Notes: generated from the letters alone by a model not told the origin. Shown: positions 1 through 62,253, numbered from the whole stretch's first letter. The stretch: 62,253 bases of DNA, filler included, from Asterionella formosa (GCA_002256025.1; 16 parts of 16 records of this genome joined end to end with filler, not necessarily neighbours in it); one strand, 5' to 3'. Numbers and translations: made by a program.

Positions 1-1013
1 GATACTTGGCGTATTGCTATTCCTACATCATTATTGGATCCTATTATTAATTGGTATCATCAGATGTTAGCTCATGTGGGTATGACAAGATTAAATGCTA
101 CAATTGCTACACATTTTTATCACCCTATATTAAAAACAAGAGTGGAACATATTGTAAGAGTATGTGAAGCATGTCAACGTACAAAATTACCTGGTACTGG
201 TTTTGGTGAACTTCCACCCAGGAATGCATTATTATTACCATGGTCAGAAGTCGCAGTAGATCTAATTGGTCCATGGAAGATAACAGTGGCTGCTCAAACG
301 ATTGAATTTCGTGCTCTAACTTGTATTGACACAGTCACCAATTTAGCAGAAATTTCACGTATCATCAATAAAACATCAGAATATATTGCAATGAAATTTG
401 AAAATGATTGGTTAGCCAGATATCCCCGTCCAGAACGTTGTATACATGACAATGGAGGTGAATTTACTGGTGCTCCTTTCTTACACATGTTAGTATTGAA
501 TGGAATCAAAGATGTGACTACCACAGTAAAGAATCCACAAGCAAATGCTATCTGTGAACGTTTCCATCAATCTATCAGCAATAGTCTACGAGTTATGTTA
601 AAGGCTCATCCTCCAATCAATGAATTTCAAGCCCAAAATATTGTGGATACATGTTTTGCAGCTGCGTCGCTACTATTCATAGTATATTACGTATTTCACC
701 AGGAGCATGGGTTTTCCAACGTGATATGATATTAAATATTCCTTTGATTACAGATTTACAATTAATACATCAACGTCGACAGGTGATAATTGACGAACGT
801 TTACGTCGTGCAAATTTCCGTCGTCGATCTTATGATTACAAAGTGGGTGACGAGATTTTAATATTATTGGATAATCCTACTACTTTGGATGATCGTGGAC
901 GAGGTCCTTATACTATTATTCAAGTACATGCCAATGGTACAGTTACTTTTCAACGCACTATGCATATTACCGAACGAATTAATATTCGTCGTATCAAACC
1001 TTTTCATAGGTAA
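1..1013 (+). mobile_element. Ty3/gypsy LTR retrotransposon pol 3' end (integrase), frameshifted near 660-690
   Basis: HHCC zinc-binding motif (YHQMLAH...CEAC) and DDE core (VAVDLIGP, HDNGGEF, NAICERFH). The C-terminal part (SPGAWVFQRDM...GPYTI...NGTV...NIRRIKPF) continues in another frame (ORF 651-1013). Confidence 0.92.
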
Positions 1014-1039
1014 AAGGTTTTCCCTCAAGTGTGGGAGAG

Positions 1040-1234
1040 TGAGCAATCCTGCACATCGATACAGATATATATAGAGTTGGGGTTATGTCAAATATATCGG
1101 AATTCAATAATGAGAGAACTCGACTAACACCCATTCTATACTTTGATGTCAGTTCAGGAAATGAGTTATACATAAGGATTAATTAATAAGCTCATATATT
1201 CAACAAATACTACTACTTCTAGTTAGATACTTCA
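1040..1234 (+). repeat. 3' LTR of the gypsy element, preceded by a polypurine tract (GTGGGAGAG, 1031-1039)
   Basis: Follows the integrase stop and PPT, has TG...CA termini, and an inverted homologous copy lies at 7929-8126. The 5' boundary is uncertain by ~2 nt. Confidence 0.8.
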
Positions 1235-1299
1235 GGTGGTACCTGGTATACCGAATACAAGGAAACCCGTCCTGGTACGTGGGTACCAGAACAAGCTGC

Positions 1300-2273
1300 G
1301 GTATATGAGAAATGTAGCTCTGTTCTCCTCATAGAAAAAAACCGTCTTAGAAACAGTCATTGATCAAAGTATGGGTAAAGGTCAACCTACATATTGTCAG
1401 GATATAGGATCTGGCGAGAAACTGCAGAGAGGAACTTCGGTTTTTTAACTATGCTGAAAATAGTGGATTTTACCAGCCAGGCCGCAGTTTCTTGCCAAAA
1501 GTTAACTTATGGGGCTGTATGAAGAATACCTATGCTGTACTTAACTCTTCTTCAAACCCTGCCAACGTTGAGCTATCATTGTCAAAAAATTCGACAATAT
1601 TGGCCTTTCAATGGTCACCAAAATGTCAGAATCAGAATCATTAATTGCCAAAACATCACCATCAGAACAATGGTACTAGGCTTGTGCTAAACTTTTTAGT
1701 CGTGAAATCTTCTGTACAAAAAGTTCATTACCCGCTGTATTATTCGTCATATTCTGATTGGTTATACTTAAATCCATTCGATTGGCACAGTTTGCGAGGT
1801 CTCACAACCCCACCACGCCAGTCACACTAGATGCACCTGCAGCATTTTCTTGGGAGTTTGCCGATGCTACTACTCGTATACTGGTATCCACTACCTTGTA
1901 CCTGGTATGGAGTACCGTAGGAATACTAATTACCTGGTACCTAATACCTGGTAGACCTACTGGTAGGATCATCATTGGTCATAGTAGGAGCATATGCTTA
2001 CCAGGACACTAGTAGGATGCACATTCAAAAAAAAATCGGAGCCGCTGGGTTGTACATATGACACATATTTGTTGATCGGAGTAGGTATAGTACCGGTAGA
2101 GTAGCTATATATACATTTAGCAATGTATATGTACTTACATGCTAATTTCCACCACTGGTGATTTAAATATTTCAAATGGAATCATTGATATTCGAGATTA
2201 GCAAATAAAAAGTTTTCGCCAGCCCTAAGCAATATTTTAATTTTTGCCTGGGGTTCAAATGCAAGAACCTTAA
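1300..2273 (-). mobile_element. Truncated copy of TTAA-flanked non-autonomous TIR element (family A; Kolobok-like)
   Basis: Ends in GGGGTTCAAATGCAAGAACC-TTAA (TTAA 2270-2273). Several blocks are the reverse complement of 26467-27450, e.g. 1570-1650 vs 27190-27290 and 2140-2269 vs 26467-26600. Confidence 0.7.
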
Positions 2274-3249
2274 CTGGTGCAACTCCAAAGTTACCAGTCA
2301 TAAATGGCTTTGAGCCAAGGTATTATAAGCATTATCGTTTTCCATCAAATTCTATATTTATGTTAACATCAATCCCCTCCTCGCCCTTCCACATAATTTT
2401 AGTAGTTAGTTCATTAAGCTACATGAGAATTGGATTTTTTACTTGAACATATAGTATTAGCGAATTGAGATCTAGCTAAGAGAATGGCTTAGTGGTTTAT
2501 CACATTGCCTTTGATCTGAGGTTGTGAGGCTTGGTCCCTGCAATTTTTGAGAAGCTATTGTTAGGTTTGACTCCCACACTCCTTGTTACCATCCTGCATG
2601 GTCTTGCCTGGTGGTGTGAAAGAAATAATGGGTTGCCCCCCCCCCCTAGTAGCTAGTACACCAAGCAGCTTGTGCCACCTTCCTAGGCAGTCAGACTTTC
2701 CCCTAAAGCTGTGGCTAACCTTTCACGGAAGGCGGTTGGGGGACTCACCTACGCTAACAAGCAAAACTACTACTAGGGAATCTCAGGTCTTGTCAGCAGG
2801 TAGCACCAGGCCATGAAATACTTGGGCAGCCATCAAGCGATCCATCCATATTCCAACTGAAACGTTCGACGTTGGACCAAGGCCCCATGCTATAACTAGT
2901 AGCAAGTTGTGCTGCCCTCTGGTCAATTTTTATTTTCCTCCAAACCTCATCTTGTAGCACTTCTTCCAAGGAAATACTTTCCGCATTATTATCATTCTTT
3001 GCACCTGCTGTTCGATCAAGTTTTACAATTTTTAATAGTGCTAGTATTTGAATGGATCTTCTCAGATTCCCCGCTAATATGATGAAGGATCCGATCATAC
3101 ACATTGACAAAAGACTTCATGCCATCGGGACTGTAGTAAAGAAACATTGCTACTTCACTACTGTCTTGCCCCTTTGTAGTACTGATTGAGACGACAAGGT
3201 TGACAAACTTGAGATTTGGGTCCTCATTCGGTCAATTTCCTTGGGAAAC

Positions 3250-4106
3250 ACCAGCATAGTCTGGTGGTAAAGGTACCAGTCGGGTTAGTGCTTGGCTATG
3301 CGAAAGGATTGGACAGCCAATCAGTGTGGGAAGATTAAATGTGACCTGAAAAACTTTCGCCTATTTCGGGAATGTGATTGCTCATATGACGATTTAGATA
3401 AACCATCAATCAAATGATCTCCTGTCAGGCAAGTTGGTTACACCGCCTTACTTGGAATGAACGACAAATCACTAATGGATGCCTTGTATCAGCATTTTAT
3501 CACACCTTGCTGGCATGCTTTGGATTCTGGTGGAGATCCATTGGGAATCAATGGCCATATCCCACCTGAAAAGTTGCATTGTTCAATAAATGACGGTGTA
3601 TGCCTTATCTCATTACTATTCTGTTCTCGGTAAAGTTCGGCACGGTTACCTCTGCTCAAAGTTTGAAAAATAGAACCGCTTTTAATAAATTGTTTATATC
3701 AGTGTCAAAAATGATGCAACATCAAGAAAATCGACCGGTATTTGCCAAGCAAGGTGCAATTTTAATGATGGATTCCATGGTTGTTGCTCAAAGATTACAG
3801 GAAATGAAACAGTGGGGATGATGCTTTTTGCGTTTTTGTCAATGTCTACTGACACCGGAATCAAGCTCTACAAGAAGGACAAGCTTGGAGTGTCAATGCA
3901 GAACATAAAAAGACATCCAAATGATATTCGATGGCATGGTGTTTTATAGTGAATAAGAAAATTTTAGAGCACTACGCTTTTAATAAACTCGACTAAGTGT
4001 GGAGGTTGGTAGGTCGCACAGGGGCGCGGAGAGCCCCACGGAATTTAAGTGTGGAGATCAGATTGTTTCGGAAGGGCGACAGGGGGGGGGGGGGGGGGGG
4101 GGGGGA

Positions 4107-4178
<72 letters not shown>

Positions 4179-5680
4179 GGGGGGCGGCGAACTAGGTACT
4201 GAGTGATAGTACCCTGCCGGCGCTTGTTGTATTTATTTGACTGGTACTAAGGCGATACTGACCAGCCTTATAGGTAGTAGCCAGCCAGGCTTTCATGTGG
4301 GATAGCATGAGTTGAAGACATTGTGATAGTGGGAGACCAAAGAGATGGCCCCTCTCATCTATTAGAGCGAACTGTAAGGGGGTGTTGATATGCTGCTCTA
4401 ACTGCGATGACTAATGTGCTGACTCGTTTTGCTGCGGCAGCCTGAGCTGTGGCTCCATAGACAAAGTCGTTCCGGTCTTTCTATATTGGGTGGATGTGAA
4501 GGCGGACCGGAAGCTGCGTATCATTGGGCGAGTCCAAGTAGCAGCGTCGTATGGGTTGGAGAAGCCGCGCTGGGTGTTATAATTTGACATTGCATAGCCC
4601 TACAGGCATGGCTTGTTATAATTACTGCTAGTTGTGTCAAGATGGTTATGAAGTAAATCTATTGATGTGAATTGATCGTTGATCCATTGTCAATTACTAC
4701 ACAAAAGTGGTCAAGATTCGCTCTCCCAAGAGAAACGACAGAGCAAGGCTGGAAGATGACAAAGTTTCACCAACAGATGCATAGTACTGTCCGAAATACC
4801 GAACAGTTTGCAGTCCACAAGTTCAATGGAGGCGGAACTATGGAAAAGAATTTGAAATTTCTTTTCCAAGCAAGTTACCAGGTAAAACATCTCAAAAACG
4901 CCATCATTTGATAGACCTTCAATCTGGATATCAAATTAGTCTCGAGAATTTTTGGGAAGACATCCTTTTGATCATGACTATGTCCTAGTAAAGCTTGCTG
5001 ATGGTAATGAATGAAACTGTAACCACTGATACTACTGAAGGTTTAAAAACTTATAGCTATGGGTGGTTCATGCTTTATCTTGAAAATACAGGAAAATAAT
5101 GATGGTGAATTTGCTGTTGATTCTGTCACTTCCAATTCGGCGACTGGTTGTCATGACTTCTGGATTTGACCTTTTTGAGCGATTTAATTCGATTTCTGGG
5201 AAAGGAATTACTTCCCTTCATGACCAACAAAACAATTGAATTCCTGTACTAGGAACACAAACAAGATGGAAATACTTTCCATGCTCATCCCAATTGTTTG
5301 GTACCGGTTCTTGGTATGATTGGGCGGAGTTCAAATCGATACTACTTGAGGAAATTGGGATACCATACATAGTGTTGGGGAAAATATTTTGTATTGTTTG
5401 AGCCCGGCTTTGATTTTAGTGATCCATGGCTGTGTCCATCACTCCGCAATGAGTCAATTGGAATCTCTGCGATTGTGAAATCATGAAAGGAACCAATTGA
5501 GAGTCTACATAGTCTATAAGCTAGCTATCGTTCTAAAATGTTTGAGCTTGCTCAACTGATAGGCTATGAATCTGGAAAGTGAAAGCAGCTCGCTAATGTT
5601 CGTCACCGGAGGAACAAGTCCTAGTAGGTTCTTGGTCTTGTAAATCACAGCACATTTGGCCAGCTTGTCTCCCGCCCATT
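3250..5680 (+). pseudogene. Degenerate Plavaka-like (CACTA/CMC-related) transposase, interrupted by an insertion at 3940-4604
   Basis: Broken frames encode GGDPLGINGHIPPEKLH (~3530-3580), QGWKMTKFHQQMH (~4745-4780), KLPGKTSQKR and FHAHP...WYDWAEF (~5275-5335). These are collinear with the ORFs at 35895-37395. Confidence 0.8.
3940..4604. mobile_element. 665-bp insertion with TGT...ACA ends (solo-LTR-like) and 7-bp target-site duplication GGCATGG
   Basis: GGCATGG at 3933-3939 and 4605-4611. Removing the insert plus one TSD restores F-D-G-M-A-C-Y-N, matching F-E-G-M-L-C-Y-N in the other transposase copies. Contains a ~100-nt poly-G tract (4082-4181). Confidence 0.8.
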
Positions 5681-7928
5681 TGAGAAACGAGATACGCATG
5701 GTTGTATACAACACAGTGCGTACTACTAATACTGTAAATATTAGTATGTATCTCAATCAAATTTTATATTACGTTAAATCTAAACAAAAAATCGCACTTG
5801 TGCCTAGTAGTCGACACAGCTGGAATAATCTAGGGGTGTCTCAAGCGAACTCTGGGTCGTCGTCCCTCAATTTGTTAGAAGCGCTCCACAAGGCGAAGCT
5901 GAGCTCCGTCTCCCAGAGACGATTGATGACCCTCATCCCATGCTCTTAGGAGCGCCAAGAAAAACCTCCAACCTCTGGGGGAAGGGACGACATGATTGAT
6001 TGTCCTCTTCCATTCACATATCCATTACCAGTGGCGCATGCTCCACCGCCCCCCTTACTGTAGCTAGAGTTCCTAACCTTGGGTCGCAGAAGTTGAATCT
6101 ATATAGGAGGCCATTACGACGTTTCCCCAGATGAAGTGTTGTTGAAAAGTTACCACATCCTGTGGAAATACATAGTCACCAATCGCATTGAAAATGGTTG
6201 GATGCTGTGCAGAGAGATAGTAGGCTTCGATGGTCGGTAATCTGAATTGATGCTGAGCTAATACCATCTTGGTTGGCTTTACTTTGAACCACAGAAGTAG
6301 TAACTCCTAATATTTCTACCTAGTCCCGCGTTTTCGCTGATATGGATACTACTATAAATATAAGTAACCTAGCTAGTAGTAAGGAATAAATGGATTACAT
6401 ATATTTTTCCTTTCACAAATCACCTTGAAATGCCCTCATCCCATTCGTTCTTCCTTTCTTTTCATACCAGCCAGTTGGTTATCATCTTCATCCTTCAAGC
6501 GGTGTCGAGGCAGCACAACATGAAACTGACAACTTCGGCACCTACTGGTAACATTGGGAGAACTTTTCGCTTTCTTCTTTATCCCTCCAAGGCCAGGTTG
6601 CTTTAGATGGTGGTACTAGCATAGAAGATACCACCGCCATCTTTCTAGCATGAAATTTTGCTTCAATTTTTTCCTTATAGTGGAGGACATGGCAACAGGA
6701 CGAATTCTCGCAGTGCCTTCATGTTTCTCCTGCTCATGGAGATAAAGTTTCTCCTTCTTTTCTTTGTTTAGCGAAAATTCAACTTCACTAGCGCTTCTAG
6801 AGTGACTGAAGGGTGGATCAACGGCCTCCTCGTCACTTCCCTCTTCATGGCTGTAGCAAGGTAAGGCGGGCGGTCCAATACACTTTTTGCATAAAAGTGT
6901 CCAAAAATGCATAATGACGAGTTTGTCGGGGGAACTCGGGATTCATTTTTTGACTAAATTTGTAGCAAATCAATATTAATTTCTATCAATGATAGAAACT
7001 TTTCCTAATTGAATTTTCAATGACTCTTTTTACTTAGTATATGAAAACAGATTATCATTTTTCAAAATCGAAAAATAAAAATAAATTTGTACTACTGTAT
7101 ATTTTTTCAAGAAATCGGATGCATAGCTAATGTTTCAGATGCACTTACGTTTTCGACAGGGAAGACAAAAATCCCAGTACCCGCCCATAGTATCCCTCCA
7201 CTGCTTCTTCAACTAGTGATTTTTCTGATACTTCACCAGCAACTGCAAGAAGCACCACCCCCTCAAGAAATCAAATTCGTGGTGATGGTTCTTTCCCATC
7301 ATGTCCACCAATTACGGCGTTGCTACCAACAATGGAAGGACCTGTGACACCATCAGGAAACAAATTGAATGAAAAATCAGGCATTTCGATTAAAAGCATA
7401 TCGAATCGTCATTAAGTTCGGCTAAAACACCCACTACTTTGAACCAGGTGCAAGTACAGCGTGAACGATGGGAAATTGATCAAGAAAATGAATGAACGAA
7501 AAGCGTCATGGCCACTACTACTACTAGCTAGTAGTAGCGAGGGGTATCTATTTTTGCGCTCTTGGCGCATCACTTCCAACAAGTCACAGTTGTAGTATAA
7601 GCATTTTGGATCGGACGAAACATTTAGCTCCCACTGATCTTCTACATTCATTTGAAATTTCAACAGACCGCCCTTTTGAGTGAAGGAGCATTCTGATGAA
7701 ATCACCAGAGTGAGTTTTGTTGCAGGCTGATACTGTGTTGCTGTCATATAACAGGTCAACCCAAATCATGAATGGTACTAAGTGATCATCGGCTCGTCAT
7801 GCTGGCTACTAGACTGTTGTAATTCTACTGAATCATGTAAAGACATTTTCCTACTATGCAAAATGTTAGGTGCTACTAGTACATCAACATGATTATTAAT
7901 TCTAATTGGACTCTTTTTGAATACAAAG

Positions 7929-8126
7929 TGAAGTATCTTACTAGAAGTAGTAGTATTTGTTGAATATATGAGCTTATTAGTTAATCCTTGCATGCAACTC
8001 GTTTTCTAAGTCGACTCCAAAGTATACAATAGGTGGTAGTCGAGTTTTCTCATTATTGAGTTCTGAAATATATGATATAACTCCTCTAACCCTATATACA
8101 TTTGTATTGATGTGCGGGATCGCCCA
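7929..8126 (-). repeat. Isolated (solo-like) LTR of the gypsy family seen at 1040-1234
   Basis: TGAAGTATCTTACTAGAAGTAGTAGTATTTGTTGAATATATGAGCTTATT... is the reverse complement of the 3' end of the LTR at 1040-1234, and homology spans its full length. No clean TSD is seen. Confidence 0.8.
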
Positions 8127-8367
8127 CATGGTACCTGGTACCCTGTACCCTGCCTGGTGGTACCCTGGTACCTGGTACGGTCACAGATAGCAGCAAGTTG
8201 CGGTGATTGTGCTGATTGTAAATGTTAAGCTATCTTTATCCAATATTTTATTGTTTATTTAAGCTAAATGACCGCAACTTGCAGGCACCGGGAGGTCATC
8301 CTGTTACTACCGGTAGTCCGGAGTATTAGGTACCAGGTAGTAACCCTGGCACGGAGTGCTGGAGACA

Positions 8368-9243
8368 GGTACCAGTAAAAACTGCATTGATAATGACCCA
8401 CTGTTTTATCCCATTCGTTTGATTAGTTCGACTAAAACTTAGGTCCCATCTCTCTGAAATCTGTTCGGAAGTATTAATGGCATAAGGCGTCGGTGCATAA
8501 GCATCCTTTTCCTAGTTAAATTGAACATCTGGTTCAGGAGATATTTATATACATCTAGACGTAAAATTCAGTCTCAGTGGGTCAATGCAATATATGAAAT
8601 TTTTCACATACCTGGAAGTAATTTTATATTCGTTGGTGAACACGGATTATCCTGTTTGGTTCACAGCGAAAAGACATAAAATGCATTATGCTCCATACAT
8701 GATACCGGTACATTGTACAGGTACCGGTACATGGTACCATTCCTGGTACCTGGTACGGTACCTGGTACTAGGTACAATAGATGTACAGTATCACTTTTGT
8801 GCACAGCCATGGGTACATATTTATAGGTACCAGGCACCAGGTACCTGGTACTCCGTACCACTTATAATGGTCTGCCTACATAGATACTGGTATCATACCG
8901 CTGCACCGGGTTTCATCAATTTTTATTTACTGAATTATTATTGACAAGGTTATGGATAAGACATAAAATGCGAGAAATTTATATTCATCGTTGTACACAA
9001 TATAAGATGAGAACTCCAAACTTGGGATAATCCGTGCTTTTCACCTTTTTTTCCCGATCGCCACTTTTGACCTAAATTAACGAAAGATCGACGTCCAATC
9101 GGTTGAGAACTAACAGTATGACTCCATCCGGTATATGCACAATATACATTCTGGAGCTTAAGAAATAGAAAATGAATGATTTTTCATAACAAAACGTGTT
9201 TTTTAATGCCGTCAGTGGGTCAATGCAGTTTTTTACTGGTACC
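8368..9243. mobile_element. MITE/foldback-like element with terminal and internal inverted repeats
   Basis: GGTACCAGTAAAAACTGCATTGA (8368-8390) pairs with TCAATGCAGTTTTTTACTGGTACC (9220-9243). A second inverted pair is GGTGAA-CACGGATTATCC..TTTGG (~8635-8659) with CCAAAC..GGATAATCCGTG..TTCACC (~9016-9045). Confidence 0.55.
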
Positions 9244-9862
9244 AGTTAGCTGGAACGTTCGCTAATCGAGATATTTACCTTTATCTTTGCTGAAGTAAGA
9301 AAACGTGTTTCACTCACCATCGTCCTGATGGTGAGGCATTCCCGGGTACCTGGCACTGTACGTCATCGATCTGGTTGTCAGTATCAGCACCACGTACCTT
9401 GCACCTGTACCTGGTTCATTCATCATGAACAGTGGCGGTGGTTTGTTCCCAGGAGACGGAATAGGGACTGGTTTTCACGACACGATACCGGTCGTGAATT
9501 ATGGATAGGGTAAGAGGCACGACAAGTATATTTACTGGTACTGGTACCAGTACCGGCATCTGACAAATAAATACCGGCACACACGTCCAGTGCACAGAGT
9601 TTATACATTTATATAAATGACTCAAATCCATCTAGACTCTAGTCATGCAGCTAGTACTTGTCGTGATTGATGACCGTGACTATCCCGGGAAGTTTCTTGC
9701 TGCTTTTGCAAAAGCGTGGACGAAGTGCCCGAACAAAAGGCTTGTTTGTCACTCACAAAAACGCTAAGCAAGAAAGGCAGTCACAGAAAACACACTTCTC
9801 ACTTTAACTACTCGCCTTCCCTTCTCACAACTTCCATCAAATAATCTCACAACTCAATCAAC

Positions 9863-10723
9863 ATGTTTGCCAATATGCCTCACGCCATGAACCAACAAGA
9901 TGTCATCTCGACTGTCAATGTCATGATCATTCAGGAACAATCTTACCTTGCAGCTGACTATCTCTACCAGCAAATGCCCGAGATTTCGGCTGTCAACGGC
10001 CCTCAACGGTCCGCGGTCGACGTAGACTGTCGCACCAAGATGAGTGAATGGTGCTACCAGGTTGTCGATTTTTGCAAGTTTAATCGCGAAACAGTCAGCA
10101 TCGCCATGAACGTTCTCGACAGATACCTTTCATCCGCTGCTGGAACCGCTGCGTTGAACGATCGCAAGGTCTTTCAGCTGGCGGCCATGACTTCTCTTTA
10201 TACTGCCATCAAGACGTTTGAGTCCGAAGCCATGGAGCCTAAGATTGTTGCAGGCCTTTCTCGTGGTGCCTATACGGAACAGCAAGTCATTGATATGGAG
10301 CTGTCGATTCTCAACGCTATTCAATGGAGAATCAACGTTCCTACTCCACTTGCGTTTGTTCATCACTATCTGGCTTTAATGGATATCGATGAATGCGATG
10401 CTGTTTTTGAAATGGCCAAGTTTCAAACCGAATTGGCTGTCAATGAGTACAGTTTGGTTGGGACTACTCCTTCAATTATCGCCTTTGCGGCTGTTGCCAA
10501 CGCCTTGAAGGATATTTCCCCACAATGCATGGATATGATTTCAATGGTTTCGAACATTGGTGTGGGGGAAATTAAGGAAGTACAGGATATGTTATTCTAC
10601 TCAGTACAGAATAGCTCAACGGGTCGTGCCCCGTTGGCCCCAAAGAAATCAGCAAAGGCGTTTGGCGAGTGCAACAGTGGCGCAGTCCATGTCTCTCCAC
10701 GGGGTGTTGCCTGCCAACAATAA
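9863..10723 (+). CDS. Cyclin (diatom-specific cyclin type), 286 aa, intronless
   Basis: Cyclin box CRTKMSEWCYQVVDFCKFNRETVSIAMNVLDRYL, FQLAAMTSLYTAIK and MELSILNAIQWRINVPTP. The C-terminal SPRGV is typical of the family. Confidence 0.93.
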   Translation: MFANMPHAMNQQDVISTVNVMIIQEQSYLAADYLYQQMPEISAVNGPQRSAVDVDCRTKMSEWCYQVVDFCKFNRETVSIAMNVLDRYLSSAAGTAALNDRKVFQLAAMTSLYTAIKTFESEAMEPKIVAGLSRGAYTEQQVIDMELSILNAIQWRINVPTPLAFVHHYLALMDIDECDAVFEMAKFQTELAVNEYSLVGTTPSIIAFAAVANALKDISPQCMDMISMVSNIGVGEIKEVQDMLFYSVQNSSTGRAPLAPKKSAKAFGECNSGAVHVSPRGVACQQ

Positions 10724-13700
10724 TCGATGTGTAACTGTATAACTGTATCATAAGAATAGAGCTAATTTATACCCAAATCAACATTGTACCATCTATTAGA
10801 TCACAGATACAGGCAATGTTCGCCAAAATGCTAGGGAGCTATCAGTTATTGACTCTTTACGAATTATGCGAGGCGTTGACGTTCAGTTTACCAACAAGTC
10901 AATGTACGATTCACCACAATTTAGGTGAGCTATCATGAAAATTCAAGGCTAGCAGCAGCCTTTTCTTCTGATCAGCTGTCCACCTGATCCAACAAACAAG
11001 TTTACATTTAGAGCATACACCTAAAACAGGAAGCAAGCGGCTGCTTTTATGGACATACCAGTAAGAAGCTGCCGTTGCTTCAGTACGGTAGTTGGTGCCC
11101 CGGTTCCAATACCGGAACCGGGAGGTGGTAATACACGACCGCCGCCTCACAACAATCCAGCGAAGAAGTGCCAAGAACAGCAAGTTGGGGTCATTTTGCT
11201 GAAATGGAAGGCGTGACGCAGGATAGGGCAGTTGAAAAATACGAACAAATGTATCACCACTTAGTGACGTAGGTTTTATGCTTGTTATTTTCTTCGGCAA
11301 TTGGCTGAAAAAAGAAAATGAGAATGACCGATGCGGAAGGAGGGTGACCTGAAGCAAAAGTAAGAAAGGATTGCAAGTCTTGCTTAGTTTGCTTCATTCT
11401 CTCCAAACTCAAAATTAATCTCCTTTTCTGGCGAACTAATTCAAACAACCTGAGGTAGCAATTGTAAGAGCGAGCTTTTGCAAATATTAACCGGTATTTA
11501 GGTTAGATCATTCGTTTTTAGTATACATATATACCAGTATAATAATAGTACAGAGTACAGAATAGCGTTACTGGTAGTGATCGTGAGTGGCTTGAGAATG
11601 TTGCATCATGTTTGTCTCAGCCTTGACAATGACGAAAATAATGAATATCTCCATGAAAAATGAGAACGACACTTTGTTATTGGGTAAATATATTAAGCAC
11701 AATATAGGCAATAAAAATTTAAAAGAATCATTGTAATCACACTAATATTGACAATAAAAATCAAATTTGCCAATCTTAATGATCAGAGCTTTTGCTTCAC
11801 GAAATGTCATGCCAAAAAGTGATGTTGCAACTATACATGAACAGAGGGAGTACTTACATATGACAGTATGAATGAATTCAGCCATGATGCTGATTCTAAT
11901 AGTTTTTTGATTTTTTCACCTTGCACTGGGAGAACAAAAGTTAAGTCTACGAAAAAGCAATGAATGGAGGTAGCCCCAAACAGGAGTATCACACAAACGA
12001 CAAAGTAAGCAACTAATCATACCACGATAGCAATTCTATTATCAGCCCATAATGCTCACTGAGATAGCTTCTACATATACCACTCACCACAGATTTTTGA
12101 TCATTGTGGTGATAAATGCCATTATCATGCATTTTTCATTTGACATCAGCCAAATGACAAATGTTACCAGAACTATGAATCAGCAAATGCAAGAGAGGTT
12201 ATTCGACATTTATGACATGTAACACATGAATGCACCTTTTAATTTTGAATGACTCAATTGAGTTAGTTGAATGAGCGAACGTGAGTGCTTGAATACTTCA
12301 AAAATGGCTGAAAAAAGGTATGGATAATTGTAGTGAACAATCACCTCCTAACAGGTAGTATCCTTCAACAAGAATGCATATATTTTTTGAAGTATGGCTG
12401 CGTTCTTTTTTTGAAAATAGGCGAACGACAAAAAGTAATTGGCAATTATTTGGCTCAAAATTGCTTCGTGAAGTAGATTTATCAAACTTTACATTGCTTA
12501 TGCTCACATCTGTGTACTCCAAAGGCTTGTTTATGCTAATTTTTTTCAGATTTTGCTCTTTGTTTTCTTGTGTTGCCTTGACTAATGCAGTGCTCTTCAT
12601 TGTAGATACTTGTGCCACCAGTGCTACAACTTCAGTTTTGTTTCATTTCATTTGGTTTCTTGAACTCATTAGCTAGCATTAACTCCATCATTTCTATCCC
12701 TTGTCTTTGATGAACACATTTGACACTAAACACATGTTCCAATTAAGTGTCTGAAAACAGAAAGTTATTTTAGTTTTTTATGCTTTTCTTTTTGGACTCC
12801 TTGTCAGATTCCAGAGGGTCGTGGTAAATTTATGGTGCGCAACCAAAAATAGTAAGTGATTCTGCGGAACTTTCAGGGAGATTGCCTGTTGGCCACAGCA
12901 GATGACGCATACGTGCAATGATTACGGTCATGATGAAGGGATTGATGCAGCATCCGGAGGAAACCAGCATGGATGAAGGATGAATTTGGAGGACAGTGAC
13001 AGGAGTGCTGTGGTTTATAGTGCCGTAATTATGGTGGGATGAAGAATGGCTAGGATTGAGGTTGGCTACTAATTGGACGCCCATGGGCGGTGAAACGCAA
13101 GCTGGGAATCCCGGTTGACAGTGATGGGGACGCACAGCATAAAAATTTCAGATCCAGTAGTGGGAATAATTCTCAGCAAAGCTGATTATGGGAGTGGCAT
13201 TACTAGGCTTACTAGGAGTAGACTTTGAGAGAGCAGGGATAGGGATCAGGACTTGGAGTATCCCTGGGAAGTGGTCATCTTGCGGTATCTCTCAATGAGT
13301 GTAAGCGAAAACCAACAGACTCAGGCATACAGATTTTTTTTTCTTGGTGTGAATGTCAAAAATGTATCTTTGCTTTCATAGAAGGAAGTGAATGGACTGA
13401 TTTTGGATGGTATTCGTCGGGTTAGCTAAGTATGTCATGGAAACAAGCTTTTTTGAACCATCAACCCACCGTCTGAAACGAAATAAGAAACGCATTGTCG
13501 AGTGTCTGAAGGAAAATGATAAGTTACCATGGGAAGAACGGAATTCTTTCATACGTTTTTGTTCCCTATTTAAGAAATTAAAAATGGGAAGAAATCCCGA
13601 CTTGACTTTACATTGGATGTCAAGGTTAATCCCTTTGTTACTTTCATTATAAAGGGAATGAAAGTAGTAATGCAGGGTATTCCGCTATCCAACAACTTCA

Positions 13701-13799
13701 TTATAAGCACTGAAACTGTTTCAATCGAAAAAATTCCTTTACTTGGAATTCCTTCCAGATGCTTTCTTCTATACAGAATTGGAAGACGATCCAGCAATT

Positions 13800-14700
13800 T
13801 ATATGGCAAGTCGATTTTATATTGAAGGATACAGATACAATGCTTCTTATGAACTGCTATAGATCATTTTTAGAAATCAATTTATTTTCAATTTCAACGA
13901 GCATTGTAAGACAATTACTACATTTCCCCAAAGACATTACTTTCCAGGAACAGTATATGAACTTGAACCATCCCCCTTCTCGCAGTTCACTTCAATCCAA
14001 TCAAACCATTCCTGGTCAGAGATCCAAGCTTTTGAGTCATTTTTCCCATTTCGGATGACATCTCAAAATATTACTTTGTCCAGGTGCATTGGCGTGAATT
14101 TTGACATGGCAGTAAAAATCAATCATAGTTACATTCAATGACTTTCCTTCATTGTCATTTAGAACTTTTGCTCTTTCCGTTGCTGAATGTGAAATTTTTT
14201 CACATTGATAGCACCATATGGTATATCTAGATGAAATAACTGTGAGAAAGGCATTCTCAACATATGTGATGACAAAGGTTGTGGGAAACTTGTTAATCGA
14301 ACACCAAACATGGTCCATTGACCATTTACCACATTAGCAGCAAATTCAACAAGGGCAGGAAGTGATGGTAAAATTTTGGTAGTCCTTGCTTCATTGTGCG
14401 TTAGAAGGTGAAGAAAGAATACTCCTCATCGCATCCAACAAGATAACATCTAAGTAATCACTCATTACATTTGGTTTGGAATAATGATCTCATAAAACTT
14501 TGCGGGCAAGGGAAAAATGTCATGGTTCATAGGATCGTATCAAAATGTCATGCTTGAGTCGATGCAACTGTTCATTCACGCATTTACCAGGAAGTTTCAA
14601 TTTATCTTTCAGAAAATATTCCAATATTATCGCCCAACAAATCAATACGTGTACCCAATTTTTGAATCATCAGACCTGTGCGTACCATTAATTTTTACAG
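13800..14700 (-). pseudogene. Highly degenerate Plavaka-like transposase C-terminal relic
   Basis: Minus strand gives LEYFLKDKLKLPGK (~14585-14625), ILRCHPKW and EWFDWIEV (~13990-14070). These echo ME.NL...KLPA and FHAHP...WYDWAEF of the other copies in the same order. Confidence 0.4.
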
Positions 14701-15559
14701 GGAAATTCCAGTGAGGTTTCATGGGACAAGAAATGGCCGAGGATTTGAAAAGAATTTGAATCTTTGCTGTTGTTTCGTCATCATACGGCACACGATACAG
14801 TATAAATACTACCTTGTACTCCCTCCTTCCGGAAACAGTTGCATCAATTCGCCGGCACCACCAGTGTATTTACTGTTGTCATATGAATGATTACGTAGCC
14901 AACATACCATCTTTCTATGTAAGGATTGGCTTACTTGAAAAAATGCGTTGTTTATGAGTTACATAGATGTGAAAATAAACTCTATTTTTGTAATTAAATA
15001 ATTAGCATCTAAATTAATTAATTGAAACCAACTTAACATAAATATATTCATTGCATAAAAATTCATATCGCCAAATGCTGGTTTACATCGGCCAGTCACT
15101 CAAATGTTTGCGGGAAATCAAATACAACAAGCCACTATATTAATTATAGCATGAATAGAATAATTGTCGTTCGGTATACTTTCTACGGTTGTTGCACCTA
15201 TATGGACCATACCGCCGGAAATTTAACGGTTACAATCCTCTAAAGAAGCCTACTATCTATTTCGTCCCCGCCATCAGGTCCTTTTCGGAGGCTCCGTAAG
15301 CCATAATCCAACACAATTTGACGCTCTTCTGCAAGTTGTGGTTATTTTGCTTATTTGTGTACTCATTCCCAAAACCGATAAATATTCCCTGACTTGGCAG
15401 CCACTAAGAAATCAAAATATGAAACTTTTAAAGGCTTGCGCCCGCAGGCTGTATAAAGACGACTGGATAAAATTCGATAAATTCAGATAATTGGGAAAAA
15501 AGGTTCTGACAAATTTTATTTTATTTTGGGTTAAAGTATGTAAGGACTATGTTAGTTTC

Positions 15560-15730
15560 TTAAGGTTGCGGCCCTGGCTTAACCCAAGTTTGGAGAAAAT
15601 ATCGCTAGTAGGGCTGTAAAAACGGCGTGTAACAGAAAGTTTTCTAGTATGGATTCCCATGATTTGAGTGTGCATTTGAATATTTGAATTAAATAGGAAT
15701 CGGCAAGAGATTAATAGAGTTCCATTTTAA
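15560..15730 (+). mobile_element. Left end of TTAA-flanked TIR element family B
   Basis: TTAA-GGTTGCGGCCC followed by ~160 bp homologous to 27589-27735. Confidence 0.7.
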
Positions 15731-15979
15731 ACAAACAAAAATGATATTTATACATTTAAATTATATTAACATTGTATGTAGACATGATTTCGCTCCACGC
15801 CAAAACACATATATAAATCAGGAGTATGCCAACATGTATGCTCATTGTTCGTGTTCATACGTTATATTGAATCTTTGCTGCAGTATGTAGTTTCTATATT
15901 ACTCGATTCACAAAGGTATACATAAAAATCAGTTCGGTACCAGGTACCGAATTACCAGAGGAGTACTGGGATACTGGTT

Positions 15980-16696
15980 AAGTATGACTACCCAAAGGAA
16001 AGCATGTACATTTTGACCAAGACACATTGCGGTTTTCGAACTTCTGGCGCCCCTAAAGATTACATCGAGTCGCCAAGCTCGTTCCTTGCCTCATGTTTGG
16101 CTGGCAGTGGCTTGGTTCGATACCAACAGGGCAAGTCAACTTTAAGGGAAGGGGCATACTCAATCGATTTGGTAAAGAAAATTGTTCATCTTTTGCGAAA
16201 CCCATTTGACAATGCAGTGTCTCGTTTTCATCTCGCGAAGAAACACAATCGATCAAACACAGCCCTCCTCCCGTTGTCCAAAGAGGGCTTCCGAGAGTTT
16301 TGCAATATGAATGGTCAAAGGTGGAAAGAAGCTGAGCTTGCTGCCGCGGCGTGGGACAATGGCGTGCTTGATATAATGAAGGACATCCCATGCTATTCAG
16401 ATTTTTATCGCTATGCAAACTGGCATAATCTTGCATTTGCCGTCACCAAAGACCTCAATCTGCCAGAGTATGTCTTGCACTATGAGGACTTTGAGTCAAG
16501 GTTTGAAGAGACAAAGGCTGAACTCTTGGATTTTTTGCAATTAGAAGTGAATGGAGATGACTTTCCATTTATCCCAGGCAAGGAGTATTCAAACTACTTT
16601 ACTGTCAAAGAGCAACGCACGCTGAAGATGGCAATGAAGATGTTGTCCTTCAAAACGACATGGCAAAATATTGAACACTATTTTGATGGCATGTAA
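15980..16696 (+). pseudogene. 5'-truncated, intronless sulfotransferase-like paralog
   Basis: YILTKTHCG, VHLLRNPFDNAVSRFHL, PCYSDFYRYANWH and VLHYEDF align with the gene at 19987-21193. It lacks the N-terminal SFPNSGTS PAPS-binding motif, and homology stops at ~15980. Confidence 0.75.
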
Positions 16697-17003
16697 CACT
16701 GCTTCGTTATGTCTTCGTGCAGTGTTGACCTCATTATGGGATTGACAAAAAGCTGGTAATTCATGTACCAAGAGTATGCTGCCAATGTTGAATATATGAC
16801 AAGAATCATAGGATTGCTATGCACAACGTTTCCTATCTAGTCTACCTTATGTATGTCAAGGTATGGCACCTCGCCTACATATGTTTATAACCACATGAAT
16901 TGGAGATAACTGCAAACATTTCGCAGTTTTCAAGGATATAACGTTTTTATCACTAAATAGATGATGCTCATTCCAACCAGTATGTAAGCAAGCTCAAAAC
17001 TTA

Positions 17004-19209
17004 TCACAATGACTGCTGGCTTCGTTCCTCCTCCTTTTGAGCCGTCATGTCATTGAGTAGTGAAAGCTTTCGTTCTCCACTTTGTACCATGCGTTCAATC
17101 TGCAATGTCTCGGCCACATTCGCTTCAACAGTACGTCGAATTTCCATGTCAATTTCATTGTCCGAGGTGACGGCATCATTGCCATGACTGTGCTCTCCTA
17201 ATTCAGCATCAACAGACAGCTCCTCATCCTTCTGCTTTCTTTTCAGAAATCCACGAAGCGGATTTTCATCACCATCACCAATCTCTTCTTCAAAAGCTCC
17301 CAACAAACGCTCACACCTGATTTGGAGAACTTTTTTTTCATCAGCGTTGAGAATTTCAAAACACCATCCACGGCTCATGACAAAATCACCAGACTTGGGA
17401 ATTTCACCAGCACACATGCAAAGAAAACCTGAAATGGTTGCAAATTCCTTCAATGCTTCTTCTTCGTCCAAATTCAACTGCATAATTGTGTCGCAGTCTC
17501 CCAAGTCAGCATCACCTCGGACCAAGAAGGAGCCATCATCTTGCAATGTAATAGAATCTTCAGAAAACTCGAAGTCCTCATCATCATCTTCATCATAGAT
17601 TTCACCCACTACCTCCTCGACAATATCTTCCAAAGATACAAGTCCTTCTGTTCCTCCATATTCATCTACAACAACCGCCATGTGAACACGACGTCTACGC
17701 ATTTCTTGTAAGACACACCAACCATTTGCTGTATCAGGAACGAAGTAGCACGATTCAATCAATTCTGCTTCCGAAATACTCTTTTCCATGCGCGAGGCTA
17801 ATTCTGCACCAGTCAAGGATCGAACATATTTTGGTGTGCTTTCAGTTTTACCACCCATGCTACTTTGTCGAATGGGAATTCGTTCTGTTGAATACAGTGC
17901 TGAAAGACCCTTGTCATCATCACCGATATCGTCTCCAGTTTTCTTTGATATTTTATTGCGTAATTCTTCATCATCCACAATAACGCCCTTGACGAAGAAA
18001 TCCAACACAGATTTCGCTAAAACAATACCAATAATGTTATCAATCTCTCCGTCATAAACAGGAATACGACTGTAACCACTCTCTCTTACAACTCCCAATA
18101 CACTTGCTACCGACATTGTTTTCGGTACTGCAATAATTTCTACTCTTGGTTTCATAATTTCCTTGACGCGCTGATCTTGTAAATTCAAGACTCCCTGAAT
18201 CATTTCTTGTTCACCATGGTCAATGGTTCCCGAATCTCTAGCCCCCGTGACAATCAATCGCAATTCACTATCTGAAACATCTGATGATCCTTGATTCTTA
18301 TCCTTGAGACCCAGAAGAGATAGCGTCCGTTTCGCCATGAACGTTAACGAAATTCCCAAGGGTGACACGACGGTTGCAAGTATGTTGACTGGCGGTACCA
18401 TTAAGCGTGCCACGAATTCCGCGTTCATTACCCCAATGCTCTTCGGCAGCAGTTCAACAAAAAACAAGGTAAGACCCGTCAAGACAAAGGCCCCGTACCT
18501 TTCTCCTTTTGAACCGAACAAGCTGGCAGCGAGGTGTGTAAAAATGGTTGTCGCGAAGATACTGCAAAAGGTGGAAGTGACTAATATAGTGGTCAAGACG
18601 GAGGTGATATCTTCGTTCAACACTTTAAAGACCCCCTTTTTGTTATTTGTTTTTTCTTCTTCTTCGGCGAATTCTCTGACTTTCCAGGGGTAGAGTGTTG
18701 TGATGGCAATTTCTGCAGCATGTAACATGGCCAAAATGATGAATAGACCGAGCCAAACGGCCGTGATGGTTATTGCTTCCTTGCTACAGTGCCGAAAGTG
18801 TGAGGCTAACATCGTTGTGTAACTTAATGGTGACAAGATTCCATATCACGTACCGATCCATTCTAGCGACTGGACCCTTCGAACCACTCATAGCACCCAT
18901 AGCTAGCGCCACAACTGGTTGGTTGAGGGCAATTGTAGAGAGTAGAATGGCCGCGGCCAACAACATTCGTCGTTTGTTTGGAAACAGTTTCTCCTTCAGA
19001 CTCTGCTTCGTCTTGCCAATCAAGTCGGTCGTCAATTCAAAGGCTCCAATTCTCGACGACAGTGAATTGAAGCTACGAGGCTTGAGCTCCGATGATACAA
19101 CAGCAGCGTGATGATACAGGCGAGGAGTCACAAAGGCATTCACAAAAAAGGTGCTGTAGTTGTTGGTTGCAAAGCAACTCGCGACGAGCCATACAATTCT
19201 TCTCATCAT
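17004..19209 (-). CDS. CNNM/CorC-family (DUF21 TM + CBS pair + CorC_HlyC) metal transporter-like protein, probably plastid-targeted; intron 18784-18853
   Basis: AAEIAIT, ELLPKSIG, EQEMIQGVLNL, IMKPRVEI, YSRIPVY, HMAVVVDEYGGTEGLVSLEDIVEEVVGEI and ATISGF motifs. The GT..AG intron joins ...MDR|KEAIT in frame. The N-terminus is a hydrophobic signal followed by VNA-FV (ASAFAP-like). Confidence 0.9.
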
Positions 19210-19986
19210 GGCTGATTGATTGGTTCGCTGATAGATCGAGTGCAGATTGATGACTATGAATAGTTTACTCCCTTATTTATAGCGAGGAGCGGAGCGAAGC
19301 AAAGCAAAGCAACAGACTGCTGTACTATCGTAAATGCGAAGTATGTATCTCAGTATCATCATCTACTAATGGGAAGAATTATCAATAGTCTTCCTCTCCA
19401 TCTGTACCTGGTATCACCTGGTACCCGGTAGCAATAATCGCAGAAAACATTAGGTAGTGTTCTTAACGGTACATCATCTCGTCAAAGAATTTAGCCTCGC
19501 CTTTAGCATCGGCACACTGATGAACGTACATGCCGGTAATATTCCCGATGGTGCGTGCAAGCAAGTTTATACCGTATATACAAATACTGTCGTAAGTAGC
19601 GGCAGTGTGGCAGCTGAATGTTTTGAACAAAAGCTAGTACCACGGTACCTGGTACCTGGTTTCTTTTTATTCTACACGTATAATGAATGCATACCCGTAC
19701 CAGGGATACTACCTGGTACCAGTACTAGTACCAGTACCAGGTTCCAGGTACCGTATACTGACACCCTTTACTCTGTCCATTCTTCACTATTGTGGTGCTT
19801 CGACGTATTCCCAAACATTTCCATTCAAGGAGTTTCATCTTGGAGTAGACTCGATTGGCGAAATGCAAGGTGACAGCAATCCTTCGTGATGACTAATGCC
19901 GTAACGCAACGTGGACCGGTCCAACTTCCGACTCGCGCTCCTCATCCTCATGGTGTCATGAACAATGTTACATAAAACAGCAGAAA

Positions 19987-21193
19987 ATGGTTACAACACC
20001 AAGCACCATGTATGACCAGTATGAGTTTACTCCCATCATGACGAACACCGATCGCAAATGCCGACACATTGCCTTACAATACTGTGTCCTGATTCTTGGC
20101 TGTTGCATCATGTTTACCGTTGGATGGAAGCTTGGATCCAATCCAACATTTCATATTGACAACAAGCTCGTTTCCGTGATTGTTGAAAATGTCGAAGAAA
20201 TACCCTTCGACTCTCCCAAGATCATTTGGCTCATGTCATTCCCAAATAGTGGAACATCATTTACTTCCAAACTTGTTCGCCACGTAACTCACTTTTCCAC
20301 GGCTTCTAATTGTGGAACAGAAAGTTTAAACAACGAATCTAGTTCAATTTTGGTTTTTCCGAACACAACCACTGGGCCCTTTTGGGTGGATCTACAGCAG
20401 GGATTTCCCTATGAGCATCCCACAAAGTATGTACTTACCAAGACGCATTGCGGAGGTAAATGTCAAAATTGTGGACCTTCCGAATGGGTGCAGAATCCCC
20501 ATTCGTTCAAAGTGGATTGCCTTAGTGGAAGGGGTATTTTTGAGCCAAATGGACGACCAATGGATGTTAGTTATGATGAAACCTTGGTGAAAAAGGCTGT
20601 TCATTTGATAAGAAATCCTTTTGATAATGGTGAGTTGATATGCGCAAGGGGGACTTAGAAGATTAGAACTATGTGAGAACAAATGAACTCATATACACGC
20701 ACACATCCCAATTAAAGTTGTTTCGCGATTTCATTTGGAACGACATCATTCGAAATCAGCTGCTTCTTATGACTCTTCAAGGGAGGGCTTTCGTGCATTT
20801 TGTAAACTGATGGACAAAACGTACGAAGTTATGGAAGAAGCATCATTTGCCATTGACAAGTCGATTTTAAAAATTATGAAGGGAGTGCCATGCCATGCCG
20901 ATTTTTTTCGCTATGCCCAATGGCACGATTTAGCTTTTATCACTACAGAGTCACTTCGTGTACCTACATATGTGTTACATTATGAGCTATACGAAACAAA
21001 GTTTAATGAAACTCTTGCGGATTTGATGGACTTTATTGAGCTGCCTCGGACGTTCACCAATTACGAGGAATTTATCAAGGGTAAAGAGTATGCAGCTTAC
21101 TTTACCTTGGAAGAACGGGAAGCTGTCAAGATTGCATTGAAAGAAATGACCTTGAGTATAACATGGGACAATGTGAAGCATTACTTTCAGTGA
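19987..21193 (+). CDS. Type II membrane sulfotransferase-like protein; intron 20630-20717
   Basis: N-terminal TM segment and IWLMSFPNSGTS (5'-PSB loop). Splicing of an 88-nt GT..AG intron gives HLIRNPFDN|VVSRFHL, matching the intronless paralog. Confidence 0.88.
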
Positions 21194-21666
21194 AGGCTTC
21201 GTTGGCGTTAATTGTGGTTTTGCCAAGAACAACAGCTAGTGGGGCCAACAATTTGACGTAGATTTTTCCCTAGAGTATCGCTTCTGTAACTAGTACAATT
21301 GAAAGGATTACTCCATAAACTTCGCTTCTCCTATAGACATCGTTGTATCATAACTATTGATTATTTCTCTACCTGAAGGTGTCGCCCTCCCCCACTAACA
21401 TTCATTTCCCAGTTCAAAACGACTCATTCCTCTGGATTTGGAACTTGCCCGGTTCCACATCATAATCAGCAGTTGAGAACACTACCCAACATATAAAATG
21501 TTTTAATTCTAGTGAATAAAAATCAAAGTCTAACTTCCAAAAACGTAAATAAACAGATGCTATATGGCTCTAATTCATGTTCACTTGATTTTGTGGGCAA
21601 TGAAACTGTAACAAAGACGTATAATTGACGTGTAAATTTGAACTCCAGTTTCAATACATGGCCACT

Positions 21667-24204
21667 TCACAATTTTGTTTGTTCATTTCCTTTTTCAGGA
21701 AGGGAAAGTATGACCTGAACATGAGCCATAGCGGATTCCTCTTCCTCAGCAGAAACGCTCTCTGTTTCTGTTTCGATAGTGACGGGACTAGTACGCTCAC
21801 CAATACTTTCGGTAAGCTTACGGATAATCGCAGACACATTTACTTGGGCTCGGTTCTCCTCCACCTTCTGGAGGTGTTCATCCTTGAGCGCGCTGGCACG
21901 TGGAGGAGACTTACGAGGTGACTTTCGTCGACTGCCGTGACGATGGGGAGACGCATAGTAATAGTTTTGAAAGTTATACGCATAGCATGCCGCAGCTTGC
22001 GAGTTCACCTGAGGAGGCATCATGAACTGCGTCGCAGGTGAGGGAGGTGCATACCCTTCCTGCGCGCCAAAGAAAAATCCAGGAGAAGGATAATACTGAG
22101 TCTGTGGAACAATATCATTTTTTTCTAGGTGCTGTGATTTCATTCTTGCTTCGTTCGAATCTTCTTTGAGAGGTAAGCGACAAGGTGTTGAAGGAGATGC
22201 TTTTCCTTTTGGAGTCCCGTGTGGTGTCATAATGCCAGCGATAGCAAGAGTGTTGTAGTCGAGGTGACCCCAGTGAGGTGAATTCGGAGGATGAGCACTC
22301 TGCACGCCCAACGCCCCACTAGATGAAGGCGATGCCATCGAATGGCAGGATGCAACAGGAGCCCCTTCCATTTGGGCTGGACCAAATGCAAAACCTGGAT
22401 CACCGATTGGAGGGTACCAGCAACCATTCACCATCGTATTTTGGTCAGGATGATATTGTGTCGACGTTGGATAGAAAGATCCATCATGAGATCCCATTGT
22501 TGGGTAAGATCCATTCTCTGAGTGACTCAGGGACGGATCCGGAGTAATTAGAAGATTAGGAGGGTATTGATAGTAACAATGGGGAGGGTACATGCCGTAT
22601 TCTTGGCCGGGATATTGGTATTGATAGCTGTCCCCGGAAAGAGCAGATTCAACACTAGTTCCATCATCGCAAAATGCATACTGAGGCGTCCACCCTGGCC
22701 AGTAGTAGCCGTACTTGGATTGTCTTGCCATATGTGAACCTTCTACCTTACTGCAGTGCTGTGCGCCCACAGTGGACGATGATGGGGCGGTAGAAGCTGC
22801 ATATCGGGTACGTTGACCTGGCAAGGAGTTTCGACTATTTTTCGAGTGAGAAGGAGGAAAACCGGCTTGTCTCGTTTTAGGGTGCAAAGGCAGACCAGGG
22901 CGAGTTGATTGGGAGGTCGCCGTTGTTGTCGACAGTGGCGCGTCAACCTTTTTTTTGGTAATCTTTGTCTGTTTAGGCAATCGAGGACAATTGTTATATG
23001 CCATTTGCTCCCTAATTGTCACCATTGAACGAAGAAACTGATCGTCAATCTGACTTCTCAGTAGTGGACTATCAACATCTCCGGGATCATCCATGGAACG
23101 GAGATTCATCTTCAGAATCAAAGAACGCATTCTCGCCTCTGTTCTTTCATCATTGCCAATCCATCCATTGAAAGTCGTCAAGCATTCCATCCATTCGTCT
23201 GATCCAAAGTTGGAAACACTTGCCAAGTGATCAGAAACCGCGCAAACTTCTTCACGTAAAAAGACCGCTACAGGCGAGACTGACACTTTGACATCAACAC
23301 TGTTTCGCTTCAACTTCTTGATACACTTGGCAAGGAACTTGTGATAATGAATAAGTGGCCATAGATAGCTGAAGTATAAATCCTCGTTAGAAACGAATGA
23401 TCAAATAAATCGATTCAACTTCGGCGAAACAAACACTTACCGCCATCTCTTGTTGTGCGATTTGGGTTCTATCCACGGGTTCTTTCCACTCTTCGCTTCC
23501 CACCAACTTCTGGAAGGCTTCCAAAGTTGTGTGCGAGAATTTTCCAATGTAGACTGTGTGTCTTCATATTCTCGTTCACCTATGGCCTGTGCGAAGGTTG
23601 CGGGACACGAGGCTATTGTTCGGCATTCATCGTCTCCACGAAACTCAACCGCTGTCAGTAACCACCGTTCTTCGTCAATCAAACAAGAATCCACAATAGG
23701 GCCCCTAGAAAATGACCGAAACGGAGAACCGTTGACCGCCAGGACAAGGGGACTAATGTCATCATATTCATCGTCGTCCATGGAAGTAACACGATGGAAG
23801 GACGACTCGTCATTCGACGCCATGGCTTTCGCTTCCTTGTTAATATCATGAATAACTTCGTAGATAGAGACTCGATTGACGAGAGCTTGCGAAAGATCTC
23901 GTTTCAAATCTGGGTGTAAGTAGAAGTACGGAGTATCTGAATCCATGCATTCAGATGTGGTCTGACCTCCCAAGCCCAGATTGACGACATCCATCACTCC
24001 AGTTGGCGAGATCATATTATCTGCAGCCTGCTTTGCTGCTGGAGTTCCAGCGGAAGCAGCATTGTCAACATAAAGGTCGTCAAAAGCTCCCGTCAGATTC
24101 CGGCGTGGAATCGAGGGGTCTGATGCGGACGATTCCACGCCGAAAGACTCATTCGGATCATCCAGACAAGGTGAAACATTCTGTTCAGACAATTGGATTG
24201 CCAT
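21667..24204 (-). CDS. Hypothetical protein with an ordered core (LWKPSRSWWEAKSGKNPWIEP..HNKRWRYLWPLIHYHKFLAKCIKKLKR) and a long Pro/Ser/Tyr-rich disordered tail; intron 23369-23440
   Basis: Two long minus-strand ORFs joined in frame by a 72-nt GTAAG..CAG intron. The start codon is uncertain (24204 or further upstream). Confidence 0.8.
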
Positions 24205-26466
24205 CTTTTCAGAAGCAATGTTGATGGTGAAATTATGATTAAAGATTCTGTTGCTTACGCCACAAGATGCAGTTGTAACGGCAAGATTGTCGTCTTCGTC
24301 AATTTTTCTTACTGTGTTCCCGTTTACGAGAAAGTGAGACCAAGATGCAGGATCCATAATTTTTCGTGATGCGTTATGAAAGAATTGTAACACGATAACA
24401 AGTACCGTAGTTCGTAGGAAAGATTTGCCACGATGATAATGGATTGTAGATGATGACAAATGACAACGAAATACAGTTCACCGTGATGTCGACAAAGCGA
24501 ACAAACAAGCAGCAACGATCGGGGCCACGTAGAAGTGCACAAAAAAATTGTACCAAAAATTCAAATCAGTTTGATTTTAAAAAATGTTAGAATCGAAAAA
24601 TGCCACGAGAAAGGGTCAAAACAAAAACAACAAACATAATCAAAGATTGAACCGAAAAATGTATTCGGAACGCACAAGAGAAAAAACATATGGAAACAGA
24701 ATGAGAAAATTTAGTGTTAGTAAAATCGTTCGAGAAAAGCGAATCAACATCGTTGAAAGTATTGCCAGCAATCGAGCCAAGAAAGTATTTATATTGGGGC
24801 CCAAAGCAGCTATCACAATCAACTCAGATTCTACACATGTGTGCACAATTAAGGTAGGGTCGAACATCGCCTAGAAAGAAGACTTGGCCTCACTTAAGCG
24901 TTTAACTCAGGTGGGGTTGTCTAGTCGGCATACACATTCCAAGGCATCCGCACAGGGTAGTGTTCCAATCTGGACATTTCTCTAAATGCTCCGTTTAAGC
25001 ATTTCTTTTCCTCGTTCGCTTCGTAAACATTCATCGACACTTACACTTTGGGGTTTGTGTTGTAATCGTTACAAGAAGCTTCCTCGACTTTACAATAAAA
25101 ACATGACACGAAGGAAATCAATGATTGGATGTTGCGAGCTTCGACTCCATACACAATCCTGATCACCGTTGCGCCTGTCCATTGTATGCGACAGCCCGAC
25201 AAAGAGAAGCCATAGTAACTTATGCATCCCGCTAGATGTTTCGATACTCGTTATTCATTTAAAGCGCCAAATTTTCGACACTTGATATTGTATTCATGGA
25301 TATTCAAACGAACGGAAACTTGTTGGACTTTAAACCTATATACTGTCTCGACATAATTAAAATTTAACGTCTGGTTCGCGCCGGATCGGATGTGGACGAA
25401 ATATCATCCTTGTGAAAACTTGAATTTTGTATCGTAGGCGGGCCTGTGAAATTTGATTAGATCGGACCAAATAAATTTATTTTGAAAGGGCGAACTTTAA
25501 AGGGCAATTCCCACAGAGCATGTCCTTCACGCAAACGAATATCGATATTGCCATTACCAGTAAATGATTCGTGTCCAAATTCGTGCTGTACACGTCACCA
25601 ATTGGAGCGACGATTTGATTCGAGCACCCAGTACCTACTCTATGTTCTGGTATTACTCGAATCATGTGCGGATGTAGATATCAAGAATGAAATAGAATGT
25701 AGGAGTACTGGTACATGCATACTAATTCTATTACCGGTAAATACATCCAGTACTGTACCAGGTCCTAACCTTCCAGTTTTACTAGCCCCCCATACACTAT
25801 AATAGTACAGTATTGCAATCCTGTCGTTATAGGTGGTGGTACCTGGTACCAGGTACCAGTTACCAGCGTACCGTAGATGTCACTACTTCTATCATGTCCA
25901 AGATGCCCGTGACCGATAATACAGATTGCACACCTGATGCATGGTACTCATGGCAATGGTAATGTAAAAACAGTACCAATCCCAGCTGCTGTTATCAGTA
26001 CCAAGTACCACTATGAATGCTGCACACGCAATCGAACCTTCACACGACCACTTCTTGTGATAAGCAATGGTTGCTTGGTAACACGACCCATCAGGCAAGT
26101 CAGTCGTACGAGCATTTGGTCGTGCTGAGAAGCTCTGGTAACGATGGGTCGTGCACTTTATGGCGCAAAATATCTACTTGCAACAATATTTACCGGTAGT
26201 TGTGTACACTCCTTACCTGGTTACCAGCAAGTTGCGATCATTTTGCTTAAATAAACAATTTAATACATTTAGCCGCTTCACAATTACCGCAACCTGCAGG
26301 TTGACGGAAACTGTTTACGGACCCGCGTTCAAACTTTGAGTGACCTTTTTTGAATTCATAGTTACCCATCTGGTCCTCGGTTTAGAAACTACCGGTATGG
26401 ATGTGTATATACCGTAGACTAACGGTACCTGGTACGTACTATAAGTAATGGTGCCACCGTTATTAA

Positions 26467-27588
26467 GGTATTTGAAAACCTAGGCAAAAATTAAAAAATT
26501 GCTTAGGGTTGCCAAAATTCCCTGGAAATAAGAATTTAATTAGCTTATTTTTTAAAGACGTGATTCCATTTGATATATTTAAATCAGTGGAAATTTGCGA
26601 ATACGTACATAGATTCCTTGTCGAAATCGCTAAATATATACCGGTATAGAAACACTCTCTCTCGCTGCATGTATATATATACCCTAAAATGCGATCAACA
26701 TAGATTCATGGACACTCTATACTCCGATTAACGTTCTTACACCGGTATGCTCTATTCATTGAATCCGTTCGTCATTTGCAAATCACGTAGTATATATATG
26801 TATTTAGATTCTAAATCGCTTGATGTGCACATACTCGTACTACAATCTATGCTCCGATCGACGACTTTGTGTCATGTATACGACTGGGCGGCTTGGCAAA
26901 TATTTGAATGTGCACTCAAGGAGCGGTACGCGTATGTACAATGATGATCATCTACTGGTACCCGTCCTGAATTTAAAACCGGACTGTCAGTACAACCAAG
27001 AAAATGTTACATGTTCATCAAATGTGGCCGGCGTGGGTTTGCAAAACCTCGCAAACCAAGCCAATCAAACAGAGGAATGTAATTCACGTTCACCAATCAT
27101 ATTATATATGTGGAAGCGGGCACTTACAATGGAATTTTTTGGACAGGAGATTTTGGGACCAAAAATTCCGGCACACGACTACCATTCCGATGATGACGTT
27201 TCGGCACTTAATAACTCTGATTCCAATATTTTGGCGACCGTAGAAAAGGCCGATTTTGTCGAGTTTTTGGACGACGATAGCTAAACGTTGGCTGGGTCTG
27301 ACGGCGATTTAGATACGTCGGTAACTTTCAAATACCGGTAGCATCAGTATGGAACTTCTGGCGAGAACCTGCAGAAAGGATCCTATATCCTGACGAAACA
27401 TGAAGTGGACCTACACCCTACTTTGTCCGAAGACTGTTTTTAAGCATATTGAAAGGGTGTCTATTGGTGAAAGCGCTGTTGAGCGTTATACATATTTAAT
27501 TTGTATGCGGAAAGTATGTGTTTGATAAGTCTGACTCAATATTATTTTATTAACCCTACCTCGAGCTAGGGGTTCAAATGCAGCAACC
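26467..27588 (+). mobile_element. Non-autonomous TIR element family A flanked by TTAA (Kolobok-like)
   Basis: Left end TTAA(26463-26466)-GGTATTTGAAAACCTAGG (decayed); right end CTAGGGGTTCAAATGCAGCAACC-TTAA(27589-27592). Homologous to 1300-2273. Confidence 0.65.
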
Positions 27589-27592
27589 TTAA

Positions 27593-28100
27593 GGTTGCGG
27601 CCATCGGCTTAACGCTAGGGTTGTAAAAACGGCATGGAACAGGGAGTTTGCTGCTATGAGTTCCCATGATTCGAGTGTCCCTTTAAATATTTGAATTAAA
27701 TAGGAGTCAGCGCCAGATAGATGAAGCTCCATTAAGAGATAGCTGTGTACACTATTACATCAGGAGTTAACTTCTAGAGAGAAGTGGCAGTTATGTATCG
27801 TAGATTTTTTGAAAAGCTTTGTAGCCCCTTTTTTGACTATTTTTGTGGTAGTTACAAATCCATGATACATAACTGCCGCTTCTCTCCAGAAATGGGGTCC
27901 TTACCATATCTGTATATAGATCATACCCCTAAGTCGAGCAATGACAGTATCGAAGCATTTGCAAAGTGGTCATAATGGTGAAAGCTCATTTTACCTTTAA
28001 CTATTATAATTAGTTGCACGTGATGTGTGGATTGAGGTACATCATAAAAATATTTTAGGAAAAAACGGACCTCGCAATTTGTAACTGCGGGGCCGCAACC
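27593..28100 (+). mobile_element. Non-autonomous TIR element family B flanked by TTAA (Kolobok-like MITE), 508 bp
   Basis: TTAA-GGTTGCGGCC...GGCCGCAACC-TTAA (27589-27602 and 28091-28104). A second left end lies at 15560. Confidence 0.78.
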
Positions 28101-28489
28101 TTAAGCTATGTAATCCTGCATATATCTTACGATTTCCTCCACTCCTACATAGTACCTGGTACCTGGTACGAGGTACCAGGTAACAGGGTACGTGTATGGG
28201 GGGAATAGACCATTGTATATATTAGAGTACTTAATGTGAAGTCACCATGAGTACATATACTTTTGCACTATATTACAGTAAATAGAGGACCAAGTCTATT
28301 ACTGGTAGGTATGTCTATGTGTAATATACATATAACGGAAATGATGTGAAAACAATCAATGTGTAGCTACATATATTGAAAAAAAGTGAAAAAATAATGT
28401 AACTACAGTAGTATGAAATCATGCATCTGTGTGATAATAATCTGAATAAATTCTAGCTGTGTATGACCACCAGGGTGATGATCAGCAGA

Positions 28490-28770
28490 TATCAATTGAT
28501 TGGCAATCTAATCTGTGGCACTGTTCTATCTGGAATATATACCTCATACATTTTGTCAATTTTCAATGTGGCAGTGAAAAGAATGCAGCTCAAAGTAGGG
28601 TAGTCATCATTTCGCACACAACGCTTTGCCAAGCAACAATGCTCCACCTTTCTTACTCTATCCTGCACAACCCATGTAACATTTTTAGCCACCTTACAAA
28701 CCTAGTTCCAACTTTGCATTCCTACCAAAGAACAAATAGTTCTTGGTGTAAGAGAAAGATTATAATACTG
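28490..28770 (-). pseudogene. Degenerate GCR1_C-like domain, as found in Crypton-type elements
   Basis: Broken frames read ELFVLW*E..VG...KVAKNVT...RKV...IDKMYEVY, resembling the LW.EY..G.GG.KAAK.FT...IDKIYEVY pattern. Recognised by eye only. Confidence 0.4.
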
Positions 28771-29269
28771 ACAGAATTGCTTTCTCGTCCCTCCTACCTC
28801 TTTGATGCACATCCTGCATCATTTCTTTTGGTTCATCAACTTGTTAATTCTTGAAAACTTCTTTCTGGACTCTCAATCATCATTCTGAACACTTGTCACT
28901 CCTGCTACCACCAATAATACTAGTAGTCAGAAGTCAAAGCTCCTCCAAGATGAGATTCGACTGGTTGATGTCATCCACCATACTTTCAAAACTAGGCGAC
29001 ATTGCATCTCGATCTGCTGGGAGTACAACCCAGCCAAGTGTATAGTTCCAAAAACAAACTGGCAGCTCAGACTTCCATCCTTCACCTGCTGTTGGTGTCC
29101 CATCATCACTCACACCTTCCTCTCCTTACCTGCAGGTAAGAAGTAGTCTACCGCTGCTGCATACCAAGTACCAGGTATCTGGTACCAATGGTACATGAGT
29201 GAGGATGCAGTTGAATTTTTGTGTACGACCGGTACCAGGTGGTACCTGCTACGAGTACACTCTAACGTC

Positions 29270-30260
29270 TGCAAAAAATAACTATCATATTTCCATGAGC
29301 GATGCATCATAGCATTGTGATCATCTGATCATAATTTTTCGTTATATCATCTAATAATTTTGATAAATACCCTCATAATTTAAATAGTGACCCTTTTGAC
29401 AATGGAAATTTAATTATTACATGTATTGTTTCTATTAGATTCCTGTATTCGAATTTCTTGGAAGGATAATGTACCAGCTAAAGTTATGTAATTTGGCTTG
29501 TCATTTCCATCCGTCATCACTCCGATTTTTGCAACAACAACGAAATACTAGCAATGACTAGTAGAATGATTGTTTGCGATAACGTCTTCAATTGTTGGTC
29601 AAGTGATCATAATATCTTTGAGTAATCATCATGTGCAGTAAACCTATCTTCATAATCATTCAATTGAGAGTTTACAGAAAAGAAATCACTCGAACTCGGA
29701 ATGTTTCCGCACACAGCGCAAATAGAAAAAATCCGTTTCGTCGACCACCATCATCACAATCTCGCAAATCAACTTGTAAACAAACACATTCTACTGGTTC
29801 TTGTTGACAATTTCAATTCTCACATGATAATACATCTACTATTGAGATTCAGCATAGAAGGAGATACGAGAATGTAACAGACTGCTATCCACATAGTTAT
29901 AGTTATAGAATGATTCTGATTACAATTTCAGAATCACATCGCTCTTTTCCACATTTCGCATGCTGCACTTGTATTTTATATTGAATTTGTCAGCATCTTT
30001 GATACCATCAAGAGAGCGAAAGCAAGTGGCTCACTTCATTTTGGTTTGCTCATGGAAAACCCGTGTCTGCAAATAAAAAACATCATATTTCCATGATGCA
30101 TCATAGGGTTATGATCATCTGATCATAATTATTTCGTTATATCATCTAATAATTTTGATAAATGCCCTCGTAATTTAAATAGTAACCCTTTTGACTATGG
30201 AAGTATAATTATTATATGTATTGTTTCTTTTTGGTTCCTTTATTTAAATTTCTTGTTAGA
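29270..30260 (+). repeat. Dispersed repeat with a local ~190-bp direct duplication (29280-29470 vs 30075-30260); core 29640-30060 homologous to 47925-48400
   Basis: Shared strings TCATATTTCCATGA..GATGCATCATAG..TGATCATCTGATCATAATT (twice locally) and CATAATCATTCAATT.AGAGTTTACAG...ACATCTACTATTGAGATTCAGCATAGAAGGAGATACGA (two loci). Confidence 0.8.
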
Positions 30261-30279
30261 ATAATGCACCAGATAGAAT

Positions 30280-32345
30280 AATGTGGTTTGGCTCATCATC
30301 CTCGCCAGTCCTCACTCTGATTCTTGCAACAACGACAAACCAGCCATGTCGAGAGGAACAAATGTTTGTGATAAAATCTTCATTTGTCTCGTTCAAGTCA
30401 TCATATGTCTTTGATGAATCATCATCTACATTGTACAGTATGATCGTACTATGCAATCCGTTAAGAGCTTGAAAAGAAATCCAATGAAAACGAAATGGCT
30501 CATCACACAAGACGAATAATTCCGGCCAGTCTGTCACCAGAGCATCAATCAGTGTTACAACCTCAATCACAGCTAGTAAACAACATCCATTATAGAACAG
30601 CACAATCTACTTCTCCATAACATCGTCTCTCTAACAAGAACGCAATACATCTAGAATTGAAATGCAGCGTAGCAGGCGATATGCACAAAGAAGCATAGGA
30701 CTGTCTATTTATTGTAACACGTGATTCTGGTTTCGTATTTTTCATGTCTCATTAGATTTCCTTTGTCATCGTTCTAGTTCCTTACCTTTGAAGACAGGAG
30801 CGTATTCTTTGATGTATCTGGAATGTTTCAATTGATGGCAGCAGTTGGTATTAGACACAAACCTTGACAAAATCACTAGTAGCTTGTAGATGTTCATGAA
30901 AAGCAAAACACTTTGCTTGGCCTGTCGCCCACCAGCCAGTCTATACTGCAAAAATGCAAGAATCAAGCACAAGTTGAATGCCCAATGTAAAATATTAGAA
31001 ACCGGAAGTCACATTTCATTTAGTAATTACGGTTTTCAGTTTACTAGTATTGATTGAGAGGAAGCAATGGTAGAATGGCTGCCAAACGGGCGGGGGAAAA
31101 CACAGAGAATCCTACTGAGTTTTCTCGCCAATGATCCCAGACCCTTCTTGAATGTCACTTGCTACAGAAAATGTAGAACAGCCGCCATGATCTGTTGATT
31201 GTTGCTTTATGGTGCCAATGACCAAAACCACCGGAAATCTCAATNNNNNNNNNNNNNNNNNNNNNNNNNNNNNNNNNNNNNNNNNNNNTTAATTAATTAA
31301 NNNNNNNNNNNNNNNNNNNNNNNNNNNNNNNNNNNNNNNNNNNNTTTACAAGTATTGATTGAGAGGAAGCAATGGTAGAATGAAAAACGGGCGGGGGCAA
31401 ACAACACAGAGGAGCATAATTTTTCTCCCAAATGATCCCACATCCAGACCCACTTGGATGTCACTTGGTGCTACAGAAAATGGAGAACAGCCGCCATGAT
31501 CTGTTGATTGTTGCTGTATGGTGCCACTGACCAAAACCTCCAGAAATCTCAATGAGGTGCTTGTTTCTTGACTTGAATGCCCAAGGGATCAAAACCACCA
31601 GTGGAAAAAGCAAAAGGGAACCATAAATTCTCTGCAAACATCAGGACAATTGTGAAAGAGAAAAGAAGGACGGCTGGGAGGGGAAGTAAAGGGATTTTTG
31701 ACCCAAACAATGTTGACAAATAGGAACCTACTGGAAAGGAAGCAATGCTTTCAGCATCATCAATCTATGTACAAGCCTGCGCCACCTGACGTAAATTTAG
31801 CTTCCTCAACTTCATCAATGAAGAAAGTATGATGAGCGGAGCATGTGAGAGAAATCGGGGTTTAGGTTTTCTTGACGCCAACGTGTTTGGCTGAACTTGC
31901 AAGGTGAAGGCATTGAGTAACCTGGGTCTGTGCAGCCAAAGGATAAAGAAAGATCTATGACAAGGGTGGTGAGATACTGTTTAGGAGCAAAAGGTTTCAT
32001 AGCTGAACGCATTCGAAAATTCGTATAGACAATAAATGGAGGCATACCATGGCTGCTCTTGGCTGACAGTTGCCAACAAGTCAATGTACAAACACAACAA
32101 GAAAGGTGCACAAAAGACAGTCCCATTTTAATCGACTGGCTGATACATAGTTTTGAGACTTACCATTCTGCACTGGGGTGGACTTTGATCATTGCTTGCT
32201 TCATTTGAAGCACAATAAATTCGAGAACTGTCCAGTATAACAATGAAAACAATTGTGGCGAAAAAGTTCAAAACAGATCAAGAGATTTCATAGGAGGAAT
32301 TAAAATAACAGCGCCTACATGATGCACTGCTGCTTGTGTATCGTC
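30280..32345. repeat. Copies of a ~1.84-kb repeat family on two contigs (30280-31244 and 31345-32345), inverted relative to 54098-56062
   Basis: Long reverse-complement matches: 30280-30770 vs 54100-54590, 30770-31244 vs 55430-55938, and 31345-32345 vs 54605-55625. Confidence 0.85.
31245..31344. other. Artificial contig linker (N-run + TTAATTAATTAA + N-run, 100 nt), repeated 15 times up to 60191-60290
   Basis: Same linker at ~2.07-kb intervals (31245, 33316, 35387, 37457, 39527, 41596, 43664, 45732, 47799, 49866, 51932, 53998, 56063, 58127, 60191). It places stops in all six frames. Confidence 0.98.
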
Positions 32346-32499
32346 TGCAAAAAGAAAATATCATCCACATAGGATCAAGGGTATCATACGCTAAGTGGCA
32401 CAGGCTTTTTACATATATGATAGTTTTTGGATCAAAAATATGATCAATGTATCATATAATTATGATCATGCAGTAAAATTATACCAAGCTTGAAGTATG

Positions 32500-33236
32500 A
32501 TGATACTACTATCATAGTTATAATACCATTGTATCATATAATTAGTTAAACATGGGCCTATTATGTGTATACTTTTGTCATGCATCTATCATAGCATAAT
32601 CGTAATTCTCATCGATATCACTGTCTAAAATAGGATGAAATGGATCGAAATTTAGAACTATATTTAGCTAGCTAAGAATGGTTCTATGTTTCTATATACT
32701 GAGTGGCTACAGAATGTTCTACAATGCTCTCATCGCAATGATTGGTGCCGCTTTCACTTCCACCTTCCCCCCCATCCAATTCTGAATGATGTTGTAGTAG
32801 TAGTACTGGTTGCCTTATTTACGTTAAGGTGGTCATTCCATGTAATATATGGCGTATATGTAGATATAGAATACTGGCAGCCTATTTTGAATTGCCCTCC
32901 ATCATGAAGTCATCTTGCCTATGATACTACTATCATAGTTATAATACCATTGTATCATATAATTAGTTAAACATGGGCCTATTATGTGTATACTTTTGTC
33001 ATGCATCTATCATAGCATAATCGTAATTCTCATCGATATCACTGTCTAAAATAGGATGAAATGGATCGAAATTTAGAACTATATTTAGCTAGCTAAGAAT
33101 GGTTCTATGTTTCTATATACTGAGTGGCTACAGAATGTTCTACAATGCTCTCATCGCAATGATTGGTGCCGCTTTCACTTCCACCTTCCCCCCCATCCAA
33201 TTCTGAATGATGTTGTAGTAGACTAGTACTGGTTGC
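32500..33236 (+). repeat. Near-identical direct duplication of ~315 bp (32500-32813 and 32921-33236; offset 421)
   Basis: ATGATACTACTATCATAGTTATAATACC...TAGTACTGGTTGC is repeated almost exactly. Confidence 0.92.
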
Positions 33237-33417
33237 ATTCTTACCTTGTTCCTCTGCTTTCCTTTTACTCCTCACGGATCTGAGTTTACATTCACGCATT
33301 TTCCCATTACTATTTNNNNNNNNNNNNNNNNNNNNNNNNNNNNNNNNNNNNNNNNNNNNTTAATTAATTAANNNNNNNNNNNNNNNNNNNNNNNNNNNNN
33401 NNNNNNNNNNNNNNNAG

Positions 33418-35386
33418 GCCCAATATTGGGAGAAATTTGACCCGCAACCACAGGCAAATGAGGGGATCCGTTCGCTGGACGAACCCTTCACAACCTCCGA
33501 TATTTGGACTGCCCTAAGGAAGATGAAGAGCCATCGTGCTCCGGGCGGTGACGGGATACCCACTGAACTGCTACAGGCATGTTTGGCGGAGGAACGGGCC
33601 CTACTTTCCCACCTTCAAAACTATCGGGAAGAGGAGCCCACCCCGCCACCATCCACTCCAATGACGGACTCACTAGGAACCCTACTCAACTTTGCGTATG
33701 AGAGGGGACTGGTGGCCCAGTCATGGGCTGAGTCACTGGTCGTCTCAATACCTAAGAAAGGGGACTTGGCTGATATGAACAACTATCGGGGGATTTCGCT
33801 CATGGCCACTGTCCTCAAGGTGGTGTGTGTGATCCTTGGTACCAGGATAAATGTGGAAGCGGAATCTCGAGGGCTGTTTAGCCGAGCCCAGGCTGGCTTT
33901 CGCCAGAGAGAGGAATGTGTAACCCAGGTGGCCTGTGTCATGGAAATCATACAACGCCGGAGGATAGTGGGAGAGCCGACCTACGTGGTATTCGTAGACC
34001 TCAAGAAGGCATATGATACGGTGCCCCACGAGGCGCTCTTTGCGAAACTATCCCGGTTTGGGATTAGGGGACGTTGCCTTGCTTTTCTACGTGCCCTTTA
34101 TCGCAGCAGTACAATCAGGGTACGAGTGGGGGGTGGCTTGACTGCCCTTTACTCGGACCCCTGCAGACTGTTGCGAGGTGTGCGGCAGGGTTGCCCTCTT
34201 TCGCCTATACTGTTCAACATCTTCATTGATGACTTGGCAGTGGGGACGGAGGAGAGCGGTGCCCTGGTACCAACTGGGGACAGTCGCACATGGCGGAACT
34301 CCACACCCACACTGACAGTGGGATGTACCCTCTTTGCTGATGATGCGGCCGGAATCTGCCCCTCCCTGGAGGCGGCCAAACGGTTCTGTACGCACGTTAC
34401 CAACTGGGTTACAGCTAACGAGATGAGTGTGGGCATAGGGAAGTGCGGGCTGATGGAATTCCTACCGCCAGACCCAGGTTCGGCCACCGAACCGCTTGTC
34501 CCTGGACAAGATGTGGCTGGACTGGAACTGGAGGGACTTCCACTCCCTGTTGTGGACAGATATATGTATCTGGGTGTCCTCATGACACCAGGTCTGTCTA
34601 TCTCGTCTATGGTGGACCATAGAGTCAAGCAAGGGCGGGCCACAGTTGCCACCTTGGTACCGTTTCTACGGTGCCCGGTGGTACCAATGGCCATGCGTTT
34701 GCTGACTGTTGCAGGAGTAGTTGCCCCCCGCCTCCTTTTTGGGGCTGAGCTGTATGGTATGAACCGTCACCTTACGGACAAAATGCAGGTTCTTCTGAAC
34801 CGATGCCTTAGGGCTAGCATTGGAGCCAGGAGGGCAGGGGGTGTGCCATCAGTAGGCCTTTGGAAGGAGGCACGGATGTTGCCAATGTGTGCCTTGGCGG
34901 GTGCCCGACGGGCCAGAGCTTATGCCAAGGCCTCGGGTCTCAAAACCTGGCTTCAGGAATTGGTCCTAAGACCATTCCGAAGTCAGAAATGGACATGGTG
35001 CTCAGGGGGTCCGCGCTGGCTGAAACGCTATGCGCTCCCCCATGCACCGGTGTCTATTGTGGAGAGGTACTTGGGTGCTGGATGGCAGAGCCTGGAACCA
35101 AAGGTACTGGCTGAGGTAGTGAAAGCATGCATCTTGGAGAGAGAGTGTGGGATCCGACGGAACTTGACTCGTCCGTCGGGGGCCCGCACAGTGTGGTATG
35201 AGGGAGCCGGATTTGACAAGCATCCACTCACACGGTCACGTGTGGGGGGCAGTCCCAACGACCAAGCAGGACTGGCTTTGATAGTTCGGTGTCGGATTGG
35301 GGCATTTGTAACTGTCCCCACCTTGGTGGGGTGGAAGCGAATGCCTCATAGGTATTTGAGGAAGTGTCCATTTTGTGGTATGGATG
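33418..35386 (+). mobile_element. Non-LTR retrotransposon (LINE) ORF2: reverse transcriptase plus start of C-terminal zinc knuckle; open across the whole contig
   Basis: APGGDG, IPKKGD...NYRGISL, QAGFR, FVDLKKAYDTV, GVRQGCPLSPILFNIFID, LFADD, YMYLG and CPFCG motifs. Confidence 0.95.
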
Positions 35387-35894
35387 NNNNNNNNNNNNNN
35401 NNNNNNNNNNNNNNNNNNNNNNNNNNNNNNTTAATTAATTAANNNNNNNNNNNNNNNNNNNNNNNNNNNNNNNNNNNNNNNNNNNNTCATCCATGTCCCT
35501 GCCGATGGCGAGAATCCTTTACGTTCTCCATCTACAACCACATCCTCCTCTGAAACCTCGTCTTCTGCTGTGTCCTCAACTAGTTGTGAAACCTCTACTG
35601 GTGGTGAAAAATCGGATTCCAAGTTAGATGAGGAGGACAAATCCAAAGTGATTGATTCAGACTATAAATCTGCATTGTGAGTAAATGAGTGAATGTTTAG
35701 CATCTCCTACTACCTTACTAATGAATCAAGGAGATTAATGATTTCTATAAAAATTGATAATTATATGTTACCTTACTTCCCTTGTTTGTTGGTTTTGTAG
35801 TAATATTAATCGTTTCCACATCATCAACTACAAATTTTTTCTTAACATTTCTTTCATATATTGCTTTATGCAATCAATTGCATCATCCAGCAAA

Positions 35895-37456
35895 TCAAAA
35901 ATGGAATAGGGATGCCCAGGCAGACTGCTGCTTGATTTGAATCACCTTACCTGGAGAGGCTCCTAAATTAGGAACAACAACAGCAGGAGAATGAATGCAA
36001 TCCACGGGAACAAACAAAAGTCCTTTGTTTCCATGTCGATCCAATGCGAGATCAGCCCCTAACAGCAACCTTGAGTAGTTGTGCAAAGGTTCTGAGGCAT
36101 ATTTACAAGAGTGAATAATTGCAAAGACACCGGGGCTTTGATTTCTCAAGGATGATGGTAATCTTGGATCAGTGAAATTGATCGAAGACGGACCCAATCC
36201 CAATTCAATGAAACCGTAGATCTGGCCAAGCACAATTGACTCAACTCCTGTTTCTCCATTTAACCAAGCAAACTCTGCCCAATCATACCAGGAATGACCA
36301 CCACGGTAGCTTGGATGGGCATGAAATATTACGTTGTCACTACGAGTGTGGTCGCACATCACTTCAATTTCCATGGATAAAATGAAAGGAAGGAATTGGT
36401 CGCCTAGAACTCGCACCAGATCTCGGTCAACCCCAGTTTTGTAGATGCTACTTGATGATGATGAAACCCTGGCAATCTCAAATTCACCATTTCCATCTTC
36501 TTCAATCAGGAGAGAATATCGAGTACCTCCTGTTTTGGATTTCACAATTCCAACGTCAACTGGGACAGCTTCCAATTTGTATTGTAAATCTCCAATATCT
36601 TCGCCAAGAAATTGACTACAAGTGGTTCCGATCACCATGTTCTCCACCATTCTCGCCCCACTTTGAATATCCATCACATCTTTACGTTTCTGGGAAGTCC
36701 TGGCTGGTAATTTACACAAGATTCTTTTTCATTGGGCCTCCATTAAAAACCTGTGGACTTCCGAAACGATGAATGTTTCTTACAGTATGCATCTGTTGAT
36801 GAAACTTCGCCAGCTTCCATCCCTGAGAGGTTGTTGTTCTCGGGCATTCTTTTACCAGCTTAGTAAAATAGTTGACAACGCTTTGGTTTTCCTGTGGTAA
36901 ATTTTTCACATCAAAACTCTCTTTACTAAACCAGGCATTGTAGCAGAGCATCCCTTCGAATAGACCTTGAAAGTTTCGAATTTCTTGATTGGTCATACCA
37001 CTTTCTTCTCGGCAGATTTTGATTCCAGCATCACATGCCATGACGACACAGGCAATAATCATCACTCCGATTCTTTCGTTAGCAGCTATTTTCGTTTTGC
37101 AACCATGAAAGCCGAAATTGAAGGAACAACAAGGAAGGTCTCGGTCACTCTGGTGAAGGAAGAGTTCAGATATTTTGTTGAACAACTGGTCAAACAGTTT
37201 TCGATTGGAATTACCCTTCTCTGTTTTGGGGCGCCCGATCATATAAGAATATAGCTCCATGAGGTGATCCATTATTCCTTCTTGAATGGAATGGAGTTTT
37301 TCAGGAGGAACGTGCCCATTAACACCAAGAGGATCGCCACCAAAACACAACTGATACCAAAAGGGATAGATGAATCTTTGGCTCACATTATCCAATAAAT
37401 CTTTTATGCCCCGGATTAATAGTTCCTCGTAATCAATCTGACCTACAGGACTGCAT
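35895..37456 (-). pseudogene. Plavaka-like transposase, C-terminal half, one frameshift at ~36715
   Basis: PPEKLHSIQEG, HQSDRDLP, GWKLAKFHQQMH..NIHRFGSPQVFNGGPM, KLPARTSQKR and FHAHPSYRGGHSWYDW motifs. Confidence 0.72.
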
Positions 37457-37556
37457 NNNNNNNNNNNNNNNNNNNNNNNNNNNNNNNNNNNNNNNNNNNN
37501 TTAATTAATTAANNNNNNNNNNNNNNNNNNNNNNNNNNNNNNNNNNNNNNNNNNNN

Positions 37557-39526
37557 TGGTGACCCATAATGTGCACCTCATTATCAGGGCATTTCATGAA
37601 AGTCCAGGTCTTCTCAACAGTTGTAACACTGCCATCCTTATTGGTGATAATCACATTTCCCACACTGGTGCCAGTACTGCCATCCAAATACATGGCTGCA
37701 TTCTTATGTTCTACCTTTGTCCAGCCCTTAATTGCGAAGCCAGAATCATTTGGATAGGCTGGGTCACCTCCAACAAAATAGGCAATGGCCCCCTCTCGGG
37801 TGGTACGGAAACTTTGATCACCAGTGGCAAGAGTGGGCTTGAACAGCACTGGTCCAAATTTGTAGCCATAGGCCGTATCAACAACCTTTGTGGCAAGCTC
37901 CTTTGCTGCTTCAAACCCCTTCTTATCAAACATGGTGGAGATGGCAACAAGAGCATCACCCCACTTCTTCTGCATGTCAAGCACCTCTGCCTCTGTGATG
38001 ATGGGCTTTGCAGGTGTGAATGGTACAGATGAGTGATGGCCCATAATGTGAACCTTGCCATCTGCACACTTCTGAAATGTCCAAGTCTTCTCTACAGTAG
38101 TGACACTCCCATCCTTGTTGGTAATCTTCACAAGTCCAACACTAGTGCCAGTGCTTCCATCCATGTATATGGCAGCATTCTCCATCTCAACCTTTTTCCA
38201 TCCCTTGATGGCGAAGCCAGAGTCTTTGGGGTATTCAGGATTACCTCCAACAAAGTAGGAAATGGCTCCATCACGTGTGGTGCGGAATGTTTGGTCACCA
38301 CTTGCAAGTGTTGGCTTGAACAGGACTGGTCCATACTGGTATCCATAAGCTGTATCTACAACAGTTGTGGCAAGCTCCTTGGCAGCATCAAATCCCTCTG
38401 CCTCATATACATCAGAGATGGCAACAAGAGCATCACCCCACTTCTTCTGCATGTCAAGCACTTCTGCCTCTGTGATGATGGGCTTTGCAGGTGTGAATGG
38501 GAGGGATGAGTGATGACCCATGATGTGGACCTTGCCATCTGGGCACTTCATGAAAGTCCATGTCTTCTCAACAGTAGTTACACTGCCATCTTTGTTGGTG
38601 ATGATGACATTACCCACACTGGTTCCAGTACTGCCATCCAAGTATATGGCTGCATTCTTGTGCTCAACATTAGTCCAGCCCTTGATTGCAAAACCAGTAT
38701 CATCAGGATAATCAGGACTGCTTCCAACAAAGTATGCAATCGCACCTTCACGAGTGGTACGGAAACTTTGGTCACCACTTGCAAGAGTAGGCTTGAACAA
38801 GACAGGTCCAAATTTATAACCATATGCTGTATCAACCACCTTTGTTGCAAGCTCCTTAGCAGCTTCAAATCCATTGGCCTCAAATGTCTCAGAGATGGCA
38901 ACAAGAGCATCACCCCAAGTTTCTTGCATATCAAGTACTTCTTGCTCTGTGATGATAGGCTTTGCAGGTGTGAATGGGATGGACGAGTGGTGTCCCATTA
39001 TGTGTACCTTGCCATCTGGACATTTCATGAAAGTCCATGTCTTCTCAACAGTGGTGACACTGCCATCCTTGTTGGTAATGATCACATTTCCAACACTGGT
39101 TCCAGTACTGCCATCCAAGTAGATGGCAGCATTCTTGTGTTCAACATTAGTCCAGCCCTTGATTGCAAAGCCAGAATCATTAGGATAAGCTGGGTCACTT
39201 CCAACAAAGTATGCAATTGCACCTTCACGAGTGGTACGGAAACTTTGGTCACCACTAGCAAGTGTAGGCTTGAACAACACAGGTCCAAACTTGTAACCAT
39301 ATGCACTGTCCACAACTGCTGTTGCTAGCTCCTTAGCAGCATCAAAGCCTTCCTTCTCAAATGTCTCAGAGATGGAAACAAGAGCCTTACCCCAAGTCTC
39401 TTGCATGTCAAGTACTTCCTGTTCAGTAATAACGGCCTTGGCAGGAACGTATGGGAGGGATGAATGATGTCCAGTGAAAACCACTTTTCCATCCTTAGCC
39501 TTGAGAAAAGTCCAGGTCTTTTCAAC
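37557..39526 (-). CDS. Multi-domain COG4337-type (iota-class, NTF2/SnoaL-like fold) carbonic anhydrase; four 159-aa repeats plus the tail of a fifth, truncated by contig ends
   Basis: Exact 477-nt period (HH motif codons at 37557, 38034, 38511, 38988, 39465). Each unit has ITE.EV..Q..WG.AL, VLFKPTLA, FR.T.EGA..YFVG, D.GFA.KGW, VEKTW.F and HHSS.P. Confidence 0.85.
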
Positions 39527-39626
39527 NNNNNNNNNNNNNNNNNNNNNNNNNNNNNNNNNNNNNNNNNNNNTTAATTAATTAANNNNNNNNNNNNNNNNNN
39601 NNNNNNNNNNNNNNNNNNNNNNNNNN

Positions 39627-39948
39627 CTTTTTGGTGCGAATTTACCCACGGATAATGTTTCATTTACTACAACCCTGGATCGATTGCGGATCAAGAGCAT
39701 GTGAAACATGCATGACACCACTTGGTACTGCCAAGCAGTTTGAGAAACACTACATCATTGAAGGGCCTCCATCAGTCACTTTCAAGACTCATCGACATGA
39801 CCAGGCAGTGCTAACTCTTTTGCTGTATGATTGGAAGTATAATCACCGTGGAAGAGTATCCCTTGAAGATGAAAGCGAAAAATACATAGCAATTCAGGAA
39901 TTGAAGAGCGGTGATGAGATTGTGCCATTAGAATTGAATAGTACGTGA
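39627..39948 (+). CDS. 3' end of a gene with an HRHDQ motif (DUF1647/glycosyltransferase-like)
   Basis: LLQPWIDC....CMTP.G...HRHDQAVLTLLL. The 5' part is cut off by the contig edge. Confidence 0.5.
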
Positions 39949-40471
39949 TGAGGACCTATAGATTTAAACAGTTGTTCATGGTCTCATTGCACATAAGTCT
40001 TTATTGTCACTGATATGGTTATAGCAACAACCACATCACAATGCATGGCCCTGTTACAATGTGATGGTTTATTAATGATAATGAGGTCTTCCAGGTGTAA
40101 TGGCGCTATCTACCACACCCTATAACTGGGACAAACAAATGATAGGAAAGTTAAAGGTGATGCTCATCTAAAAGGAGAATGCGGAAAAAGTCGTTATTTT
40201 TATGTCATCTAACGATGACATTGTCTTTGACCTTTTTGCATAAATTGCACAAGGGGTTGGTGCGAATCCCTGAACTTGTGGCAGCATCTCCACAAAAACA
40301 TGAATATGCACTTGTCAATGTACCGCTAGCTGTGTGGTAGTGATTGTATTTTGTGGCAGCTTCACCGATTGCTTGATAATTTAGTGGAGCAACTGTAAAA
40401 TTATAGTGTATGCAGAGGTGATGACTGCCACCGTGTTACAAATATTAGGTAATCCTACCCGCAATAGCTGA

Positions 40472-41594
40472 TCATGGTGAGGTTTCCTTCTTTTCTGGTG
40501 GTTTGCCATTCGCCATGATCCAAAATGGCAATTTCCAATCTGGAATGAGCGATATTGGTACTTTGGATCGCATCGCTTCATCCATACCATATGCTGGCAA
40601 CAAGAATCGAAGTGATCGAATGCTGGGTGGGGTTCTTCCATTCGTGTCAGTAAACTTGTACGCCTGTGCCAGTTCAGCCACCACTTGGGTTGTTCCCGAT
40701 TTGTTCATGTTTTTTGTGTCCGTTGCTACAGCAACAATCGCACGTCCTGTGAATTCCGGAGATTCAGAATTTTCTAAGGGGATGCCCACTTTGGACTGCC
40801 ATTCTCCCGTTTTCACCATGCGCTCGGTTCGCTCTGTAAACACGACACCAGGCCAAAAGGAAGTCACGGCAATGTCATCAGCACAAAGTTCTATTGCCAT
40901 ATCCTTAGCCATTCGATCAATGGCAGCCTTTCCAACTCCATAGGGCACATTGAATGTATAGGTGAGGCCACCAAAGGATGAAACCATGGCAATAAACGGT
41001 CGCGGTAACTTGGTGGTGGATCTAGATTTGAGAAGCAGAGGAATGGCAAAAACAGAAGCTACATATTGAGCTCTGACTCCAACGTCAAATAATGTATCCC
41101 ACGTATCCATTGGGAGTTCGTAGAACTTCCCAAAAAGCCCGTTGGCCCCTCCGGGAGGGACACGAAAGACGTTGTTGACTAGTAAATCCAATCGTCCATG
41201 TGTCGTTTCAATTTGATCGAACAGCGCCTTGACTTGACGATCATCGGCATGATTGCACAACACGGGAATACCCACACCACCAGCTGCTGTGACAGCTTGA
41301 GCGGTGTCTTCAATCGTTCCTGGACCCCCAACATTGTCATTAGTCGAATACTGTTGAGCATTCAACGTAGGAGTTGCAGCCCTTGAAGACGTTCCAGTGA
41401 CGTAGACAGTCGCACCTTCCTTGGCCAAGGCCATGGCGATGCCCTTGCCGATGCCTCGCGACGCTCCAGTGACGAGACATACCACATCCACCAGGCGGCG
41501 GCCTGTCTCGCCTGGAAGCTCAGCAGAACTGGTGAGTGCTGCAAGGCTCCATGCGAAGGAAGGTGGGCTGGTCCGCTGCTGCGCTGAAAACGGT
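40472..41594 (-). CDS. Short-chain dehydrogenase/reductase, DHRS1-like (5' end cut by contig edge)
   Basis: VTGASRGIG, GRLDLLVNN, SSFGG, YGVGKAAIDRM (YxxxK) and ESPEFTGRAIVA. The frame stays open upstream into a Ser/Ala-rich leader. Confidence 0.92.
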
Positions 41595-41719
41595 TNNNNN
41601 NNNNNNNNNNNNNNNNNNNNNNNNNNNNNNNNNNNNNNNTTAATTAATTAANNNNNNNNNNNNNNNNNNNNNNNNNNNNNNNNNNNNNNNNNNNNGTTTC
41701 CGAAGTGTTCTGCTCCATG

Positions 41720-42330
41720 TTGGGTCACAAGGAAGATGCAGTGGTGCAAATGCTGGGATGATGATCTTCTTAACAAAATAATTGCCATTGGGCAAATTCA
41801 CGAACACAAAGTTGCCATTAAAATCAGTAACAGTAGCATATAGTAGTAGAATAGGGCCATTACCACTTGGACCCTATAGAGTAACAGTCACACCCACCAA
41901 GTTAGTATCTTCACTATCATTGTTGTTGTTATCTTCCTTGACACTTCTGGAAATTGATCCAAGCAACAAAAAGTACCTGGAGGTGCAGCCACCCGCACTT
42001 GGAGCACTGATGGGATGCTGGTCATCGAAACGAATGTTCAAAACATTTTCAGCACTTGTATTTACAGAAATTGTGCTGCTGCCAAAATTGACGAATCCAA
42101 GAGTTGTCTGTTTGACAAATCTGTACCGGTACATGCCTGGAGAAGCATTCAACATGAAGTTACCATTGCAGTCAGTCATGGTTGGCATGACAACTGTACC
42201 ATTGGGATCTTTCAGGTGTACAGTAGCGCTACCAATCTCAACATCGCTGCCGTAGTCGTTATTGGTATCTTCAAGCACCTGTTTACTGATCTTATGTGAA
42301 GGCTCATCACCAATAAAATCTCCAATCTGC
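41720..42330 (-). pseudogene. SdrD-B/Cna-B-like repeat adhesin fragment with stop codons
   Basis: Two units of GSI.G.V.ED.NN....D..L.G.TV.L.D..G......TD.NGNF.F..L..G.Y, with an in-frame stop at ~41874. Confidence 0.6.
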
Positions 42331-42437
42331 TACACTTGGCATGACCATGGTACCTGGTGCGCGGTACCAGGTACCAGGTACTCCGGTACCAGTACCAGTG
42401 TAAAATGCTACTGTATGCATTTACCGGGTAAGGCTGG

Positions 42438-43030
42438 GCGCATCCTGAATCATTAGGTAGTAGCTAAAATACCGTAACTACGAGTATAACAAATGTTTTT
42501 AGCTTGAGTAAAATTATTTACATAAACAACATACCATTACAAATGAATAAATTTTATGAATATACAGTTAAATAATTTCACCATCCGATCACGTTGTTGC
42601 GGTTGTGGTTGAGTTCATTCATGATGAACTTGAAATCGAAGTCAATTGCACAGCAATGGCTGTGAAAGCGTTGTAGCAGCTTAATTGTAACTCCAACAGG
42701 ACCGTATGTGATGAATTCCTGTACAGTTTCAACTCCAGATAGCCCACTGTCAAGCTCAAGAGCTTTTGCACGTGAATTTGTTGGTCATGTACTACCAGGC
42801 GTATTTTTGCCGTGCTCAACACAAACTAGGTCATATATGAACCTAATCGTATTCTCCCGCGCCGCTTGACGCGTTTACTGATAGCGCTTCTCATGACGGT
42901 TATGTTGATAAATCAAGCGGCGCGGGAGGTTGTAACATTGTTGAGTAAATCAACAGAATAATACCGACATGGTCAATGTGATTTTAATATTGGTTTTTAG
43001 GCGCAAAATATTATTTACAGTAGTTTCAGG
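42438..43030. repeat. Dispersed non-coding repeat, inverted copy at ~50400-51400 (which continues into homology with 61640-61925)
   Basis: Reverse-complement matches: 42950-43012 vs 50400-50465, 42610-42940 vs 50905-51240, and 51440-51720 vs 61640-61925. Confidence 0.8.
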
Positions 43031-43284
43031 GTTTTTGCCAATACTTGCCCTCTATGTACACATACCTCGTGGCAACAAAAATTGCACATGCCCGGCCAGC
43101 CATACACACAGATCAACAGGTACTCCGTACAGACCAAATATACCGTATATACCTGCATATATGATAGTTAGTAACACCACTACCGGCCTTTCAAATGATC
43201 CTAACTATTACCGGTAGGGTAACTGGTACGTTAAATCCAGAACGAAGGATGTGCGGTTTTTCACTTTGGCCAGAAAAACTAATC

Positions 43285-43663
43285 TTGGAGAATTCAGGAA
43301 ATTCCAGGAATTTCCTGAAGTTTCCTTACGCATTTCCTTACGTTTCCTGAAATTCATAGGAATTTCCTGAAAGTCATAATGTTTTCCTGAAATTCATAGT
43401 CATATGTTTTGTATTCTCGTTTTTGCAATTAGAAGGATTCCGCTATTTATATCGCTGAATCGTGCTATGAATTGAAGATGTCCTTTAGTATTACTTGTAA
43501 AAATCAACCCAGGTTGTATTTTTCTGTACTAGGCCTCAAGTATCGTTCTACTGCGGATGGTAAAATACCTTGACGGTATTTTTCCGTACTTGATCACGAG
43601 AAAATACAGTATTGTACAACAAAGAAAAAATCAACCCGGTTGCATTGACGGTTGATTTTGTAC
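43285..43663. repeat. Cluster of short direct/inverted motifs (TTTCCTGAAA/TTCAGGAAA; AAAATCAACC/GGTTGATTTT), possibly a transposon subterminal region
   Basis: Several TTTCCT(G/T)A motifs in 43290-43400. AAAATCAACCC occurs at ~43500 and ~43627, with an inverted copy at ~43650. Confidence 0.45.
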
Positions 43664-43763
43664 NNNNNNNNNNNNNNNNNNNNNNNNNNNNNNNNNNNNN
43701 NNNNNNNTTAATTAATTAANNNNNNNNNNNNNNNNNNNNNNNNNNNNNNNNNNNNNNNNNNNN

Positions 43764-45713
43764 CCAAGAGCCTCTGGTGCACCTGGTGGAATCAACTCAA
43801 CAGCATCAGGGTAGAATTCTTTCCAATCAGCACCGTCATACCAATCGACTGTAGTCCAATCCCTATATGCTGGATCAAATACAAGCCGTGACCTCAGATG
43901 CCCTTTCACATAACCAAATATGCGGAGCACTGCCTCCATGTGTCCCTCACGCGGAGCATTCCTAAATCTTGACATGAGCAACACCGAATGCATCAAATCA
44001 ATTCGCGCTAACTCAGTCGCCCATTGTAGGATTCCAATATAACTAGCGTACAAGGATACATCATCCTCACTCAAAAGGGGGCTGACATCAATCTCAGGAT
44101 GGTATCCAGCTGGTAGGGGTGAGGACGCCTTACGGCATAACTTTTCATCCCAAGCTTCCTCAATAGTCGGAATAGCCTTGGTGAGATAATCCTCTGCTGA
44201 CATTGACCATGCCAATGACCCATCACCAAATTGATACTGACCAACCATTGCGCCTAGATAGCGGCAAGGTGCGTTCCCTGGATCTTCAACAACCTTAAGT
44301 GTAAAATAACAAGCTAATTCTTTGACTAACTCATCAGCTGCCGCTGAAATGAGCATAACATCATCGACGTAGACCAATGCATATTCATAGTATGCTGAGC
44401 CATCCAGTTTTGTTGCTTTCCTCAACCACAGATCTGGATCAGCCTCACAAGCATAGAAATGCAAGTGATCACGTAACACAGAAGCCAGATGTGCCCGAAA
44501 GGCGGCACCAGCAGACTTCAGACCATAAAGAGCACGAACGATCTTCAGCACACGACCTTTCAGCGGGCCAAATTCGTCCCCTGCCACAACATAATAACGC
44601 TGTTAAATAAGCATTCCCAATGTCTGTCAGCCATAGATTTAATCCATTTAGACCGGCAACCAACAAGGCAATGCGAATTGTCTCCCTAGAAACGACACTT
44701 GAATATGTGATTGCCTTTGGGGGGTCAGTCCTATGACCTCCTGCCACATACCTAGCCTTGCGCGTGAAGTCCATCTTGACATCCCAGACTATATGTCCCG
44801 GAATCTTCTTGTACCCAGGAACGTGGGTTGCCTTTTCTGGCTGAACTTCAAAAGCTATCATCACTGCAGACATCTCCTTGCGGAGAGCATCCATCCAAAG
44901 TGTATTACCATTTTCATGGTCCAACCTTGCTGCATCGGGAATGCTACTTGGCATTTGAACCCCAAATTTAAAACCAGCTCGGTGGTGTCTACTCTGTGTT
45001 GCCCTGATGATTCGTTTCTTGCGTCTTAAAACCATTGGAACCCACCAATCAAAAGCAGGCTCGGTTTCGATTTGGTTCGCTTTGGCATATTCGGCAACTT
45101 CAATTGGATTTGTTTGCTTCAAAGTCTTTAATGGGAGCCAGGATGTAGATCCGTCCCTCCATTCGACTTCTAGATCCCAACCAGTTGTTGTCTTCTTCTT
45201 ATAATGTTTACCGTTTCTCTGGAAGTATTGATCACTCTTCTCCACAGCCTTCCTTGAATCACGGCGATGGTCCACAATTTCTTTGAAGAGTTGGTACTGT
45301 CTACCCTCCTCGTCTACCTGACTGAGGAGATGCTCTGCCAATATATTGTATGCGATTTGCTGTCGCTCACCATCTAAGAATTCGACCTCATAAACCCTGG
45401 AATCTAACCTTGGAAACCTGTGCTTTCGCCCAACCAGGTTCCCGTTTGCATCCCGCTTTTGTTTAATGACCACTGCAATCATATCGCCCTCCTTGTGTGG
45501 AAGTACGACCTGAGCCTTAATCAGTGGATCGAAACTTGGACCATTAGGATCTTCTTCCAGATCTTCATCTGTAGGGAGAATGCCATCAGGGGTAGCCTCG
45601 AAGATCTCTTCTTCAGGCTCATCTACCTCAGACTGGAGGATAGCGTCATTATCATGGACCCCAACATGCTCCTTTATCCTAGTCTCAAATTCTTTCATTT
45701 CATCTCTCAGCAT
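43764..45713 (-). mobile_element. Ty1/copia CoDi-like retrotransposon pol: chromo-like spacer plus reverse transcriptase, frameshift near 44595
   Basis: KTTTGWDLEVEWRDGSTSW.PL..LK..NP.EVAEYA, DVKMDFTRKARYVAGGH, TDIGNAYL, ALYGLKSAGAAF, YVDD and YASYIGILQW motifs. Confidence 0.95.
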
Positions 45714-46894
45714 TGGATACTTTAAATAATCNNNNNNNNNNNNNNNNNNNNNNNNNNNNNNNNNNNNNNNNNNNNTTAATTAATTAANNNNNNNNNNNNN
45801 NNNNNNNNNNNNNNNNNNNNNNNNNNNNNNNGCAAATGATAAACCAGTAATCTACTCGTATTCGTACTTGCGTACATCATACGATTGGTACCTGGTAACA
45901 ATGCATAGGGTCGTGTCATCACACAAGAATGATGTCAACATGTGACGATACGTACATATGATCTACGATCACATGTAAATGATGATAGCGGCGCGCCGGT
46001 ATCAAATGTAGTGTTATAGGGGAGTTCTTATCATTCAGCATTTTTCGCACAATGGGTTTTCATTTCCGGGTTTCGAGCAAAAAATGACAGTTGGTATCAA
46101 TTTTGGGTAACAGAACTACCTGGTATTGCTATCAGCAATGGCTACCCTAGTGGTATCAATGCAGCCATTCATACCAAATTGATACCTTTTTGACCACCTC
46201 CAAAAACAGTATCAGTGATACTGGCTAATTCAGATGTGTATTATTTCTATTGTCACTGATAGAATAACCGAAAATAAGCCTGCAGGGCACTAATTTTAAT
46301 GACATGCAAACATGTGTGTGCATCAATACAACAAATATCCGGCTTGATTCTAGACAACCTGCCACTGCCTTTGATCAGCCGTCATTATATTCAAAGTAGT
46401 AATGTTGTAGTATCAACCAGCAGAGCAGGTATATGGAAGAAATGAAAGCAAGGCAAATGGAACCAATCAGAGAAACAACGATTATTGATGCTGTGACCCC
46501 CAGCCATCTCAAGAAACCCGGCTCTCCCAACAAAACAATTCGCTTGTTACAGATGCTGAAGTCGATCAATTTTTTGGCTCCCTCATAATTCCTAATGACT
46601 TTGCTGAGCTTGATATTGATAGGAGACACCTGATTCTCATTAAGGGCATTGCAATGAAGCAGATTTCTGTTAAGCTTCTGCGGAAAAATTGCGTCAGATA
46701 CAAAGGTTCTGGATACAAAAATGCGAAGAAAGCGTTCACTGTTGGTTTGATTGTTCGACTTTTGAGTGAAAATGAAAGCAAAGACAATGACGACAAGAAT
46801 GAAAAAGAACAACAGCCAACAGCAGCAGAGGAACAACCATTGGTCATTGTATGCAACTATGATGATGATGATGATAATGACTGTACCGGATGAA

Positions 46895-47340
46895 AAAAAA
46901 ATTCGACACTCTTTTAAATCCTTGTTGGAACTCCTCTACTACTGTGATTTCGGATGAAATTGTGTCCTGTCCAGGTTCACCTTTCGCATACTTCATTTCG
47001 CAGATGCAAGCCTTGACTCCCTCGTCTGGTACATTGAAATGTTGTAAGTCTATAGATCCATTCAGTATGGACTCAGAAAAATTGTTTTGCTGAAATGGCG
47101 GCAATTTGTCCCCAAATATTCCTTCAACAAGAAGTGTGTTTTTGGATTGTGAGAAATGTTGCTTATTTCTCTGTATTTCGGATGGCTTGGTGATGGATCG
47201 AAACTCGAAGACCTCCGCCCCCTGATCATCATACACTGGAACTCTGATTCTATTCAATCCAGAAGAGATTTCTTCTTGTTTGGCATATTTACGCAATCGT
47301 GGCCACAATCGATCTCCTAGCATTTTCTGAAAATGAATAT
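46895..47340 (-). mobile_element. Fragment of a non-LTR retrotransposon ORF (region just upstream of RT)
   Basis: QRNKQHFSQSKNT, SILNGSIDL and ISSEITV.EEFQQGFKR resemble the pre-RT region of diatom LINE-like elements. Truncated. Confidence 0.55.
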
Positions 47341-49302
47341 TGGGACCGATTTGGAATTGATGATGATTATGCATGTAAGTTGTTTATGCATTCATCATCA
47401 TGGTCATCATTAAAAATGGAATCATCTTCTTCACTCAGATATTGATGGTCCTCTTCATTGTTGAGCAGTGACGACATGATTGATTGATGTATATTTATAA
47501 TTTATTGTGCAGACCAAACTACTAGTACATGTAGTCTATCTATTATATTAAGTACATTTACGTAGATTTCCTACATATTTTCAGTACTAGTTACTTATCA
47601 AAATAGTCCGGAGGAAAACATATGTTTGTAGCCAGCCTGTACCCATTGAAATTTCGTGATACTTTTTGGGAGGTACAAATTTGGTTTTTTCTATGTGGAG
47701 AATGAATATTTTCAGTTTAAATCAACTAGCTGTTGCATGATACCTTTTCAAATATTATGATACCCTATCCAAAATGATAATAATGCCCCCTAAGCCATNN
47801 NNNNNNNNNNNNNNNNNNNNNNNNNNNNNNNNNNNNNNNNNNTTAATTAATTAANNNNNNNNNNNNNNNNNNNNNNNNNNNNNNNNNNNNNNNNNNNNAA
47901 TGTACTACTAGCCAGTGGTAGGCAACCCGTTCATAATCATTCAATTAAGAGTTTACAGGAGAGAAGAAACCATTCGAACTCGTAATGTTTCCGCACACAG
48001 CGCACAAAGTATATCCGTTTCGTCCACTTCAGCATGACAATCTTGCCAATCAACCCGTAAACAAACACATTCTACTTGTTCTCGTTGAAATTTTCAATTC
48101 TCACATGAAACTACATCTACTATTGAGATTCAGCATAGAAGGAGATACGAAAATGTGCGTAACAGACTACTGTCCACATAGCTATAGTTATAGAATGATT
48201 CTGATTAGAATGCATTTCATTTTCATATCGCTCGCTCGTTTCTGCATTTGGCATACTGTACTTGAATTAACTATTGAACTTGTCCGCATCTTTGATACCA
48301 TCAAGCAAGAGAGCGAAAGCAAGTGGCTCTTTTCAGTGTTGTTTGCTCGTAGGAAGAATTTGATATCTGTATCGTCATTTGCTTGTTGGAATTGTCCGTT
48401 GCCTCAAACTTGCTTGCCATGTGCGTGCACACACTGTCGACTGGTTTTCAATGGTATGTTGTTCTTGTATTCACTGTTGAACTTGTCTGCATCTTTGTTA
48501 CCTTCAATAGAGCGACGCAGACGAAATGGGTCTCTTCATTGTTGTTTGCTCCTGGAAAAGTCTGTGTCCGTGTCTGTGTCATCCTCATCAAAAGAGAGAC
48601 AAGTTGCTTCTTTCGTTGGAAAAATTGGTACCGTATCATCATTCACTCCTTCGAACCACTGTCCGTTGCCTCAAACCTGATTAGCGTCCGAGTAACGGTA
48701 TGTGCACTGTTGACTTTAGTACATTACAGGCGGAGTGACTTGTTAGCTACTAAATTGCGTGATATAATAATATACCCTGTAGCACGTTGCAGAATACATT
48801 TGCTTCCCAATCATCTCATCATGATTGATAAGATGATACTGCGATATCATGATAGGGTTACATCGATGCATACATCACCAAAGTATGATACGTAATATTG
48901 AATAAAGCACATCACATAGCTATGATTCATTGATCATAAAATTATGATGATTTTATGAAATGTTTATGATATAATTTTGATCATGTTAAAATAATACAAT
49001 GACCATAAAATACGATAAAATATGTACGCAAGTGTTACCAAGACATCATAGAATATAAATCAAGCAATCATAAAGTATGTTAATTATTATATATGTTTGT
49101 CGTTTAATGTATACACTTAAAGTCAACACTTAATATGATAGTATTATACAGTGGATAGGATCTAAGTATACAGATGCATTGATATGTACATCACTATAAT
49201 ATGATTTGTGACATGGATTGATGCATATCACATACCGGTATCCTCAACAACCAGCCATCACGTTCATTGTTGTGTCGTCTTTCCTTGTTTTAGCTATATA
49301 TA

Positions 49303-49511
49303 TGCTCAGATCCGTTCTTCCATTGCAAATCTTCCTTCAATAGGTAAAATTCGTCATCCTTGAGCATTTGCCTTCCAGCTGCATCATAGGACTGAAGCGC
49401 GTCCAGAAAGATACGCTCCTTTTCGGCTACTGTGAGACGAATGAGTTCCCCACTTTCCGGATCGACAACACAGTATTCCTTGTCAGGACTAGTTTCGTTT
49501 TTGCTTGATTC
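49303..49511 (-). pseudogene. PGRL1-like exon fragment
   Basis: After a TTTCCCCATAG acceptor the minus strand reads ESSKNETSPDKEYCVVDPESGELIRLTVAEKERIFLDALQSYDAAGRQMLKDDEFYLLKEDLQWKNGSEH. This matches the PGRL1 pattern YC..D...E.E..FL.ALQS.Y..G.....EF..LKE.L.W.GS, followed by a stop. Confidence 0.7.
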
Positions 49512-49589
49512 CTATGGGGAAAGATGGAAGTAAGAATTTTTATTTACTCATAAATAGTTACTAACAAAATGGTGTCGTTTCTTTTGCTC

Positions 49590-49816
49590 CATCGACCGAG
49601 TCGGACAGAAGTGTCATGTTTATGACAAGTCTCTTCGTTCCAACCACTCCTCATATTCGAAACCCGTTTGATTCGTCGTTGTGGCAAGTTTTGTTTTGTT
49701 GCGCAGGAAGTCACAAATAGGCGGGAGACATCCATCAACCAAGTCGGACAGAAGTGTCAGGTCAGTTCTTGTCTCATCTCTTCGTTCCAACTCCTTTTAT
49801 TCGAAACCATTTGATA
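49590..49816 (+). repeat. Two-copy direct repeat, offset ~142 bp
   Basis: CCATC.ACC.AGTCGGACAGAAGTGTCA...TCTCTTCGTTCCAAC...TATTCGAAACC..TTTGAT occurs twice. Confidence 0.75.
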
Positions 49817-52031
49817 CGGCGGGATACAACCTTCCTCGCTGTTTCCTAAGTCCAATGGTACCACCNNNNNNNNNNNNNNNNNNNNNNNNNNNNNNNNNNN
49901 NNNNNNNNNTTAATTAATTAANNNNNNNNNNNNNNNNNNNNNNNNNNNNNNNNNNNNNNNNNNNNTGAACGGGGGAGACAACAACAACAATTGGGTAAGG
50001 CTATACCTTTTATTGGAGGAACAAGATCTTAAACATTGTGGCACAATGGTGAGTACTGGTAATGCTGTACAAATGACAAAAACGAAAAATAGCTGTAGTA
50101 CTTCGTGCTTTTTACCAGTATGACCGGGACCATGGGTTCTGGTACATACCTGGTGCCATATTACCTGGTACCTGGTACCTGGTACCTTGTACCGGTCATA
50201 AGAAACAGCAGGTTGCTTACCGATAGATGGGAGGTCCCTGGTCTGGGACGAGGTACCTGGTACCAGGTACGAGACCAGTTCAGGTGCACCCATATCATTT
50301 ATTCATATCTTTTATATGTATATGGCTGGGTGCAATTTCTGGGGCCACGAGGTAAACCCCATTGGCCAAGTATAAGCAAAACCCCTGACCCTATGTATAT
50401 AATATTTTGCGCCTAAAAACCCTTCTTGTTAAAATCACATTGACCATGTTGGTATTATTCTGTTGGTTTATGTTAAAGTATTACCTTTTTGATAGATCTA
50501 TATCGTTAGACAAAGAAAACTATAGATAGTGACATTCATTTCTCTTTCCATTTCTATATTCTTATTGTGAGTTTACAAATCTAGTTTAGGTTGTTCTGTT
50601 TGAACAAACAAACAAACTATTCTCCAAATGCTGTTTGCATTTCTAGAAACATACAATCATAGATAGACACATATCTATCTCACACTTACTGATCATAGGT
50701 TTTTAAACATGATCATTCATTTTCAAACTATCGGTCTTCTGAAATAGCTTATATTGTCCGGCTCATTATAGGCAGAGTAACAACATAAAATGTGTGGTTG
50801 ATGAGAGTTTGGTACGTCAAATTTGACTCATTCGAATCGTTCGACTCGTTTGACTCAGAGTCATAACTACGTAGATAAGCTCACTTTAACAGGTTTGCAC
50901 AACAAATTTACAACCTCCTGTGCCCCTTGATTTATCAACATAATCACCATGATCAGTGCTATCAGTTAAGGCATCAAGCGGCACCGGAGCACATAATTTC
51001 GTTTCTATATAGGACCTATTTAGTGTTTAGCATGTCAAATCCATGCCTACATGACCAACCAATTCATGTGCAAATACTCTTGAGCTTGACAGTGGTGGAC
51101 TGTCTGGAATTGAAAATGTACAGGGATGCATCAAATGTGGTCCTATAGCAGATACAATGAGGCTATTATAACAACGATTTCCCAACCATTACTGTGCAAT
51201 GGACTTCAATTTCAAGTTCATCATGACTGAACTCAAACATGACAACAGCGAGATTGGATGATAAAAAAATAGTTAAATACATACATAAAATTTCTTCATA
51301 TTTATGTTATTTTTGTACAAAATTTTACTTACATTAAAATTATGTTCCACTCCTGATAGCTACGGTGGCTAGCAGTACCTAATGTAGTTTCAGGATGCAC
51401 CCAAGAACCATGGGGTTATCTGTAGAGCAGGTGCTTCTTGCTGAAGGCAATTCCCGCTTCAACTATTGTCTTGACATTCCGTTACTTTTAAAGCAATTTT
51501 TATTTATGGGCAATATGGGGCACATCGAAGTTTTTGGCATGAAAATTGCCGATTTTAGCATGACAGCCAGAATAAAGGTAATAGTAGAAATGGCAAAACA
51601 AGCGTAAAAAATACAAGAATAATTGTAACATGCAACATCAATGAAAATTGAACATGATGATTGGAGCAACCAAAGTATAAAATGCGATGTAATAAATAGC
51701 GTCCAAAATGAGAATTAGCTGAAAAAAAGCACAATGGTGGTACTACTGGAAGATCTCACTGCCAAGAACCAACAACACAAGGCATAATGATAATCACATC
51801 TACAATTTCATGAAGAAATACATTGTTAGCATAATACTACTTCTTTACATTGTAGCTTCAATGGCGATTTGATTGTTTGATTGATTGTCGACTAGAAATA
51901 GTTCAGCTTTACTTGTGAATACTATGACATANNNNNNNNNNNNNNNNNNNNNNNNNNNNNNNNNNNNNNNNNNNNTTAATTAATTAANNNNNNNNNNNNN
52001 NNNNNNNNNNNNNNNNNNNNNNNNNNNNNNN

Positions 52032-53997
52032 TCATCCATGTCCCTGCCGATGGCGAGAATCTTTTACGTTCTCCATCTACAACCACATCCTCCTCTGAAA
52101 CCTCGTCTTCTGCTGTGTCCTCAACTAGTTGTGAAACCTCTACTGGTGGTGAAAAATCGGATTCCAAGTTAGATGAGGAGGACAAATCCAAAGTGATTGA
52201 TTCTGACTATAAATCTGCATTGTGAGTAAATGAGTGAATGTTTAGCATCTCCTACTACCTTACTAATGAATCAAGGAGATTAATGATTTCTATAAAAATT
52301 GATAATTATATGTGACCTTACTTCCCTTGTTTGTTGGTTTTGTAGTAATGTTAATCGTTTCCACATCATCAACTACAAATTTTTTCTTAACATTTCTTTC
52401 ATATATTGCTTTATGCAATTGCATCATCCAGCAAATCAAAAATGGAAGAGGGATGCTCATGCGTACTGCGGCTTGATTTGAATCACCTTACCTGGAGAGG
52501 CTCCTAAATTAGGAACAACAACAGCAGGAGAATGAATGCAATCCACGGGAACAAACAAAAGTCCTTTGTTTCCATGTCGATCCAATGCGAGATCAGCCCC
52601 TAACAGCAACCTTGAGTAGTTGTGCAAAGGTTCTGAGGCATATTTACAAGAGTGAATAATTGCAAAGACACCGGGGCTTTGATTTCTCAAGGATGATGGT
52701 AATCTTGGATCAGTGAAATTGATCGAAGACGGACCCAATCCCAATTCAATGAAACCGTAGATCTGGCCAAGCACAATTGACTCAACTCCTGTTTCTCCAT
52801 TTAACCAAGCAAACTCTGCCCAATCATACCAGGAATGACCACCACGGTAGCTTGGATGGGCATGAAATATTACGTTGTCACTACGAGTGTGGTCGCACAT
52901 CACTTCAATTTCCATGGATAAAATGAAAGGAAGGAATTGGTCGCCTAGAACTCGCACCAGATCTCGGTCAACCCCAGTTTTGCAGATGCTACTTGATGAT
53001 GATGAAACCCTGGCAATCTCAAATTCACCGTTTCCATCTTCTTCAATCAGGAGAGAATATCGATTACCTCCTGTTTTGGATTTCACAATTACAACGTCAA
53101 CTGGGACAGATTCCAATTTGTATTGTAAATCTCCAATATCTTCGCCAAGAAACTGACTACAAGCGGTTCCGATCACCATGTTCTCCCTCATTATCGCCCC
53201 ACTTTGAATATCCATCACATCTTTGCGTTTCTGGGAAGTCTTGGCTGGTAATTTACACAAGATTATTTTCCATTGGGCCTCCATTAAAAACCTGTGGACT
53301 TCCGAAACGATGAATGTTTCTTACAGTATGCATCTGTTGATGAAACTTCGCCAGCTTCCATCCCTGAGAGGTTGTTGTTCTCGGGCATTCTTTTACCAGC
53401 TTAGTAAAATAGTTGACAACGCTTTGGTTTTCCTGTGGTAAATTTCCCACATCAAAACTCTCTTTACTAAACCAGGCATTGTAGCAGAGCATCCCTTCGA
53501 ATAGACCTTGAAAGTTTCGAATTTCTTGATTGGTCATACCACTTTCTTCTCGGCAGATCTTGATTCCAGCATCACATGCCATGTCAACACAGGCAATAAT
53601 CATCACTCCGATTCTTTCGTTAACAGCTGTTTTCGTTTTGCAACCATGAAAGCCGAAATTGAAGGAACAACGAGGAAGGTCTCGGTCACTCTGGTGAAGG
53701 AAGAGTTTAGATATTTTGTTGAACAACTGGTCAAACAGTTTTCGATTGGAATTACCCTTCACTGTTTTGGGGCGCCCGATCATATAAGAATATAGCTCCA
53801 TGAGGTGATCCATTATTCCTTCTTGAATGGAATGGAGTTTTTCAGGAGGAACGTGCCCATTAACACCAAGAGGATCGCCACCAAAACACAACTGATACCA
53901 AAAGGGATAGATGAATCTTTGGCTCACCTTATCCAATAAATCTTTTATGCCCCGGATTAATAGTTCCTCGTAATCAATCTGACCTACAGGACTGCAT
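52032..53997 (-). pseudogene. Second near-identical copy or haplotype of the Plavaka-like contig 35487-37456
   Basis: Same contig start and end sequences, same frameshift, scattered substitutions and a small indel. Confidence 0.9.
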
Positions 53998-54097
53998 NNN
54001 NNNNNNNNNNNNNNNNNNNNNNNNNNNNNNNNNNNNNNNNNTTAATTAATTAANNNNNNNNNNNNNNNNNNNNNNNNNNNNNNNNNNNNNNNNNNNN

Positions 54098-56062
54098 ACG
54101 ATGACAAAGAAAATCTAATGAGACATGAAAATTACGAAACCAGAATCACTCTGCTACTATAAATAGACAGTCTCATGCTTCTTTGTGCATATCGCCTGCT
54201 ATGATGCGTTTCAATTCTAGATGTGTTACGTTCTTGTTAGAGAGACGATGTTACGGAGAAGTAGATTGTTCTGTTCTATAATGGATGTTGTTTAGCTATG
54301 ATTGAGGTTGCAACACTGATTGATGGTCTGGTGACAGACCGGCCGGAAATATTCGTCTTGTGTGATGAGCCATTTCGTTTTCATTGGATTTCTTTTCAAG
54401 CTCTTAACGGATTGCATACAAACATACTGTGCAATGTAGATGATGATTCATCGAAGACATGTGATGACTTGAATGACAAATGAAGATTTTATCACAAACA
54501 CTCGTTCCTCTCGACAAGGCTGGTTTGTTGTTGTTGCAAGAATCAGAGTGAGGACTGGCAAGGATGAAGAGCCAAACCACAAAGAAATGATCAAATATAG
54601 CTAGTCTACACAAGGAGCAGTGCATTATATATGCCCTGTTATTTTAATTCCTATGAAATCTCTTGATCTGTTGTGCGCTTTTTCGCCACAATTGTTTTCA
54701 TTGGCTGTTTCACTGGACAGCATTCGAATTGATTGTGCTTTGAACGAAGCAATGATCAAAGTCCACCACATTGCAGAATGGTGAGTCTCACAACTAAGTA
54801 TCAGCCAGTCGATTAAAATTGGACTGTCTTTTGTGCACCCTCGCTCGTTGTGTTTGTACTTGACTTGGCAGCTGTCAGCCAAGAGCAGCCATGGCATGCC
54901 ATCATCTATTGTCTATACAAGTTTCGAATGCGTTCAGCCATGATAACTTTTGCTCCCCCTGTTTCCTAAACACTATCTCACCACCCTTGTCATAGATTTT
55001 TCTTTATCCTTTGGTTTCACAGGCTCAGGTAACTCAATGCATTCATCTGCAAGGAGTTCAGCCAAGTAGGGCCACGTTGGCGTCAAGAAAACCTCAACCC
55101 TGATTTTCCTCACATGCTCCACCCATTGACTTCTTCATTGATGAAGTCGAGGTAGCTATATTGATTTCAGGTGGCGCAGAATTGTGTATAGCTAGATAGA
55201 TGATGCCGAAGGCATTGCTTCCTTTTCCGGTAGGCACCTATTTGTCAACATTGTTTGTTTCAATCTATTCTTGTTCCCGCAAGACCAGAAGCAATTATCC
55301 CTTTACTTCTCCTCCCAAGAACCTTCATTTCTCTTTCACAATTGTCCTGATGATTGCAGAGCATTTTTAGTTTGATTTTTCCACTGGTCTCGATCCCTTT
55401 TGCATTCAAGTCAAGAAACAAGCAACTCATTGAGATTTCTGGAGGTCTCGGTCAGTGGCACCATAAAGCAACAATCAACAGATCATGGCGGCTGTTCTAC
55501 ATTTTCTGTAGCAAGTGACATTCAAGAAGAGTCTGGGATCATTGGGGAGAAAAATTAGTAGGATTCTCTGTGTTTGCCCCCGACCGTTTGGCAGCCATTC
55601 TACCATTGCTTCCTCTCAATCAATACTAGTATGGCTAATGAAAACCGTAATTAGATGAAATGTGACTTCCGTTTTCTAATATTTTACATTGTTGCACTAC
55701 TTAAACTTGAATCCATAAATGGGCATTCAACTTGTGCTTGCTTCTTGCAATTTTGCACTATAGACTGGGAGGTGGGCGATAAGCCAAGCAAAGTATCTCT
55801 CTTTTCATGAACATCTACAAGCTACTAGTGCTTTTGTCGAGGTTTGTGTCTAATACAAACTGCTGCCATCCATTGAAATATTCCAGATACATCAAAGAAT
55901 AGCTACGCTCCTGTCTTTAAAGGTAAGGAACTAGAAAGATGACAAAGAAAATCTAATGAGACATGAAAATTACGAAACCAGAATCACTCTGCTACTATAA
56001 ATAGACAGTCTCATGCTTCTTTGTGCATATCGCCTGCTATGATGCGTTTCAATTCTAGATGT
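54098..56062. repeat. Head-to-tail or circular 1838-bp repeat unit
   Basis: 54100-54224 is repeated at 55938-56062 (GATGACAAAGAAAATCTAATGAG...TTCTAGATGT). Confidence 0.85.
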
Positions 56063-56650
56063 NNNNNNNNNNNNNNNNNNNNNNNNNNNNNNNNNNNNNN
56101 NNNNNNTTAATTAATTAANNNNNNNNNNNNNNNNNNNNNNNNNNNNNNNNNNNNNNNNNNNNAAATTTATATTATATCGCATCGAGAAAGGAGTCTGAAT
56201 GAAAGCATTGTACACATAATTTTTCTGTAAAATTGAATATTTTTATCGCAAGTACGCACCCTACGAGAAAATGGATTCATATTTTCAAGAATTTGCATCA
56301 ACAAAAGGACGAGCAATCAGATCAGGTGTTGAATGGGAGCGCAGAGAACAGATTCGCAAATGTGCTTTCAAATCGAAGAGAAGCATTGACGTCGTCCCTT
56401 TCAAATGATGATCACAGGGGTGTCATAAATTAGTACGATTCAATTCAATTCAATTCTCTCATTCCCTACGAGTAACCAACGTTTTCCTTCTGTTTCATCT
56501 GCAGCTTGTGCTATGAAAATATTACATAAAATGACGCTTCTTCGCCTTCTCGTTAACATCGCGCTCGTGGCAATATTGGCTTATCACTTTGCAGGATGAT
56601 CGCCTGTACTAACCATGATCGCCAGTTTGACTACTATGTCAAAAAGCTTG

Positions 56651-56969
56651 TGTAACAAACTTGCAGCATCGACAGGTGCTTGCCGCTTCTGTGGTGGCGA
56701 GACGCTTCTTCCTGAACCCACACGTTATGTAGTGGATGCTCAAGGTTTTAACGATACATGTGCAGTTCATGAGTACTTTGCCATGCTGGGACCTACCGAA
56801 GATTGGAACTATCCTTGCGAAGAAAACCGAGCCATGCTCTCGGAAAATTGATGTGTTGGTCCTCCTTCGAACGTTTCCCCTTCCTTGTATTACAGTGGGT
56901 GCAATTGGATCCACCCATGCCATCATGACGGCCACTGGTATTGCAATTGCCCTTGCTGCCTACTTTTAG
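56651..56969 (+). pseudogene. Possible decayed Cys-rich surface/GPI-type small protein
   Basis: CRFCGG..LP.P....TC....C...*C followed, in another frame, by a hydrophobic tail (AIMTATGIAIALAAYF*). Needs one stop and one frameshift. Confidence 0.35.
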
Positions 56970-57360
56970 GGCGAGGTAGCCAGTGACGGATTGGTGGTAG
57001 TTGCGTTAGATGGGTGTTTCTATAACTGAAAAGAAAGATATCAAGGCAAGGTTGGAAGTATGTCAATTGAGCGATGCTTTCGCAAGCCAATTTTCTTCCT
57101 GTCGAGTGCATTGTTGGCTTGGTTATGTTTCTTTGGAAGAGCATTTGGCAAGTATACTAGTTCATGTGTTACATTATTGGCAAAAATAGCAAACTGCGAG
57201 AGGGGCAAAAACTGGACGAACAGAGCATATGCATAAAAGGAAATGATTTGTCAGTGGAAAAATATTTATTTTGTATGTAGGTGTACTGGTAGATGTTCCG
57301 TTATTGTTGCCAACAGAAGTCTACCACATTTCAACCTCATCCGACTATTCCTCATACATC

Positions 57361-58019
57361 CTACTTCGTTGGAGGCTCGATTCTCTGGCCAAACTCGTCC
57401 AAATAAACCCACTCGCCAGTCTTTTCATCAACAAATTCAGTCCATTCCCGGTTCTGTGGAATGAGACCCTCGTACAGTGCGGCGTCATTCAAGGTCCATG
57501 CTTCCTTTCCAATAATATCCGTAACATTTTCCCCTTGTGCTGCCAAAATATCCTCCACTTCGGCACCAGGCTTTAAATCCAAATGCTCCACTTCCACAAT
57601 AAGTGGTGGCTCCTCAAACTGATGGAGCGGAGGAGGCGACGACAAGGTCCATTCCAACGAATCCGTGATCAACGGGACAATTACATTTGCACCCTCAGGC
57701 AGTTGGAATGCCGTCGAAAAAGCCCGGAGGGAAACTGATGAAAAAATAAATGGAAACGATTGAATGAGTGGTACGAACTTGAACTATTTCTGTTGCTTCG
57801 CATTTATTCTCTTGCATAAAGCGAACCGAGCGAGGTGATGACGTCACAAAACGAGTGTGCTACTGCTATGGTTGTGCCGATCGCCGCTGTGGCGATTCTC
57901 TGAACCATCATGATCTCTCGTTTCTTCTCGAACTGCATCATTAACAAATATGCAGACTTACCAGGGGCCACACGACGAGTAGCAGCGACGGCGACGCAAC
58001 GAGAAGTAGCAGCTAGCAT
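57361..58019 (-). CDS. Nuclear-encoded C-terminal fragment of cytochrome c oxidase subunit 1 (Cox1-c) with mitochondrial presequence; intron 57735-57961
   Basis: Spliced product MLAATSRCVAVAATRRVAP|VSLRAFSTAFQLPEGANVIVPLITDSLEWTLSSPPPLHQFEEPP... The LEW.L.SPPP.H.F.E.P motif is the Cox1 C-terminal signature, and the GTAAGT..CAG intron keeps frame. Confidence 0.88.
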
Positions 58020-58760
58020 GGTTGTTGGATATTCTCCGTATAATAACAATCAGGTGGAGTCCACTGAGATTCTGCCCTTGTTGTGAAGATATGTACGATA
58101 CGATGGGTACCTGGTACCAGGTACCCNNNNNNNNNNNNNNNNNNNNNNNNNNNNNNNNNNNNNNNNNNNNTTAATTAATTAANNNNNNNNNNNNNNNNNN
58201 NNNNNNNNNNNNNNNNNNNNNNNNNNTAGTGGTCCACTTTTTAGTCTTAAAGTTTCAGAAAGGGCAATTTAGTAAACAGTGAGGATTTGACCGAGAATGG
58301 TCAATTATGGGAAGCAAGCTCCCCTGTTGTCGCTCCTCGAGTATTGGAAATAAATGTTATTTTGTTCTCAAGTCATTGGAAGCAATGTTGTTGCTCTGAC
58401 ATCTATATTTGCTCTCCGTGATTCATGACTTGAATGGGCCTAGAAACTGACAAGCGAAAACATTATTGAGCGTGAGGGCATTGTTGCCCTGGTTTATTTT
58501 ATTGTTTTTGACTTAAAAATCTACGTTCTGATGAAATCATTGTCATTGTGATGTGCGTGAAAACAACTTGTACGTTGAGTCAAAGGTATCGGCACAGCAA
58601 AGATTTAGATGCAACTGGAAATCAAGTGCAAAAAAAGTATAGACAAACTGGTCCAACCAATGAGGTGATATAAACAAGATAATGTTGAGAATTCAGAGTA
58701 GCCATGAGCGATCCTTTTAAGGGTGGACCTTGAACTTCTACTTAAAACATGACGAAAAAG

Positions 58761-59819
58761 TCATGATGAAGTGCGACGACGCTTGCCAGGCGAGAAGTTC
58801 TGTTGGGTTGCTGCCGAGACGCAGACTGGAGAGCTACGTTCGGAAACTTGGTTGGGTGTAATTGGTGCGATGGCCTCAATGCTGATGCTTCGTGCGAGAC
58901 TGATCTCTGACTCTTGATCAGCAACTTCAAATATAGCGGGGCAAAGCTCCATAAGCATGATCTTACATTTACGGACCTCAGCAGACTGAGGAGTAAGATG
59001 CGTAACGGACGCAATCTTATTAAGAAATTCCACTCTCACGTCGTAGTGGAGAGGAGTCTTATCATGGAGAGCGTCAATTGCGGCAAGGATAGCAGCGTAG
59101 GCAATGGTGGAGAAGTTGAATTCGAAGGAAAATGTCGAGACACAGACCGACAGTTCGGTGAGGTATTTAGAAAGCTCAAAGATCGACTGTGGTAAAGTAG
59201 GGTGGACAGGAGTTCCATCATAGTTTGACCATTGTGGAAGGAGTCGAAGGAACGTTGCAACGAAGCGCAAGGTGCTTGGAGGGTTGACGTGCCACTTGAG
59301 AGCTAAGAGGATAGATCTTTCCTCTGCTTCCAAAGTTTCCACGTCGAAGAAACCCCTACTGAGCTCCACAAAAGCAGTGATCTTGAGTTTCTTTCGTGGT
59401 CCTTCCGTCACATCAGTTTCGCCGTGAAGCTTGATAGCGAGGTAAAGCGAAGTGACAGCGATAAGCTGAAAGTCTCTGCGCAAGATGGCTACGCCATCGG
59501 CTTTGGTCTTCATAGCGACCACCAAGTCGAGGTAGTGGAGAGCCACAGACACAACTTCTCTGTCAAAGTTGAAATGATCCACCACTTCAAAGGACCACTC
59601 ACAAATCTTTCGTCGCCACCCTTCATTAACTCGTTCGGACACTTGATCAGGGGGAACCAAATTAGAGACTTGCAGGTAGTCATGACAAGTCGGATAGTGC
59701 TCAGTTTCCTGAGCACGCAATGCACGAAGATGCTCCATGGCATCCTCGAAATCCCGAGCTGCTCCATGGTATCCTTGAAATCCCGAGCTAGGGGGCATTA
59801 ATCTATTTGACTGAATCAT
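58761..59819 (-). CDS. Cyclin (diatom-specific cyclin type), 352 aa
   Basis: WRRKICEWSFEVVDHFNFDREVVSVALHYLD, FQLIAVTSLYLAIKLHG, ELSRG and E.SILLALKWHVNPP motifs, with C-terminal SPVCV. Confidence 0.93.
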   Translation of the reverse strand: MIQSNRLMPPSSGFQGYHGAARDFEDAMEHLRALRAQETEHYPTCHDYLQVSNLVPPDQVSERVNEGWRRKICEWSFEVVDHFNFDREVVSVALHYLDLVVAMKTKADGVAILRRDFQLIAVTSLYLAIKLHGETDVTEGPRKKLKITAFVELSRGFFDVETLEAEERSILLALKWHVNPPSTLRFVATFLRLLPQWSNYDGTPVHPTLPQSIFELSKYLTELSVCVSTFSFEFNFSTIAYAAILAAIDALHDKTPLHYDVRVEFLNKIASVTHLTPQSAEVRKCKIMLMELCPAIFEVADQESEISLARSISIEAIAPITPNQVSERSSPVCVSAATQQNFSPGKRRRTSS

Positions 59820-60349
59820 TGTTGACGCTGTCTTCCTTCACGGATTTTGAATGATTTGTTATGTAGACTAGCAAGTTAGTGTGTTCAACTGTTGTTGTGT
59901 CCACAAAGTATTGTGTTCGAAACGAACGTTGATCGCGACAAGTCGCTAGGTTACTTACTACAACACACTGTCGTTGTATATTAAAATTACTCTTCTGGTA
60001 TGATCTATGCTGTAGATTTTACTAATTCCTACTTCCGATAATTCTTCATGCAGGACGACCAGAAAGGAAGAAAAACCTTCCATGGGATACCTTGGACGGA
60101 GGGCTGAAATTGTGTCATACTATCCCCTGGTGAGAAATCCTTGTCAATGAGTATCAAACTACTGAGGAGTTTTTGTACCAGGTACCGGAGNNNNNNNNNN
60201 NNNNNNNNNNNNNNNNNNNNNNNNNNNNNNNNNNTTAATTAATTAANNNNNNNNNNNNNNNNNNNNNNNNNNNNNNNNNNNNNNNNNNNNAACGCATGAA
60301 TTGCTATTTGTAATGAATTATAAAAGGGCTTGATTGTGTGCTTGTTACT

Positions 60350-60680
60350 TGCTTGTTGATCACGAACTTACTCTGCAAACGCTGTTCTTTGTCTACAGAC
60401 AATCAATCTGTTGAGCGAGAGATTTGTTGGGAATCAGGCTGCGGCATGGTAGCTAAGCACAACGAAAATGACGCCTTTGTAACGATTTTTTGTTCATGAA
60501 CTCACTCTGCAATTGTTGTTCACTAATCACAGACAATCATATGATCAGGGCTGGGTTGGCCATTGGGGAACATGGTAAGGAGCACAGCAGAACCGAAATC
60601 ATGGCTTAGTAACTTTTTTTCTCATCAACTCACTCTGCAAATGTTTCCCTCCTTTCTACAAAAGACAATCAATCCAAGCA
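60350..60680 (+). repeat. Three degenerate tandem units of ~130-135 bp
   Basis: AACT(T/C)ACTCTGCAA...AGACAATCA recurs at ~60365, ~60499 and ~60627. Confidence 0.7.
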
Positions 60681-62253
60681 ATGAGAATGAGCAGCCAGCT
60701 CATTTGCTATGAATTGATCTACCGGTAGTAGTAACAGGGATTCCTGCAAGTACTATGAGTAGCCAAGCAATCTTGCGATTAGTTACAGCATCCAGCTGCA
60801 AGAATGAACATCCATTGCTTTTCGTATTGGTTTGAGAATCACGTTCTATAGAAAGTATCAATATATACTATATAGCGAAGCAATTAATTTGATTGTTTTG
60901 CGATTGTAGAATGAAATTGAAAAAATGAATTGGCTACACATAATTATTTGTTTGACTAGCATATATATTTGTTTAACCTTGAGGTATTAATGTGATCAAA
61001 GTAAAGATAAAATGGGAGCAAACTAACAGAATTAATGGCAGTCAGAGTGAAGAATATTTGTGAACGGAAATGTTGCGAATTGTAGAGAAAAGTACCGTAT
61101 TATAGAGATTATTACTGAACAAATTTTTCTTCGTGTCGCCAGAAAATAGTGTCAGTTGGCCCCAAAAATTATGTGGGTTTCTAAAATAATTTTGGAAGTT
61201 GTCGAAACTATTTTAGTTCACTCCGTCCCTATATGTTGTATGATGCATCATATTTTTTGTGATGTCATACCCTTAAATTATGTACGTGGCTAAATTCGTC
61301 ATATTGGGCCACCCAAATAATTAATTTGGGTTATCATATTTGACTAGCGTTTTTTTGTGGCGGCTGTACCAGTAATCGGCGTTGTAGATGTACTGCTACT
61401 GGTGTCAGGCTACTACAGCGATGCGCATGGTTGCAGCAACCAGACCATTGACGCTAAATAACGATGCAGGTCTACATTGGGTTGAGCTTTTCTTCTTCTT
61501 CTTTCGGTCTTCGATTGTATGGCGATGGAAAGTCAATGTTGCCTGTGTAAGTACTACAATGATTCACAATGCATAGCTATGTCTCCATTGGAACTCTTAT
61601 TTTTTATTTCATTTCTAACCCAAATTTTTTTCTTTTTCTCATTTGATGCTACTTATTACATTACATTTCATACTTTGGTTGCTCCAAACATCATGTTCAA
61701 TTTTCATTGATGTTGGATGTTGCAATCATTCTCGTGTGTTTTACGCTTGTTGTACCATCTCTATGCATATTACCGTTATTCTGGTTGTCATCCTAAAATC
61801 GGCAATTTTACTGCCGAAAAATTCGATGTGCCCCATATTGCCCTTAAATAAAAATTACTTAGAGCCTTAAAATTACTTAGAAGTACCCGAATGGCAAGAC
61901 GATAGCTGGAGCGGGAATTGCTTCAACATTACCATGTAATCGGACTAAAATAATTTGAGTCGTAACATGGGGTAAAATAAGGATGACTCTCAGTTTTTAG
62001 GTGGTACCAGGTACCATCACGAAGAAGATGACTTTTGCTGGCTGTCCCAACTTGAGGAGCATAATAAGCCTGTCGGTACCAGTAGCAAATGGCACGATGT
62101 TGATATGCTGCGACAATATCGGTAATGCGCCACGATGCCTCCGTTAACTGATAGTCAACAAATATCTGTGATTATCCCATCCATTGTCGCTTGCTCCCTC
62201 TCAACCCTCGGCTCTGGATCCATCATCCACCTGACCCTGAAGCAGAAATTGCG

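What the first reader, a model, noticed from the sequence alone, without database searches (positions are those of the whole stretch)
1235..62045. Self-complementary (GGTACCW)n patches concentrated at junctions
Seen: about 20 intergenic patches built from GGTACC(A/T) units, e.g. TACCTGGTACCTGGTACCTGGTACC at ~50162. GGTACC and CCWGG are both palindromic, so the repeat reads the same on both strands and can fold back on itself. Patches start right after the gypsy LTR (1235) and the isolated LTR (8129), sit at the 5' truncation of the sulfotransferase paralog (~15937-15980), lie near both outer ends of the TTAA-element pair (26425, 28152), at the break of the SdrD-like fragment (42348) and at contig ends (58107, 60175). 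I saw no multi-unit patch inside intact CDSs. Inference: filler DNA made by self-primed or template-switch synthesis at breaks, a telomerase-like de novo addition, or a preferred TE target. I do not recognise it as a described satellite.
Basis: partly seen in the sequence, partly recalled or inferred. Interest (0 to 1): 0.7.

Follow-up and report, generated by a model that had tools for sequence, protein, structure and literature searches.

The report
Transposon scars doubling as landing pads
The GGTACC-rich patches in this diatom are tiny fixed-sequence insertions, most likely scars left by cut-and-paste jumping genes, that pile up in front of genes and then serve as exact landing sites for other, unrelated jumping genes.

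Summary
The patches are real: TACCWGGTA occurs 36 times in the window (0.33 expected) and 26,886 times in the genome (control 902), and independent samples hold them. They are not filler at breaks or telomere addition. Paralogous repeat copies show units added at a TA with the TA duplicated and both flanks intact; orientation is near random (45% mixed dimers) and not copied from the flanks. They lie upstream of genes (about 7-fold); closeness to repeat boundaries is not significant. Best reading (0.65): stacked Tc1/mariner-type excision footprints; each CCWGG unit makes two new preferred GG|TA|CC sites, so arrays grow. Resident CCG-ended pogo elements fit the sister unit CCGG; a resident Stowaway-like family has the same target context as CCWGG; the CCAG-ended source itself was not found. 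The junction link is mostly targeting: the window's Gypsy duplicates CCWGG (24 of 37 flanks) and a MITE duplicates CWG. The scan noted footprints and both targets before, on other pieces of this genome.

The parts
1..1013 (+). 3' end of Gypsy pol (integrase), frame broken near 729
   Evidence: ORFs; Pfam Integrase_H2C2 1e-10, rve 0.0075
1040..1234 (+). Gypsy 3' LTR; family lands in CCWGG-TACC; this copy's flank is the variant GGTGG-TACC
1238..1248 (.). TA-CCTGG-TA unit directly behind the LTR flank
1899..1953 (.). three TA-CCTGG-TA units
7929..8126 (-). Gypsy 5' LTR plus start of internal region (not a solo LTR); upstream flank CCATG inside an array
8130..8177 (.). array (CCTGG, CCCTGG-type units)
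8191..8284 (+). 88-bp MITE (8194-8281, TIR CAAGTTGCGG) with CAG duplicated on both sides
8329..8373 (.). units upstream of the cyclin-like gene at 9845
8720..8850 (.). mixed arrays (CCGG, CCTGG, CCAGG units)
11841..11853 (-). Stowaway-like end G-TA|CTCCCTCTG
14816..14830 (+). Stowaway-like end G-TA|CTCCCTCC
15560..15933 (+). left part of a TTAA-flanked element
15936..15948 (.). GGTACCAGGTACC patch, about 30 bp before the sulfotransferase junction
15978..15981 (.). TTAA at which contigs of three other samples stop matching the window (the real junction of the truncated sulfotransferase paralog)
   Evidence: table 8 (X2, X7, X11 records end at 15979 and run on)
19405..19752 (.). units and arrays between two divergent genes
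25838..25857 (.). array CCTGG-CCAGG; one other sample's contig across 25500-26049 is 7 letters shorter
   Evidence: inferred to be one unit; the gap itself was not displayed
26225..26299 (+). internally deleted MITE (26228-26296) with CAG duplicated
26424..26434 (.). single unit 29 bp from the TTAA of the element pair
26463..28104 (.). two adjacent TTAA-flanked elements (shared TTAA 27589-27592)
27333..27340 (.). de novo TA-CCGG-TA; paralogous copies have a plain TA (9 loci)
28152..29255 (+). fragment of a repeat with 40 or more copies, broken inside arrays at both ends (28153-28182, 29231-29246)
42349..42390 (.). array at the 5' edge of the SdrD-B-like ORF fragment; whether this is a break was not tested
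45887..45897 (.). single unit
50162..50269 (.). arrays CCTGG x3 and CCTGG-CCAGG
58106..58125 (.). array at a contig end, upstream of a minus-strand gene
60176..60186 (.). unit at a contig end, upstream of a cyclin-like gene
62003..62015 (.). unit in a GG-TA-CC site

Best explanation
The patches are stacked excision footprints of TA-targeting cut-and-paste transposons (Tc1/mariner superfamily), and they double as landing sites. Step 1 (shown): a fixed short word x is added at a TA and the TA is duplicated (TA -> TA-x-TA; x = CCGG, CCWGG, CCAGGG/CCCTGG, GC, C/G). Step 2 (shown as a sequence preference, growth inferred): CCWGG units prefer (G)G-TA-C(C); every new unit creates two such sites, so units pile up at one spot in random orientation, mainly upstream of genes. 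Step 3 (inferred): x is what stays of the element's two ends after excision. CCGG and CCSGG fit the resident pogo families with TA|CCG ends; CCWGG and CCAGGG need an element with CCAG...CTGG ends (4+1 and 4+2 letters), most likely a sister of the resident Stowaway-like family, which has the same GG|TA|CC context and whose own 4+1 word CTCCG is enriched. That source was not found. Step 4 (shown): finished units are the target of a Gypsy family (5-bp duplication CCWGG) and of a PHIS-like MITE family (3-bp duplication CWG); arrays also coincide with some fragment breaks. This makes patches look junction-bound.
For: Empty-TA paralogs among aligned sites: CCGG 22/58, CCWGG 7/25, GC 26/113, C/G 131/612, CCSGG 2/3, against controls A/T 19/768, CA/TG 8/286, CG 0/36, CAG/CTG 0/40. 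One repeat copy carries CCAGG, CCTGG (with MITE) and CCGG at a site that is a plain TA in four paralogs, flanks collinear. Homologous arrays of one repeat differ in number, type and order of units. Dimers: 3,074 same, 2,502 mixed orientation. W not set by flanks: 55 of 144 in exact 7-bp tandem vs 50.1 shuffled, p 0.13; outer-only deviation 20 vs shared 1. Pogo families with DDE_1, TIRs and TA duplication proven by empty paralogs. Context match: CCWGG G-1 79%, GG 57% vs Stowaway-like ends 290/385 and 197/385; CCGG 32%/12%, like pogo ends. CCAGGG 14 vs CCCAGG 2 points to CCAG ends. Footprint chemistry: PMC6943129 (passages).
Against: No TA|CCAG-ended element in about 1 Mb of fetched loci; PF13358, PF01359, PF01498 found nothing in the genome (weak searches). 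No site was seen in all three states (empty, element, footprint): 35 pogo flanks gave empties but no CCGG footprint. The 7 CCWGG empties are few independent events: 4 come from arrays of one family and the rest have unit-like letters next door. Canonical 3-letter footprints CAG/CTG show no empties (0/40) although a CAG-ended pogo is resident. About 27,000 CCWGG units is a very high load for one family. Dimers show a small same-orientation excess (55%) and a T-A over A-T bias (1,500 vs 1,002) that this model does not explain. GC has no candidate source. A 4-bp GTAC duplication plus CWG is not excluded.
Confidence: 0.65

Rival explanations
1. Templated repair or template switching: palindromic GGTACC lets a broken or slipping strand re-anneal on either strand and copy a neighbouring unit, so arrays grow without a CCAG-ended element.
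For: Patches fold back; all seen CCWGG gains have unit-like neighbours; 55% same-orientation dimers; fragment breaks inside arrays; a 7-letter length difference between samples over 25838.
Against: W is independent of flanks; inner GG is fixed where the outer flank is AG; 61 of 143 units have no unit-like neighbour; sister word CCGG appears at arbitrary TAs with no template; arrays stay short (100 singles, 17 dimers, 3 trimers, 1 tetramer). Probably a secondary contributor to gains and losses within arrays.
Confidence: 0.15
2. The resident CWG-MITE family (or the Gypsy integrase) makes its own targets: the MITE is really a TA-duplicating element with ends CCAG...CAGG whose excision leaves CCWGG.
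For: MITE flanks read TA-CCWG...CWGG-TA, about 1,550 ends in the genome, flank context equals the unit context; it would give exactly CCWGG.
Against: With the interior oriented, both CTG/CTG and CAG/CAG occur (9 and 6 of 22), none CAG/CTG; W is not clustered on a tree of 17 copies (6 changes vs 5.7 shuffled; tree poorly resolved); two elements are separated by CTG alone (L039) and one has CAG-CAG on its left (L047); longer family members also carry either W. All of this says 3-bp CWG duplication.
Confidence: 0.08
3. The motif is a host promoter element (protein-binding site) kept or spread by selection, and a host protein bound there tethers the three transposon types.
For: About 7-fold upstream bias; three unrelated element types aim at the same spot; TACCGGTA was listed as an over-represented promoter motif in the oomycete Phytophthora infestans (PMC3597505, passage).
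Against: Units arise inside dead repeats with TA duplication and differ between copies and samples; exact, centred duplications argue for direct sequence read-out. Not exclusive of the best explanation; function was not tested.
Confidence: 0.08
4. Telomerase-like addition or a library or assembly artefact.
For: Two patches end at contig ends.
Against: Internal insertions with intact flanks in both orientations; present in contigs of four independent runs and in metagenome contigs; contig-end proximity not significant. Chromosome ends were not examined.
Confidence: 0.01

Closest known systems
Canonical Tc1/mariner excision footprints (Sleeping Beauty TA-C[A/T]G-TA; PMC6943129, passages read)
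   Same: TA duplicated around 2-5 letters taken from the element's ends; middle letter A or T; fixed word independent of flank.
   Different: Here the words are CCWGG, CCGG, CCAGGG and others, at about 27,000 copies of CCWGG alone, stacked into arrays by a target preference that the footprint itself recreates; source element for CCWGG not found.
Stowaway MITEs / plant-type mariner (TA target, TIR CTCCCTC; Table 1 of PMC4423477, passages read)
   Same: Resident family with TA|CTCCCTC ends (385 ends) and the same GG|TA|CC context as the CCWGG units.
   Different: CTCCC ends predict CTCCG/CGGAG (10 vs 1.8 expected), not CCWGG; no transposase of it was obtained here.
NuwaI group of the PHIS superfamily (CWG duplication; PMC4482050, passages read)
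   Same: 3-bp CWG duplication, TIR element, MITE and 0.5-3.2-kb non-autonomous forms.
   Different: NuwaI was reported only from animals, TIRs usually start GGG (here CAAG); no matching transposase found.
Drosophila errantiviruses and derivatives, sequence-specific Gypsy integration (PMC5408687, PMC3276498, passages read)
   Same: Gypsy-type element with a palindromic target centred on its duplication.
   Different: 5-bp CCWGG duplication within GGTACCWGGTACC rather than 4-bp TATA/CGCG/ATAT; TG...CA LTR ends; a diatom. PMC5408687 calls such specificity exclusive to errantiviruses and their derivatives.
Microsatellite / minisatellite (7-bp unit)
   Same: Short head-to-tail units, length variation between copies and samples.
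   Different: 45% of dimers are in mixed orientation, unit types are mixed, arrays rarely exceed 3 units, and units arise singly at TA.

Membership tests
Tc1/mariner excision footprint | TA duplicated; empty paralog has a single TA | tested here: met
   (strong for CCGG, GC, C/G; few independent events for CCWGG)
Tc1/mariner excision footprint | inserted word is fixed and not copied from the flanks | tested here: met
Tc1/mariner excision footprint | word equals terminal letters of a resident TA element: CCGG, CCSGG | tested here: met
   pogo families with TA|CCG ends
Tc1/mariner excision footprint | word equals terminal letters of a resident TA element: CCWGG, CCAGGG | tested here: inconclusive
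   no TA|CCAG element in about 1 Mb sampled; genome not searchable whole for TIR pairs
Tc1/mariner excision footprint | same site seen filled, footprinted and empty | tested here: inconclusive
   35 pogo flanks gave empty paralogs only
Tc1/mariner excision footprint | footprint produced by transposase activity | not testable with these tools
   needs an excision assay
NuwaI / PHIS (the MITE) | 3-bp CWG target duplication | tested here: met
   21 of 34 matched, 0 CAG/CTG; clean empty allele not found
NuwaI / PHIS (the MITE) | TIR starting GGG (usual in NuwaI) | tested here: not met
   TIR starts CAAGTTGCGG
NuwaI / PHIS (the MITE) | autonomous partner with DDE_Tnp_4 transposase and Myb/SANT protein | tested here: inconclusive
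   150 PF13359 matches in the genome; the two families whose ends were read have other TIRs and AT-rich duplications; a 3.2-kb member has no long ORF. Filed as NuwaI-like by behaviour only.
Sequence-specific Gypsy (errantivirus-like behaviour) | fixed palindromic target centred on the duplication | tested here: met
   24 of 37 flanks CCWGG; three two-sided duplications
Errantivirus membership | AGT/AnT LTR ends, env or descent from the gypsy/ZAM/Idefix clades | tested here: not met
   LTR ends are TG...CA; phylogeny and env not tested
Slippage microsatellite | neighbouring units identical and same orientation | tested here: not met
   2,502 of 5,576 dimers mixed
Telomere repeat / de novo telomere | one-strand polarity at ends, flank lost on one side | tested here: not met
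   chromosome ends themselves not examined

The most novel reading that the evidence does not exclude
A footprint ratchet has written a new, abundant promoter-side sequence class de novo, and at least three unrelated mobile lineages (a Gypsy, a PHIS-like family, a Stowaway-like mariner) have converged on it as a shared safe landing pad, possibly through one host protein that binds it; the arrays are then an ordered record of past transposition and a steady source of regulatory variation.
Probability: 0.3. Interest if true: 0.8.

Novelty: new variant of a known kind. Interest (0 to 1): 0.55.

Why it matters
Excision footprints are known from single loci and assays; here they form a major mutation class (69 of 500 short indels between paralogs could be written TA->TA-x-TA) and build promoter-side arrays. 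The arrays are exact targets of a Gypsy element, a behaviour described as confined to Drosophila errantiviruses (PMC5408687), and of a CWG-duplicating family otherwise reported from animals (PMC4482050). A 13-bp-specific LTR integrase and a self-renewing target are directly testable and of possible use for targeted insertion in diatoms. I found no paper on the motif: searches for the exact words (3 papers, none on this), for diatom/TE/footprint/mariner, footprints/overrepresented/TA, GTAC duplication (0), pogo footprints and TACAGTA footprints; the library lacks most subscription journals and Repbase was not searchable.

Tried and rejected
1. MITE as a TA-duplicating source of the units (my first idea): rejected, duplication is CWG. 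2. CCWGG as CpG decay of CCSGG: rejected, CCCAG 3 vs CCWGG 101 in 260 kb; CCAG/CTGG as decay of CCGG remains likely (both states at one homologous site). 3. 6-bp GGTACC duplication plus one letter: rejected. 4. 7-bp tandem duplication of flanks: no support. 5. Abundant PHIS transposases as partner of the MITE: the two families read have other ends; one is merely nested in a MITE or in a longer CWG element. 6. Search for Tc1/mariner transposases by PF13358, PF01359, PF01498 and by short protein motifs in held loci: nothing; these are weak, since a resident pogo protein itself scores on PF13358 in a direct scan. 7. The 28152-29255 block as an element bounded by arrays: rejected, other copies run on through the arrays. 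8. Empty alleles of MITE insertions: only one informative case, and it cannot tell the order of events. 9. The laying of four runs was dominated by repeats; it showed presence and spanning contigs but not the letters of array differences. 10. The Harbinger3_DR paper was not held; its CWG target is recalled only and not used as evidence. 11. The 2.6-kb Stowaway-like candidate element was not read, so whether its relatives include CCAG ends is open. CCWGG methylation was not testable.
Full report
Setting. The window is diatom-like DNA (cyclin, sulfotransferase, copia and gypsy ORFs; 'diatom' is my reading of these ORFs). Places 1-31244 are one contig of the own genome G000 (68.4 Mb, 15,436 contigs); the rest is 15 contigs of about 2 kb joined by N spacers.

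Observation. The patches are there. The basic unit is TACCWGGTA: 36 in the window against 0.33 in shuffles, 26,886 in the genome against 902 for the reversed pattern. It has relatives: in a 456-kb sample (40 fetched 7.6-10-kb stretches plus the window; the stretches were picked from contigs known to hold the motif or a transposase match, so not at random) TA-x-TA occurs with x = CCGG 151 (3.6 expected), CCWGG 147 (4.1), CCAG/CTGG 118 (18.5), CCAGGG/CCCTGG 22 (0.8), CCSGG 14 (1.3), CTCCG/CGGAG 10 (1.8). Units avoid ORFs (4 of 147; ORFs cover 32%) and lie upstream of genes: 81 in 67.9 kb within 1 kb before ORF starts, 11 in 62.7 kb behind ORF ends (97 ORFs of 200 aa or more; introns ignored). 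Closeness to repeat boundaries is not significant on its own (6 of 24 patches within 50 bp, 4.4 expected, p 0.27); with contig ends added and 100 bp allowed it is 13 vs 8.0, p 0.03. Contigs from four runs of four studies cover the region; records span the patches at 9238-9548, 19405-19752 and 25838, so this is not a library artefact.

How units arise. All-against-all alignment of 201 held sequences (971 kb, partly overlapping) shows paralogous repeat copies with a plain TA where another has TA-x-TA: CCGG 22 of 58 aligned sites, CCWGG 7 of 25, GC 26 of 113, C/G 131 of 612, CCSGG 2 of 3; controls A/T 19 of 768, CA/TG 8 of 286, AC/GT 3 of 119, CC/GG 3 of 84, CG 0 of 36, CAG/CTG 0 of 40, CCAGGG 0 of 3. 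These are sequence contexts, not independent events; 4 of the CCWGG rows are arrays of one family. Polarity is clear where many copies are empty and one is filled (37, 9 and 9 empty loci for three CCGG sites, one of them window 27333). In one repeat, four paralogs read TTTGAG-TA-CTCTGAC and a fifth carries CCAGG, CCTGG (holding a MITE) and CCGG at that TA with collinear flanks and one extra G. In the repeat family of window 28152-29255 (40 matches scored) three homologous arrays differ between 7 copies each in number, type and order of units. One other sample's contig over 25500-26049 is 7 letters shorter, which would be one unit, though the gap was not displayed.

Not slippage or flank copying. 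Genome-wide dimers are 3,074 same-orientation, 1,500 T-then-A and 1,002 A-then-T: 45% mixed, where slippage gives none. W does not follow the flanks (55 of 144 units inside an exact 7-bp tandem, 50.1 with W shuffled, p 0.13). Where the outer flank is AG-TA, the inner copy stays GG-TA (20 outer-only, 1 shared, 1 inner-only), so a 6-bp duplication is out; a 4-bp GTAC duplication with CWG between is not excluded. CCWGG is not CpG decay of CCSGG (CCCAG 3 vs 101).

Two target contexts, two sources. CCGG units have near-background flanks (G before TA 32%, GG 12%), CCWGG and CCAGGG units do not (79% and 57%; 77% and 55%), including isolated ones. The genome holds pogo-type elements (93 PF03184 matches) in families with TA|CCGTAAAACC, TA|CCGTATACTT and TA|CAGTGAAACC ends; the first has at least nine near-identical copies, 18 of 19 ends preceded by TA without further preference, and empty paralogs prove the TA duplication. 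CCG ends give CC+GG and CCG+GG, the words seen. By the rule that Tc1/mariner footprints are the first or last letters of the element between two TAs (PMC6943129, passages), CCWGG and CCAGGG need CCAG...CTGG ends (CCAGGG 14 vs CCCAGG 2, CCATGG 1). Their own 4+1 word CTCCG is enriched and G-flanked. I infer a CCAG-ended sister of this family as the source. It was not found in about 1 Mb nor by three family searches. Because each CCWGG unit leaves GG-TA on its right and TA-CC on its left, it doubles the preferred sites: a ratchet. That step is inferred from the preference and the array structure.

Why patches sit at junctions. The window's Gypsy family (710 matches to the LTR 3' end) is site-specific. 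I read 60 of the first 67 listed ends (6 skipped as already held, 1 at a contig end): 23 continue into internal sequence, and 24 of the 37 genomic flanks begin with CCWGG (20 CCAGG, 4 CCTGG), 23 of these followed by TA; 13 flanks differ, several by one letter. One full-length and two solo-LTR copies have the same CCWGG on both sides. The window's own copies have variant flanks (GGTGG-TACC at 1235; CCATG at 8127). An 88-bp MITE (781+770 end matches) duplicates CWG inside the unit: 21 of 34 copies CTG/CTG or CAG/CAG, none CAG/CTG, 13 with decayed ends; both types occur with the interior oriented and are not clustered on a poorly resolved tree of 17 copies. This matches the NuwaI duplication (PMC4482050, passages) but not its usual GGG ends, and no partner transposase was found. 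Arrays also coincide with both breaks of the 28152-29255 fragment. The sulfotransferase junction is at the TTAA of 15978-15981, where contigs of three other samples stop matching and run on, about 30 bp from the patch. The patches by the TTAA pair lie 29 and 49 bp outside it.

Verdict. Observation real; junction claim mostly explained by targeting; filler and telomerase not supported as origin. Best explanation stacked footprints that serve as landing pads (0.65); templated repair 0.15, self-made targets 0.08, host promoter element 0.08. Papers were seen as passages (PMC4482050, PMC4423477, PMC3597505, PMC3276498, PMC6943129, PMC5408687, PMC6850418) or as search listings; no supplements were opened, and those of PMC4482050 may list stramenopile CWG families. 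The scan's earlier notes on other pieces of this genome already describe the footprints, the CWG MITE and the Gypsy target; I reached these readings before seeing the notes, except the promoter test and the plant-type mariner lead.

Noticed in passing
window 7878-7928 (minus) and 23 fetched LTR ends: The Gypsy 5' LTR is followed by CTTTGAATTCAAAAAGAG, which does not look like a tRNA primer site and can fold on itself; possible self-priming as in Tf1 (recalled).
   Followed up: no
Gypsy flanks: Orientation bias in the target: CCAGG 20 vs CCTGG 4 on the element's sense strand.
   Followed up: no
L090-L110 (G000, about 40 contig ends): Very young PIF/Harbinger family, TIR GGGTCGTTC, TWA-like duplication, intact 425-aa transposase in L081.
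   Followed up: partly
L134-L143, L151, L156: Young pogo family of 2.46 kb with near-identical copies; probably active.
   Followed up: partly
genome sample: TA->TAGCTA and TA->TACTA/TAGTA insertions are frequent; no G-ended TA element was found for GC.
   Followed up: partly
paralog alignments: 3- and 4-letter indels (171 and 86 of 500) outnumber 2- and 5-letter ones; many 4-letter ones are tandem duplications.
   Followed up: no
window 15978-15981: Three other samples carry different, apparently unique sequence upstream of this TTAA: the 5' truncation of the sulfotransferase paralog may be strain-specific or an assembly join.
   Followed up: partly
window 35895-37500 and 52457-54041, decayed copy near 3400-5450: Two near-identical transposase-like ORF pairs without Pfam match; they resemble Plavaka-type proteins by recall only.
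   Followed up: no
window 37505-39574: ORF of four 159-aa repeats (477-bp period), resembling iota-type carbonic anhydrase by recall.
   Followed up: no
window 4082-4184: 103-bp poly-G tract.
   Followed up: no
L186:8602-9434 and MITE TIR: The subterminal part of the Stowaway-like TIR (AATTGCGTCAATTTGC) resembles the CWG-MITE TIR (AGTTGCGGTCATTTTGC); chance or shared binding motif unknown.
   Followed up: no
window 26463-28104, 15560-15933: TTAA-flanked non-autonomous families that often insert into each other's TTAA.
   Followed up: partly
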